A program made the position numbers and the translations under genes. Positions 1 to 64,000 of a stretch of 64,000 nucleotides of DNA are shown here, in pieces. The DNA is from Macrostomum lignano (taxonomy: Eukaryota), in NCBI GenBank assembly GCA_002269645.1, contig NIVC01000517.1:27043-91042 (forward strand), in the 5' to 3' direction. The notes under the pieces were generated by a model. It saw only the letters and a program-made list of their open reading frames with translations, did no database searches and was not told the origin of the DNA. The first letter of the stretch is position 1. Every line of letters begins with the position of its first letter.

Positions 1-63
1 TTAAAATTGTCAATCTATCAGACTTTCCTAGAAATTGAAAGCAAACTACAATCCCTATTGCAG

Positions 64-3000
64 ACATTGACGAGTGCAGCAGTTCGCCTTGTCACGTCAA
101 CGCCATCTGCAGCAACAATCCGGGCTCATTTTCTTGCGCCTGTCGCCCTGGTTACTATGGCGACGGATACACTTGCATTGGTAAGACAAAAATACGCAAT
201 TAAAAAATCCGAATAACACTGTAAGTTCTGTACCCGAAAAACCGTAAATTTGTCAAATTTTCCGACTTACAGAACTGATGACTCTTTCCACTGACAATGG
301 CACAAAGCTGACGACATACGACTTCAACAACTACACAGTCAGCTACGTTACAATTGAAACTGAAGCTCCGTTCATCATCGGATCACAGAGAGCACCGTAT
401 GCAAGGTATGCAGACTCAAGCCATTAACTTGTTCGACTATTCAAATCGAACCATTTTGCTAGCTAATTTATGCAATCCACACGAAATTAATACAGATTTC
501 TAAAGACGGCTACCTGTCCTTTTCGGATCCACCGTACCAGCTGACCTGGCTACCTGGTACACTACCTGGTGAAGCCGATGGTGTTTCCCTATTGGTCTAC
601 CGGTATTCGTTCGCCTACCCAGACTCCCGTCTACTACGAGTTGCTGGACAGCTCACAGCACAGTAACACGCAGAACTGGAAAAAGGTTGTGGAAATTATT
701 ACCAGCTTCAGCGGAGGCGATACCTACAATCCGCTGAATGCACTCATCGTCACCTGGAATAAGATGCAGCCGTACAGCTACTACGTTTACTACTGTAATC
801 GCTACTGCAACTACTATAAACAGCTGGGTACAGCTGGGCTCAATACTACTGCAAGTACTGCGACCCCAAGCAGGAAGGTAAGACAGGCCCTTCAGTCTTG
901 CATAATATATGCCTCGCCATCGTTTTAATATGGGTAGGCAACAGTGTAGGTTCTACTGCGTAGGTAGAAAAGTAAATGTACCGTATTATGTTGGGTGCCT
1001 TGCAATAGAAATTTTAAATTTTATTAAGCAGAATCAAACTCTGCAAACCCGCAGCACATCAGCTTCCAAGCAATCGTCACCAGAAACGAGAGGCCACTCC
1101 TTCGTCATCTTTAACTACGGACAGTTCGAGATGAGCGGTGGCGGGGTGGCGACTTCTACGTCGCGGCAGGCTTCACTGACGGTTACCAGAAATTCGACAG
1201 GTTGCCCTTTAGCTACTACTGGTGCGCGGAGCAATTATGTCACCGACAATAAGGTCATGGGAAATGTCGGAAAAGTCGAAGACACGTAAGGATAATGGCG
1301 GACTCCATTCCTCCTAGCGACAAGCTCAAGTGCAAAAAATGGATGGACAACGAGCGCAAACGACCTCTTACGACGAAGTTGAGCTGCCGCACTTGCCCTC
1401 GAGACATGCGCCAAGCGGTGTTGGACTGGCGCTACTGGCCATATGAGTACTCTTGCGACAAGAAAAACCAGAACGAGAAAGGAAACTATAAGCTCACCAT
1501 GTGCTTCCGAGGCAGATTTGAGTGCGTGCAGAACTTTACAAATCCGCCAGTATGTCCTTATCCGTGGGAACTGGTACTGCAACCGTTTCATGCGGTGTCA
1601 GTTCTACGCTGCGCCAAGATGTTGCTACAAGCTCAAGGTACACTGGAAGAAGGACGGCCAACTCGTGGATTACTGCGATGCCGGCTACTCGGTGTGGAGC
1701 ATGCGCTGGCGGTTGCGCAACATCATGTTCGACAGACGCCAGAGTGGCTCCTTAATCAAGAGTACTGTGCAAGGAGCGGGACACAGCATGATTCTGGAGA
1801 GAACGAACCAGAACTACTGGTGGTGGATCAAGTACGACGAGCAGCTCAGAAACGAGACGTATGGCTACGATGTTTGCCGAGCGGGCAAGGTGATTGGAAA
1901 GTACAAGAAGTTCCGCCCAAAGTGCAATAGTCGAGAATACACCGAACCGGCTTGGGGTGAGCAAACAGGCTGAACTTGTCATTTTAGCTTAGCAATAGTT
2001 TACTACTAAGTCTTAACTGATTCTTTCAATTTACGAAACAGGTTTCAATCGAGGTGATCCTCACATTAGCACTATTGACGGAATCACGTACTCCTTCAAC
2101 GGCTTGTGCGAGTACTACATGATCAGGAACAGCTCGCAGAGTGCTCCTATGCTCGAGTTGCAAGCCAGAACGGGTCTGGCAAAGTCACTCAATCCGAATG
2201 TCACCGCATCGGCTACCGTTTTCATCGGATTTGCGCTCAAGGCCGGCTCCAACAACTGTTCCATTTCTGTTCTGCTTAACACGAGCTCAAACGACCTGGA
2301 CGTGTACAAAGACAACGAGCTGGGCAGTGTGCTCACGTACTTCTCCGAACAGGAGAACTCCACAACCATCGAAAAGTACACCCTGAAGTCAAACGACAAC
2401 AAGAGCATCAGCATCAGCGAGTCGGACACTGGCTCTCCGTGACCGTCGACAGAGTTCTTAGTCTGCTGCAGGCATCGGTGCAGCTCGACCAGCTGAGACA
2501 CGCCAGCGAAGTGGAAGGACTCATGGGAAACTTCAACGGAAACAAGACTGACGACTTCAAGCTACGAAACGGCACCCTCTTTCCTGGAAACAGCTCGGAG
2601 CGAGACCTGTTCCACTTCGGTCAGAGCTGGGCGCTGCAGTCGAGCGACGTGAGTCACTTCCCATATCCAGCGGGAAAGACTCGAGCGGACTTCTGTAACA
2701 TGTCCTTCGTTCCGGTGTTTGTCGAGGACTACAAGGATAACTTGTTGGACCTGTTCCACAACAACTCGGAGCTCATGACGTCGGCAAACAAGGTAAGTCG
2801 GCACTTTGTAGACAATCACACTATTGGCTGCTCAATATCACATTAAATTCAATACTAAATGCTTTGATGTTTCAGACCTGCTGGAATGCAGAGCAGTCCA
2901 TCTACTTGAGCTGCATGTATGACGCAGCACAGCTGCAGTCACTCGACGCTGCAGAAGAAGCTTCGTTGGCGGTCAGCCAGGAGGTGTCGGCAAAAGCGGT

Positions 3001-4818
3001 GGCCTCAAACTTTGCTCCAGAGTTTAACATGCCAACAAACATCACGTCTACTCGTCGACAACTTTCAACTTGACCATCAACGTCACCGACAAAGACGGAA
3101 ATCCTATCGTGTTGAGCATCCAGGAGCCCAGCAACGACACGTCGATGTGGCTCGACGGCAACGTGCTGGTGTGGCAGGTCGGCATAAACATCAGCGCTTT
3201 CAACTTGACGATCGTGGCCACTGACTCGATGGGAGCACCGACTTCTTGGACGCCAGTCGTCTTGTACATCGACTGCGAGAACGGGGCCACGCACAGCTTC
3301 AACTACACGACTGGGGAAACAGTGGTTGGAGGTACTACTTTCATTTACTATAAATTTACTTCTTTAACTAACTTTGTAGGGTCAAGTATGAAGTTGTGAA
3401 ACCAAATGTATAAAATTCATTTGTACCGCACTGCAGAGAACTTCTACCGAGCACAGTGCAGCTGTCCCAGTGGCTACCAAGGTGACAGGTGCGACGTGAC
3501 GCCCTGCTCGGCACAGCCGAATCCTTGCTACAATGCCAGCATGTGCCACATGTACAGCAACGGTAGTTACTACTGTGACAGCTGCCCCGATGGGATGGTG
3601 GGTGATGGACAGGTGTGCGAAGGTAAGATCCAGGACCTTTTCTTTATCGATGTATATTATCAAAGTATTGTGGGAATTAATTTTCTAACTAATTTTCTTC
3701 TTGATTTTGCCGATGATGCTTAGACTTGACGTTTTTTAAACATAAACTGCAGATACGAACGAATGCCTGGAGACTCCCGGCATCTGTCAGGAGCAGTGCA
3801 CCAACTTGGTCCCAGGCTACCGGTGCAACTGCACCACTCCTGGCTTCCGGGTGTCGCCTAGCAACTCCAGTTTGTGCGAGGACATCGACGAATGCGCCAC
3901 CGGGGACAATCGGTGCAGAGCCGATCAGAACCAGACGTGCGTGAACACGAACGGGTCCTACACGTGCACGTGTCCGATGGCGGGCTTCAAGCTGAACGCT
4001 CTGTACGAATGCGAGGTAAGGATGATTTCCGTAGGTGTGAATTCGGTCACATGATTTTCTGCTATGGTAAGAAGCTGTGCTATATTGTAACGGAAAAGTA
4101 GTTGCTTTCACAATCACAAAATTCTTGTAAAGTTTAGCGTTAGTGAAAAAGTCATGGAAAGCATCGAAACGATTTTGAATTCAGGACATCAACGAGTGTC
4201 GAGTGAACTCTACGAATCCTTGCGGCGGTGACTACATCTGCATTAATAACATCGGCAACTATTCTTGTGACTGTGCGCACAACAAGATCAAAGTCAACGG
4301 CGCCTGCGTCTCGGTGCAGATCAATGTAGATGTTGTCGACAGTGCCACCACGGCGACAGGAGGCGAAACCAACAATCGTGAGTGCACTGCTTCTTTGTAT
4401 AGTCCTTTCTCTGGAATGGACAACTATGTATAGAATTGTATATTTTACAGTCTAATAGTCGGAAGCTGATTTTAACAGGCGAGGTTTGGCTGGAAGTGGG
4501 TTCGGGTTAGCGAGGGTCGGCCGGAGGTGGGTTTAGTCAGGCGAGAGACTAAGACCAAGTAGGCCAAATAGGCCATGTAGTAGGAATAAGAGGGTAGTCC
4601 AACGATTGCTTTATTGTCTTTTACTGACTTTTTTCATTTTTATGCTATATTTCTGTATTTCAGAAAACCAGGCTTTGATCATCTCGCTGTCCGTGGTTGG
4701 CGGTGTGGTCCTCGTTACGGTCGTCGTACTTTCGATCGTGTTTGGCCTCAGAGCGAGGGTTCCCGTTGAAGTGCTGGTGAACCGACGTCCGGAACAAGTT
4801 AACAGATTAAATTATTGA
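64..4818 (+). CDS. MUC4/SUSD2-like type I membrane glycoprotein, paralog 1 (5' end outside window; several frameshifts in this sequence, so pseudogene or assembly error)
   Basis: Spliced exons encode cbEGF (DIDEC, 64-180), NIDO (ISKDGYLSF; SFVIFNY), AMOP-like ([18 protein letters not shown]), VWD starting GDPH (~2050), several EGF repeats and a TM/tail exon (4664-4818). Collinear with the paralog at 15758-23122 but with multiple 1-2 nt indels. Confidence 0.75.
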
Positions 4819-5631
4819 ACTTGTTCGGGAGTGTGCGTTGAATTTGAAAACTTTGACTTTGATTTTGACTAGCAAAAGAGCTAGCTATCTATCATATTAT
4901 CTATCTAATTATAAGTTATACAATGATTGTTTTTATTAATTTATCAATCTATTTTACGCAAACTACGGATGCTGCCAATATTTAAAATACCATGGCAACA
5001 ATCAATTTTTTGGATTAGGAGTAACTGCTATTTGTTTTCAGAAAAAAATGTGCACACTAATAAAAATTGTTACATTGGTTTAAGTTTGCTTTTTAACTTG
5101 GTAGCAATCATTGAAAACTTGATCACAGATTATTTAACCAAATTAACTAATAACTATATGTATGCCTTTTATTTATCAATCTTTTCGAGTATTTATGAAT
5201 TAATGACCGTCCAATGACCTCTTGTTTTTTCCCTTTGTTTTAAGTTCTTTCAGTGTGTGAATTCTAATATTTTCTAACCGTTTTGGCATAAAGTTACCAT
5301 CCTCCTGTATTCACAGCTAAATATAAAAGCACATTGAAATATTTTTGTTGAAAAAAAACCGTTGAGGCTTGTAAATTGCTGTTCTTTTTCAATATGATAT
5401 CTGAACTCACTTTCCATTTGGACGTACAGCAACTGAAATCTACTGTTGAGCGCAGTGCTATATAATATTCACCTCATACTTTTCATAGCCCTTGCTACGA
5501 CAATCGCAAGTAAGTTTTATTAAACTGATTTTTTTTCTAATCAGTCAACTTTGGAATTGGTTAAAACGCAACCAATCCAGATGCAAATTGCTGACCCAGA
5601 GACTCGCCTGGCTGACACAGGACTTCGGGCT

Positions 5632-5740
5632 AACTGACACACCAACTGAAACACCAACTGACACACCAACTGACACACCAACTGAAACACCAACTGACAC
5701 ACCAACTGACACACCAACTGACACACCAACTGACGCACCA
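5632..5740 (+). repeat. 12-bp tandem repeat (AACTGACACACC), about 9 copies; reads TDTP/TETP in one frame
   Basis: Directly visible periodicity. Confidence 0.9.
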
Positions 5741-7047
5741 CGCGCCAATGATACTGACCACATTCAACTCAACTTAACTTACAAAGGGCCTCACCCGACT
5801 GACAGAGCTTCACATTCAACTGACACGTTGGCGCATTTACCTGACTTTCTCATAGTTCCTTCTCATAGTTCATTCCGAATCAACCTGAACCAGTGCCACT
5901 GTTCAGCCGCTGTCATATTTGAAATAAACAAACAAGAGTGGAAGCCGCTGTACAAACAATTTTTGATTGGTAATTAATGTTATAATCCACAGGTTGTCCA
6001 GCTCTATTGAGTCGATTCGTCATTAGCTAAGGTAGCACCTAAGGTTTTCGTAACTAATGAAATGACACTCTTCATTAAAAATAGCTTGTCATTGCATGCT
6101 TGTTTCTCTGTATAGCTTAACCCGAACGGGTGACAGAAAAAAACAATAAAATTCGTAAGTATCGTCTATAGAGGGGTTTGAGCAAAGCATAATGAAGCCG
6201 TTGTTTCTAATGGCAACGCATCGTTAAGAAGCTGTAATTGCTCTTTGGGGTTGGGGGGGGGGGGGTAGCAGCCTCACCCGCACCTTGGCTACCAACTCCG
6301 TGTGTGCTAATTCTATATCACCTTCCGTAAGAAAATGGCGCCATATACCTGTTGAGGAAAGAAAGTTCATAACTGCATAAAAAATAGCGACAGGGGAGTC
6401 CTGAAAACAGTATCTGGACTGGTAAAAGAGTTTTTTACAAGCATCAAACCTCGACAAAATTTTAACTAGCCAGTTTACATTGCCATCAGCTGCCTTAGAT
6501 GGATTAATGGCCTACACATCTACCTTTAGCTGGGGGATATTTTTGGGTGGGGGGGGGGGTGACAGTATCTACATGGTTGCCCTGTTGCAGACGGAGCCAG
6601 TCAATTATCTATCCAGACGTCTATATAAATTTAGACGTCCCTGCACCGTTGAGAGAACACGCGCGAGCGAATACAAGAGAATTTAATTGCCGTCCTCCTG
6701 CCCACTCGGCTGTTTTAAACTACTCAATGTCCGAGCCCTCAGACAAGCTCTCATTGTTTTTTTCCACTCGTTATTTTCCGGTCCTATACCACTTCAATAG
6801 AAGTTCTCGAGACAGTAACGCCCCTCTAGTGCAATTTATAATCTTAACAACCTCGGAGGCTGGGAGGTTGCTTGAAATAATAATGACCCCCCATCCGCAT
6901 CTCACTCCGCAGACACTCACATAGCGGCATTCGCAGCTCGCGTGCTAATGGCTAATAATAGCCCCAGCTTTCTTTCGGTTTAAACTGTCAGTGTGCTTTT
7001 TTAAATGAAAAAAAGGTTAGAACTCCATCGGTTTGAAGTAAACGCGT

Positions 7048-7742
7048 CAGTGGCGGATTTCGAAATATAAAACGAGGGGGCCGATTTTAAACATAAGAGC
7101 GGGGGCGCCATAATATACACGAGAGGGGCGCCATAATATACACGAGAGGGGACGCCATAATATACACGAGGGGACGCCATAATATACACGAGGGGACGCC
7201 ATAATATACACGAGGGGACGCCATAATATACACGAGAGGGGCGCCATAATATACACGAGGGGACGCCATAATATACACGAGAGGGACGCCATAATATACA
7301 CGAGAGGGACGCCATAATATACACGAGAGGGGCGCCATAATATACACGAGAGGGGCGCCATAATATACACGAGAGGGACGACATAATATACACGAGAGGG
7401 GCGCCATAATATACACGAGAGGGGCGCCATAATATACACGAGAGGGACGACATAATATACACGAGAGGGGCGCCATAATATACACGAGAGGGGCGACATA
7501 ATATACACGAGAGGGGCGCCATAATATACACGAGAGGGGCGCCATAATATACACGAGAGGGGCGACATAATATACACGAGAGGGGCGCCATAATATACAC
7601 GAGAGGGGCGACATAATATACACGAGAGGGGCGCCATAATATACACGAGAGGGGCGACATAATATACACGAGAGGGGCGCCATAATATACACGAGAGGGG
7701 CGCCATAATATACACGAGAGGGACGCAATAGACGAGAGGGGC
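7048..7742 (+). mobile_element. Truncated copy of the hAT-like MITE at 11431-11868 (left end only), carrying an expanded 23-bp minisatellite
   Basis: Starts CAGTGGCGGATTT like the element at 11431. The 97-bp left flank (6951-7047) matches 11334-11430. No right TIR found. Confidence 0.7.
7101..7742. repeat. 23-bp minisatellite ATAATATACACGAGAGGGGCGCC, about 27 copies
   Basis: Directly visible; explains the repetitive ORFs 7001-7986. Confidence 0.95.
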
Positions 7743-7798
7743 GCATCTCACTTCGCAGACGCTCATTTAACGACATTCTCAGCTCGCGTTCTAATGTA

Positions 7799-10700
7799 CA
7801 GTTGGGTCCGTGGAAAGGGTCTAAATTTCCGCGGAGCGGTCGCGAAATTCCGTGGAAAACTGTGTGAAATGCGCTCCTATTGGCTAGGCCAATGGGGATG
7901 GGATGGCCCAGGAATCCATATTCCTTCCTGACTATGCTACTTTTTCCTTTATATAGCAGCAACTTATGAACGAGATTTAAAGCCATGCTTGCTATTTGTC
8001 ATATATATAGCCTTGAGTGCTTCGATTAATCTGGATTAATATTTATTGATGTCTGGCCATTACGTCACCGAAAATCAAAGGGCTGAAATGTTGAAGCGCT
8101 TTTTTATACAAAACAAGGAGAGAGAGAGATAGAGAGAAGGAGACAGGCGGCATGGAGAAGGAGAGAGGAGAGAAGTGGCAGGAAGGAGAGAGCAGAGAGA
8201 AGAAGAGAAGGACAGAGGTGGCAGGGATGAGAGGCGGCAGAGAGAAGGAGATGGAAGGAGAGACGAGAAGAGAGGGAGATGGAAGGAGAGACGAGAAGAG
8301 AAGGAGAGAGGCGGCAGAGAGAAGGAAAGAAGTGGTAGAGAGAGGAGAGAGGCCGTTTGGGCAGTCCGTTGCCCCTCCCACAATAATAAAATGCATACAA
8401 ATTTATATTTTTGCAAAGGATTCAAACTACAATTTCGAGTATCTCTTCCTGAAGCCGCCATCAGCAATAATGAGAAGGTGAGCGAGAGAGAAAGAGAGAG
8501 ATCTTCAGTCACCTATGAGAGAGAGAGGGGTTTTGTGTATCTGAATTTTCTTGCACAACTCTGAGAAAGCATTTACCCCATTGTCGGGAGGTAGGGAGGC
8601 ATGGAACCTGTGAGAAATGGTTTCCTCCAAGATTTTGTCCGAGCAGAATAGAAATGATTTGCACATAGCATACATAGCAGGGGACAATTCAGTCCCTTAT
8701 TCTGTTCCGTTTAACTGAGGGGGGCAAAGGTGCAAAATCTTTGGAAGCATTAACAAGAATGCTTTCAACCCCAAATCTATACTCTTGTGGTCCCCAACCG
8801 ACTGTCTACGGGATGACGCAATGCGCCCTCAAACCTTTCTTTTAGCTTCTCTTGGCTGCAGCCATTAACTGAGACATCGTTTCCACCTATTGCTAATGCA
8901 ATGATTTTCTGGGAGTCAATGGCGAACTGAATGTGACGAACATTTATATTTGCTGCATCTCAGAAATCTAGGGATATCAGTAATAATTCCAGTAAAATAG
9001 AAAATACAGTTGTGTGCGCGGTAAGGTGACGGTAATCGCAATTGTTATGCGCCTTGCATTCAGTTGCTATCTATTCTAAAATGGGACTAAACTGCTTTTA
9101 GTCCTACTGGTTAGTCCAGATTAGAACGAATCCGTCTGAGTTGGTCACAACGGTCTTGTTTTTTGAGAGTGTCACTTCCATATCGCCTATGAGGTCTGCA
9201 AGGTTTATGATTCTCGAGTTCGCTGTTGGGCAAAAGCGGGACCCCAGGGCAAAGGGCAATCCGCATAATGACTCCCCAGTGCCCCTCACCCCATCTCGAA
9301 TATCGATCGATCTGTGTGAGATGTTCGGAGGGTGACTGAAGACCGCCTATTCAATCTCTTCCCAAACCAGCCTTGCTAATCTCGCTGTTTAGTCATTCAG
9401 TGAGGCGCTGTCTACCCCCATTCGATTTCTCCTCTCTCTTTTCTATTGTTCGTCATTATGTGGAAGGAATTTTTAGTTCCTCCTGCCTCTGTTCAATGCA
9501 CACAAAAATAGTCCCAATTGTTTCTACAAGCTATGTAGACATGCTGTCAGGATGCGTTGATAAGTGACTCAAATTTTTGTCACGTGGAACTTGCGTGATC
9601 ATAGCATGATCTCATTCTTGCTGATGACGGCTTTAAAAGGCGGGGAAGAGATGCTCAAAACTTTGAAACCTTTGCAAAAAAATCAATTTCTCTGCAATCT
9701 CTATCAATTTCTATGGGAGAAGGAGAGAGGGGACAGGAGAGAGAAGAAGAAAAGGAGAGAGGAGAGTTTGGGCAGTCCGTTGCCGTTCCGCAATTATCTC
9801 TCCTCTCTCCTTCTTTCTCCTTCTCCCTGCCGCCTCTCTCCTTCTCTCTCCTTTCCTCTCCTCCCCTCTCCCTTCCTCTCCTTCCCTCTCCCTTCCTCTC
9901 CTTCCCTCTCCTCTCTCCCTCCCTCTCCTCTCTCCTTCCCTCTCCTCTCTCCTTCCCTCTCCTCTCTCCTTCCCTCTCCCTTCCTCTCCTTCCCTCTCCT
10001 CTCTCCTTCCCTTTCCTCTCTCCTTCCCTCTCCTCTCTCCTTCCCTCTCCTCTCTCCTTCCCTCTCCTCTCTCCTTCCCTCTCCCTTCCTCTCCTTCCCT
10101 CTCCTCTCTCCTTCTTTCTCCTTCTCCCTGCCGCCTCTGTCCTTCTCTCTCCTTTCCTCTCCTTCTCTCGCCTTCCCTCTCCCTTCCTCTCCTTCCCTCT
10201 CCCTTCCTCTCCTTCCCTCTCCCTTCCTCTCCTTCCCTCTCCCTTCCTCTCCTTCCCTCTCCCTTCCTCTCCTTCCCTCTCCTCTCTCCTTCCCTCTCCT
10301 TTCTCCTTCCCCTCCCTTCCTCTCCTTCCCTCTCCCTTCCTCTCCTTCCCTCTCCCTTCCTCTCCTTCCCTCTCCTCTCTCCTTCCCTCTCCTTTCTCCT
10401 TCCCCTCCCTTCCTCTCCTTCCCTCTCCCTTCCTCTCCTTCCCTCTCCCTTCCTCTCCTTCCCTCTCCCTTCCTCTCCTTCCCTCTCCTCTCTCCTTCCC
10501 TCTCCTTTCTCCTTCCCCTCCCTTCCTCTCCTTCCCTCTCCCTTCCTCCCCTTCCCTCTCCTCTCTCCTTCTCTCTCCTTCCATCTCCTTCTCTCTGCCG
10601 CCTCTCATCCCTGCCACCTCAGTCCTTCTATTCTTCTCTCTCCTCTCTCCTTCCTGCCGCTTCTCTCCTCTCTCCTTCTCCATGCCGCCTGTCTCCTTCT

Positions 10701-11070
10701 CTCTATCTCTCTCTCCTTGTTTTGTATAAAAAAGCGCTTCAACATTTCAGCCCTTTGATTTTCGGTGACGTAATGGCCAGACATCAATAAATATTAATCC
10801 AGATTAATCGAAGCACACAAGGCTATATATATGACAACTAGCAAGCATGGCTTTAAATCTCGTTCATAAGGTGCTGCTATATAAAGGAAAAAGTAGCATA
10901 GTCAAGGAACAATATAGATTCCTGGGCCATCCCATCGATTCGGGAAATTTCACCTCTAAGTATTCGGGAAATCCCATTGGCCTAGCCAATAGGAGCGCAT
11001 TTCACACAGTTTTCCACGGAATTCCGCGACCATTCCGCGGAAACTTAGACCCTTTCCACGGACCCAACTG
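7799..11070. mobile_element. Non-autonomous foldback-type DNA transposon, Tc1/mariner-like ends with very long inverted arms
   Basis: Ends CAGTTGGGTCCGTGGAAAGGG ... CCCTTTCCACGGACCCAACTG flanked by TA (7797-7798, 11071-11072). The left arm 7799-~8480 is the reverse complement of ~9610-11070. No transposase recognised in the ~1.1-kb spacer. Confidence 0.75.
9800..10600. repeat. CT-rich low-complexity expansion (CCTTCCCTCT/CCTCTCT motifs) within the right arm of the foldback element
   Basis: Pure C/T tract; its counterpart in the left arm (~8110-8350, GA-rich) is much shorter. Confidence 0.9.
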
Positions 11071-11430
11071 TACATTAATACCCATGCTTTAAGGGCGTTA
11101 ATAAGAAAATCAGAGGGCGCCGTTAGCATGGGTATTACTATTATTGAGCCATAGACATTTGTGTCCATGACAAAGTGGGACAGAATAATCGGGCGTAAAA
11201 TGTCATTAACTGCCCGCTAATTGCATTAAAGTAAGTTTAAAGCATTAAAGTCCTGCAAGCGGGCTTAAATGTAGTCTGTGGCATTAAATGGCAAGAATAA
11301 GTGCCCAGCAGGCACAAAGGTCATGGCACAATGGCTAATAATAGCCCCAGCTTTCTTTCGGTTTAAACTGTCAGTGTGTTTTTTTAAATGAAAAAAAGGT
11401 TAGAACTCCATCGGTTTGAAGTATACGCGT

Positions 11431-11868
11431 CAGTGGCGGATTTTTAAATATAAAATGAGGGGGCCGATTTTAAACATAAGAGCGGGGGCGCCATAATATA
11501 CGCGAGAGGGGCGCCATAGACAAGAGGGGCGCCATAGACGAGAGGGCGCGCCATAGACGAGAGGGGCACCATAGACGAGAGGGGCACCATAGACAAGAGG
11601 GGCGCCATAGACAAGAGGGGCGCCATAGACAAGAGGGGCGCCATAGACAAGAGGGGCGCCATAGACGAGAGGGCGCGCCATAGACGAGAGGGGCACCATA
11701 GACGAGAGGGGCACCATAGACGAGAGGGGCGCCTTACTGAGCAAACTGACAGCGATGAGGAACTTTGTTTAGCCCAAAAGAAAAGGGGAAAAGGGGCGCC
11801 ATCATTGCCAGCCACAAGGGGGGCCGCCCCCCCACCCCATCGCCCAACCCCCCTTAAATCCGCCCCTG
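11431..11868. mobile_element. hAT-like MITE (438 bp) with internal 18-bp minisatellite ATAGACGAGAGGGGCGCC
   Basis: TIR CAGTGGCGGATTT / AAATCCGCCCCTG. Perfect 8-bp target-site duplication ATACGCGT at 11423-11430 and 11869-11876; an 8-bp TSD is typical of the hAT superfamily. Confidence 0.85.
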
Positions 11869-11943
11869 ATACGCGTATAGTCTTGTTTAGTTTTTGTTAA
11901 TAAGTCTGTAAATTCTTTTTTAATAACAGCAGTTTAAAGCTTT

Positions 11944-13984
11944 TGATGAGGACGCACTTTTTTCAATCTTAGAACCGCACATTTTGCTTCGATGCGCTTT
12001 TCCCCTACTGTCAGTAGGCTAGCTTAGGAATTTCTCTCCATTCTCTCATCTAGGCTAAGTTCTATACTATTTTATGCCATTACTATTAATTATGATAAAT
12101 ACTCAATGTACTTCTCTTAGAATTCTAATTTTGGATTGTTTACGCACCTTTGAAGGTCAGACTGTCTGGGTCTGAGGCGGATTGACCTCCAACAGTCTAG
12201 ACAGGCGACACTAAGTCTGGGAGGAACGTTTTTAACCACGTTCTGACCCCCAAATTTGTGGCTTTTTTACTGTTTTCGGTGATTTATGGCCGTCTAGCTG
12301 TCACTTTTGGCTCCAGCCTGTCGGGGTCAAAGAGGTCTTTCCAGCTTTCTCCCCACTCGCTCTGTTGCTTTCTCCTTTGATTCATGGGCGTTTTGCTGTC
12401 ACTTTTGGCGCCAGGATGTCTAGACAAGTGACTCTTATTATGTTTTGCTTATGATTTATGACCGCACCTGTCAACTTCCCTGGTGTCTGACCTGGTGGGG
12501 TGGGTTTTGGGGTCTTGAGCTCAGCCAATCGGAGTCGACCTGACTGCCCCCGGCTCGACCAATCAGAAAATTCGGCGTCTATTTTAACAAAAGCTCTCAG
12601 CCAATCGGAAAATTCAGCGTGCGTTATAACAAATCGGCCGCGTGAGAGCTATAAAAGGCGGCAACTCGACCCTCGCTCGAGTAACCCCGGCTGCTTCCAC
12701 GACCCTTCGAGTGTTTCCGGGCTTGCTGGTATCTTGTTCCGGCTGCCCCTTCGGCATCTGAGCCCCCTTCCCCCGGCAGCTTCGGCTTCAGCAGCTAAGT
12801 TTTCCCTCGGGAGACGTCACCAGTCTTTCCCGGCCGCGAACCGAAAGCAGCAACGACCTTCGGCAAGTGAAGAGTAGCGGCGGCAATCGTCAGTCAAGAT
12901 CAGCAGCAGCATCCCGTCTGAGCGCTTCGGTCTCTGTGGATTCCTTGGCTACCGGCAGATAGGTCCTCTGATTGGTTTGGTGAGAGGCTTTCTTGACCTG
13001 CTTAACTGGGTGCACCCTTTGACTGACCTCTCCCTAGGTAGTCTGATAGGATTTGCGCTTTTGCTTACTTGCTTTTGTGTGCCAATCCCGAGGCAGAAGT
13101 GTCAGTTAATATTAAAAGTAGCCATTTGCTCTAACTCAATCTAAAGTGTTTAGGATTGCGGATTAAGTGAGAAAGTTAAATCTGGAAGTTAAAGACTTAG
13201 TGTTTTCTTTCTTTTTCGCAATGCCAGCTGAGATGAGTGGCTAGATCTAGGGGCAAAGGTCACAGTGGACCGGAAGCGGCACAGTTCCCAGTCAATCAGT
13301 CGATCTAAGAAATCATTATGTTAAGCATGCAAATTAAGTGTCAGACTGGCGCTTTGGCGCGGTCACAGGCAGTTAAGCAGCTAAAGGAAGTTAAATATTA
13401 GTCTAACGATCTCCGAAAGTGACAATGCATCTACATCATCGCTATCTGTCGACGTGTTAACACATTTAGTGCCAAAAGCGTGCAGTTACGTGTACTTTTA
13501 CATGTACTTCTGGGAATTGGTAATGAAATAGTACATTTAGTAGTGTATGAAGGCTCGCCAGCGCAAGAACCCCCTGCAAAAGTCCTCTCTGTCTCTGCAT
13601 GGCCAATGCGATCTTAGTCCCAGCAGTGTCCCTTCTATTCGGCTATGACTTCGAGATTTAGACAGCTAAAAGACACTAGATGGCAGGTAAGTGCAGTGCC
13701 CCTCTAGTCGGAAGTCCGATTTCGATAGCTCCGGTTTGGTGAGCCGGGGCGTACGGACTGGTGGCAGCGGGTTAGTTAATCTGCGGATTAGCTAATCTCT
13801 ACCTTTAAAATTCTCCCTGCTTGTCTCTCGCTGTCCTCTCTTAGCTATAGGACCTTGCTGCTCGCCCACAATCCAGCTACCATGGGGCTGACCATCTGAC
13901 AGGAGTGAGAGGCCAGAGTTCTAAGTGATTCATTTCTGAATTCTGAGGCCCGAAGCTACAGGCTTAAAAAGTCCGAACCCATCA
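11944..13984 (+). mobile_element. Probable solo LTR (~2.04 kb)
   Basis: Begins TGATG and ends CATCA, flanked by the 4-bp direct repeat CTTT. Internal CCAAT boxes plus TATA box followed by a GC-rich leader. No gag/pol ORF. Confidence 0.6.
12525..12656 (+). promoter_or_regulatory. Pol II promoter-like module inside the solo LTR
   Basis: CCAAT at 12525, 12559 and 12601; TATAAAA at 12650-12656. Confidence 0.55.
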
Positions 13985-14031
13985 CTTTCATTAACTACTC
14001 GTATATACTAACGATAATATACCAAATAAAA

Positions 14032-14895
14032 TGTATTGAAATACTGAGGGTTGTCTCAGGGTTGTCTCGAGGTGGCCTGGTAGGTCTTAAGTCTCGAGCC
14101 TCTTCGTAGCGTAGGTAGTCCTGCCACCAGTTCCTTCAGGTCTCGGCCTTCGGTGAGGTGAGCTTCCCGTCAGAACGAAAGAAACAAGTCAAAGAACTCA
14201 GCACAGCGTGCAGATTTCAAGATTAACGAACAAGGCGTCTGGTTAGCAGATCCCGCCGGGCTCAGTGGGTGGTTGGGGAGGCTGTATTAGCCTCCTTTAG
14301 GCTTAAGCATCTAAGTTTAGTCAGGCTAATAAAGGGAGAGTTGATTGGACAATAAAACTGTCAGAAAACTTCGGAAACTGAGAAACTAAGAACTGGAACT
14401 AGACTTAAAAACTACTGAAACTGAGAACTAGACTGGAAAACAATGAAACTAAGAACCTCCTTGACTGAACCAAAGATGGTGGGGTCCATATTTATAGCCT
14501 GGGATTCTCCACTGCCCCAATGCGCACAAGACCTCGGGACTTTGTTCTATTTTTAGAACTGACGTCACTTTGGGTCCTCGGGCAGAGTGCGCCAAGCTGT
14601 TAGTAAACACGGACCAGCAAGTGCAGTAGACTGCACTGTAGGACTTCAAGAAAACAAGACTTGTCATGTGACTTGCTCACATGACAAGGGAAACAGGCCA
14701 CCCAGCGTGACCTCAGGACAGGAACGAAATGCAGAGCAGGCCACAGCAGAGAAGCTCGAGGGGGGGGGGGGCGACAGAGAACAGGCAGAAAAAGGGGAGG
14801 GAGGCTGCCCAGCGGCAGACAGCAACCCAGGGTGAGGGCGAGGGAAACTGCTGACAATAGTGCGACGCCTAACACCAAACTAGCGGCTCACTACA
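14032..14895 (-). mobile_element. Possible second LTR-like fragment
   Basis: Ends TGTATTGA ... TCACTACA (imperfect inverted termini) and a minus-strand TATA-like motif near 14490. No matching TSD found. Confidence 0.3.
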
Positions 14896-15757
14896 ATATC
14901 AAACTTGCAATTATCGAATTTAAATGACACTTAGAAGTAATATAGTGTCACAGCTATTTGTTGCAATACCTCTATAGACTTATGTTGCACATTTAGCTTT
15001 GTTTAGACCTTTCAAGGTACAGTCTACGGTCCAGTGCATTGGTACTACATTGGGAGCACGTGCTTTGTGAAATATAATTTGCTCAAGAATATTGTTTACT
15101 TCGAAACCTTCTGCATTGTCTGCTGCATGCTATACTAAAATGAAATTAGAATATAAAAACTAGGCGAAGAAGCCCTACAAACTTCACGAATCTTCGGTAA
15201 AGCCGTTTCGTTTCTACCAGTCGTTGGCAGAATGCAGACAGCTCCATCCGTGGAACAATAGACAATAAGCGAAGAAAAAAAGCATTGAAACAGCTGCAAC
15301 CAGTTGGATTTGTCAGTATTAGAAATAAAAAGATCTAAGACATTCGAAAAGAAATAGAATACTTTTAGCCACTCATTCAGTGCAGTAACAGACGATGGCT
15401 TTTCATAGCTAAGTCGTGGCATGGCGGTAACAAAATTTTATGAAAAGAATAGAGCTTATAGAGGCATTCTCAGCTAGCTCTTCCCCGACGTCTCACTGTA
15501 TTAAGCATAGCTAGCCCATTATATCCTGACAGAGGCGAAGCCATAAGCCTTCACTCTAAGCTGTTTCTGGCAACAGAACACTAGAAAAAATTCTGACGTT
15601 TTGAGCTCTAACAGTTAGCTATTTAATAGAGATAAAGCAGACTTCTTCTACCAAGCCCAGAGCACTATAGACAAGCCTGTTTCCGAAACTAAAGCAATTG
15701 CAAATAGATACTTTATACCGACACACTGAACGATTTTTATATTAGTACCCGATTAGA

Positions 15758-18700
15758 ATGCTGCGCAGGCGTGCGTTTTGCTTTCTGACTGGCGTCGCGC
15801 TTGCTCTCTGCGTATGTCTGCGTAAGTAGCAACTCGATGTTGATTTTTGCATCTTGCTCAACTACATGTAGATATCTAACTATTCTTTTGACTTTGGCTG
15901 TCATGCTATTTGAAAAACAACTCTACAACAGCCAGTCATAGCTTAGAACAAACTCTACCGTTGATAAAAATACGTATCATGTAAACCCTTGCTCCATGCT
16001 ATTAGACTGCTCCAATCCCGTACATCAATTCGACGTTGCTGACAGACATTCAGCCGACGTATGACGTAGTTATCCGTCGATGTAATGAAAAGTACAGATT
16101 TGTCAGTGACGTCGCAATGGTCGGATTGCTGTACGGGAATGGTCTCGATTTCATAGCCTTATGGCTAAAACTTGTAGACGTGAACTTTGAGATTGTCGCT
16201 TTCTGAGTAGCCACTAGACCTTAAAAATTCCTTAACCTTTCCGAGGCTAAAATAATCTTGGCTCGAAGTTCTCTATATCTGTACTTGATTTTTAACCGTT
16301 AAAAATAATAGCTTTAAAAAGCTTGGTTGGGTTGCTGTCTATTGGAGAATGCAGCTTTGATTCTTCCATTTCGTCGGTCTCATTCATCCATGGCAGAGAC
16401 TACTGCTGGCAGTGAATGGAGATTATCAACTCAATTTGACTTTATTGAAAGCAGATCAGACTTAAAATCACTTGACTGACAAATAAAACAACAAGTCAGA
16501 AGACATCTAATGGGCCGTAGGGATGCAGCTACAGCAATTGGGATACAGTCGTAGGGATACAGGGAAACGGCGTTTCATCGACTGCCTGCTGGCTTATGCC
16601 GGCGCCCCGAACACTGCCGGCGGTCCGGCCTATGTTCGCGCTCAGGCCCTGAAATGCGCCCTGTAACATTTTCCTACGCTTGACTGTCTGACAATTTGTA
16701 TTTTGTTGTTGTTGTTGGATTCAGCTAAGCAAATTGACCGCCAGTCCAACTATATGCAGCTGTTCCTAGCATTATCTAGCTGAACCACGTTATCACACTG
16801 CGTCATTTCTCGCTTATCCGTTAATAAAAAAGCTACCAACGATTTTTTTTAATTGAACAGCGCCACAAGCTCAAGGTTATACTACCGATATATCAGCTGA
16901 GGCGACAGAGTCCACAGATTCGGCATCAACTGATTCACCGTTTGAGACAGACGGCGCAACTATTGATTGGACTGCGGGTCCGGCGCCATCGGATGCACCG
17001 GCTCCGACAGACGGCGCAACTATTGATTGGACTGCGGGTCCGGCGCCATCGGATGAACCGGCTCCGACAGACGGCGCAACTATTGATTGGACTGCGGGTC
17101 CGGCGCCATCGGATGAACCGGCTCCGACAGACGGCGCAACTATTGATTGGACTGCGGGTCCGGCGCCATCGGATGCACCGGCTCCGACAGACGGCGCAAC
17201 TATTGATTGGACTGCGGGTCCGGCGCCATCGGATGCACCGGCTCCGACAGACGGCGCAACTATTGATTGGACTGCGGGTCCGGCGCCATCGGATGCACCG
17301 GCTCCGACAGGCTCAGACGTATATACAACAGCTCAGACTCCTGCGCCGCCAGCAGTGGTAACAACGGCTACAAATAACGACGGCGATGGTATTATCGTTG
17401 ACCCATCGAAGCTGTGCGACAGTGCGCCGTGCAAAAATGGAGCCACCTGTCGCACTACAAGCACCTACTTTGAGTGCACGTGTGTGCCTGGTTACAATGG
17501 ATTTCTCTGCGAGATAGGCACGTAAATTAATACACGTAACTTTCATATTGACTGGTCGGAGCAGAAATGTACAGACGAATGTAGGAATGAATATCAGTGG
17601 GGAATGAATACGAACTGTTAAGGGTAACTAAGTGCTGACGTAAATGATACTAACCTAAATATTTGCAGACATCGACGACTGCGCTACAAACCCCTGTGTT
17701 AGAGGCAGCTGCATCGATCGGGTGAACGCGTATCAGTGCGTCTGCCCTGCCGGCTGGTCTGGGACAAACTGCAACACTGGTGGGTTGATTTTTGACTAGT
17801 AACAAACGATCGGTTTTGCTGTGCAAATCAATTGATCGAATCTTTTTATTTATTTCCTAGTGCCTAATCGCATAGTTGACACTTTTTATTTCTTAGACAT
17901 TGACGAGTGCAGCAGTTCGCCTTGTCACGTTAACGCCATCTGCAGCAACAATCCGGGCTCATTTTCTTGCGCCTGTAGCCCTGGTTACTATGGCGACGGA
18001 TACACTTGTATTGGTAGGACTTATCCGAGTTTGAAAAACAACAGAATTAAAAAACGTTGAATAATCTAATTTGATCTGAAATTTACTGACACAACTAAGA
18101 TATTTTTGAAAATAATAATGCTTGTAGAACAGATGATTTTGCCCACTGACAATGGTACAAAGCTGACGACATACGACTTCAACAACTATACAGTCAGCTA
18201 CATCACAATTGAAACTGAAGCTCCCTTCATAATCGGGTCACGGGAGAGCACTGTATGCAAGGTATGCAGACTCAAGTCTTTAATTAAGAAATAAGACTTA
18301 TGACTTATCTATGTCAAGCTGCAACATATTTCCACTAATTTATTTGACCCGCCTTAAATTAATACAGATTTCCAAAGACGGCTACCTGTCGTTCTCGAAT
18401 CCGCCGTACCAGCTGACCTGGCCTACCTGGTACACCTACCTGGTCAAGCCGATGGTGTTTCCCTATTGGTCCTACCGGTATTCGTTCGCCTACCCAGACT
18501 CCGCCGTCTACTACGAGTTGCTAGACAGTTCACAGCACAGTAACACGCAGAACTGGAAAAAGGTTGTGGAAATTATTACCAGCTTCAGCGGAGGCGATAC
18601 CTACAATCCGCTGAATGCACTCATCGTCACCTGGAATAAGATGCAGCCTTACAGCTATTACTATTACTACTGTCACTACTGCAACTACTACTATAAACAG

Positions 18701-21700
18701 TTGGGGTACAGCTGGGCTCAATACTACTGCAAGTACTGCGACCCCAAGCAGGAGGTAATTAAGGGCAGGCACTACGAGCGTATAATCTTGCATAAAACAC
18801 ATTGCCATCTTTTTGATGCGGTTAGTCCACGGTGAAAGCAGTAGCTACAGTCTGGGCACAAAACTATGGAAATAAAGCACCAGTGCGCGGAAAAGTGTCA
18901 TAATTGGTTGCGTAACTTGCACTAGAAATATAAATCTGTCACTCAATATTCTCATTAAGTAGAATCAAACTTCTACAAACTCCCGCAGCACATCAGCTTC
19001 CAAGCAATCGTCACCAGAAACGAGAGCCACTCCTTCGTCATCTTTAACTACGGACAGTTCGAGATGAGCGAGTGGCGCTGGTGGTACTACTACGTCGCGG
19101 CAGGCTTCACCGATGGTTACCAGAAATTCGACAGGTTGCCCTTTAGCTACTACTGGTGGCGCAGCAATTATGTCACCGACAATAAGGTCATGGGCAATGT
19201 CGGAAAAGTCGGAAGACACGTAAGGATAATGGCGGACTCCATCCCTCCTAGCGACAAGCTCAAGTGCAAAAAATGGATGGACAACGAGCGCAAACGACCT
19301 CTTACGACGAAGTTGAGCTGCCGCACTTGCCCTCGAGACATGCGCCAAGCGGTGTTGGACTGGCGCTACTGGCCATATGAGTACTCTTGCGACAAGAAAA
19401 ACCAGAATGAGAAAGGAAACTATAAGCTCACCATGTGCTTCCGAGGCAGATTTGAGTGCGTGCAGAACTTTACAAATCCGCCAGTATGTCCTTATCCGTG
19501 GTGGAACTGGTACTGCAACCGGTTCATGCGGTGTCAGTTCTACGCTGCGCCAAGATGTTGCTACAAGCTCAAGGTACACTGGAAGAAGGACGGCCAACTC
19601 GTGGATTACTGCGATGCCGGCTACTCGGTGTGGAGCATGCGCTGGCGGTTGCGCAACATCATGTTCGACAGACGCCAGAGTGGCTCCTTAATCAAGAGTA
19701 CTGTGCAAGGAGCGGGACACAGCATGATTCTGGAGAGAACGAACCAGAACTACTGGTGGTGGATCAAGTACGACGAGCAGCTCAGAAACGAGACGTATGG
19801 CTACGATGTTTGCCGAGCGGGCAAGGTGATTGGAAAGTACAAGAAGTTCCGCCCAAAGTGCAATAGTCGAGAATACACCGAACCGGCTTGGGGTGAGCAA
19901 ACAGGCTGAACTTGTCATTTTAGCTTAGCAATAGTTTACTACTAAGTCTTAACTGATTCTTTCAATTTACGAAACAGGTTTCAATCGAGGTGATCCTCAC
20001 ATTAGCACTATTGACGGAATCACGTACTCCTTCAACGGCTTGTGCGAGTACTACATGATCAGGAACAGCTCGCAGAGTGCTCCTATGCTCGAGTTGCAAG
20101 CCAGAACGGGTCTGGCAAAGTCACTCAATCCGAATGTCACCGCATCGGCTACCGTTTTCATCGGATTTGCGCTCAAGGCCGGCTCCAACAACTGTTCCAT
20201 TTCTGTTCTGCTTAACACGAGCTCAAACGACCTGGACGTGTACAAAGACAACGAGCTGTTGGGCAGTGTGCTCACGTACTTCTCCGAACAGGAGAACTCC
20301 ACAACCATCGAAAAGTACACCCTGAAGTCAAACGACAACAAGAGCATCAGCATCAGCGAGTCGGACACTGGCTTCTCCGTGACCGTCGACAGAGTTCTTA
20401 GTCTGCTGCAGGCATCGGTGCAGCTCGACCAGCTGAGACACGCCAGCGAAGTGGAAGGACTCATGGGAAACTTCAACGGAAACAAGACTGACGACTTCAA
20501 GCTACGAAACGGCACCCTCTTTCCTGGAAACAGCTCGGAGCGAGACCTGTTCCACTTCGGTCAGAGCTGGGCGCTGCAGTCGAGCGACGTGAGTCACTTC
20601 CCGTATCCAGCGGGAAAGACTCGAGCGGACTTCTGTAATCTGTCCTTCGTTCCGGTGTTTGTCGAGGACTACAAGGATAACTTGTTGGACCTGTTCCACA
20701 ACAACTCGGAGCTCATGACGTCGGCAAACAAGGTAAGTCGGCACTTTGTAGACAATCACACTATTGGTTGCTCAATATCCCATTACATTCAATACTAAAT
20801 GCTTTGATGTTGCAGACTTGCTGGAACGCAGAGCAGTCCATCTACTTGAGCTGCATGTATGACGCAGCACAGCTGCAGTCACTCGACGCTGCAGAAGAAG
20901 CTTCGTTGGCGGTCAGCCAGGAGGTGTCGGCAAAGGCGGTGGCCTCAAACTTTGCTCCAGAGTTTAACATGCCTACAAACATCACGGTCCACTCGTCGAC
21001 AACTTTCAACTTGACCATCAACGTCACCGACAAAGACGGAAATCCTATCGTGTTGAGCATCCAGGAGCCCAGCAACGACACGTTGATGTGGCTCGACGGC
21101 AACGTGCTGGTGTGGCAGGTCGGCATAAACATCAGCGCCTTCAACTTGACGATCGTGGCCACTGACTCGATGGGAGCACCGACTTCTTGGACGCCAGTCG
21201 TCTTGTACATCGACTGCGAGAACGGGGCCACGCACAGCTTCAACTACACGACTGGGGAAACAGTGGTTGGAGGTACTGCTTTCATTTACTATAAATTTAC
21301 TTCAACTTACTTTTTAGGGTCGAATACGTATAAAGCTGTGAAACCAAATGTATAAAATTCATTTGTAACGCACTGCAGAGAACTTCTACCGAGCACAGTG
21401 CAGCTGTCCCAGTGGCTACCAAGGTGACAGGTGCGACGTGACGCCCTGCTCGGCACAGCCGAATCCTTGCTACAATGCCAGCATGTGCCACATGTACAGC
21501 AACGGTAGTTACTACTGTGACAGCTGCCCCGATGGGATGGTGGGTGATGGACAGGTGTGCGAAGGTAAGATCCAGGACCTTTTCTTTATCGATGTATATT
21601 ATCAAAGTATTGTGGGAATTAATATTCTTCGTGATTCTGCCGATGATGCTTTGGCTGATCGTTTTAACATATAAAACTGCAGATACGAACGAATGCCTGG

Positions 21701-22301
21701 AGACTCCCGGCATCTGTCAGGAGCAGTGCACCAACTTGGTTCCAGGCTACCGGTGCAACTGCACCACTCCCGGCTTCCGGGTATCGCCTAGCAACTCCAG
21801 TTTGTGCGAGGACATCGACGAATGCGCCACCGGGGACAATCGGTGCAGAGCCGATCAGAACCAGACGTGCGTGAACACGAACGGGTCCTACACGTGCACG
21901 TGTCCGATGGCGGGCTTCAAGCTGAACGCTCTGTACGAATGCGAGGTAAGCTTATACAACAACAACAACAACAAAATACGCGACCCCGAATGCACAGTCA
22001 CAGTTAGAGCAGGGCGCAGATGGCGTGCCGCAGAGCCTGGAAGCGAATAAAGTCCGCTCCGTTGGCAGTGTCGGGCGCCCCAGCATCGCACAGCAGGCAG
22101 TCAACGTATCGGCGCGTTCAGGCTTAAGCTTATAGCATTATTAACAATAGTAGTCTTTGTTTCCTGATACTAGCGTGAGTAATACGAGTAGAAGGAACAA
22201 AAGCAACAACAACTGCAACTGCTGATGCAGTAACAGTGTTTTGCTAAACAGTTGATTTTTGCCAAATGTTTGACCAGTTTTGGATAGCTCGTATAGGCTT
22301 T

Positions 22302-22358
<57 letters not shown>

Positions 22359-22420
22359 ATAGTAGTAGTAGTAGTAGTAGTAGTAGTTGTTGTTGTTGTA
22401 GTTGTTGTTGTTGTTGTTTT

Positions 22421-22453
<33 letters not shown>

Positions 22454-23122
22454 TTTGTTGTTGTTGTTGTTGTTGCCGTAACCAGGTCTGTCTAAAGGTA
22501 TACTTTTTCATACATATACCTAATTCTTTCTCAGGACATAAACGAGTGCAGGAACCCAACGAACCCTTGCGGTGGCGACTACATCTGCGTGAATGACATC
22601 GGCAGCTATTCGTGCGAATGCGCGCAGAACATGATCAGAGTGAACGGCAAGTGCGTAAAGGTGGTTATACGCTCGACCGACAGCGCTACCACGGCGCCGA
22701 TTGACGACTCTTGTGAGTGTATTGTCTGTAGAATTACTCAAGTTATAAATATGAACATAGCCATTAGAAAGGCAAGACATATTAAAAGATGAGCATTGGG
22801 TCTGACTGAAAGCAGTAACAATTTTTGTGCTGAAAAGAGGAAAACCTATAGCTGTCTCCTAAAATTTTCCAAGAAACGTATAATTTGCAGTCCTTCTACC
22901 CACTTTAGTAGTCCTTATGGTTTTCAATTGTTTACTGTGTCTATGCCTCACAATTTCGCACCAACCATTTGCGCTTCAGCCAACACTGTGCTGATCATCT
23001 CGCTAGTGATCGGCGGCGTGCTGCTCATGACTGTGATAGTCAGCGTGGCTATCATTTTCGGCGTAAGGACGCGGGTTCCAGTAGAAGGACTTTTTGATCT
23101 GCCGTCGCCAGAAAACGATTAG
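15758..23122 (+). CDS. MUC4/SUSD2-like type I membrane glycoprotein, paralog 2 (signal peptide, 6 x 20-aa repeats, 3 EGF, NIDO, AMOP, VWD, EGF repeats, TM, short tail)
   Basis: Exons: 15758-15821 ([21 protein letters not shown]), 16861-17517, 17669-17779, 17897-18013, 18128-18261, 18368-18754, 18963-19892, 19978-20732, 20816-21272, 21379-21564, 21683-21945, 22535-22712, 22980-23122. Splice phases are consistent except the 18754/18963 junction. Confidence 0.85.
16947..17306 (+). repeat. Coding 60-bp repeat, 6 copies: [16 protein letters not shown](A/E)PAP
   Basis: Exact 360-bp block in the frame of exon 16861-17517, which continues into an EGF domain. Confidence 0.9.
22302..22455. repeat. Compound microsatellite (GTA)n followed by (GTT)n, intronic
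   Basis: Directly visible; lies within intron 21946-22534. Confidence 0.95.
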
Positions 23123-23962
23123 AGAAGTGACGATTGACAGTGAAGATGTTCTCTGACAATAATTAACTTTGAGCAATGTTTTTTTTACGCTCAATGTTTT
23201 TTACGCCTTGTAGATTGTAGCCAATCATTATAGAATATTGATCGGAGAACTGCTGAAGGTTACGTTTCTATGAAAATTAAAAATACTGTTTTCTTTATAG
23301 TGAATCTGTCGTAAAAACAAAAATCTGCGCATAGCTACTTAAAATAATACTTCATCTTGAGAAATCGGTTGTAAAATTTAGAAGTCGAAGTAGACGACTG
23401 CACAACTGTACAAACAGTTTGCTTCCATTTTGTTTCAATATTTATTTACGGTTCATATCCACTTTGCTATTTAATGATCAGTCTGAGCTTATACAGAAAA
23501 ATATTTATCTGTCTTTTTTAATCCAAATTATTCGAGCATATACCATGGCTAATCTTAATCTATACCCGAGTGCATCAAAGACTACTTCTATTATTATTTT
23601 TTATAGTATTTTTTACTGCCGCGTAAAATAGTATTAATCCTAGATGCATTCTATTAAGTGATATTTGATCAATAAATTCGCTAAAAAAGCAGAACTTTCA
23701 CGGAAAAAAGCATTCAACTTTGGTTATTTTTTCATTTAAAATCGGAATCGATGAATGCAATTCTCGAAATTTAATTTGTTTTATAATTGTTAATAACATT
23801 TTTGTGAATCACCCGTTCCAACCAAGACACGTGACGAAAAAATCGATAGCTAAAAGTGCATACCCATTTGGGCAACGGATGTACAAATAAACTGTTTCGT
23901 AAATACAAACTAAATGTACACTGAAGTACAATTCAACAGTTGCATAGCCTTGACTTTGACTG

Positions 23963-26900
23963 CTAGCTGCCGCCGCCACAGCAGCCGGCCTTCTTGTCGG
24001 CGATGGCCGCAGCGTCCGTGTGGCCCAGCTTGATGCTGTCGCGTCGACCAGCCGACGGATGATGTCTTGCATCGTCTGGCTCTCTGGTGAGCAGGTTCTG
24101 TGAATGGTTTTATTAAGCGTGTACCGTGTACTTTGGCGGGCAAGTTTTATTTTGTAGTGGATTCATGACAATATTTATACTTTTAGTAGGTAGGTTGGTT
24201 TAAAAATTTAATGTCGCGTCGTTTTAGAGTTCAATTGGCGAAGAAACGGAGAAAATCGGTTGAGCCTTTTGGGAGATAACCTGTTACATACCCACAGACA
24301 GACAGGGCCGGTGGAGGGGGGGTTGCTACTTTAGATATATTAGACTGAGTAGCACGAACACGATGATTTGGTAGAATAAACGATGTCTCAGTTTCGATAT
24401 TTTATTCATAAACGATGCTAACAAAAACGATGCACAAGATATAATGGCGGTGCGTACGGGCGCTAAATGGGGTGGTGGGCACACAAGATGTACAGTCAGT
24501 AATTCAATAGTCATTTAGTTGCTTAAGTATAGTTGAATTAGTCACAAGTGCAGACTCCAGCGCTGCCTCATTCAATGCTAATTTGAAGTATTTTACGACA
24601 AAGTCGTCATGAACTCTATGCTTAATTTAAGCTCGGATTTTTAGCGAAAATATTGATTTCAATACGAACTTCATTTTAATTTAGGCCTACTAAGTATAAT
24701 ACCAATATACAAGTACAGATTTTGCTTTTGTAATACGATATTTAACAACTTAATTTTATAGGGTAGCTACTACGAGCGTATCATAGTACTATGAAAGGCA
24801 TAGTAAGAGGTACTATGAATTAAATTCCCGGCATTTATTTTTTATTAGAGGCAGGGGGGTTGTGTGCACCCTGGCGCGATTTAAGCGTCATTGGCACACA
24901 ACCGGCGAGAGGCATTACTGCCCATTCCGCCGACTCCCCTGAGCAGGCATACAAGCGCGCGGATACGTACGCAGGCACACACTCACACAGGAGTGTACAG
25001 CGGCCCTAACTTTATATTACCGTTAGGCATGTACACTTCACTGCGCCTTGGGGGGTTGGCTCTCAAGGCCGTTAATTGCACGAGCAGAGCCAAGCCGAGA
25101 TTCCAATTCAGCCCCAAATTAATGGGACTGCACTTGGAATCGAGCCTGGGTTGCTGGCACACCAGAGCAGCTGCGCTACCGCTGGGCTACAGCCCCCTTT
25201 AATTCCCGGCATGGCCCAGCCATTAGTCTAGGCGGTCAGTTAAGTTTATATTTAATTGGTCGGGCCATTAAATAGTTTTTTAATGGCGTTGTATAGCAAG
25301 TGAGATAGACTGGAGCTGATTGGCTGCCAGGGACAGAGGGAACACAATAATGTACAGTGTACAGTGTACAGTACAGTAACCGGTTAAGAACGTACATGTA
25401 AGTCACGTGACTAAACAGTCTACTCGTGTTAAGGAAGCTTTGGCTAAAAAGTCCTGTGACTGCAGATTGGTGTATTCCTATTGGCTGTCCACTTCTAATC
25501 GGGGTTTTCTGAATTCGTGCAATTAAATTTGCAATAATCACGTGACTGAAACAGTTGGCGTTTATAAGTTGTCATAAATGTTCTGACCTTCCACATCGAA
25601 ACCATAACACTGGCGACTTCAGTGAAGAGATCTTGCACATTCTCTCCTGTCTTGGAGCTGGTCTCAAAGAATCCATAGGATCCGTAACGCTCCTTGGCCT
25701 GTAAGAGAAAATTTCAATAGCTAGAGAAATTTTGCTGAATTTAATCTAGAAAGAAACACTTGTTGAAAAATGCTACAGTATAATTACATCTACTCCGTCT
25801 TCGCGCGGAACCTGACGTTGAGACTCCAAGTCTAGCTTGTTGCCGACCATGAATACTGGGATTACGTCACTGTCTGCTTTCTGCAATATTAATTTATGTT
25901 AATGGCGTTTCAAAGTGAGTAATGCGTGAGATGCTGACAAGCTGTAGGGGTGGCATGTTTGTGTTGTAAGATGCGTCGTAAATTGAAAAATTCTTGACTT
26001 TCACGACGATTTGACTGCCAGTGAATCCTATTGCCAACCAGTCAATAAGTTGCATGACTGCCACAAATTGCGACTGCAAGCACTAAAGATGAACTTTTGT
26101 AGAGTGCTTTACCTCCCGCAAAAGTCAGTCATAAAAACTGTTAACATTTATTCAGTTTAATAAAATAAAATAAGTTTTATTCAGTAGTATAGTAAGTAGC
26201 ACGTATAATAATAAGTACTAAATCACAGATATATTTTAATCAACCAATCACAAGAAAGAAAAGTCGAACATGTTATTTTTAGCAACCGACCAATCGCGTG
26301 TGACCTACAATTGTCAAGTGTAAATCCCATCTGCGATTCATCATTCGGCATGCACCCGGATGAACCAATCAAAGATAACCAAAAATAACCCAGCTACGGT
26401 AATCAATCACGCGCGCTTACACTAGACTAGTGGCTTAACTTTCTACCCTGTCATGCTTGACAGCAACCAAAGCGTGACCCTTTGACATTTACGAAAAAGG
26501 TGATGAACGACCTCGCGAGGGGTCCGTTTGCCTATAAATACAAGTGGTCCGAAGCGGACCCGGAGCAGCATCCGAACCTCCGGGAGAAGCTCCGAAGAGG
26601 AAGCCTTGTACGCACTTCCTACAGAGACTCGGCTGAGTTCTTGCGGTAAGCCTTACTCATTTGCGCCCGTTGTTTGAAGCGACTCATTATTGTTGTTGTA
26701 GTTGAGTCTATTGAGACTCTTGAGTCTATTGCGACTCCATTGATCGTAGTCTCCAGAAGGACTTAGAGATCTTAGAGGACTATCAGTGATTACCGGAGCT
26801 GTACCTAGAGTGCATTGAGGCACTGCTAGAAGGAGAAGGCTTAGCTGAAACCACATTAAATTCGAAGCTTCCGACTGGCATGGTCCGAAACGCAGATACC

Positions 26901-28637
26901 GGCCGGCCATACTCCAAGGAGCGAATTCGATCAACGAATTCACCAGAGGACATCCGGATACGAGAAAGACGCAAAGGAGAGCTCTTCAATTCAGGACTCA
27001 AAGTAATAAATACCTTCATTTGATTACTGGGTTGCCTAGCAATAGCTACGCTCGTAGAAGTGATTGTTCCTTGATTACTAAGAAAGTCTTGGTACGCTCG
27101 TAGTAAGGAACACATTACTTTAACCCTAACCCTAAACCACAGCCCTAAACCATAACCTTGAAACAAAAACATACATATAGACCCTACCCTTACAGATAAT
27201 CAAGCTATAATCCTTATTACCTCGCTGATGCTTTTGAGCCAGTAGGTTTTCATTCTGTCAAACGATTTCCGATTAGTAATATCGTAAAGCAGCACTATGC
27301 CCTGGAAGTTGTTGCAAAATTAGGTTAGAAAATTATAAATGTCATTAAAATAGATTGTCTGATGCATGCTTGGGTGCAACCTTGGGATTCACTCGGCCGT
27401 TTCTATTGGCAACACACACATGTGTGTCGCTATTGGACAGAATAGTAGTCACGTGACTGCTCTCAGCCAATAGCGACTTACATGTGTGTTGCCAATAGAA
27501 ACGGCCGGGTGATTCCCAAGGTAGCGCATGTATGGCGATGCGACTAGTGCAGTGAGAAATTAAATAAAAAAGTGCACTGCACACAATTATATTTACCCGT
27601 GCATTCCTGTAGTGAAACGACGTTATTGTCCGGAATTTCTCTTGACCGGCCGTGTCCCTGCAATAATTAAGCCACTAAATATTTCATCTGCTTACAAATC
27701 AATAAAGAACAGCCGGTCTCCCGAAAAAAATATTTTTTAACTAATGTTTGTTGACACGTGACCGCGCCCAGCCTTTCCCTGATTGGTCAATTTAGCTTTA
27801 TCAGCAGGCTAAATGCTGACTCACCAGATTTCCAACTCGATAACCTTATCGCCGATCGTAAACTTTTTTCTTTTAAAATCTATGCCTGTAAAAATAATTA
27901 GATGAACAATTATTGTTTTTAGCTGAGAAGTTAACACGTTAATTACTTATGAAAACATGTTAGGCTTAACTTTAATATGGTATGACGCATATTTATGGAC
28001 TACTAGTACAGTAGTAAGCTTAAGCATTTGACGTGTTTGTTTATAAAGCAAAGGCATAAACATGGTGACGTTTTCTTAGGTTTCGACTTCAAACACCTAC
28101 GAGTTGATGATCATCTAGAGCTATAAAGCTCTATTAATAAGATTAAAGTGAATATTGATGCTTGTGAAGCTTGCAGATTGTGAAGATTGAGGGTTGTGAA
28201 GCCAAGGGATAGTGAATATTAAAATTTGTGAAGCCAGGAGGTTGTGAAGCTTGGGGGTTTATGAAGCTTGAGGTTTATGAAGCTTGGGGTTTATGAAGCT
28301 TGCATGAGGTTTATGAAGTATGGGATTTATGAAGCATGAGGTTTATGAAGCTTGGGGTTTATGAAGTTTAGGGTTTATGAAGCTTGGAGTTTATGGAGCT
28401 TGGGGTTTATAAGCCTTGTTGACCGAGTAAATCTGGCGGGGGGGGGCTGCTGCTTAACTCGCGCACTGAGAGCTTCAAAGCCAATAACACCTGAGAACAC
28501 TAACCTATGGTGCTCATGACATGCGAGCTGAACTCCTCTCCAATCAAGGTTCTCAGCAGGCAAGTTTTCCCAACGGAGCTCTCGCCAAGAAGGACGATTT
28601 TAAATCGGCCGTGAGGGGCCTGCACCGCCTTGGCCAT
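23963..28637 (-). CDS. Rab-family small GTPase, 224 aa, most similar in motif pattern to the Rab1/8/10/13 group
   Basis: Seven GT-AG exons in phase: 28637-28505 (KIVLLGESSVGKT..STIG), 27885-27825 (IDFK..LEIW), 27657-27597 (DTAGQEKFRTIT), 27301-27221 (GIVLLYDIT), 25880-25788 (GNKLDL), 25698-25588 (FFETSSKTGENV), 24097-23963 (..KKAGCCGGGS*). Total 675 nt. Confidence 0.95.
24835..25200 (-). mobile_element. tRNA-derived SINE in Rab intron 6
   Basis: Minus-strand head 25197-25124 has A box TAGCCCAGCGG and B box GGCTCGATTCC. A-rich tail near 24835-24846. 12-bp TSD AATTCCCGGCAT at 24823-24834 and 25201-25212. Confidence 0.85.
26244..26540 (+). promoter_or_regulatory. CCAAT/TATA promoter-like module inside Rab intron 4, antisense to Rab
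   Basis: CCAAT near 26244, 26290 and 26365; TATAAATA at 26533-26540. Confidence 0.45.
27380..27521. repeat. Near-perfect ~140-bp palindrome (hairpin/MITE-like) in Rab intron 3
   Basis: CCTTGGGATTCACTCGGCCGTTTCTATTGGCAACACAC pairs with GTGTGTTGCCAATAGAAACGGCCGGGTGATTCCCAAGG; centre AGTCACGTGACT. Confidence 0.85.
28170..28415. repeat. Degenerate ~15-17 bp repeat (GGGTTTATGAAGCTT) in Rab intron 1
   Basis: Directly visible. Confidence 0.8.
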
Positions 28638-29426
28638 GCAGGTGGTGGCTGGTTCTGAGCAAGCAGATTTCTGTGTAGCAATAGCGCTTGGCTCTTTGAG
28701 CTCGCTAAGGCTCGCAGGAAACTTACAAGTAGATTGTATTTAACAGATATAATATACTTTATCAATTTTTGTTGTAGAAACCCAGAAAAATTATTCTAGA
28801 GGTCAAAAACTGACCTCGAGTGTGCAGCAGAGTCTAGTTTCTCCGAGAGAGAAAATGGGTTGGTGGTCTGACAACGATATCTGCATTCACTCGGCCGGTT
28901 TTCATTCCGCTTGGCATGTACCAAGGCTTATGTACATGCATGCAGGCAGTTTTCTCACATTTTACATTGAATGACACGGTCAATTTAAAATTGTTGTCAC
29001 ATTAAGCTTCAAGGAGTCCAGAGCTGAGTTACCTTTTCGCGTAGTGAAAAGGACGGCAAACTTCCGTTTCTTAGAAAATATTCTGGGCTGGTTATGGCTC
29101 AATTGCTTATACAGGACATTGTGGCGCAATAAATGAAATAAGTTCACACCCCTAGAACAAGGGGTCATGCCACTCGCCTTAAAATGCCTTAAAATAGCCT
29201 CAATCAACTAGCTGTGTGTTGTGTAATGATCGATGCTGGCTAGCCGACGTGCAGTCTTTCTCTTTCTCTCTCAGTGCACCTGCCCCCAGTCCCCCATTGA
29301 CGCGTACAATGTACATTGCTCACTGCACTTGACTAAACAATAATATATATATCGGCTCTCTGCCCATCGCTGGCTTTAAGCGTTTCGTAGCTCGCACACA
29401 CTCGCCTTGACTTCCAACATAACACT

Positions 29427-32400
29427 GTGTACTAACCTCAGCCAATGCTGCTTAACTGCAGACACTTAATTAACGCGCTTGAGACACTGAATCACATTCA
29501 AATTCCGTGTACTAACCTCAGCCAATGCTGCTTAACTGCAGACACTTAATTAACGCGCTTGAGACACTGAATCACATTCAAATTCCGTGTACTAACCTCA
29601 GCCAATGCTGCTTAACTGCAGACACTTAATTAACGCGCTTGAGACACTGAATCACATTCAAATTCCGTGTACTAACCTCAGCCAATGCTGCTTAACTGCA
29701 GACACTTAATTAACGCGCTTGAGACACTGAATCACATTCAAATTCCGTGTACTAACCTCAGCCAATGCTGCTTAACTGCAGACACTTAATTAACGCGCTT
29801 GAGACACTGAATCACATTCAAATTCCGTGTACTAACCTCAGCCAATGCTGCTTAACTGCAGACACTTAATTAACGCGCTTGAGACACTGAATCACATTCA
29901 AATTCCGTGTACTAACCTCAGCCAATGCTGCTTAACTGCAGACACTTAATTAACGCGCTTGAGACACTGAATCACATTCAAATTCCGTGTACTAACCTCA
30001 GCCAATGCTGCTTAACTGCAGACACTTAATTAACGCGCTTGAGACACTGAATCACATTCAAATTCCGTGTACTAACCTCAGCCAATGCTGCTTAACTGCA
30101 GACACTTAATTAACGCGCTTGAGACACTGAATCACATTCAAATTCCGTGTACTAACCTCAGCCAATGCTGCTTAACTGCAGACACTTAATTAACGCGCTT
30201 GAGACACTGAATCACATTCAAATTCCGTGTACTAACCTCAGCCAATGCTGCTTAACTGCAGACACTTAATTAACGCGCTTGAGACACTGAATCACATTCA
30301 AATTCCGTGTACTAACCTCAGCCAATGCTGCTTAACTGCAGACACTTAATTAACGCGCTTGAGACACTGAATCACATTCAAATTCCGTGTACTAACCTCA
30401 GCCAATGCTGCTTAACTGCAGACACTTAATTAACGCGCTTGAGACACTGAATCACATTCAAATTCCGTGTACTAACCTCAGCCAATGCTGCTTAACTGCA
30501 GACACTTAATTAACGCGCTTGAGACACTGAATCACATTCAAATTCCGTGTACTAACCTCAGCCAATGCTGCTTAACTGCAGACACTTAATTAACGCGCTT
30601 GAGACACTGAATCACATTCAAATTCCGTGTACTAACCTCAGCCAATGCTGCTTAACTGCAGACACTTAATTAACGCGCTTGAGACACTGAATCACATTCA
30701 AATTCCGTGTACTAACCTCAGCCGATGCTGCTTAACTGCAGACACTTAATTAACGCGCTTGAGACACTGAATCACATTCAAATTCCGTGTACTAACCTCA
30801 GCCAATGCTGCTTAACTGCAGACACTTAATTAACGCGCTTGAGACACTGAATCACATTCAAATTCCGTGTACTAACCTCAGCCAATGCTGCTTAACTGCA
30901 GACACTTAATTAACGCCTTGAGACACTGAATCACATTCAAATTCCGTGTACTAACCTCAGCCAATGCTGCTTAACTGCAGACACTTAATTAACGCGCTTG
31001 AGACACTGAATCACATTCAAATTCCGTGTACTAACCTCAGCCAATGCTGCTTAACTGCAGACACTTAATTAACGCGCTTGAGACACTGAATCACATTCAA
31101 ATTCCGTGTACTAACCTCAGCCGATGCTGCTTAACTGCAGACACTTAATTAACGCGCTTGAGACACTGAATCACATTCAAATTCCGTGTACTAACCTCAG
31201 CCAATGCTGCTTAACTGCAGACACTTAATTAACGCGCTTGAGACACTGAATCACATTCAAATTCCGTGTACTAACCTCAGCCAATGCTGCTTAACTGCAG
31301 ACACTTAATTAACGCGCTTGAGACACTGAATCACATTCAAATTCCGTGTACTAACCTCAGCCAATGCTGCTTAACTGCAGACACTTAATTAACGCGCTTG
31401 AGACACTGAATCACATTCAAATTCCGTGTACTAACCTCAGCCAATGCTGCTTAACTGCAGACACTTAATTAACGCGCTTGAGACACTGAATCACATTCAA
31501 ATTCCGTGTACTAACCTCAGCCAATGCTGCTTAACTGCAGACACTTAATTAACGCGCTTGAGACACTGAATCACATTCAAATTCCGTGTACTAACCTCAG
31601 CCAATGCTGCTTAACTGCAGACACTTAATTAACGCGCTTGAGACACTGAATCACATTCAAATTCCGTGTACTAACCTCAGCCAATGCTGCTTAACTGCAG
31701 ACACTTAATTAACGCGCTTGAGACACTGAATCACATTCAAATTCCGTGTACTAACCTCAGCCGATGCTGCTTAACTGCAGACACTTAATTAACGCGCTTG
31801 AGACACTGAATCACATTCAAATTCCGTGTACTAACCTCAGCCAATGCTGCTTAACTGCAGACACTTAATTAACGCGCTTGAGACACTGAATCACATTCAA
31901 ATTCCGTGTACTAACCTCAGCCAATGCTGCTTAACTGCAGACACTTAATTAACGCGCTTGAGACACTGAATCACATTCAAATTCCGTGTACTAACCTCAG
32001 CCAATGCTGCTTAACTGCAGACACTTAATTAACGCGCTTGAGACACTGAATCACATTCAAATTCCGTGTACTAACCTCAGCCAATGCTGCTTAACTGCAG
32101 ACACTTAATTAACGCGCTTGAGACACTGAATCACATTCAAATTCCGTGTACTAACCTCAGCCGATGCTGCTTAACTGCAGACACTTAATTAACGCGCTTG
32201 AGACACTGAATCACATTCAAATTCCGTGTACTAACCTCAGCCAATGCTGCTTAACTGCAGACACTTAATTAACGCGCTTGAGACACTGAATCACATTCAA
32301 ATTCCGTGTACTAACCTCAGCCAATGCTGCTTAACTGCAGACACTTAATTAACGCGCTTGAGACACTGAATCACATTCAAATTCCGTGTACTAACCTCAG

Positions 32401-33025
32401 CCAATGCTGCTTAACTGCAGACACTTAATTAACGCGCTTGAGACACTGAATCACATTCAAATTCCGTGTACTAACCTCAGCCAATGCTGCTTAACTGCAG
32501 ACACTTAATTAACGCGCTTGAGACACTGAATCACATTCAAATTCCGTGTACTAACCTCAGCCAATGCTGCTTAACTGCAGACACTTAATTAACGCGCTTG
32601 AGACACTGAATCACATTCAAATTCCGTGTACTAACCTCAGCCAATGCTGCTTAACTGCAGACACTTAATTAACGCGCTTGAGACACTGAATCACATTCAA
32701 ATTCCGTGTACTAACCTCAGCCGATGCTGCTTAACTGCAGACACTTAATTAACGCGCTTGAGACACTGAATCACATTCAAATTCCGTGTACTAACCTCAG
32801 CCAATGCTGCTTAACTGCAGACACTTAATTAACGCGCTTGAGACACTGAATCACATTCAAATTCCGTGTACTAACCTCAGCCAATGCTGCTTAACTGCAG
32901 ACACTTAATTAACGCGCTTGAGACACTGAATCACATTCAAATTCCGTGTACTAACCTCAGCCAATGCTGCTTAACTGCAGACACTTAATTAACGCGCTTG
33001 AGACACTGAATCACATTCAAATTCC
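29427..33025. repeat. Highly homogeneous 80-bp satellite, 45 copies
   Basis: Unit GTGTACTAACCTCAGCCAATGCTGCTTAACTGCAGACACTTAATTAACGCGCTTGAGACACTGAATCACATTCAAATTCC. 3599 bp = 45 x 80 minus one 1-bp deletion near 30916. A>G variant in five units. Confidence 0.97.
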
Positions 33026-33337
33026 AATCTTCCAATTGTTCCAAATTTTATAAGTTTTCTGCTTGCAATGGTTTCCGCTCCAATTGTTTTTAAGCCCCCC
33101 TCCATTGTAAACAGAGCCAGACAGGCAGACTTGAGTAAATGCGTGCCGTTGACTCACACAGGTAGCAAAGGTCGCAGTAAACTGCATAGCCATACAGTGA
33201 AAACAAAATAAGAACCATTGTAGTAGTGTGTAATAGGGTGCAGTAAATAAAAAAATGATGCTGAAAAACTGATGGGGCTGCTCACATAACGATTTTGGGG
33301 AACAACGTCAATAAAAAATATTTCCGCCGCCACGAAC

Positions 33338-33345
33338 TATAAATA
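33338..33345 (+). promoter_or_regulatory. TATA box of the transmembrane mucin gene
   Basis: TATAAATA about 95 nt upstream of the ATG at 33440. Confidence 0.55.
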
Positions 33346-33439
33346 TGGCCCAAGGCGAAAGCTATACCGCAAGACCCATTCATTCTCTCGCTGATCAGTT
33401 TCAATTCGGCGAATGAAATCAAGATAATAAAAGAGCGAT

Positions 33440-36400
33440 ATGAATCCACAGACTTGCTGCCTCTTGGTTGCTGGACTCGCCCTGTCACTGCTGGCTTCAG
33501 GTGAGTTTGAGTGTCTCATTGCAACTTTTCAATTAGCAACGATTCCTTCAGTGCCGTTGTACACCCTGAGGGTGTGTGACTGCGTGCCTGTGTACAGAGA
33601 AATGGGAAGAATTGTCGAGAGCGACATCGGTCACAGGGTAACAGTACAATCCAGATCTTTACCTGATGTTACCACTAAACCAATCATCACGAATGTACAC
33701 TGAAATTCAGGTATAACAGCGACAGCGGCTCCTGAAGAGACGACTGAAGGACCAGTCAAGTCGACAGCGGCTCCCGAAGAGACAACTGAAGGACCAGTCA
33801 AGACTGAAGGACCAGTCAAGTCGACAGCGGCTCCTGAAGAGACAACTGAAGGACCAGTCAAGTCGACAGCGGCTCCCGAAGAGACAACTGAAGGACCAGT
33901 CAAGACTGAAGGACCAGTCAAGTCGACAGCGGCTCCTGAAGAGACAACTGAAGGACCAGTCAAGTCGACAGCGGCTCCTGAAGAGACAACTGAAGGACCA
34001 GTCAAGACTGAAGGACCAGTAAAGACAACTGAAGGACCAGTCAAGTCGACAGCGGCTCCTGAAGAGACAACTGAAGGACCAGTCAAGTCGACAGAGGCTC
34101 CTGAAGAGACAACTGAAGGACCAGTCAAGACTGAAGGACCAGTCAAGTCGACAGCGGCTCCTGAAGAGACGACTGAAGGACCAGTCAAGACTGAAGGACC
34201 AGTCAAGTCGACAGAGGCTCCTGAAGAGACGACTGAAGGACCAGTCAAGTCGACAGCGGCTCCTGAAGAGACAACTGAAGGACCAGTAAAGACTGAAGGA
34301 CCAGTCAAGTCGACAGCGGCTCCTGAAGAGACGACTGAAGGACCAGTCAAGACTGAAGGACCAGTCAAGTCGACAGAGGCTCCTGAAGAGACGACTGAAG
34401 GACCAGTCAAGTCGACAGCGGCTCCTGAAGAGACAACTGAAGGACCAGTCAAGACTGAAGGACCAGTCAAGTCGACAGCGGCTCCTGAAGAGACGACTGA
34501 AGGACCAGTCAAGACTGAAGGACCAGTAAAGACAACTGAAGGACCAGTCAAGTCGACAGCGGCTCCTGAAGAGACAACTGAAGGACCAGTCAAGACTGAA
34601 GGACCAGTCAAGTCGACAGCGGCTCCTGAAGAGACGACTGAAGGACCAGTCAAGTCGACAGAGGCTCCTGAAGAGACAACTGAAGGACCAGTCATGACTG
34701 AAGGACCAGTGAAGACAACTGAAGGACCAGTCAAGACTGAAAGACCAGTCAAGTCGACAGCGGCTCCTGAAGAGACGACTGAAGGACCAGTCAAGTCGAC
34801 AGCGGCTCCTGAAGAGACAACTGAAGGACCAGTCAAGTCGACAGCGGCTCCCGAAGAGACAACTGAAGGACCAGTTAATACTGAAGGACCAGTCAAGTCG
34901 ACAGCGGCTCCTGAAGAGACGACTGAAGGACCAGTCAAGACTGAAGGACCAGTAAAGACAACTGAAGGACCAGTCAAGTCGACAGCGGCTCCTGAAGAGA
35001 CAACTGAAGGACCAGTCAAGACTGAAGGACCAGTCAAGTCGACAGCGGCTCCTGAAGAGACGACTGAAGGACCAGTCAAGTCGACAGAGGCTCCTGAAGA
35101 GACAACTGAAGGACCAGTCATGACTGAAGGACCAGTGAAGACAACTGAAGGACCAGTCAAGACTGAAAGACCAGTCAAGTCGACAGCGGCTCCTGAAGAG
35201 ACGACTGAAGGACCAGTCAAGTCGACAGCGGCTCCTGAAGAGACACCTGAAGGACCAGTCAAGTCGACAGCGGCTCCCGAAGAGACAACTGAAGGACCAG
35301 TCAAGACTGAAGGACCAGTCAAGTCGACAGCGGCTCCTGAAGGGACGACTGAAGAGCCAGTGAAGACAACAGCCACTGCTGAAGAGGCGACTAAAGGACC
35401 AGTCAAGTCGACAGCGGCTCCTGAAGAGACACCTGAAGGACCAGTCAAGTCGACAGCGGCTCCCGAAGAGACAACTGAAGGACCAGTCAAGACTGAAGGA
35501 CCAGTAAAGACAACTGAAGGACCAGTCAAGTCGACAGCGGCTCCTGAAGAGACAACTGAAGGACCAGTCAAGACTGAAAGACCAGTCAAGTCAACAGCGG
35601 CTCCTGAAGAGACAACTGAAGGACCAGTCAAGACTGAAAGACCAGTCATGTCGACAGCGGCTCCTGTAGAGACGACTGAAGGACTAGTCATGTCGACAGC
35701 GGCTCCTGAAGAGACAACTGAAGGACCAGTCAAGACTGAAGGACCAGTCAAGTCGACAGCGGCTCCTGAAGAGACGACTGAAGGACCAGTAAAGTCGACA
35801 GCGGCTCCTGAAGGGACGTCTGAAGGACCAGTGAGGACTGAAGGACCAGTCAAGTCGACAGAGGCTCCTGAAGAGACAACTGAAGGACCAGTCAAGACTG
35901 AAGGACCAGTAAAGACAACTGAAGGACCAGTCAAGTCGACAGCGGCTCCTGAAGGGACGACTGAAGGACCAGTCAAGACTGAAGGACCAGTCAAGTCGAC
36001 AGCGGCTCCTGAAGGGACGACTGAAGGACCAGTCAAGTCGACAGCGGCTCCTGAAGAGACGACTGAAGGACCAGTCAAGTCGACAGAGGCTCCTGAAGGG
36101 ACGACTGAAGGACCAGTCAAGTCGACAGCGGCTCCTGAAGAGACGACTGAAGGACCAGTCAAGTCGACAGAGGCTCCTGAAGGGACGACTGAAGGACCAG
36201 TGAGGACTGAAAGACCAGTCAAGTCGACAGAGGCTCCTGAAGAGACAACTGAAGGACCAGTCAAGACTGAAGGACCAGTAAAGACAACTGAAGGACCAGT
36301 CAAGTCGACAGCGGCTCCTGAAGGGACGACTGAAGGACCAGTCAAGACTGAAGGACCAGTCAAGTCGACAGCGGCTCCTGAAGGGACGACTGACGGACCA

Positions 36401-38525
36401 GTCAAGTCGACAGCGGCTCCTGAAGAGACGACTGAAGGACCAGTCAAGTCGACAGAGGCTCCTGAAGGGACGACTGAAGGACCAGTCAGGACTGAAGGAC
36501 CAGTAAAGACAACTGAAGGACCAGTCAAGTCGACAGCGGCTCCTGAAGGGACGACTGAAGGACCAGTCAGGACTGAAGGACCAGTCAAGTCGACAGAGGC
36601 TCCTGAAGGGACGACTGAAGGACCAGTCAAGTCGACAGCGGCTCCTGAAGAGACGACTGAAGGACCAGTCAAGACTGAAGGACCAGTCAAGTCGACAGCG
36701 GCTCCTGAAGAGACGACTGAAGGACCAGTCAAGTCGACAGAGGCTCCTGAAGAGACAACTGAAGGACCAGTCATGACTGAAGGACCAGTGAAGACAACTG
36801 AAGGACCAGTCAAGACTGAAAGACCAGTCAAGTCGACAGCGGCTCCTGAAGAGACGACTGAAGGACCAGTCAAGTCGACAGCGGCTCCTGAAGAGACACC
36901 TGAAGGACCAGTCAAGTCGACAGCGGCTCCCGAAGAGACAACTGAAGGACCAGTTAAGACTGAAGGACCAGTCAAGTCGACAGCGGCTCCTGAAGGGACG
37001 ACTGAAGAGCCAGTGAAGACAACAGCCACTGCTGAAGAGGCGACTGAAGGACCAGTCAAGTCGACAGCGGCTCCTGAAGAGACACCTGAAGGACCAGTCA
37101 AGTCGACAGCGGCTCCCGAAGAGACAACTGAAGGACCAGTCAAGACTGAAAGACCAGTCATGTCGACAGCGGCTCCTGTAGAGACGACTGAAGGACCAGT
37201 CAAGTCGACAGCGGCTCCTGAAGAGACAACTGAAGGACCAGTCAAGACTGAAGGACCAGTCAAGTCGACAGCGGCTCCTGAAGAGACGACTGAAGGACCA
37301 GTCAAGTCGACAGCGGCTCCTGAAGGGACGACTGAAGGACCAGTGAGGACTGAAGGACCAGTCAAGTCGACAGAGGCTCCTGAAGAGACGACTGAAGGAC
37401 CAGTCAAGACTGAAGGACCAGTAAAGACAACTGAAGGACCAGTCAAGTCGACAGCGGCTCCTGAAGGGACGACTGAAGGACCAGTCAAGACTGAAGGACC
37501 AGTCAAGTCGACAGCGGCTCCTGAAGGGACGACTGAAGGACCAGTCAAGTCGACAGAGGCTCCTGAAGGGACGACTGAAGGACCAGTCAAGTCGACAGCG
37601 GCTCCTGAAGAGACGACTGAAGGACCAGTCAAGTCGACAGAGGCTCCTGAAGGGACGACTGAAGGACCAGTCAGGACTGAAGGACCAGTAAAGACAACTG
37701 AAGGACCAGTCAAGTCGACAGCGGCTCCTGAAGGGACGACTGAAGGACCAGTCAGGACTGAAGGACCAGTCAAGTCGACAGAGGCTCCTGAAGGGACGAC
37801 TGAAGGACCAGTCAAGTCGACAGCGGCTCCTGAAGAGACGACTGAAGGACCAGTCAAGTCGACAGAGGCTCCTGAAGAGACAACTGAAGGACCAGTCAAG
37901 ACTGAAGGACCAGTAAAGACAACTGAAAGACCAGTCAAGTCGACAGCGGCTCCTGAAGAGAGAACTGAAGGTCCATTGAAGTCAACAGCGACTGCTGAAG
38001 AGACGACTGAAGAGAAAACTGAAGGACCAGTCAAGTCGACAGCGGCTCCTGAAGGACCAGCCAAGACTGAAGGACCAGTAAAGACAACTGAAGGACCAGT
38101 CAAGTCGACAGAGGCTCCTGAAGAGACAACTGAAGGACCAGTCAAGACTGAAGGACCAGTGAAGACAACTGAAGGACAAGTGAAGACAACTGAAGAACCA
38201 GTCAAGACAACTGAAGGAACAGTCAAGTCGACAGCGGCTCCTGAAGAGACAACCGAAGCGCCAGTTGCGAAGACAACAGAGGCTATTACAGTGACCCAGA
38301 CGACTGAAGCTCGTAAGTTTCCTTTTGTCATGATTGAGTTTTGATTGGTACGTAGAATCAAGTTTAAATCGTTGAAATCAGCCTCATTTTAATTAATTTT
38401 TTCCAGCAAACAACCGTCTGCTTATTATTGTGAGCCTCAGTCTGGGCGCTGTGGTTGTCATTCTAATCCTAATAATTCTGCTAATCGTCATGTGTCGCTC
38501 GAGACCTCCGGTTGGCGCTGTATGA
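33440..38525 (+). CDS. Transmembrane mucin-like protein, ~1593 aa (signal peptide, ~1530 aa T/E/P/S-rich repeats, TM, short tail)
   Basis: Exon 1 33440-33500 (MNPQTCCLLVAGLALSLLAS), exon 2 33711-38312 (4602 nt, STAAPEETTEGPVK repeats), exon 3 38407-38525 (LLIIVSLSLGAVVVILILIILLIVMCRSRPPVGAV*). GT-AG, phase 1-1. Confidence 0.92.
33717..38270 (+). repeat. Coding modular tandem repeat built from TEGPVK (18 bp), TTEGPVK (21 bp) and STAAPEET (24 bp)
   Basis: Directly visible in DNA and translation. Confidence 0.95.
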
Positions 38526-39219
38526 AGAACTGCCTCCCGATGGACTGACAATATGATGCGTTTGGAGTTTGTGATTTATAAAATCAATATCCCAAATTAT
38601 GCGTTTGTACACTGTACCTAAGTATAGTTATTTACTAGTTTTCTGCATTCTAAGTAAGTAAATAATTTGGTAGCATGATGACAGCTTCATCTCTCAACAT
38701 TTGATTGCGTAGCTCATTTCGTTTTACACTTGTTGTAGCTTCCAACTTTGCAACACTGACATTTTGTATCATAATCTCCAGTAATAAACTCCATTTTAGT
38801 CAAAACAAATAATATATAACGCCGGTTGCTGTCGACCTTTACTATACATGTAGCTGGTATTTCTGTTTTTCTTCTACTTCAGTTGCAACAGCAGCAACAG
38901 CTGACTCAGCTTCCCAGGTACACATAAGACAATTCTCGTAATAATGAGAAGGAAAACACGTTTCTTCAACTGTCCCACAGGCTGACCAAAAACAGCTCTC
39001 AATTAAAGATGGGTGAACCCTGACCCGGGCGCGTCTATAAATAGCAGCTGGCTATTTATAGCGGCCAAAGTGATGAAGATTATTGTTTATCTTCTCAATT
39101 TTCAGCGTCGGAAACACACGGTGGAAACGTGTTTATACTGGGGTAAAAACACTGAGTCAATCAATTGGAAGCAACTAATGCATTATGTAGGCAGGGCGAG
39201 AAAGGATCTGTGAAGGTGG

Positions 39220-40003
39220 CGCTGGCCCAGCAACTGAGGATCTGGGAGGCTGGCTGACCCAGCAACTGAGGATCTGGGAGGCTGGCTGACCCAGCAACTG
39301 AGGATCTGGGAGGCTGGCCCAGCAACTGACACTCTGGGAGGCTGGCCTAGCAACTGAGGATCTGGGAGGCTGGCCTAGCAACTGACACTCTGGGAGGCTG
39401 GCCCAGCAACTGAGGATCTGGGAGGCTGGCCCAGCAACTGAGGATCTGGGAGGCTGGCTGGCCCAGCAACTGAGGATCTGGGAGGCTGGCCTAGCAACTG
39501 ACACTCTGGGAGGCTGGCCCAGCAACTGAGGATCTGGGAGGCTGGCCCAGCAACTGAGGATCTGGGAGGCCGGTCCGGCCCAGCAACTGAGGATATGAGA
39601 GGCTGGCCCAGCAACTGACACTCTGGGAGGCTGGCCTAGCAACTGAGGATCTGGGAGGCTGGCCTAGCAACTGACACTCTGGGAGGCTGGCCCAGCAACT
39701 GAGGATCTGGGAGGCTGGCTGGCCCAGCAACTGAGGATCTGGGAGGCTGGCCTAGCAACTGACACTCTGGGAGGCTGGCCCAGCAACTGAGGATCTGGGA
39801 GGCTGGCCCAGCAACTGAGGATCTGGGAGGCCGGTCCGGCCCAGCAACTGAGGATATGAGAGGCTGGCCCAGCAACTGACACTCTGGGAGGCTGGCCTAG
39901 CAACTGAGGATCTGGGAGGCTGGCCTAGCAACTGAGGATCTGGGAGGCTGGCCTAGCAATTGACACTCTGGGAGGCTGGCCCAGCAACTGAGGATCTGGG
40001 AGG
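39220..40003. repeat. 28-bp minisatellite GGCCCAGCAACTGAGGATCTGGGAGGCT downstream of NMD3
   Basis: Directly visible, with GACACT/GAGGAT and CTAG/CCAG variants. Confidence 0.95.
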
Positions 40004-40275
40004 GCGAAAATGCAGAGCCCAGCAACTTTATATATACATACGCATATACATGCGTAGGTAGATAAAATGAAACAGGAATCGAACCCATCATCAACGATTC
40101 GCAGCTGATTTTCCAAACCATGGAGGTAACAAAATCAAAAGATGGAAACAATTGAAAACTACCAAGGCCTGGACCTGGCCTGGTGGATTTATTTCAGCAA
40201 TTTCCCAGTTCAACACAAACACCCGGAGCAGTCTTAAAGATAATCAGGCTCGCCGCTGCCTAAAAGTACAACCGC

Positions 40276-43200
40276 CTACTCCATGGCGGCATCGTCGGCG
40301 TCTAAATTCAGTTCGTCCAGCATCTCGTCCAACCCGATTTCGGGCGCGCCATCATCTCCCGCCGAGACGGCGGCGGAGGCAGCAGCGGCAGCCAGTCGCT
40401 CCTTGTAGATGTTCACCCCGCGCCGGAGTTCCTTGTCCTCCTCCAGGTCGTCCAGGAACTCCTGGTAGGCTGCGCCGCCCTGCCCTCCACTATCGTCGTC
40501 GTCAACGTCAACGTCGGCCTCCTCCAGTCGACGCAGGCGCCAACGCCGCTGACTCCGCCGGCTGGAGGCGTACACCTTCTTGACTAGGACAACGTCTGGC
40601 ACTTTCGAGTCCACCAGGCGGTCCAGTTCGGCGTGGTTCAGATTGGCCCGGCGCAGGTCCAGACCGCGGGCGGTGTCGCCGCAGGACAGCAGGCGGCCCA
40701 GGTGAGAGCGGCAGTGCACCTCGTCAGAGGACAGGTCAGCGTCTGTCAGCAGCCACACGTCGGCGGAGAGAAATCGGCTGCCGCCTCCGCCTGCGGCTGC
40801 GTGTTGTTGCTGATGCTGCTGGTGTTCGATTGGCTCACAGTTGGTCACTGTGAAGTCCGACAGTTTCGCTTGGAGAGCCTATCGGTAGAGGGCAGGGGGA
40901 GATCGTCTTTTAGAGACTCTCGGTTCAGCTCACCTGATTCTCATTCAGATCCCATCAGTGACTCTCATTCAGACCCCATCTGTGACTCTCATTCAGATCC
41001 CCATCTGTGACTCTCATTCAGACCCCATCTGTGACTCTCATTCAGATCCCCATCTGTGACTCTCATTCAGATCCCCATCTGTGACTCTCATTGAGACCCC
41101 ATCTGTGACTCTCATTCAGACCCCATCTGTGACTCTCATTCAGACCCCATCTGTGACTCTCATTCAGATCCCCATCTGTGACTCTCATTGAGACCCCATC
41201 TGTGACTCTCATTCAGACCCCATCTGTGACTCTCATTCAGACCCCATCTGTGACTCTCATTCAGACCCCATCTGTGACTCTCATTCAGATCCCCATCTGT
41301 GACTCTCATTGAGACCCCATCTGTGACTCTCATTCAGATCCCCATCTGTGACTCTCATTCAGACCCCATCTGTGACTCTCATTCAGACCCCATCTGTGAC
41401 TCTCATTCAGACCCCATCTGTGACTCTCATTCAGACTCCATCTGTGACTCTCATTCAGACTCCATCTGTGACTCTCATTCAGACCCCATCTGTGACTCTC
41501 ATTCAGACCCCATCTGTGACTCTCATTCAGACCCCATCTGTGACTCTCATTCAGACTCCATCTGTGACTCTCATTCAGACCCCATCTGTGACTCTCATTC
41601 AGACCCCATCTGTGACTCTCATTCAGACTCCATCTGTGACTCTCATTCAGACTCCATCTGTGACTCTCATTCAGACTCCATCTGTGACTCTCATTCAGAC
41701 CCCATCTGTGACTCTCATTCAGACCCCATCTGTGACTCTCATTCAGACTCCATCTGTGACTCTCATTCAGACTCCATCTGTGACTCTCATTCAGACTCCA
41801 TCTGTGACTCTCATTCAGACCCCATCTGTGACTCTCATTCAGACCCCATCTGTGACTCTCATTCAGACCCCATCTGTGACTCTCATTCAGACCCCATCAG
41901 TGACTCTCATTCAGACCCCATCTGTGACTCTCATTCAGACCCCATCTGTGACTCTCATTCAGACCCCATCTGTGACTCTCATTCAGATCCCATCAGTGAC
42001 TCTCATTCAGACCCCATCTGTGACTCTCATTCAGATCCCCATCTGTGACTCTCATTCAGACCCCATCAGTGACTCTCATTCAGACCCCATCTGTGACTCT
42101 CATTCAGACCCCCGTCTGTGACTCTCATTCAGACCCCCGTCTGTGACTCTCATTCAGACCCCATCTGTGACTCTCATTCAGACCCCATCTGTGACTCTCA
42201 TTCAGACCCCCGTCTGTGACTCTCATTGAGACCCCATCTGTGACTCTCATTCAGACCCCATCTGTGACTCTCATTCAGACCCCATCAGTGACTCTCATTC
42301 AGACCCCATCTGTGACTCTCATTCAGACCCCCGTCTGTGACTCTCATTCAGACCCCATCTGTGACTCTCATTCAGACCCCATCTGTGACTCTCATTCAGA
42401 CCCCCGTCTGTGACTCTCATTGAGACCCCATCGGTGACTCTCATTCAGACCCCATCTGTGACTCTCATTCAGACCCCATCTGTGACTCTCATTCAGATCC
42501 CCATCTGTGACTCTCATTCAGACTCCATCTGTGACTCTCATTCAGACCCCCATTTGTGACTCTCATTCAGACCCCATCTGTGACTCTCATTCAGACTTCA
42601 TCAGTGACTCTCATTCAGACCCCATCTGTGACTCTCATTCAGACCCAATCTGTGACTCTCATTCAGACTCCATCTGTGACTCTCATTCAGATTCCATCAG
42701 TGACTCTCATTCAGACTCCATCTGTGACTCTCATTCAGACTCCATCTGTGACTCTCATTCAGACTCCATCTGTGACTCTCATTCAGACTCCATCTGTGAC
42801 TCTCATTCAGACCCCCATCTGTGACTCTCATTCAGATTCCATCAGTGACTCTCATTCAGACCCCCATCTGTGACTCTCCCAGATGCCATAAGTTCACCTG
42901 CCACGCGAGCCCCGCCAATAGAAGCTGACCTGAAACGGCGCCTGCCAGAACTGCTTCCCGGTAACTTCGGCAGTCCTGCAGGTGCGCGGATCAACCAGGT
43001 GCAGCCTGTCAGTCACCCGGTAGACAACGCAGAACTGCCCAACAGAGCTCAGCTTTCTAGCTACAGGCGGCGGCAGGCAGACAACGTCATCTTTGCAGAT
43101 TGGCGCCACTTCAATGCAGAATGTGTACTTGTAGTTGAACACATTGGAGTGTGTGTCGTGCGACACCAGCGTCTCAGAGGTTTGGCAGCGCGACGGCGAA

Positions 43201-46200
43201 TGGGCAGCGAGAAAGTCGGCCAGTCGTTTGGCGTCTTGGCGTTGGGCAAAGAAAAAGTCCAGGCCGTTGGCGCCGCAGCGCTTGACGCCGGTGCAGTCGC
43301 GATGGGCCTGAGAGTGATAGTATTTGCGAATTTCTAATTGGATTTCCCTAGATTGGATTTCCCTAGAATGGATTTCTCTAGATTGGATTTCCCTAGATTG
43401 GATTTCCCTAGAATGGATTTCTCTAGATTGGATTTCCCTAGATTGGATTTCCCTAGATTGGATTTCCCTAGAATGGATTTCCCTAGATTGGATTTACCTA
43501 GAATGGATTTCCCTAGATTGGATTTCCCTAGATTGGATTTCCCTAGATTGAATTTCTCTAGATTGGATTTCTCTAGATTGGATTTCTCTAGATTTGATTT
43601 CTCTAGATTGGATTTCTCTAGATTGGATTTCTCTAGATTGGATTTCTTTAGATTGGATTTCTCTAGATTGGATTTCTCTAGATTGGATTTCTCTAGATTG
43701 GATTTCTTTAGATTGGATTTCTATAGATTGGATTTCCGAATTTCCCTAGATTGGATTTCTCTTGATTGGATTTCTCTAGATTGGATTTCTTTAGATTGGA
43801 TTTCTATAGATTGGATTTCCGAATTTCCCTAGATTGGATTTCCGAATTTCCCTACATTGCATTCCTGAATTTCCCTAGATTGCATTTCCGAATTTCCCTA
43901 GATTGGATTTCCGAATTTCTCTAGATTGCATTTCCGAATTTCCCTAGATTGGATTTCCGAATTTCTCTAGATTGCATTTCCGAATTTCCCTAGATTGCAT
44001 TTCCGAATTTCCCTAGATTGGATTTCCGAATTTCTCTAGATTGCATTTCCGAATTTCCCTAGATTGGATTTCCGAATTTCCCTAGATTGGATTTCCGAAT
44101 TTCTCTAGATTGCATTTCCGAATTTCCCTAGATTGCATTTCCGAATTTCCCTAGATTGCATTTCCGAATTTCCCTAGATTGGATTTCCGAATTTCCCTAG
44201 ATTGCATTTCCGAATTTCCCTAGATTGCATTTCCGAATTCCCTAGATTGCATTTCCGAATTTCCCTAGATTAGATTTCCGAATTTCTCTAGATTGGATTG
44301 CAGAATGTCGGGAAACTAGAAACTGGATTACAGAATATTGTAGGACAAATAGACGAACCTGATGCTTGAGAACGAGCTGCTCAAGGTACAGCAGAGTCTT
44401 AGGATGAGGCGAATGCTGCCTCAGCTGCACCAGAGCTCGCCAATAGTCCCTAGCAGCCGACCTGTTACAATGGTCACACTGGTGCGACTGCAGCGTGAAC
44501 TCAATCTCGCAGGTCTGCTCAGCGATGGCGCCGTTGAGAACTTCGGCTTGGACGGTGACACGGACCCGGAGGCGACGCGAGTGCGGCTCGGTCCACACGA
44601 ACCCGGCGTCCACCAGGCGGACCTGCGTTGATAGGTGCGGGACAATTGGCTATGGCACCTGTTGCTGGGGGCTTTCACTGCAGTGTAATTAGGGCTGAAT
44701 CGATGCTCACTATAAGGATCAGTATCGACACATTAGCTGACACTGACCCTGACACTAGTCTGACACTTACCCTGACACTAGTCTGACACTTACCCTGACA
44801 CTAGTCTGACACTGGCCCTGACACTAGTTCGACCCTGACCCTGACACTAGTCTGACACTGACAATGACACTAGTTCGACACTGACCCTGACACTTACCCT
44901 GACACTAGTGTGATACTGACCCTGACACTAGTCTGACACTGACACTGACAATAGTCTGACACTGACACTGACAATGACACTAGTTCGACCCTGACCCTGA
45001 CACTAGTCTGACACTTGTGTGATACTGACCCGGACACTAGTCTGACACTGACAATGACACTAGTCTGAAACTGACCCTGACACTAGTCTGACACTGACCC
45101 TGACACTAGTCTGACACTGACCATGACACTAGTCTGACAATGACCCTGACACTAGTTCGACCCTGACCCTGACACTAGTCTGACACTGACCCTGACACTA
45201 ATTCGACCCTGACCCTGACACTAGTCTGACACTGACCCTGACACTAATTCGACCCTGACCCTGACACTAGTCTGACACTGACACTGACACTAGTCTGACA
45301 CTGACCATGACACTAGTTCGACCCTGACACTAGTCTGACACTGACAATGACACTAGTCTGACACTGACCCTGACACTAGTCTGACACTGACCCTGACACT
45401 AGTCTGACACTGACCCTGACCCTGACACTAGTCTGACACTGACCCTGACCCTGACACTAGTCTGACACTGACCCTGACCCTGACACTAGTCTGACACTGA
45501 CCTTGACACTAGTCTGACACTGACCCTGACCCTGACACTAGTCTGACACTGACAATGACACTACACTAGTCTGACACTGACACTGACACTAGTCTGACAC
45601 TGACCATGACACTAGTTCGACCCTGACACTAGTCTGACACTGACAATGACACTAGTCTGACACTGACCCTGACACTAGTCTGACACTGACCCTGACACTA
45701 GTCTGACACTGACCCTGACCCTGACACTAGTCTGACACTGACCCTGACCCTGACACTAGTCTGACACTGACCTTGACACTAGTCTGACACTGACCCTGAC
45801 CCTGACACTAGTCTGACACTGACAATGACACTACACTAGTCTGACACTGGCTGGCCCTAACACAGACACTGACTGACAATTTAATTACCTGACAGAGACC
45901 CTTCTAACAGGTTGCCTACTACTCTGACTCTGCCTGTCTCTACACTTGAAAATCTGTACCAGAAAGCAACTACACTTGTAATTAACAACAGATAGCAGCC
46001 TAGCGTTACCTTATTAAGGCCGCGAATTCGTTTCAAGCACAGCGCCAGCAGCTCTTTACTCTCGGGCTCGGCGGTAACCCAGTGATTCGGCGGCTGCAAA
46101 ATTCTGGCGCACTTCGGACACACGGACAGCACGCACTGGCGCTGGAGGCCCTCGGTGATGTCAACCCGATTGCGGAGACAGGGCAGGCATAAGGCTGTGG

Positions 46201-46318
46201 GGTTGGGATCGATCAGTGTGCCGCATTCGCAGCACTGCATCTGGCCAGGGGCTGAGGCTGTTGCCATGGCGACTAAGGCGCGTTTGCAAGCTGCAATATG
46301 CGGTGTAGCACGAAGCAT
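40276..46318 (-). CDS. NMD3: 60S ribosomal export protein NMD3 (~500 aa)
   Basis: Exons 46318 (or 46267)-46010 ([16 protein letters not shown]), 44622-44359 ([15 protein letters not shown]), 43307-42930 ([25 protein letters not shown]), 40878-40276 ([31 protein letters not shown]). All phase 0, GT-AG; motifs recognised from the NMD3 family. Confidence 0.97.
40950..42878. repeat. 24/25-bp minisatellite GACTCTCATTCAGACCCCATCTGT filling NMD3 intron 3
   Basis: Occupies nearly all of intron 40879-42929. Confidence 0.97.
43338..44292. repeat. Two-part minisatellite in NMD3 intron 2: 15-bp GATTGGATTTCCCTA switching to 23-bp GATTGCATTTCCGAATTTCCCTA
   Basis: Period change near 43740-43850. Confidence 0.95.
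44738..45850. repeat. ~23-bp (17-29 bp variants) minisatellite CCTGACACTAGTCTGACACTGAC in NMD3 intron 1
   Basis: Directly visible. Confidence 0.95.
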
Positions 46319-46356
46319 GCTTTAGTGCTGAAACTTCCTTTTTCTTAGTCTGCTAT

Positions 46357-46710
46357 GGTGGCCCAGCAACTGACACTGGGAGGCTGGCCCAGCAACTGAC
46401 ACTCTGGGAAGCTGGCTGGCCCAGCAGCTGACACTTTAGGAGGCTGGCCCAGCAACTGAGAATTTTGGAGTGGCCCATGCAGCAACTGACACTCTGGTGG
46501 GAGGCAGGCACAGCAACTGAGGATCCGGGAGGCAGGCCCAGCAACTGAGGATCCGGGAGGCTGGCTGGCCCAGCGACTGGGGATCTGGGAGGCTGGTCCA
46601 GAAACTGAGGATCTGGGAGGCTGGCCTAGCAACTGACACTCTGGGAGGCTGGCCCAGCAACTGACACTCTGGGAGGCTGGCCCAGCAGCTGACACTCTGG
46701 GAGGCTGGCT
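46357..46710. repeat. 28/29-bp minisatellite of the same family as 39220-40003, just upstream of the NMD3 ATG
   Basis: Units GGCCCAGCAACTGACACTCTGGGAGGCT and GGCCCAGCAACTGAGGAT..GGGAGGCT. Confidence 0.9.
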
Positions 46711-47224
46711 GTTACTGCAGAGGGAATACGCTCGTACAGTACAAATTAAAGAAGTCTATAGAAAATGCAAATGAAAATGACAGGTATCCATATCAACACT
46801 TTTGTATAGCAACGTGTATAATTGAAAGAAAAAAACTTAGTACTGAGTATAATATTGGCTATATAATATCTATGAGTACTCTTACTAGAGGTTTTTACAA
46901 CATTTTTTAGGATGACAGATATGCAAAGCAAAATAAAAAAATCAATAACTACATTTTTCCACTCTGAATAAAAGAAACTCGCGAAATCAGGCCAAAACAG
47001 ATTCGATTAGTTCACATAATGACAGAAAACCAAATAACGTATCTTTTATTGACATAAAGACCTTGCGATGGGGACAGTAAAGCACAGGCATTTACACAAC
47101 AAAAGTCCGACACCACTGAAGCGATTTCAACTGAGCAGTAAATTAAAAGTGTCATTTATTTAGCGTTGAAATAGTTTAGTGCCTCGGGTAGATTTTCTGA
47201 ATAATAGAATGCTATCGAGAAGCT

Positions 47225-47810
47225 GGGGGTTGTTCGGGGAGACAGCGGTAGTTGCTAGGAGGGAGACAGCAGGTGTTGCTAGGGGGACAGCGAGGGTTGC
47301 TAGGGGCAGACAGCGGGGGTTGCTAGAGGAGACAGCGGGGGTTGCTAGGGGGAGACAATTGGGGTAGCTAGGGGGAGATAGCCAGGGTTGCTAGGGAAGA
47401 CAGCGGTGGTTGCTAGGGGGAGACAGCGGGGGTTGCTAGGGGGATAGAGGGGGTTGCTAGGGGGATAGAGGGGGTTGCTAGGGGGACAGCGAGGGCTGCT
47501 AGGGGGAGATAGCGGGGATTGCTAGGGGGAGACAGCGGGGGTTGCTAGGGGGAGACAGCGAGGGCTGCTAGGGGGAGACAGCGGGGATTGCTAGGGGGAG
47601 ACAGCGGGGGTTGCTAGGGGGAGACAGCGGGGGTTGCTAGGGGGAGACAGCGAGGGCTGCTAGGGGGAGACAGCGGGGATTGCTAGGGGGAGATAGCGGG
47701 GGTTGCTAGGGGGAGATAGCTGAGGTTGCTAGGGGGAGATAGCCGGGGTTGCTAGGGAAGACAGCAGGGGTTGCTAGGGGGGAGATAGCCGGGGTTGCTA
47801 GGCCAGGGGG
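47225..47810. repeat. 23-bp G-rich minisatellite GGGGGTTGCTAGGGGGAGACAGC downstream of the UBE2J1 stop
   Basis: Directly visible. Confidence 0.93.
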
Positions 47811-47881
47811 AGTAAGCGGAGGTTACTGAGGATACTAAAACGATGCAGACTGCATAATCTATCAGCATGAGCAGCAGCTCA

Positions 47882-49697
47882 CTACCAGGCATTGGCATCG
47901 GCGGTGTCATAACCGCCAGCATCAGCCAGCAGCATGCGCCTCGCCAGGATTGCAGCAATGGCCAATGCCAGCCCGATCAAAGCTACTATAGTTGTCCATT
48001 CTTCGCGTAGAATCGAATAGAATCCGCCTACTTGGGGATTGGGGCGATTTGCCGTCTGCGGCTGCTGCTGCTGCTGCGAGGTCTCGGAAGATTCCACCAG
48101 CTGCCTAGCCCGGGCCTCGCTAAAGCCTTTGATTCGGACAAGCCACTCCTGAAACGACATTGGCGGCTGCAGCGGCGCCTGCGGTGGTTGAATTGGCTGC
48201 GGCGTCGGCTCCGAGATATTCGCTGGCACAGAAGCTGCTGAGCGTTGAAGCAGCTCAGAGGCCTCAGAACCCTCTTGCTGCTGCTGCTGCTGATCGTCAG
48301 ATTCTTTCGGCTTCTCCCCGGCAATGGAGATCTCCTTGGCCAGCGAGCGGGCCTCCTCGGTCTCCTTGGCCGATGCGTCTGACAGCGGGTTGAGCAGCGA
48401 CTCAAGGCTGGGCGAGTCCGGCGTCGGGCAGCAGATCGGGCAGCGCCAATCGCGCGATTGACGCGCCAAACGGCGCCGCTCTTCCGGCGGATATTCCAGG
48501 GCGCCGATTGCGCCAAGACCGTGCGTTGGCATGAAGCTGGGGAGAGGCGATTTTTTAGGGTAGTTGAAGGTGATTTTTTAGGGTAGTTGAAGGCGATTTT
48601 TCAGGATAGTTGGGGGCGATTTTTCAGGGTAGTTGGGGGCGATTTTTCAGGGTAGTTGGGGGCGATTTTTCAGGGTAGTTGAAGGAGATGTTTCAGGGTA
48701 GTTGAAGGCGATTTTTTAGGGTAGTTGAAGGCGATTTTTCAGGGTAGTTGGGGGCGATTTTTCAGGGTAGTTGGGGGCGATTTTTCAGGGTAGTTGAAGG
48801 CGATTTTTCAGGGTAGTTAGGGCGATTTTTCAGGGTAGTTGAAGGAGATGTTTCAGGGTAGTTGGGGCGATTTTTCAGGGTAGTTGAAGGCGATTTTTCA
48901 GGGTAGTTGAAGGCGATTTTTCAGGGTAGTTAGGGCGATTTTTCAGGGTAGTTGAAGGAGATGTTTCAGGGTAGTTGGGGCGATTTTTCAGGGTAGTTGA
49001 AGGCGATTTTTCAGGGTAGTTGAAGGCGATTTTTCAGGGTAGTTGAAGGCGATTTTTCAGGGTAGTTGAAGGCGATTTTTCAGGGTAGTTGGGGGCGATT
49101 TTTCAGGGTAGTTGAAGGCGATTTTTCAGGGTAGTTGGGGCGATTTTTCAGGGTAGTTGAAGGAGATGTTTCAGGGTAGTTGGGGCGATTTTTCAGGGTA
49201 GTTGAAGTGCGATTCTTTAGGATAGTTCAGGGCGATTCTTCTGAGTAGTTGAGGGCATTTTTAGAGCTATTTTTTATTCTTATAATCTTACAATTCAGTC
49301 ACTATTAGCCACTCAGAAACAACAGTCCAACCCGTGTCGCTCACCCAACCAAAGCTAACAAAGCCGTACGAATCGACCAGGCCGGCCGCCAAGTCTCCGG
49401 GTGATAGCCCGATATGCTCAGACAGATCTTTTTATTGATCTCAAATCGACCATTAGGCGTTAGCAGGATAATATTTGGCGGCTTCATTGGATAGTCCCCA
49501 GGGATCAGTACACGGCCGTGATAAACGCCGCCTTCAAAGTCGCTGTCAACTGGGCCTCGAATAGTGAAATGCCATTCGAACAGATTGTCCTCCAGCGGCT
49601 GTGCATAGTACAGCTCGGTAGGCGCGGCCAAGTCTTTGGCTTCGCGCATCAGTCGCTTAACGGCTGGAGATTTGAGATCAATATTTTTCATGATCAT
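47882..49697 (-). CDS. UBE2J1: Ubiquitin-conjugating enzyme E2 J1 (tail-anchored ERAD E2), ~335 aa
   Basis: Exon 49697-49345 (LKSPAVKRLMREA..QPLEDNLFEWHFTIRGP..YHGR..KICLSISGYHPETW) and exon 48536-47882 (FMPTHGLGAIGALEYPPEERR.., C-terminal TM IVALIGLALAIAAIL). Phase 2 intron. Confidence 0.96.
48545..49260. repeat. 23-bp minisatellite GAAGGCGATTTTTCAGGGTAGTT filling the UBE2J1 coding intron
   Basis: Runs to within a few nt of the acceptor at 48537. Confidence 0.95.
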
Positions 49698-50029
49698 TAA
49701 TTAGTACGTGAAATTAAATTCAGACTACTTATGTAAGTAGAAATATTCGTAAAAAGAATCCTTACCAGGATTTCGTGAATTGTGCATCCTTTAATGAACG
49801 GAGAGATTAATGGATTTTTTCAGTTTTTGCCAGATGCCAGTAGTTCTAATTATATATTGCATAAAAGATTAACAAACAAACAAGAATTGCCGAGACATTT
49901 TATATCTTTGAATTTTATTTTGAGAAATATTTTAATAATTGATACTAATAATCTTCGACTGAGTGGTTTATCCCTCACTAAATCTCATTACCTCAGTCCC
50001 AAGAATCAGACCACTCATATCTCAGACAT

Positions 50030-50300
50030 TAGAATCTCACCCTAGATATCTGAGACCCTGGAATTTCATCCCTAGATATCTGAGACCCTGGAATTTCACC
50101 CCTAGATATCTGAGCCCCTGGAATTTCACCACTAGATATCTGAGACCCTGGAATTTCACCCCTAGATATCTGAGACCCTGGAATTTCACCCCTAGATATC
50201 TGAGACCCTGGAATTTCACCCCTAGATATCTGAGACCCTAGAAGCTCACCCTAGATATCTGAGAGCCTGGAATCTCACCCCGAGATTTCTCAGACCTAGA
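50030..50300. repeat. 30-bp minisatellite CCTAGATATCTGAGACCCTGGAATTTCACC upstream of UBE2J1 (probable 5' UTR intron)
   Basis: Visible repeat; minus-strand donor CCAG|GTGACT at 50331. Confidence 0.9.
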
Positions 50301-51149
50301 ATCTCTCCCTTAACAGGGTCTTCATAGTCACCTGGTGCCACCTGTTGAAGGTTCAAAAGCTCCGACTGGGTGAAGGCCAGTGACTAAAGAAGTCAGAGCT
50401 GATGCAAACCATGTGGTTTCGTGTTCTACTTTTAATGCGATAGAAGCTCACACCCTAGATATTCCCGACTCCAGAATCTCACCCTAGCTATTTAGCCTCA
50501 TAAATAAATGTTCAAAAAATCAAGACATAAATAAGAATGATGACTCTATTTGAAAAAAACAAGATAAAAGTTTACTTATGTCGGTTGTTCACTGGAAAAT
50601 TGTTCTCCAGAAATGAATGACATTAGTGGTAAAAAAAGCTTTGACAAAGACGATACGAATAAAAACTCCTGTGCACTACTAACAGTAGAAGTTCAAAATT
50701 TTAAGTAAAAAATTGAAGTATGAATAGAATATGGTGGAAACATGGGAAATGAAATGATGGAAACATGCGATTTATGTCATAAGAAAATAAAAAGCATAAA
50801 ATTAGCGAAGTTAGGGGAAGAAAGCAACATAGTTGGACAGTGCATTAATACCCTAGCAACAAATAAAAGCACATGGCAATCGTATAAAGACAACCAAAAC
50901 AGGAGGTGCAAAAACAATAAGCTTGTGATTGCCCACTTCTAGTAAAAGAAAAGCTATAGGCTGATTCAAAGCTACACAAAAACTGCTATGCAATAAGAAT
51001 TACCACAGTAAAATATGCAATAAGCTCGTAATGAAAGGTGCATGAAAAGTGAAATGACACGTGTAAAAGGGGTAAGCGGGAGTGGGCTAGCAAAATATTA
51101 CCGGATGTGAGACCTTAAGTTCAGGAAAAAACAGGAACCAGAAGTAAAG

Positions 51150-51608
51150 CCTGAATCTCCCTAATGACCGGAAATAGAGTCTGAATCTCCCTAATGACCG
51201 GAAATAGAGTCTGAATCTCACTTATGACCGGAAGTAGAGTCTGAATCTCACTAATGACCGGAAGTAGTCTGAATCTCACTAATGACCGGAAGTAGAGCCT
51301 GAATCTCCCTAATGACCGGAAGTAGAGTCTGAATCTCCCCAATGACCGGAAGTAGAGTCTGAATCTCACTTATGACCGGAAGTAGAGCCTGAATCTCCCT
51401 AATGACCCGAAATAGAATCTAAATCTCCCTAATGACCGGAAGTAGAGTCTGAATCTCCCTAATGACCGGAAGTAGAGTCTGAATCTCCCTAATGACCGGA
51501 AGTAGAGTCTGAATCTCCCCAATGACCGGAAGTAGAGTCTGAATCTCCCCAATGACCGGAAGTAGAGTCTGAATCTCCCTAATGACCGGAAGTAGAGCCT
51601 GAATCTTA
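51150..51608. repeat. 30-bp minisatellite GAATCTCCCTAATGACCGGAAGTAGAGTCT downstream of the transporter stop
   Basis: Directly visible. Confidence 0.95.
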
Positions 51609-51689
51609 CTTGAATAACCATAAGTAATTGGTTTGAGCAAATCTTAACTGACTGGATCTTATAGAATCTGAATAACATAAAAAGACATG

Positions 51690-54600
51690 TTAAACCACAT
51701 CATGAACTGAAGCATCTCCCAGCTCATTCAACTCGTCACAATCGGCATCACTATTCCGCGGCTTCATGGGCGTCTTGGTTTCGTCCATATCGGCATCGCC
51801 AACAGACGCGGCATTGTCGGCGTTGTCATCGTTACGAACCAGTAACTGTCTGTCAAAGCTGGCTACAAAAGCAGCCAAAGCTACGGATGTTACGCAAACA
51901 GCTCCGCCAGCTGTCCATAGAGCGGCCTGTTCAAGCGTTCAATCAATTAAATTGTTTATAGAAATGTACATGGGATATTAAATATTTATCATATTCATCT
52001 ATCGGTCATGATTGATAATCACAACTGCGACCAGCTCATCCATCGGTCATGATTGATAATCACACCTGCGACCAGCTCATCCATCGGTCATGATTGATAA
52101 TCACACCTGCGACCAGCTCATCCATCGGTTATGATTGATAATCACACCTGCGACCAGCTCATCCATCGGTTATGATTGATAATCACACCTGCGACCAGCT
52201 CATCCATCGGTCATGATTGATAATTACACCTGCGACCAGCTCATCCATCGGTCATGATTGATAATCACACCTGCGACCAGCTCATCCATCGGTTATGATT
52301 GATAATCACACCTGCGACCAGCTCATCCATCGGTTATGATTGATAATCACACCTGCGACCAGCTCATCCATCGGTCATGATTGATAATCACACCTGCGAC
52401 CAGCTCATCCATCGGTTATGATTGATAATCACACCTGCGGCCAGCTCATCCATCGGTCATGATTGATAATCACACCTATGACCAGCTCATCCATCGGTCA
52501 TGATCCACAATCACACATGTGACCAGCTTATCTAAGGGTCATAACACAAAATGACACCTGTGACCAGCTCATCCATCGGTAATGATCCCCAATCACACCT
52601 GTGACCAGCTGATCTAAGAGTCATAACACATAACAATACCTGTGACCAGCTGATCTAAGGGTCATAACAGATAATGACACCTGCGACCAGCTCATCCATC
52701 GGTCATGATTGATAATCACACCTGCGACCAGCTCATCCATCGGTCATGATTGATAATCACACCTGCGACCAGCTCATCCATCGGTCATGATTGATAATCA
52801 CACCTGCGACCAGCTCATCCATCGGTCATGATTGATAATCACACCTATGACCAGCTCATCCATCGGTCATGATCCACAATCACACATGTGACCAGCTTAT
52901 CTAAGGGTCATAACACAAAATGACACCTGTGACCAGCTCATCCATCGGTAATGATCCCCAATTACACCTGTGACCAGCTCATCCATCGGTAATGATCCCC
53001 AATCACACCTGTGACCAGCTGATCAATGCCCTCACCTGGTAACCAAACCGATCGGCAATCAGTCCAGCTATCGAAGTACCAGCCAACGAGGTTGCCCCGC
53101 CCAATACCGATGCAACGCTAAGAGTCACGTGCAAATTCGATAAACCGGATAATCGTATTAAACAGACGGTGAGCAACGATACAAGGCCGCCATTGGTCAG
53201 GGCGTAGACAACGCAAATTGGTACCAGGCTGGCTAGGCCAACAGCCCAGCCAATCAGGGCGCAGCAGGCGCCAGCCAATAGCATGCACAGACAGAGAAGG
53301 TACAGCGGGTTGGCTCTGTCGCCAGCGAAACCCCAGGCAATTTGACCAAGAGCTGTTAGCAGGCCCATAGCTGACTGCAGACCGGATGCCTGGGGTAGGA
53401 ATAGAAGAGAGCATTGAGCAATCAGGCACTACAAACAGTTTTGAGACTTCAAGCTTGTGTTCGACTTAAAGGAACTGAACTTTAGTGGCGCACCGTCGAC
53501 TGTTTTGGGAGGGGTAGGGGCGATTTCTAACCTACGTTTTGGGGTATTCATCAGCGATGTTTTTATGGCGATTCCTTAGCGATATCTGAGGGTGATTCCT
53601 TGGCGATGTCTGAGGGTGATTTCTTAGAGATTTCTGAGGGCGATTCCTTAGCGATGTCTGAGGGCGATTCCTTAATGAAGTATGAGGGCGATTCCTCAGC
53701 GATGTATGAGGGGGAATCCTTAGCGATGTCTTAGGGCAATTCCTTAATGATGTATGAGGGCGATTCCTCAGCGATGTATGAGGGGGAATCCTTAGCGATG
53801 TCTTAGGGCGATTCCTTAATGATGTATGAGGGCGATTCCTCAGCGATGTATGAGGGGGAATCCTTAGCGATGTCTTAGGGCGATTCCTTAATGATGTATG
53901 AGGGCGATTCCTCAGCGATGTATGAGGGGGAATCCTTAGCGATGTCTTAGGGCAATTCCTTAATGATGTATGAGGGCAATTCCTCAGCGATATTTCGGGG
54001 CGATTTCTTAGAAATGGTTGAGAGCGATTCCTTAGCGATGTCTGAGGGCGATTCCTTACGGACATTTCGGCATAAGAGTTGATAGAGTTAACAACTCTAA
54101 AGAACTGACCTCTGCTGCATTCAATTGACCATAACCAGTGGCGTGAGTGTAAAACAGCGTCCAGGGCAGCATCACCCACATGCTAATGAGACTGTGACAG
54201 GCGCAGAATATCAGCAATCTCGGCCTGACAGCCGCCCGACCTCCGGCAAAGGATTGACAGAAACCGACGCAGAATCCAACTTGTTCCCCGTCGACATTTT
54301 GTTGACTATGCCGACGATTTGCAGACGATTTTTTAACCTTTAAAGATCTTTCGTAGGATAAAAACAGACTAGCACTGACAGCTACATTGAAGCAGAGACC
54401 GGCTACTAACAGCATGGCGCCTCGATAAGTGAATTTTTCCGTGAGAAATGCCAACAGATAAGTTAAACAGAAGATTCCAACGCCGCCACCAGCTGTGGTA
54501 ATACCAGTAAACAATGCTCTGCGCTTATTGTAGTAAGTGGATACAAACATAATACCGGATATGTAGCCGCACTCCAGACCTAAACTAGTAAATACACCGA

Positions 54601-54907
54601 CAGACAGCCAGAGCAGTTCAATCCTAGTAGCATAGTAGCCGGAAGAATATGACACCAGCAGAAGGAATGCACTGACAAATGCTATTCGACTACAGCCGAA
54701 TGTATGCTGCAGATGGCACACGATGGGCGCCAATATCTGCGGTATGCCATATATCAGTCCAGATAAGAATGCCACGTGACTATTAGTCTGATTGAAGTTG
54801 GCTAGGAGCTCGGGATACAACAGGCCAAACGAATAGGTGCAACCGTCAGCAAAGAAGTAGCATAGAAAGCAGCCAAATACACACAAAAGCTTTAAGCGAT
54901 TTTTCAT
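51690..54907 (-). CDS. MFS transporter of the monocarboxylate (SLC16/MCT) type, ~462 aa
   Basis: Exons 54907-54110, 53389-53036 and 51926-51690 (phase 0, GT-AG). Multiple hydrophobic helices; motifs DGCTYSFGLLY, YYNKRRALFTGITTAGGGVG, YRGAMLL, GLIADRFGY are typical of MCT-family MFS. Confidence 0.88.
52000..53025. repeat. 41-bp minisatellite GACCAGCTCATCCATCGGTCATGATTGATAATCACACCTGC filling transporter intron 2
   Basis: Directly visible; a variant block near 52500-52680 recurs near 52870-53020. Confidence 0.95.
53570..54065. repeat. 24-bp minisatellite GAGGGCGATTCCTTAGCGATGTCT with a 3-unit higher-order pattern in transporter intron 1
   Basis: Directly visible. Confidence 0.9.
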
Positions 54908-57340
54908 TGCTTATTTTTTCTTTTTGTCCAAGATGTACTTTTGATATAGATTATAATTAAATTTTTTGGTCTCTGAAGAGCCAATGTCAAGCTAAGGTAA
55001 GCTTGCTTGATGAGTTACATAAAAAGACAATAAGATACTATTTCGATAATATACACACAACCCTTAATGTACTAGTATTACTCAGATCAAAGGATCACAA
55101 CTTAAGCTAGTACACAGTTATTTTGCCTTGAGATGAGTTCTTAGATTTTGAATCTAGATTAGATATAAAACAAAATGATTTTTTTATTCAAATATCTGAT
55201 AGAACTGATTTGAATATTGAATAGTATGAAGTATAAATTTTTACATCAATAATATGCTTACATCACTACTCACCCATCACTTGTCAGTAGTGCTAATTGA
55301 TAGTTGAATGAATCATTCTAGATAATTGTCATTATTCACTATTCACTGCTAGAAGCACATGATATTTAATACCTAGTCCTATTTCATTTAGCAGCCCTCA
55401 ACAAATAGTCTGCATCTTTACTTCCCATCCAATGAAATGCATCCAGACCAAATTCTAACCTTAACCATCCAACTTGTGAGATTCAATGCCACCAAATTCA
55501 TGTTCTATAAACTCACTCTTAATGTTCCAATTTTTCCTAAAGCCTTAAATCTGAGCACAATATGCATAACTGCTTTAAGCATCCCCACCTTTCCTCAAAA
55601 AATGCTATGTGTTATCCCATTCTTGATTCTTTTTCCTCATTTATGAGTCACAAGCCCACAACCCCTAACACTTTTAACTTTTTAAAATCAAACTTTTTAT
55701 TCTTCCTTTCCTTCTAAACCTTCTTAAATTTTAACACAATTTACTGAATTGTTACATCTCAAATCCTTTTATCTTTCCTTAGAGCACAACTATCCCTAAT
55801 TCCTTCCCTTTATGAGCCACAACACCTATATACCATTACTTAACTTATCTTGTTCCATTTCTTTGCCTAATATTAAAATAAGTAATTGGTACTTGGTATT
55901 TAGATTATTCAACTTTCTAATTCTTTACTTTTGAACTAATGATTTAATTTGGTTCCAAACATTCCAAATATTTGTCTTATATCTAATTGTGATGTTTTTA
56001 CTTTCTAGTAGATAATTTTATCTTAAGTACAACTAAAAAATCTTTAAAGTTAAATGGTATACCAAAGTGGTACTCCAAAATGGCTAAACCTTCTTGAGTA
56101 TAGAGTGACAGTAGTGAGTATTCCTATTGCCTAAGGCTACGGTATTTTAATATTCTTATAAATCAATGACTAAAGTATTAAATATAATGCTCTTTTAAAA
56201 TAGAAGCATGAACTTGAAGTTAGAACATATATGCGCAACTTCCAAAATTCAGTCAGCCATGAGACTTAGTTTTAACAAAAAATGTGACAGTTTTTGGCCA
56301 AAAATGCAACTTACATGTAAAAGAAACCCTAAAGCAAAATTAATGCAACTTGGATAAATGGTAGGAGTAACTATGACTGTTTTATTAAGGCAAAATGCCT
56401 CATTATCTACTTAGTACTACTTCAATGTTTTTTGGGTGGGCATTTTTGTGACTTACCTTGATTGGCCGCCAGATTGGTCAGCCAGATTGGCCAACTATTG
56501 TGCATGTAGAAGGTAGAAAATAAGTTATTTTGTTGATGGCCTATGTAATTTATAAAATGGGTTTCTTAGTGCTATTTTAAACAATATTTTTAGGGCCTAT
56601 AATATTTCAATAAGACCTATTATTGAAACAAATGCATCTAAACAAATTTGCATAATTAGCCTTTATAAACCAGGGTGAAATTCATCCTAAATATAATGCA
56701 TTCTATATAGAAAGTAAAAAAATAAAATGTGCACCTGCACAAGATTATATCTATTCTCTTTTTACCATCCTATCTAAAAGGCATAATACACAAAATATTT
56801 TCAGTGTCTGTGCTAATTTTTTATCATTATATCTATCAAATCTATTATTATCAATTTATCAAAAAACCATTGCTATTAGTATTGCTATCAAAAAATTGAA
56901 TAAATATACAATAAGATATTTATTTTGTAATTGGCTACTTGCTTTATTTAGTAGATAAATATCTATATTTTTATATAGGTCAGGCTACAATAAAAGCTAA
57001 AGCCAAAGCCAAAGGGAATATTTTTAATATAGGCCCTAACATAATTCTATTATAGCATCTATCTCCCTATGCCTAACACTTGAAGATCTATATCTAATAC
57101 AAATTATTACCAATAGGAAATGAGTGAAATATATAGACCTAGGTCCTAGACCTAGGCTTATTATCTAATTTAAAGCTGTGGCCATCTTGGTGTGTTTAAC
57201 ATAATTTAATATTTTTAAGATATAGATTTTATAGAGGCTTATCTATATAGCATTATTTGTAAATGTCAAATGAGTTAACAAAATGACTAATCACTAAGGT
57301 CTAAATTTTATTTGCATAGGCCTAAAAAGTCAAAAAATAA

Positions 57341-57996
57341 GGCAGTTGTTATTTGTCCGGTGACCGGACGAATAGCGACATGGTTATTCGTCCGGTTACT
57401 GGACAAATAGCCATTTTACTATTTGTCCGGTTATTTTACCGGACAAATAGCCATTTTGTTATTCGTCCGGTTAAATATATATTACTAGTACTATCTACTT
57501 GTTGTAGGGAATATGCCTGGTTTTTAATGGCTTCTTTACTCATATCTTCTACAATACACCATAAAGCTACTGCCATTAGAGTACTATTGTGGCATCTGCA
57601 TTGATACAGTATGCAATATAGATGAAATATGCATTTACCTTTGAGATAGATATTACTATCTAATCTAAATGCTAGATAAGCATTGAGCAGTTTCAACAAT
57701 CATGCAAAGACAAACGTGCCTGCAAGCTAAATTTTAAGTGAAACTAATTGCGCGTGTAGTCGTACACTAGTATAACAATATATTGATCAAGATATGAGTA
57801 AAGAAGCCGTTAAAAACCAGACATATTCCCTACAACAAGTAGATAGTACTAGTAATATATATTTAACCGGACAAATAACAAAATGGCTATTTGTCCAGTA
57901 AAATAACCGGACGAATAGTGAAATGGCTATTTGTCCGGTAACCGGACGAATAACCATGTCGCTATTTGTCCGGTCACCGGACAAATAACAACTGCC
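57341..57996. mobile_element. Mutator(MULE)-like non-autonomous element (656 bp) with ~205-bp TIRs
   Basis: Ends GGCAGTTGTTATTTGTCCGG / CCGGACAAATAACAACTGCC. 9-bp TSD AAAAAATAA at 57332-57340 and 57997-58005. Confidence 0.8.
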
Positions 57997-59448
57997 AAAA
58001 AATAATTAAAAAAACAGAGCTCAAATTTGTTGATATTAGGCGGCCTATTGATAAATATTGATAAATATAAAATATAGAACTTTGAATATAGTTATAGGTA
58101 TTAAAAGTTAGCTAACAACTTTGGTAAAAAGCTAAGCGTAGGCCTTGGGCAATTGCCACTTAGTATATAGACATAGACACGATAAGTAGTTATTTGACTT
58201 AAATTTTTGCTAGAAAATAAAATTATATTAAAAATGTTGATATGCCTAACAAAATTCTTTGGCTCTAGAAGTCTAGACTAAGGAATAAGTACCAAGTCGA
58301 ACCAAGATAGGTTTATCAGTATCAACTAATAATTAGCTTAGCCTAAGCCAATAACAGTAAACAGTATAAAGTATAAGAATGGTAAATGCAAATAAAAATT
58401 ACGTATTATTATTAGACTCATAGACTGATAGGCCTACCTAGTGGTGCATGCAAACTGCATCTTAAAATGAACAAAAATGAGAGTTGAGCTTTCCTATCTT
58501 TACCCCACAGTTGCATTTGAACCAATTGAGAGCTAGTAAAAAGTGAGGCTGACAGGCGACAGATATATAGGACTGCGCGCGACGCCACGACAAATAAAGT
58601 ATAATTTTAAATTTAGGCAACTCTTCTTTAAGGATTTTAACTAAAGATTTTTATATTAGCATATCAAAAGCATAATTTATGTATTATGGAAACAAGAAGC
58701 GATTAAAATATATTTTTGCCAGACAGTTAGCTTGCAGTATAAATATGAAGTATTCCGGCCATGTTAATGTTATCAAAACACTGCGACCAAGACTGAACGA
58801 TACACAGACGGACAGTAGGACGGACCATTGCAGTTAAGAAGCTAGTTAGAAACGGAAAATTGCAATCCGAAAAGACAAGTCTGGAGCAATGCATCATAGG
58901 TACTATGTTCATATTTACTAGAGATTAATTGCGATGGTGATTGCATTTTTAACTCAATGTGTTGTCTAGAGTAATTATTTCAAATTTATCTTTCAAGTCG
59001 TTTAACAGTAACCCTTAAGATGTATTATTGACATATGAGAGTTTTTCTGTTGCAATGAAATTAACAGCTAATATAACCCCTAAAGAAATGAACCGCGATC
59101 AAAATAAAAAATGACGAGTCAAAGTTTGTAAAGCGTAAATTTAGTTGTCAACTTGTTAAGTAAATTAGTAAAAATAAACATGCACAGATTGCTGTTTTAA
59201 TACGACACACTATAGTTAGAACAATTAAGGGAAGCAAAATACATACAAAAATCCTAAAATAACTAACTGTAGATTTATACTAGTCTTAGATTTTTTATGT
59301 CGAAAGTTAACAAAAACTATTTGAGTAATTTTGGCTAAACTAGAGTACAATTTAAAAATTGAGTTATGACTATTGCAATGGGATAACTATAACTAATGTA
59401 AATGAAAACCGGATTAAAGTCAAACAGTAAATAGCTGAATTATTAAGT

Positions 59449-62400
59449 TTAAACAACCAGCTGACGCAGTCGATCATCGCAAGCACTCTTATAATCAATC
59501 AGACTGGCCTGCAACTTGGCGTACCAAGGCTGTGCAGGCGGCCCTAATAAACGAAGGCCTTCGCGCACCTGCAGTATCTGGGTGTAGGGCAGGCAGCGCT
59601 GCGGAGCCGCTGTTGCAGACCTCCCCGACTCGAGCGCTGCTAAGCGAGCCGACTCAACTAGGCGACGACTCAATTCGGCTGCCTCTTCAACTCGATCGTG
59701 AGCGATGTACAGCCGGAGTAGGCCGGCCGGATCCCGCTCGGTGTACAGCTTGATCAGCCAGGCTGGCAGGGGATAGTCTAGTAGAAGTAGGCGACGAACG
59801 ATCGCTTCCAGACCGGGAGCGCCTGGCCAATCGTAGCGCTCGGTGTAGAGCTGTGGAGCATGATAGAGGAATTGGCTTAATATGTTTTCTATATCTTAGA
59901 CCATAGACTAATTAGGGATCTGGGATCATAGCCAAATTAAGGATCTAGGATCACAGCCTAATTGAGAAACGGATCATAGTCAAATTGAGAATCTGGAATC
60001 ATAGCCTAATTGAGGATCTTTGATTATAGCCTAATTAGGGATCTGGGATCATAGCCAAATTAAGGATCTGGGATCATAGCTAATTGGGTAGCTGGGACCA
60101 TGGTCTAATAGGAATCTGAGATCATAGTCTAATTAGAAATCTGGGATCATAGTCTAATTAGGAAGCTGGGAACATGCTCAAATTGAGAATCTGGAATCAT
60201 AGCCTAATTGAGGATCTTTAATTATAGCCTAATTAGGGATCTGGGATCATAGCCCAATTAGGGATCTGGGATCATAGCCAAATTAAGGATCTGGGATCAT
60301 AGCTAATTGGGTAGCTGGGACCATGGTCTAATAGGAATCTGAGATCATAGTCTAATTAGAAATCTGGGATCATAGTCTAATTAGGAATCTGGGACCATGC
60401 TCAAATTGAGAATCTGGAGTCATAGCCTAATTGAGGATCTTTGATTATAGCCTAATTAGGGATCTGGGATCATAGCCCAATTAGGGATCTGGGATCATAG
60501 CCGAATTAAAGATCTGGGATCATAGCCTAATTGGGTAGCTGGGACCATGGTCTAAAAGGAATCTGAGATAATAGTCTAATTAGGAATCTGGGATCAAAGC
60601 CTAATTGAGGATCTGGGATCATAGCCTAATTGAGAATCTGGTATCATAGCCTAATTGAGGATCTGGGATCATAGCCTAGTTGAGGATCTGGGATCATAGC
60701 CTAATTAGGGATCTGGGAAGTGACAGTAATTTCTTACCTGCAACAGCGACCACAGACAGTCAGCTGGACTAGCGCCCTCGGCTGACGCGCCTTCTTCTTC
60801 CAGGGCCTCCTTGATGGCGGCAAACGATTCCTCGGTGGTGGACACGTAGCCGCTGGCGGTGACGGCAGCTCCGGCCAAAGATTCCAACAGCGGGGTCGGC
60901 GCCCTGTTGCAGCGGCGCAGCAGGCATTTGGCTTCGTGGTAGAGCCCTACGGACAGCAAGTCGGCGACAAGTTCGTCTAGGCCGAGCGTGGAATTGGCAG
61001 CGGTGGCTGCGGCTGCTGCGGCGGCGGAAGCCGATGCCGTTGTTGACGTTGCCGACGGATGACGCAGAGAGAGTTGCAGGTGGGCGCTCAGGATAGCGTA
61101 ACGGTGCTCAAGGTCGGCCAGCGTGAGCACGCGAACCGGGCGAGCCTGAGAGGGTTGAAATGGAGTACAGACACTCGTAAGTGATTGTGGACCCTGCTGA
61201 CACTCGATCTGACACTTGCTGACACTCGATCTGACACTTGCTGACACTAGATAATTACACCTACTGACACTAGATAATTACACCTACTGACACTAGATAA
61301 TTGCATCCACTGACACTAGATAATTACACCTACTGACACTAGATAATTACACCTACTGACACTGAATAATTACACTAACACTAGATAATTACACCTACTG
61401 ACACTAGATAATTGCATCCACTGACACTAGATAATTACACCTACTGATACTAGATAATTACACCTACTGACACTAGATAATTACACCTACTGACACTGAA
61501 TAATTACACTAACACTAGATATCACACGCAGATGACAAAAACTATGAGTCTAACAGACCTTCAGGACATTCAACTGAATAGCAAAATAATGACTCACTCA
61601 CCTCTTCATCTTTGTCATCGAAATCATCGTCATCAAAGCCGGCATCGCCGTCACCATCACCAGCGTCAGCAGCATCGCCAGCCTCCGCGCAATCTTCAAC
61701 AATCAGTTCCATAGCCGCCGCGCCGTCGCCGTTCGATCGGCCTTCAAAAGATTTCGTTTTCGATTTCTGCTGTTTACGCCGAAGCTGCTGCTGACCGTCG
61801 GACCCGTCTTCAAGCAGGTCCTCCGGCGCCGCCACCCACTGGTGCCTGGGCTCCAGCAGCCTCAAACAGCCGATGGCCGCTAGCAGAGCTCGAGCCTGTC
61901 TCTGGGCGGATTCGAACCCGGTCCGCTCTCTAGACAGCCTGGCCGACAATTCGTGCATAGCAGATGCGGCACGTTTAAAATCCGACCTACCGGTGTGATA
62001 GCAATAGAGCAGGTTATAATACACGTGCAGATTGGCGTCAACCGCTCGGGCTCGCATCTCCAATACGGAGACCAGAGCGTTGCCTAGCTGGCCGAAATTC
62101 AACTGCAACAGTGCGCCCAGCTGATCCCGATCGCTCAGCGTCACAACCAGATGCCGGATGCAGTCCAGCTGCACAGACGGGTCAGCCAGCTGTAGCATAG
62201 CGTCCAGGGCGCACTGATAGCGGCCCAGCTCTAACTCGTGCTTGAACACAGTGGCTAGCAATGGCAATTGGTAGCGGCTATTGTCAACAGTTGATTCCAG
62301 CACCCGGGACAGGCCTAGCCTGGCTAGCTCAACTATCTGCTCCGAGCAGCGCAACGGTTCAAGGACGCGCACCAGGTGCACGTATAGGCTGGCCCGGACA

Positions 62401-63666
62401 GAGTCCGACTGTGAGCGATGGCTCTGCTGCTGCTGCTGCGTACTGGGGCTGTCCAGTCCGGTTAGCTGAAGAAAGCTTGGATGGTACAGCGGCGGCGGCT
62501 GGCCGGCGCAAGAGGCTGCGCATTCGACTGTCTGCGGCGGGTGTTAAGAAAGGGGTTCTGGCTATGAAGGTTCGGGCCTTGAAGATTCAGGCTATGAAGA
62601 TTCAGGCTATGAAGGCTCAGGTTATGAAGATTTAGGTTATGAAGGTTCAGGCTATGAAGGCTCAGGTTATGAAGATTCAGGCTATGAAGATTCAGGCTAT
62701 GAAGGCTCAGGTTATGAAGATTTAGGTTATGAAGGTTCAGGCTATGAAGGTTCGGGTTATGAAGGCTCAGGTTATGAAGGTTCAGGCTATGAAGGTTCAG
62801 GCTATGAAGATTCAGGCCATGAAGATCCAGGCCATGAAGATCCAGGCCATGAAGATCCAGGCTATGAAGATTCAGGCTATGAAGATCCAGGCCATGAAGA
62901 TCCAGGCTATGAAGATTCAGGCTATCAAGGTTCAGGTTCTGAAGATTTAGGCTATGAAGATTCAGGCAATGAAGATTCAGGCTATGAAGATTCAGGTTAT
63001 CAAGAATCTGGTTATGAAGATTCAGGTTATGAAGGTTCTGGTTATGAAGATTCAGGTTATCAAGATTCAGGCTATGAAGGTTCAGGTTATGAAGATTCAG
63101 GTTATGAAGGTTCTGGTTATGAAGATTCAGGTTATCAAGATTCAGGCTATGAAGGTTCAGGTTATGAAGATTCAGGTTACGAAGATTCAGATTATTAAGG
63201 TTCAGGCTATCAAGATTCAGGCCATGAACATTCGGGCTATGAAGATTCAGGTTATCAAGGTTCAGGCCATGAAGGTTCGGGCTATGAAGATTCAGGTTAT
63301 CAAGGTTCAGGCCGCAATGAGCGACAGGGTTAGAAGGCCCAAAGGTCATTAATGAAAGTAGTACGTAAAATTTTAACCATTTAAAATTTCTAAAAAAACT
63401 TTTTACGAATAACGAAAATACATTAAGATCTAAAGTACTCTTCTCTCACCTGAGCCAGACAATCTACAGCCTCAGCTTTGGCTTCAGCTTCGGATCTATC
63501 AGACAAGCCGGGCTGATTTAGCAAAGCTAAGCCGCGCAGTGCGTACAGCAGAGCCGGGTCTGAGCGCACCCAGCCCAGACACATGCCAGTGTAGGAGTAC
63601 AGGTGTTCCAGCTGGCCAGACCACAGTAGAAATAGCGGAAACGATAGGCCGCCGCGCTCTGGGGAT
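59449..63666 (-). CDS. NUP160: Nuclear pore complex protein Nup160, C-terminal exons (5' part beyond the window end)
   Basis: Exons 63666-63450, 62465-61602 (VFKHELELG..LDCIRHLVVTL..LEMRARAVD..YYNLLY), 61145-60738 (VLTLADLE..LLSVGLY), 59850-59449 (YPLPAWLIKLY..LLRLY..LPYTQI). Motifs match the NUP160 C-terminal region. Confidence 0.92.
59900..60718. repeat. ~25-bp minisatellite GATCTGGGATCATAGCCTAATTGAG in the last NUP160 intron
   Basis: Directly visible, with larger duplicated variant blocks. Confidence 0.9.
61195..61525. repeat. 23-bp minisatellite CACCTACTGACACTAGATAATTA in a NUP160 intron
   Basis: Directly visible. Confidence 0.9.
62565..63312. repeat. 15-bp minisatellite GAAGATTCAGGCTAT in a NUP160 intron
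   Basis: Lies between donor 63449 and acceptor 62466. Confidence 0.93.
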
Positions 63667-63734
63667 CTGAAATACATTCAAGCATTATTCAGTATTACTT
63701 ATCTCGAGATGAAAAATGCGATACATGTAGGAGC

Positions 63735-64000
63735 GATTTGATTGGTCGAGGGACAGGGAGTGATTTTGTTAGCAGAGGAGGGGAAAGGGACAGGGAGCAA
63801 TCTGATTGGTTGAGGGTTAGAGAGGGACAGGGAGCAACCTGATTGGCTGAGGGGTAGAGAGGGACAGGGAGCGATCCGCTTGGTTAAGGGGTAGAGAGGA
63901 ACGAGGAGCAATCTGATTGGCTAAGGTGTAGAGGGGGACAGGGGTGATCTTATTGACTGAGGGGTAGAGAGGGACAGGGAGCGATCCGCTTGGCTAAGGG
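63735..64000. repeat. ~37-bp purine-rich minisatellite (GAGGGACAGGGAGCGATCCGCTTGGTTAAGGGGTAGA) in a NUP160 intron, continuing beyond the window
   Basis: Directly visible. Confidence 0.8.

Follow-up and report, generated by a model that had tools for sequence, protein, structure and literature searches.

Vertebrate MUC4 is assembled from a signal peptide, N-terminal PT-rich repeats of variable copy number, a NIDO domain, a Cys-rich region at the AMOP position, a VWD domain that carries GDPH and is missing the Cys of the GLCG motif, EGF domains C-terminal to the VWD, one transmembrane helix, and a short tail. These traits are shared by gene B of the Macrostomum lignano locus analyzed here (its GLCG position reads GLMGNFNG), and most relatives of gene B contain the Mucin-4-like C8-3 domain. 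Gene B departs from MUC4 in that (i) its repeat region is tiny (6 × 20 aa), (ii) three EGF domains precede NIDO, (iii) its AMOP region has diverged beyond recognition by Pfam, and (iv) its C8-3_MUC4 match lies below the cut-off. One-to-one orthology with MUC4 is unlikely. Comparison with SUSD2 and insect Mesh, which belong with MUC4 to the broader NIDO-AMOP-VWD group, shows that gene B is not like either because the Sushi and somatomedin B domains are absent.

Two further groups of described proteins bear on this locus. Membrane-tethered PTS mucins and sialomucins (MUC1-type, CD43, podocalyxin, and endomucin) are functional analogues of a predicted protein, designated PTS, with which they share a signal peptide, a long T/P-rich repeat ectodomain, a single transmembrane helix, and a very short tail. 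Unlike them, the PTS protein has no SEA or other folded domain and is unusually rich in glutamate. The exocytic GTPases Rab8, Rab10, Rab13, and Sec4 resemble the Rab encoded here in the G1–G5 and RabF motifs and the C-terminal CC, and Rab8A, Rab10, and Sec4 give the top scores among PDB entries. The scores are nevertheless flat over Rab8, 10, 1, 26, 6, 2, 43, and 3, and the CC of the M. lignano protein lies four residues from its end.

The window, a stretch of 64,000 nucleotides, is part of M. lignano contig NIVC01000517.1 in record orientation (window position = record position − 27042). Four genes occupy the coordinates and strands given in a preliminary description: gene A (60–4818, plus strand), a MUC4-like paralogue of gene B recognized by tblastn and blastn against the latter; gene B (15758–23122, plus strand; PAA81659.1/BOX15_Mlig018549g2; 1451 aa, 13 exons); the Rab GTPase gene (23963–28637, minus strand; PAA81660.1/BOX15_Mlig005781g1; 224 aa, 7 exons); and the PTS gene (33440–38525, plus strand), a 3-exon model of 1593 aa that lacks public annotation. 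Gene B and the Rab gene are convergent, with 841 bp from stop codon to stop codon. The remaining genes of the window, identified with Pfam as NMD3, an E2 enzyme (UQ_con), an MFS transporter, and NUP160, are housekeeping neighbors unrelated to the mucin-like genes or the Rab. Scans of the whole window for tRNAs and Rfam families gave no matches, and Tandem Repeats Finder detected dozens of minisatellites across it. The likely reading is that the window is ordinary M. lignano genome containing a young, lineage-specific array of MUC4-like genes, with the Rab merely their neighbor.

The MUC4-like genes

Gene B has an intact frame, and the 13-exon model yields a product identical to PAA81659.1 by exact look-up. 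Exons 1–7 lie at 15758–15821, 16861–17517, 17669–17779, 17897–18013, 18128–18261, 18368–18754, and 18989–19892, and exons 8–13 at 19978–20732, 20816–21272, 21379–21564, 21683–21945, 22535–22712, and 22980–23122, all on the plus strand; intron 2 is of the GC-AG type. The encoded order is signal peptide, PT-rich repeats, EGF, NIDO, divergent AMOP-like region, VWD with GDPH, EGFs, and transmembrane segment, with a short tail following the single helix; the signal peptide and the transmembrane helix were read by inspection of the annotated product. Pfam places three EGF domains N-terminally, NIDO at residues 362–568 (38.4 bits against a cut-off of 25), VWD at residues 796–971 (55.2 bits, above the cut-off), and EGF_CA and cEGF matches C-terminal to the VWD at 1301–1349. 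In the PDB, this VWD matches the VWD domains of FCGBP, MUC5B, VWF, and MUC2.

The repeats of exon 2 comprise six 60-bp units (16946–17310, plus strand; Tandem Repeats Finder), each encoding 20 aa and ending in (A/E)PAPT, and P+T+S make up 40.5% of the N-terminal region. The copy of gene B on a second M. lignano contig has eight such units instead of six (sequence P0124). The GDPH codons (19989–20000, plus strand) open the VWD, where MUC4-type proteins carry their autocatalytic cleavage motif, and G796, D797, P798, and H799 are invariant in all 42 aligned family members. Such a product would enter the secretory pathway, would carry O-glycosylation on its PT-rich repeats, and, by analogy with MUC4, would be cut at GDPH into two associated subunits residing at the cell surface.

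The preliminary description assigned gene B a MUC4-like identity, which holds for NIDO, VWD/GDPH, the EGFs, the transmembrane segment, and the short tail. It does not extend to a Pfam AMOP domain, in whose place a probable divergent homologue stands: the Pfam model has no match in gene B even at E ≤ 10, and it does not match gene A. Against a profile of the region between NIDO and VWD built from 33 relatives, gene B reaches 27.8 bits, whereas 200 shuffles reach at most 1.9. In the six relatives tested, Pfam AMOP matches sit between NIDO and VWD with scores from 185 down to 13 bits; in gene B, four conserved Cys columns of this region are substituted or shifted, and there are ∼80 extra residues. 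On these comparisons, the segment between NIDO and VWD of gene B appears to be a divergent AMOP relative only. C8-3_MUC4 reaches 15.7 bits in gene B (E = 0.009, under the cut-off of 25). Among 41 relatives, C8-3_MUC4 is found in 37 (E ≤ 0.001), VWD in 36, NIDO in 28, and Pfam AMOP in 4. A rough NIDO-VWD concatenation used as query in a word-index homology search returned only 2 matches, and a full HMMER search was used instead. Literature searches found nothing relevant on mucins or NIDO/AMOP proteins in flatworms, and Mlig005781, Mlig018549, Mlig013855, and Mlig032912 were not found in the full text or supplements searched.

Over 3 kb, genes A and B share 97.3% identity. The visible exons of gene A run from the third EGF through the transmembrane segment and stop; its 5′ end falls in the 1987-N gap directly before window position 1. 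A third MUC4-like copy, inverted, lies just upstream of the window. Between genes A and B, dS is 0.07 and dN/dS is 0.14 (46 synonymous and 27 non-synonymous changes), while dN/dS relative to gene B is 0.12 for the inverted copy and 0.087 for the second-contig copy. Genes A and B are under purifying selection. To judge by this divergence, the array of gene A, gene B, and the inverted copy is young, recently duplicated, and lineage-specific.

It is improbable that gene A is a decaying pseudogene, which would leave no second working MUC4-like gene. Such decay would explain why ∼20 exonic indels of 1–2 bp break its frame, why its annotation consists of two fragments only (PAA81657, 620–826, plus strand, 69 aa; and PAA81658.1/Mlig032912g4, 3145–4818, plus strand, 327 aa, whose rebuilt product was matched by exact look-up), and why no 5′ exons are visible. 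However, the indels look like consensus errors and not decay because the substitutions against gene B give a dN/dS of only 0.14, and about one indel for every three to four substitutions is far above what true decay would produce at so low a ratio. Moreover, the indels of the inverted copy are different ones, only one (in-frame) occurs in the well-assembled copy of gene B on the second contig, and the gene A region adjoins the 1987-N gap. UniProt models from another assembly (P0126 and P0129) match the distinctive C-terminal exons of gene A; P0126 passes the frameshift at 3046 in frame, and its difference from the gene A tail is consistent with a single-base difference in a C run. Gene A is better read as a constrained paralogue with a faulty consensus.

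A probable PTS membrane mucin gene

Exon 1 of the PTS model (33440–33500, plus strand) comprises MNPQTCCLLVAGLALSLLAS plus one base; it encodes a signal-peptide-like segment and ends at a GT donor in phase 1. A candidate TATA box, TATAAATA (33338–33345, plus strand), read from the sequence, would end 95 bp 5′ of the ATG. Exon 2 (33711–38312, plus strand) encodes ∼1530 aa of TEGPVK/STAAPEETTEGPVK repeats, and exon 3 (38407–38525, plus strand) encodes the transmembrane segment LLIIVSLSLGAVVVILILIILLIVM, the tail CRSRPPVGAV, and a stop; AATAAA follows at 38783–38788 on the same strand. The DNA sub-units of exon 2 are multiples of 3, with 18 bp for TEGPVK and Tandem Repeats Finder periods of 42, 60, and 102 bp. 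Exon 2 is rich in T (21%), E (20%), and P (14%), and the predicted protein has a net charge of −159, only 5% S, and 40.8% P+T+S (39 to 42 per 100-aa window), which is borderline against the threshold of ∼40% P+T+S used in mucin prediction. The model thus has the signal-peptide-like exon, long tandem-repeat domain, and transmembrane anchor that characterize a membrane-tethered PTS mucin. If made, the protein would form a long, strongly acidic, glycosylated brush on one transmembrane helix.

On the second contig (L002), exon 1 has an exact copy, and the frame of the exon 2 copy stays open over 1295 codons or more. In the window, a single frame is shared by all 78 copies of the 42-bp unit. The PTS gene may derive from the MUC4-like family because the splice phases of the signal-peptide exon and the last exon are the same and the last exons are similar: compared with the last exon of the NIDO family, exon 3 scores 51–66 versus a shuffle mean of 27–31. 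A DNA comparison of the PTS flanks with those of genes A and B found only chance 9–14-mers.

A rather unlikely alternative is that the PTS “gene” is just another minisatellite, in a genome rich in satellites, flanked by chance signal-peptide-like and transmembrane-like frames. The gene is missing from the transcript-based annotation, its C-terminal 200 residues have no similar protein among 5.8 billion clusters, the opposite strand and the other frames of the region are open too, and the repeats sit in a window with dozens of minisatellites. Distinct repeat variants number 9, 10, and 12 at codon positions 1, 2, and 3, respectively, with no third-position excess, although this test is uninformative. 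On the other hand, the repeat periods are all multiples of 3, unlike those of most other arrays in the window (23, 25, 28, 37, 41, and 80 bp), and no indel breaks the frame over 4.6 kb in the window or over 3.8 kb in the second copy. A chance origin would also have to account for the coherence of the exons (signal peptide, repeat, and transmembrane segment joined by canonical GT-AG introns with matching phase 1, a stop, a TATA-like box, and AATAAA) and for the similarity of the last exon to that of the neighboring NIDO family. Arrays of this kind typically defeat short-read transcript assemblies. The PTS locus is probably a membrane mucin-like gene with PTS sequence only, and on the likely reading it is counted with the array; of the “pure PTS membrane mucin” proposed in the preliminary description, the coherent three-exon model stands, with no annotation, transcript, or homologue found in its support.

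The Rab GTPase and its neighborhood

The seven Rab exons, established by mapping and translation on the minus strand, lie at 28637–28505, 27885–27825, 27657–27597, 27301–27221, 25880–25788, 25698–25588, and 24097–23963. The protein is a 100% match to sequence P0001 and scores 177 bits against Pfam Ras. It has 410 PDB matches at E ≤ 1e−20, and the best 60 of the 410 are all Rab, Ypt, or Sec4. The GTPase motifs GESSVGKT, WDTAGQE, GNKLD, and ETSSK were read from the sequence, and the RabF motifs (IGIDF, IWDTAGQE, KFRTIT, FHYRNA, and LLYDIT) are recognizable by eye. The C-terminus, …KKAGCCGGGS, is unusual in that four residues (GGGS) follow the CC. The protein would be prenylated at the CC motif and would act in some membrane-traffic step, the choice of which lies beyond sequence alone.

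The PDB scores span a narrow range (Rab8A, 148 bits; Rab10, 145; Sec4, 145; Rab1a, 142; Rab26, 141; Rab6B, 133). The top relative with a single domain is an unclassified Rab from Mesocestoides corti (175 bits, 48% identity), which itself scores at most 138 bits against any solved Rab and is not assignable to a subfamily. Among the matches listed, no top-scoring relative, named or metagenomic, exceeds 50% identity. The homology search run found no close homologue outside M. lignano, and the retrieved homologues are mostly unnamed metagenomic Rabs and chimeric predictions. UniProt names the protein Rab-10 automatically. On these bit scores, orthology with Rab8/10/13 was rejected, the margin over other Rabs being trivial and the M. 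corti Rab closer; orthology with Rab1 was likewise rejected. The same two observations weaken the earlier label of a secretory-type Rab8/10/13. Between the two contigs, the coding sequence shows 1 synonymous difference in 675 bp versus 39 differences in 3804 bp over the whole aligned gene region; from this one exonic difference, the Rab is under purifying selection. By its sequence affinities, it is a genuine, divergent, flatworm-type Rab and no subfamily orthologue.

The Rab and PTS genes were described as head-to-head. Their orientation is so, but the start codons are 4.8 kb apart, and 3.6 kb of this distance is an 80-bp satellite (29427–33025; 45 copies, 99% matches; Tandem Repeats Finder). 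Offset blastn matches suggest that the array differs in length on the second contig.

The preliminary description proposed that the MUC4-like and PTS genes may be expressed together with the Rab in epidermal or gland cells, as a module with a Rab dedicated to coat-protein export. This is very unlikely; nothing beyond adjacency speaks for such a module, the two linkage tests are negative, and promoters are not shared. The Rab does score marginally best against exocytic Rabs, its divergence and lineage restriction fit a specialized role, and it is under constraint. It also lies between membrane mucin-like genes in an arrangement kept on the second contig, and would be inside the array and not beside it if the PTS gene truly derives from the MUC4-like family. 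However, the margin over Rab1a and Rab26 is trivial, and the second-contig arrangement is uninformative on linkage because that contig is merely a 98–99% identical copy, too recent to tell. The Rab and PTS genes have no compact shared promoter, and no transcript support was found for the latter. The synteny check, which covers one distant species whose Rab may be no true orthologue and one diverged paralogue, found the Rab-mucin linkage absent from both. In M. corti, tblastn detected neither NIDO nor VWD nor PTS sequence at distances up to 10 kb from the Rab, whose neighbors are QRICH1/DUF3504 and UQCC2 genes; in M. lignano, the diverged NIDO-VWD paralogue P0131 has no Rab at such distances, its neighbors being a KIF21A-like gene and a gene of unknown function. 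In animals, unrelated genes rarely form functional clusters. Less likely still is the specific form of this idea, that a divergent, flatworm-specific Rab was recruited as an export GTPase dedicated to lineage-specific membrane mucins and stays next to their genes in a small functional cluster expressed jointly in a single type of epidermal or gland cell. The best reading is that the Rab adjoins the mucin-like genes incidentally.

Significance for the genome and its surface-protein family

The value of these results is modest and lies in annotation. A co-expressed module, if true, would be a rare animal case of cargo and trafficking genes held together, and no finding here points that way. In the Mlig_3_7 assembly, a gap-flanked inverted repeat is so poorly polished that a gene apparently in working order seems broken. 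The Rab and its tapeworm relative may mark an unclassified group of flatworm Rabs, and a large acidic mucin-like gene absent from public annotation is proposed. For M. lignano itself, the locus shows a MUC4-like surface-protein family in recent expansion.

Architecture of gene B and its relatives

The strand arrangement of the four genes, with three mucin-like genes on the plus strand and a Rab on the opposite one, is as given in the preliminary description. Its gene identifications are also largely right, with corrections, among them that the AMOP part is a divergent homologue and that the secretory-type label of the Rab is weak. Window coordinates equal those of record NIVC01000517.1 (assembly GCA_002269645.1) minus 27042, in record orientation; this contig encodes the Rab protein, and window 13963-38637 agrees with it exactly.

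Gene B (15758-23122, plus strand) is a MUC4-like gene for which a 13-exon model yields a 1451-aa product, identical by exact look-up to the annotated product PAA81659.1. Intron 2 (17517/17669) has a GC donor (AG/GCACGT) and is the sole GC-AG intron in the model, which with this intron reproduces the annotated protein exactly. The product has a signal peptide (by inspection) and six 20-aa PT-rich repeats. Pfam recognizes three EGFs, then NIDO at 38 bits, VWD at 55 bits, and several EGFs of the calcium-binding type, after which come a hydrophobic helix and a tail of 18 aa.

When 1.84 billion representatives were searched in full with HMMER, 1504 relatives were returned. Among those scanned, Mucin-4-like C8-3 occurs in 37 of 41, VWD in 36, NIDO in 28, and Pfam AMOP in 4. 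The AMOP matches of six tested relatives sit between NIDO and VWD and range from 185 down to 13 bits. The 228 residues between these domains in gene B give no match to the Pfam AMOP model, even at E<=10. Against a profile built from this region in 33 relatives, gene B reaches 27.8 bits, compared with at most 1.9 for 200 shuffles. Gene B retains the C..W, CP, CCY, and RP elements of the AMOP region, while four of the conserved cysteine columns are substituted or shifted. Given the domain matches, the region profile, and these cysteine changes, "MUC4-like" is a fair description of the architecture (NIDO, VWD, and EGFs), and the AMOP part reads as a divergent homologue that falls short of Pfam-level membership. 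The VWD opens with GDPH, which is invariant in 42 of 42 aligned proteins. In light of established work on MUC4, MUC2, and MUC5AC, the motif suggests that the gene B product may be cleaved autocatalytically into two subunits.

On a second contig, NIVC01000340.1, the Rab protein is unchanged and gene B has a version of 1492 aa, with DNA ~98-99% identical. This contig represents either a haplotype or a copy arising in the recent genome doubling and therefore supplies no independent evidence of linkage. Its gene B copy (PAA85246.1) has eight of the 20-aa PT-rich repeats rather than six, a mucin-style difference in repeat number. An intron-less transcript contig (Logan SRR30276804, 4733 bp), presumably from another Macrostomum-like species, encodes a 1134-aa protein ~70% identical to gene B and shows that the gene B family is expressed in that species.

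Gene A and its inverted copy

Gene A (60-4818, plus strand) shares 97.3% identity with gene B over 3 kb. Its exons hold ~20 indels of one or two bases, and its annotation consists only of 69-aa and 327-aa products, the latter of which could be rebuilt exactly. The stretch ahead of the window (record about 17345-27042, window -9697 to 0) has 1987 N directly before position 1 and, past this gap, gene A again in inverted orientation. The alignment of this inverted copy with gene A spans 4.9 kb at 97.2% identity and contains 57 mismatches and 62 gap openings; the two have different sets of indels. PAA81655.1 (308 aa) is a partial annotation of the inverted copy, which represents a real palindromic duplication or else an artefact of assembly.

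The substitutions give a different picture from the indels: measured against gene B, dN/dS comes to 0.14 in gene A, 0.12 in the inverted copy, and 0.087 in the second-contig copy, which is well assembled with one indel only, in-frame. The indel-to-substitution ratio of window 1-5000 and the inverted arm is far above that of the second-contig copy despite a dN/dS of ~0.1, a sign that the consensus of assembly Mlig_3_7 is poor here. UniProt models P0126 and P0129, which come from another assembly, match the distinctive C-terminal exons of gene A, and P0126 continues through one of the frameshift sites. Because of the low dN/dS, the cleaner second-contig copy, and these matches, consensus errors beside the gap are the most likely cause of the frame breaks. 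Gene A is probably a working paralogue; a pseudogene is the less likely reading. Just 3′ of gene A, an open frame at 5489-5974 contains TPTDTPTETPTD repeats and a 36-bp tandem repeat (5632-5740); it is probably a minisatellite without coding function rather than another mucin exon.

The Rab and its neighborhood

The Rab gene (23963-28637, minus strand) comprises seven exons joined at canonical splice sites, and the assembled exons match the 224-aa BOX15_Mlig005781g1 at 100%. Pfam Ras scores 177 bits, the G1-G5 and RabF motifs are readable, and the gene is a real Rab. It is under constraint: between the two contigs it shows one difference, synonymous, in 675 coding bases versus 39 in 3804 across the whole aligned gene region. 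The C-terminus (23963-23990) reads GCCGGGS and so places a CC pair four residues from the end, which is unusual among known Rab prenylation motifs.

Assignment to the secretory Rab8/10/13 group, as first proposed, is weak, since scores against solved structures are flat (Rab8A 148, Rab10 145, Sec4 145, Rab1a 142, Rab26 141, and Rab6B 133 bits) and the best single-domain relative, an unclassified Mesocestoides corti protein (175 bits, 48% identity), is equally unassignable (best matches Rab3B 138 and Rab10 137). On these flat scores, orthology to any classical Rab is rejected. This includes Rab1, orthology to which was named at the outset as a case that would refute the module.

The Rab and the PTS mucin-like gene were described as head-to-head. 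Their orientation is so, with start codons 4.8 kb apart and an 80-bp satellite between them (29427-33025; 45 copies, 99% identical). Offset blastn matches to the second contig suggest that array length differs there. The Rab is convergent with gene B; 841 bp separate the two stop codons. The minus strand at 40279-63677 carries NMD3, a UQ_con E2 whose C-terminal tail is hydrophobic, an MFS transporter, and NUP160; TRF arrays (periods 15-46 bp) sit between the coding ORF pieces of these four genes. The region is without a secretory theme, and the remaining genes are unrelated.

For the proposed module, in which coat-protein genes and a trafficking Rab would be co-expressed in epidermal or gland cells, two tests of linkage gave negative results. 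Within 10 kb of the M. corti Rab there is no NIDO, VWD, or PTS sequence, its neighbors being QRICH1/DUF3504 and UQCC2 genes. No Rab lies beside the 42%-identical M. lignano paralogue of gene B, which adjoins a KIF21A-like gene and a gene of unknown function. Rab-mucin synteny is negative in both places examined; functional coupling is unsupported, and these limited linkage tests go against it. A whole-body single-nucleus RNA+ATAC atlas of M. lignano has been published (PMC11398382).

The probable PTS gene and its possible origin

The PTS gene (33440-38525, plus strand) is probably a real gene. Its coherent three-exon model gives a 1593-aa product: exon 1 encodes the signal peptide, exon 2 consists of 4.6 kb of repeats, and exon 3 encodes a transmembrane helix and the tail CRSRPPVGAV before the stop. 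All junctions are GT-AG and phase 1. Upstream of the ATG is TATAAATA, its end 95 bp away, and AATAAA lies 258 bp 3′ of the stop. The repeat domain is rich in T (21%), E (20%), and P (14%), with P+T+S at 40.8% and a net charge of -159. All of its repeat periods are divisible by three, which does not hold for most other satellites in the window, and 78 of 78 copies of the 42-bp unit share one frame. The second-contig copy, in which the array is arranged differently, retains an open frame of at least 1295 codons even though it has undergone many rearrangements. Against a real gene, it is absent from the transcript-based annotation, no protein resembling the C-terminal 200 residues of its product occurs in a 5.8-billion-cluster database, and no codon-position bias was seen among its repeat variants.

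The last exon scores 51-66 against that of the MUC4-like family versus a shuffle mean of 27-31, in a kind of test that transmembrane segments inflate. The splice phases of the signal-peptide and last exons equal those of gene B. Based on this resemblance and the matching phases, it is reasonable, though unproven, that the PTS gene may be a derived, truncated member of the MUC4-like family.
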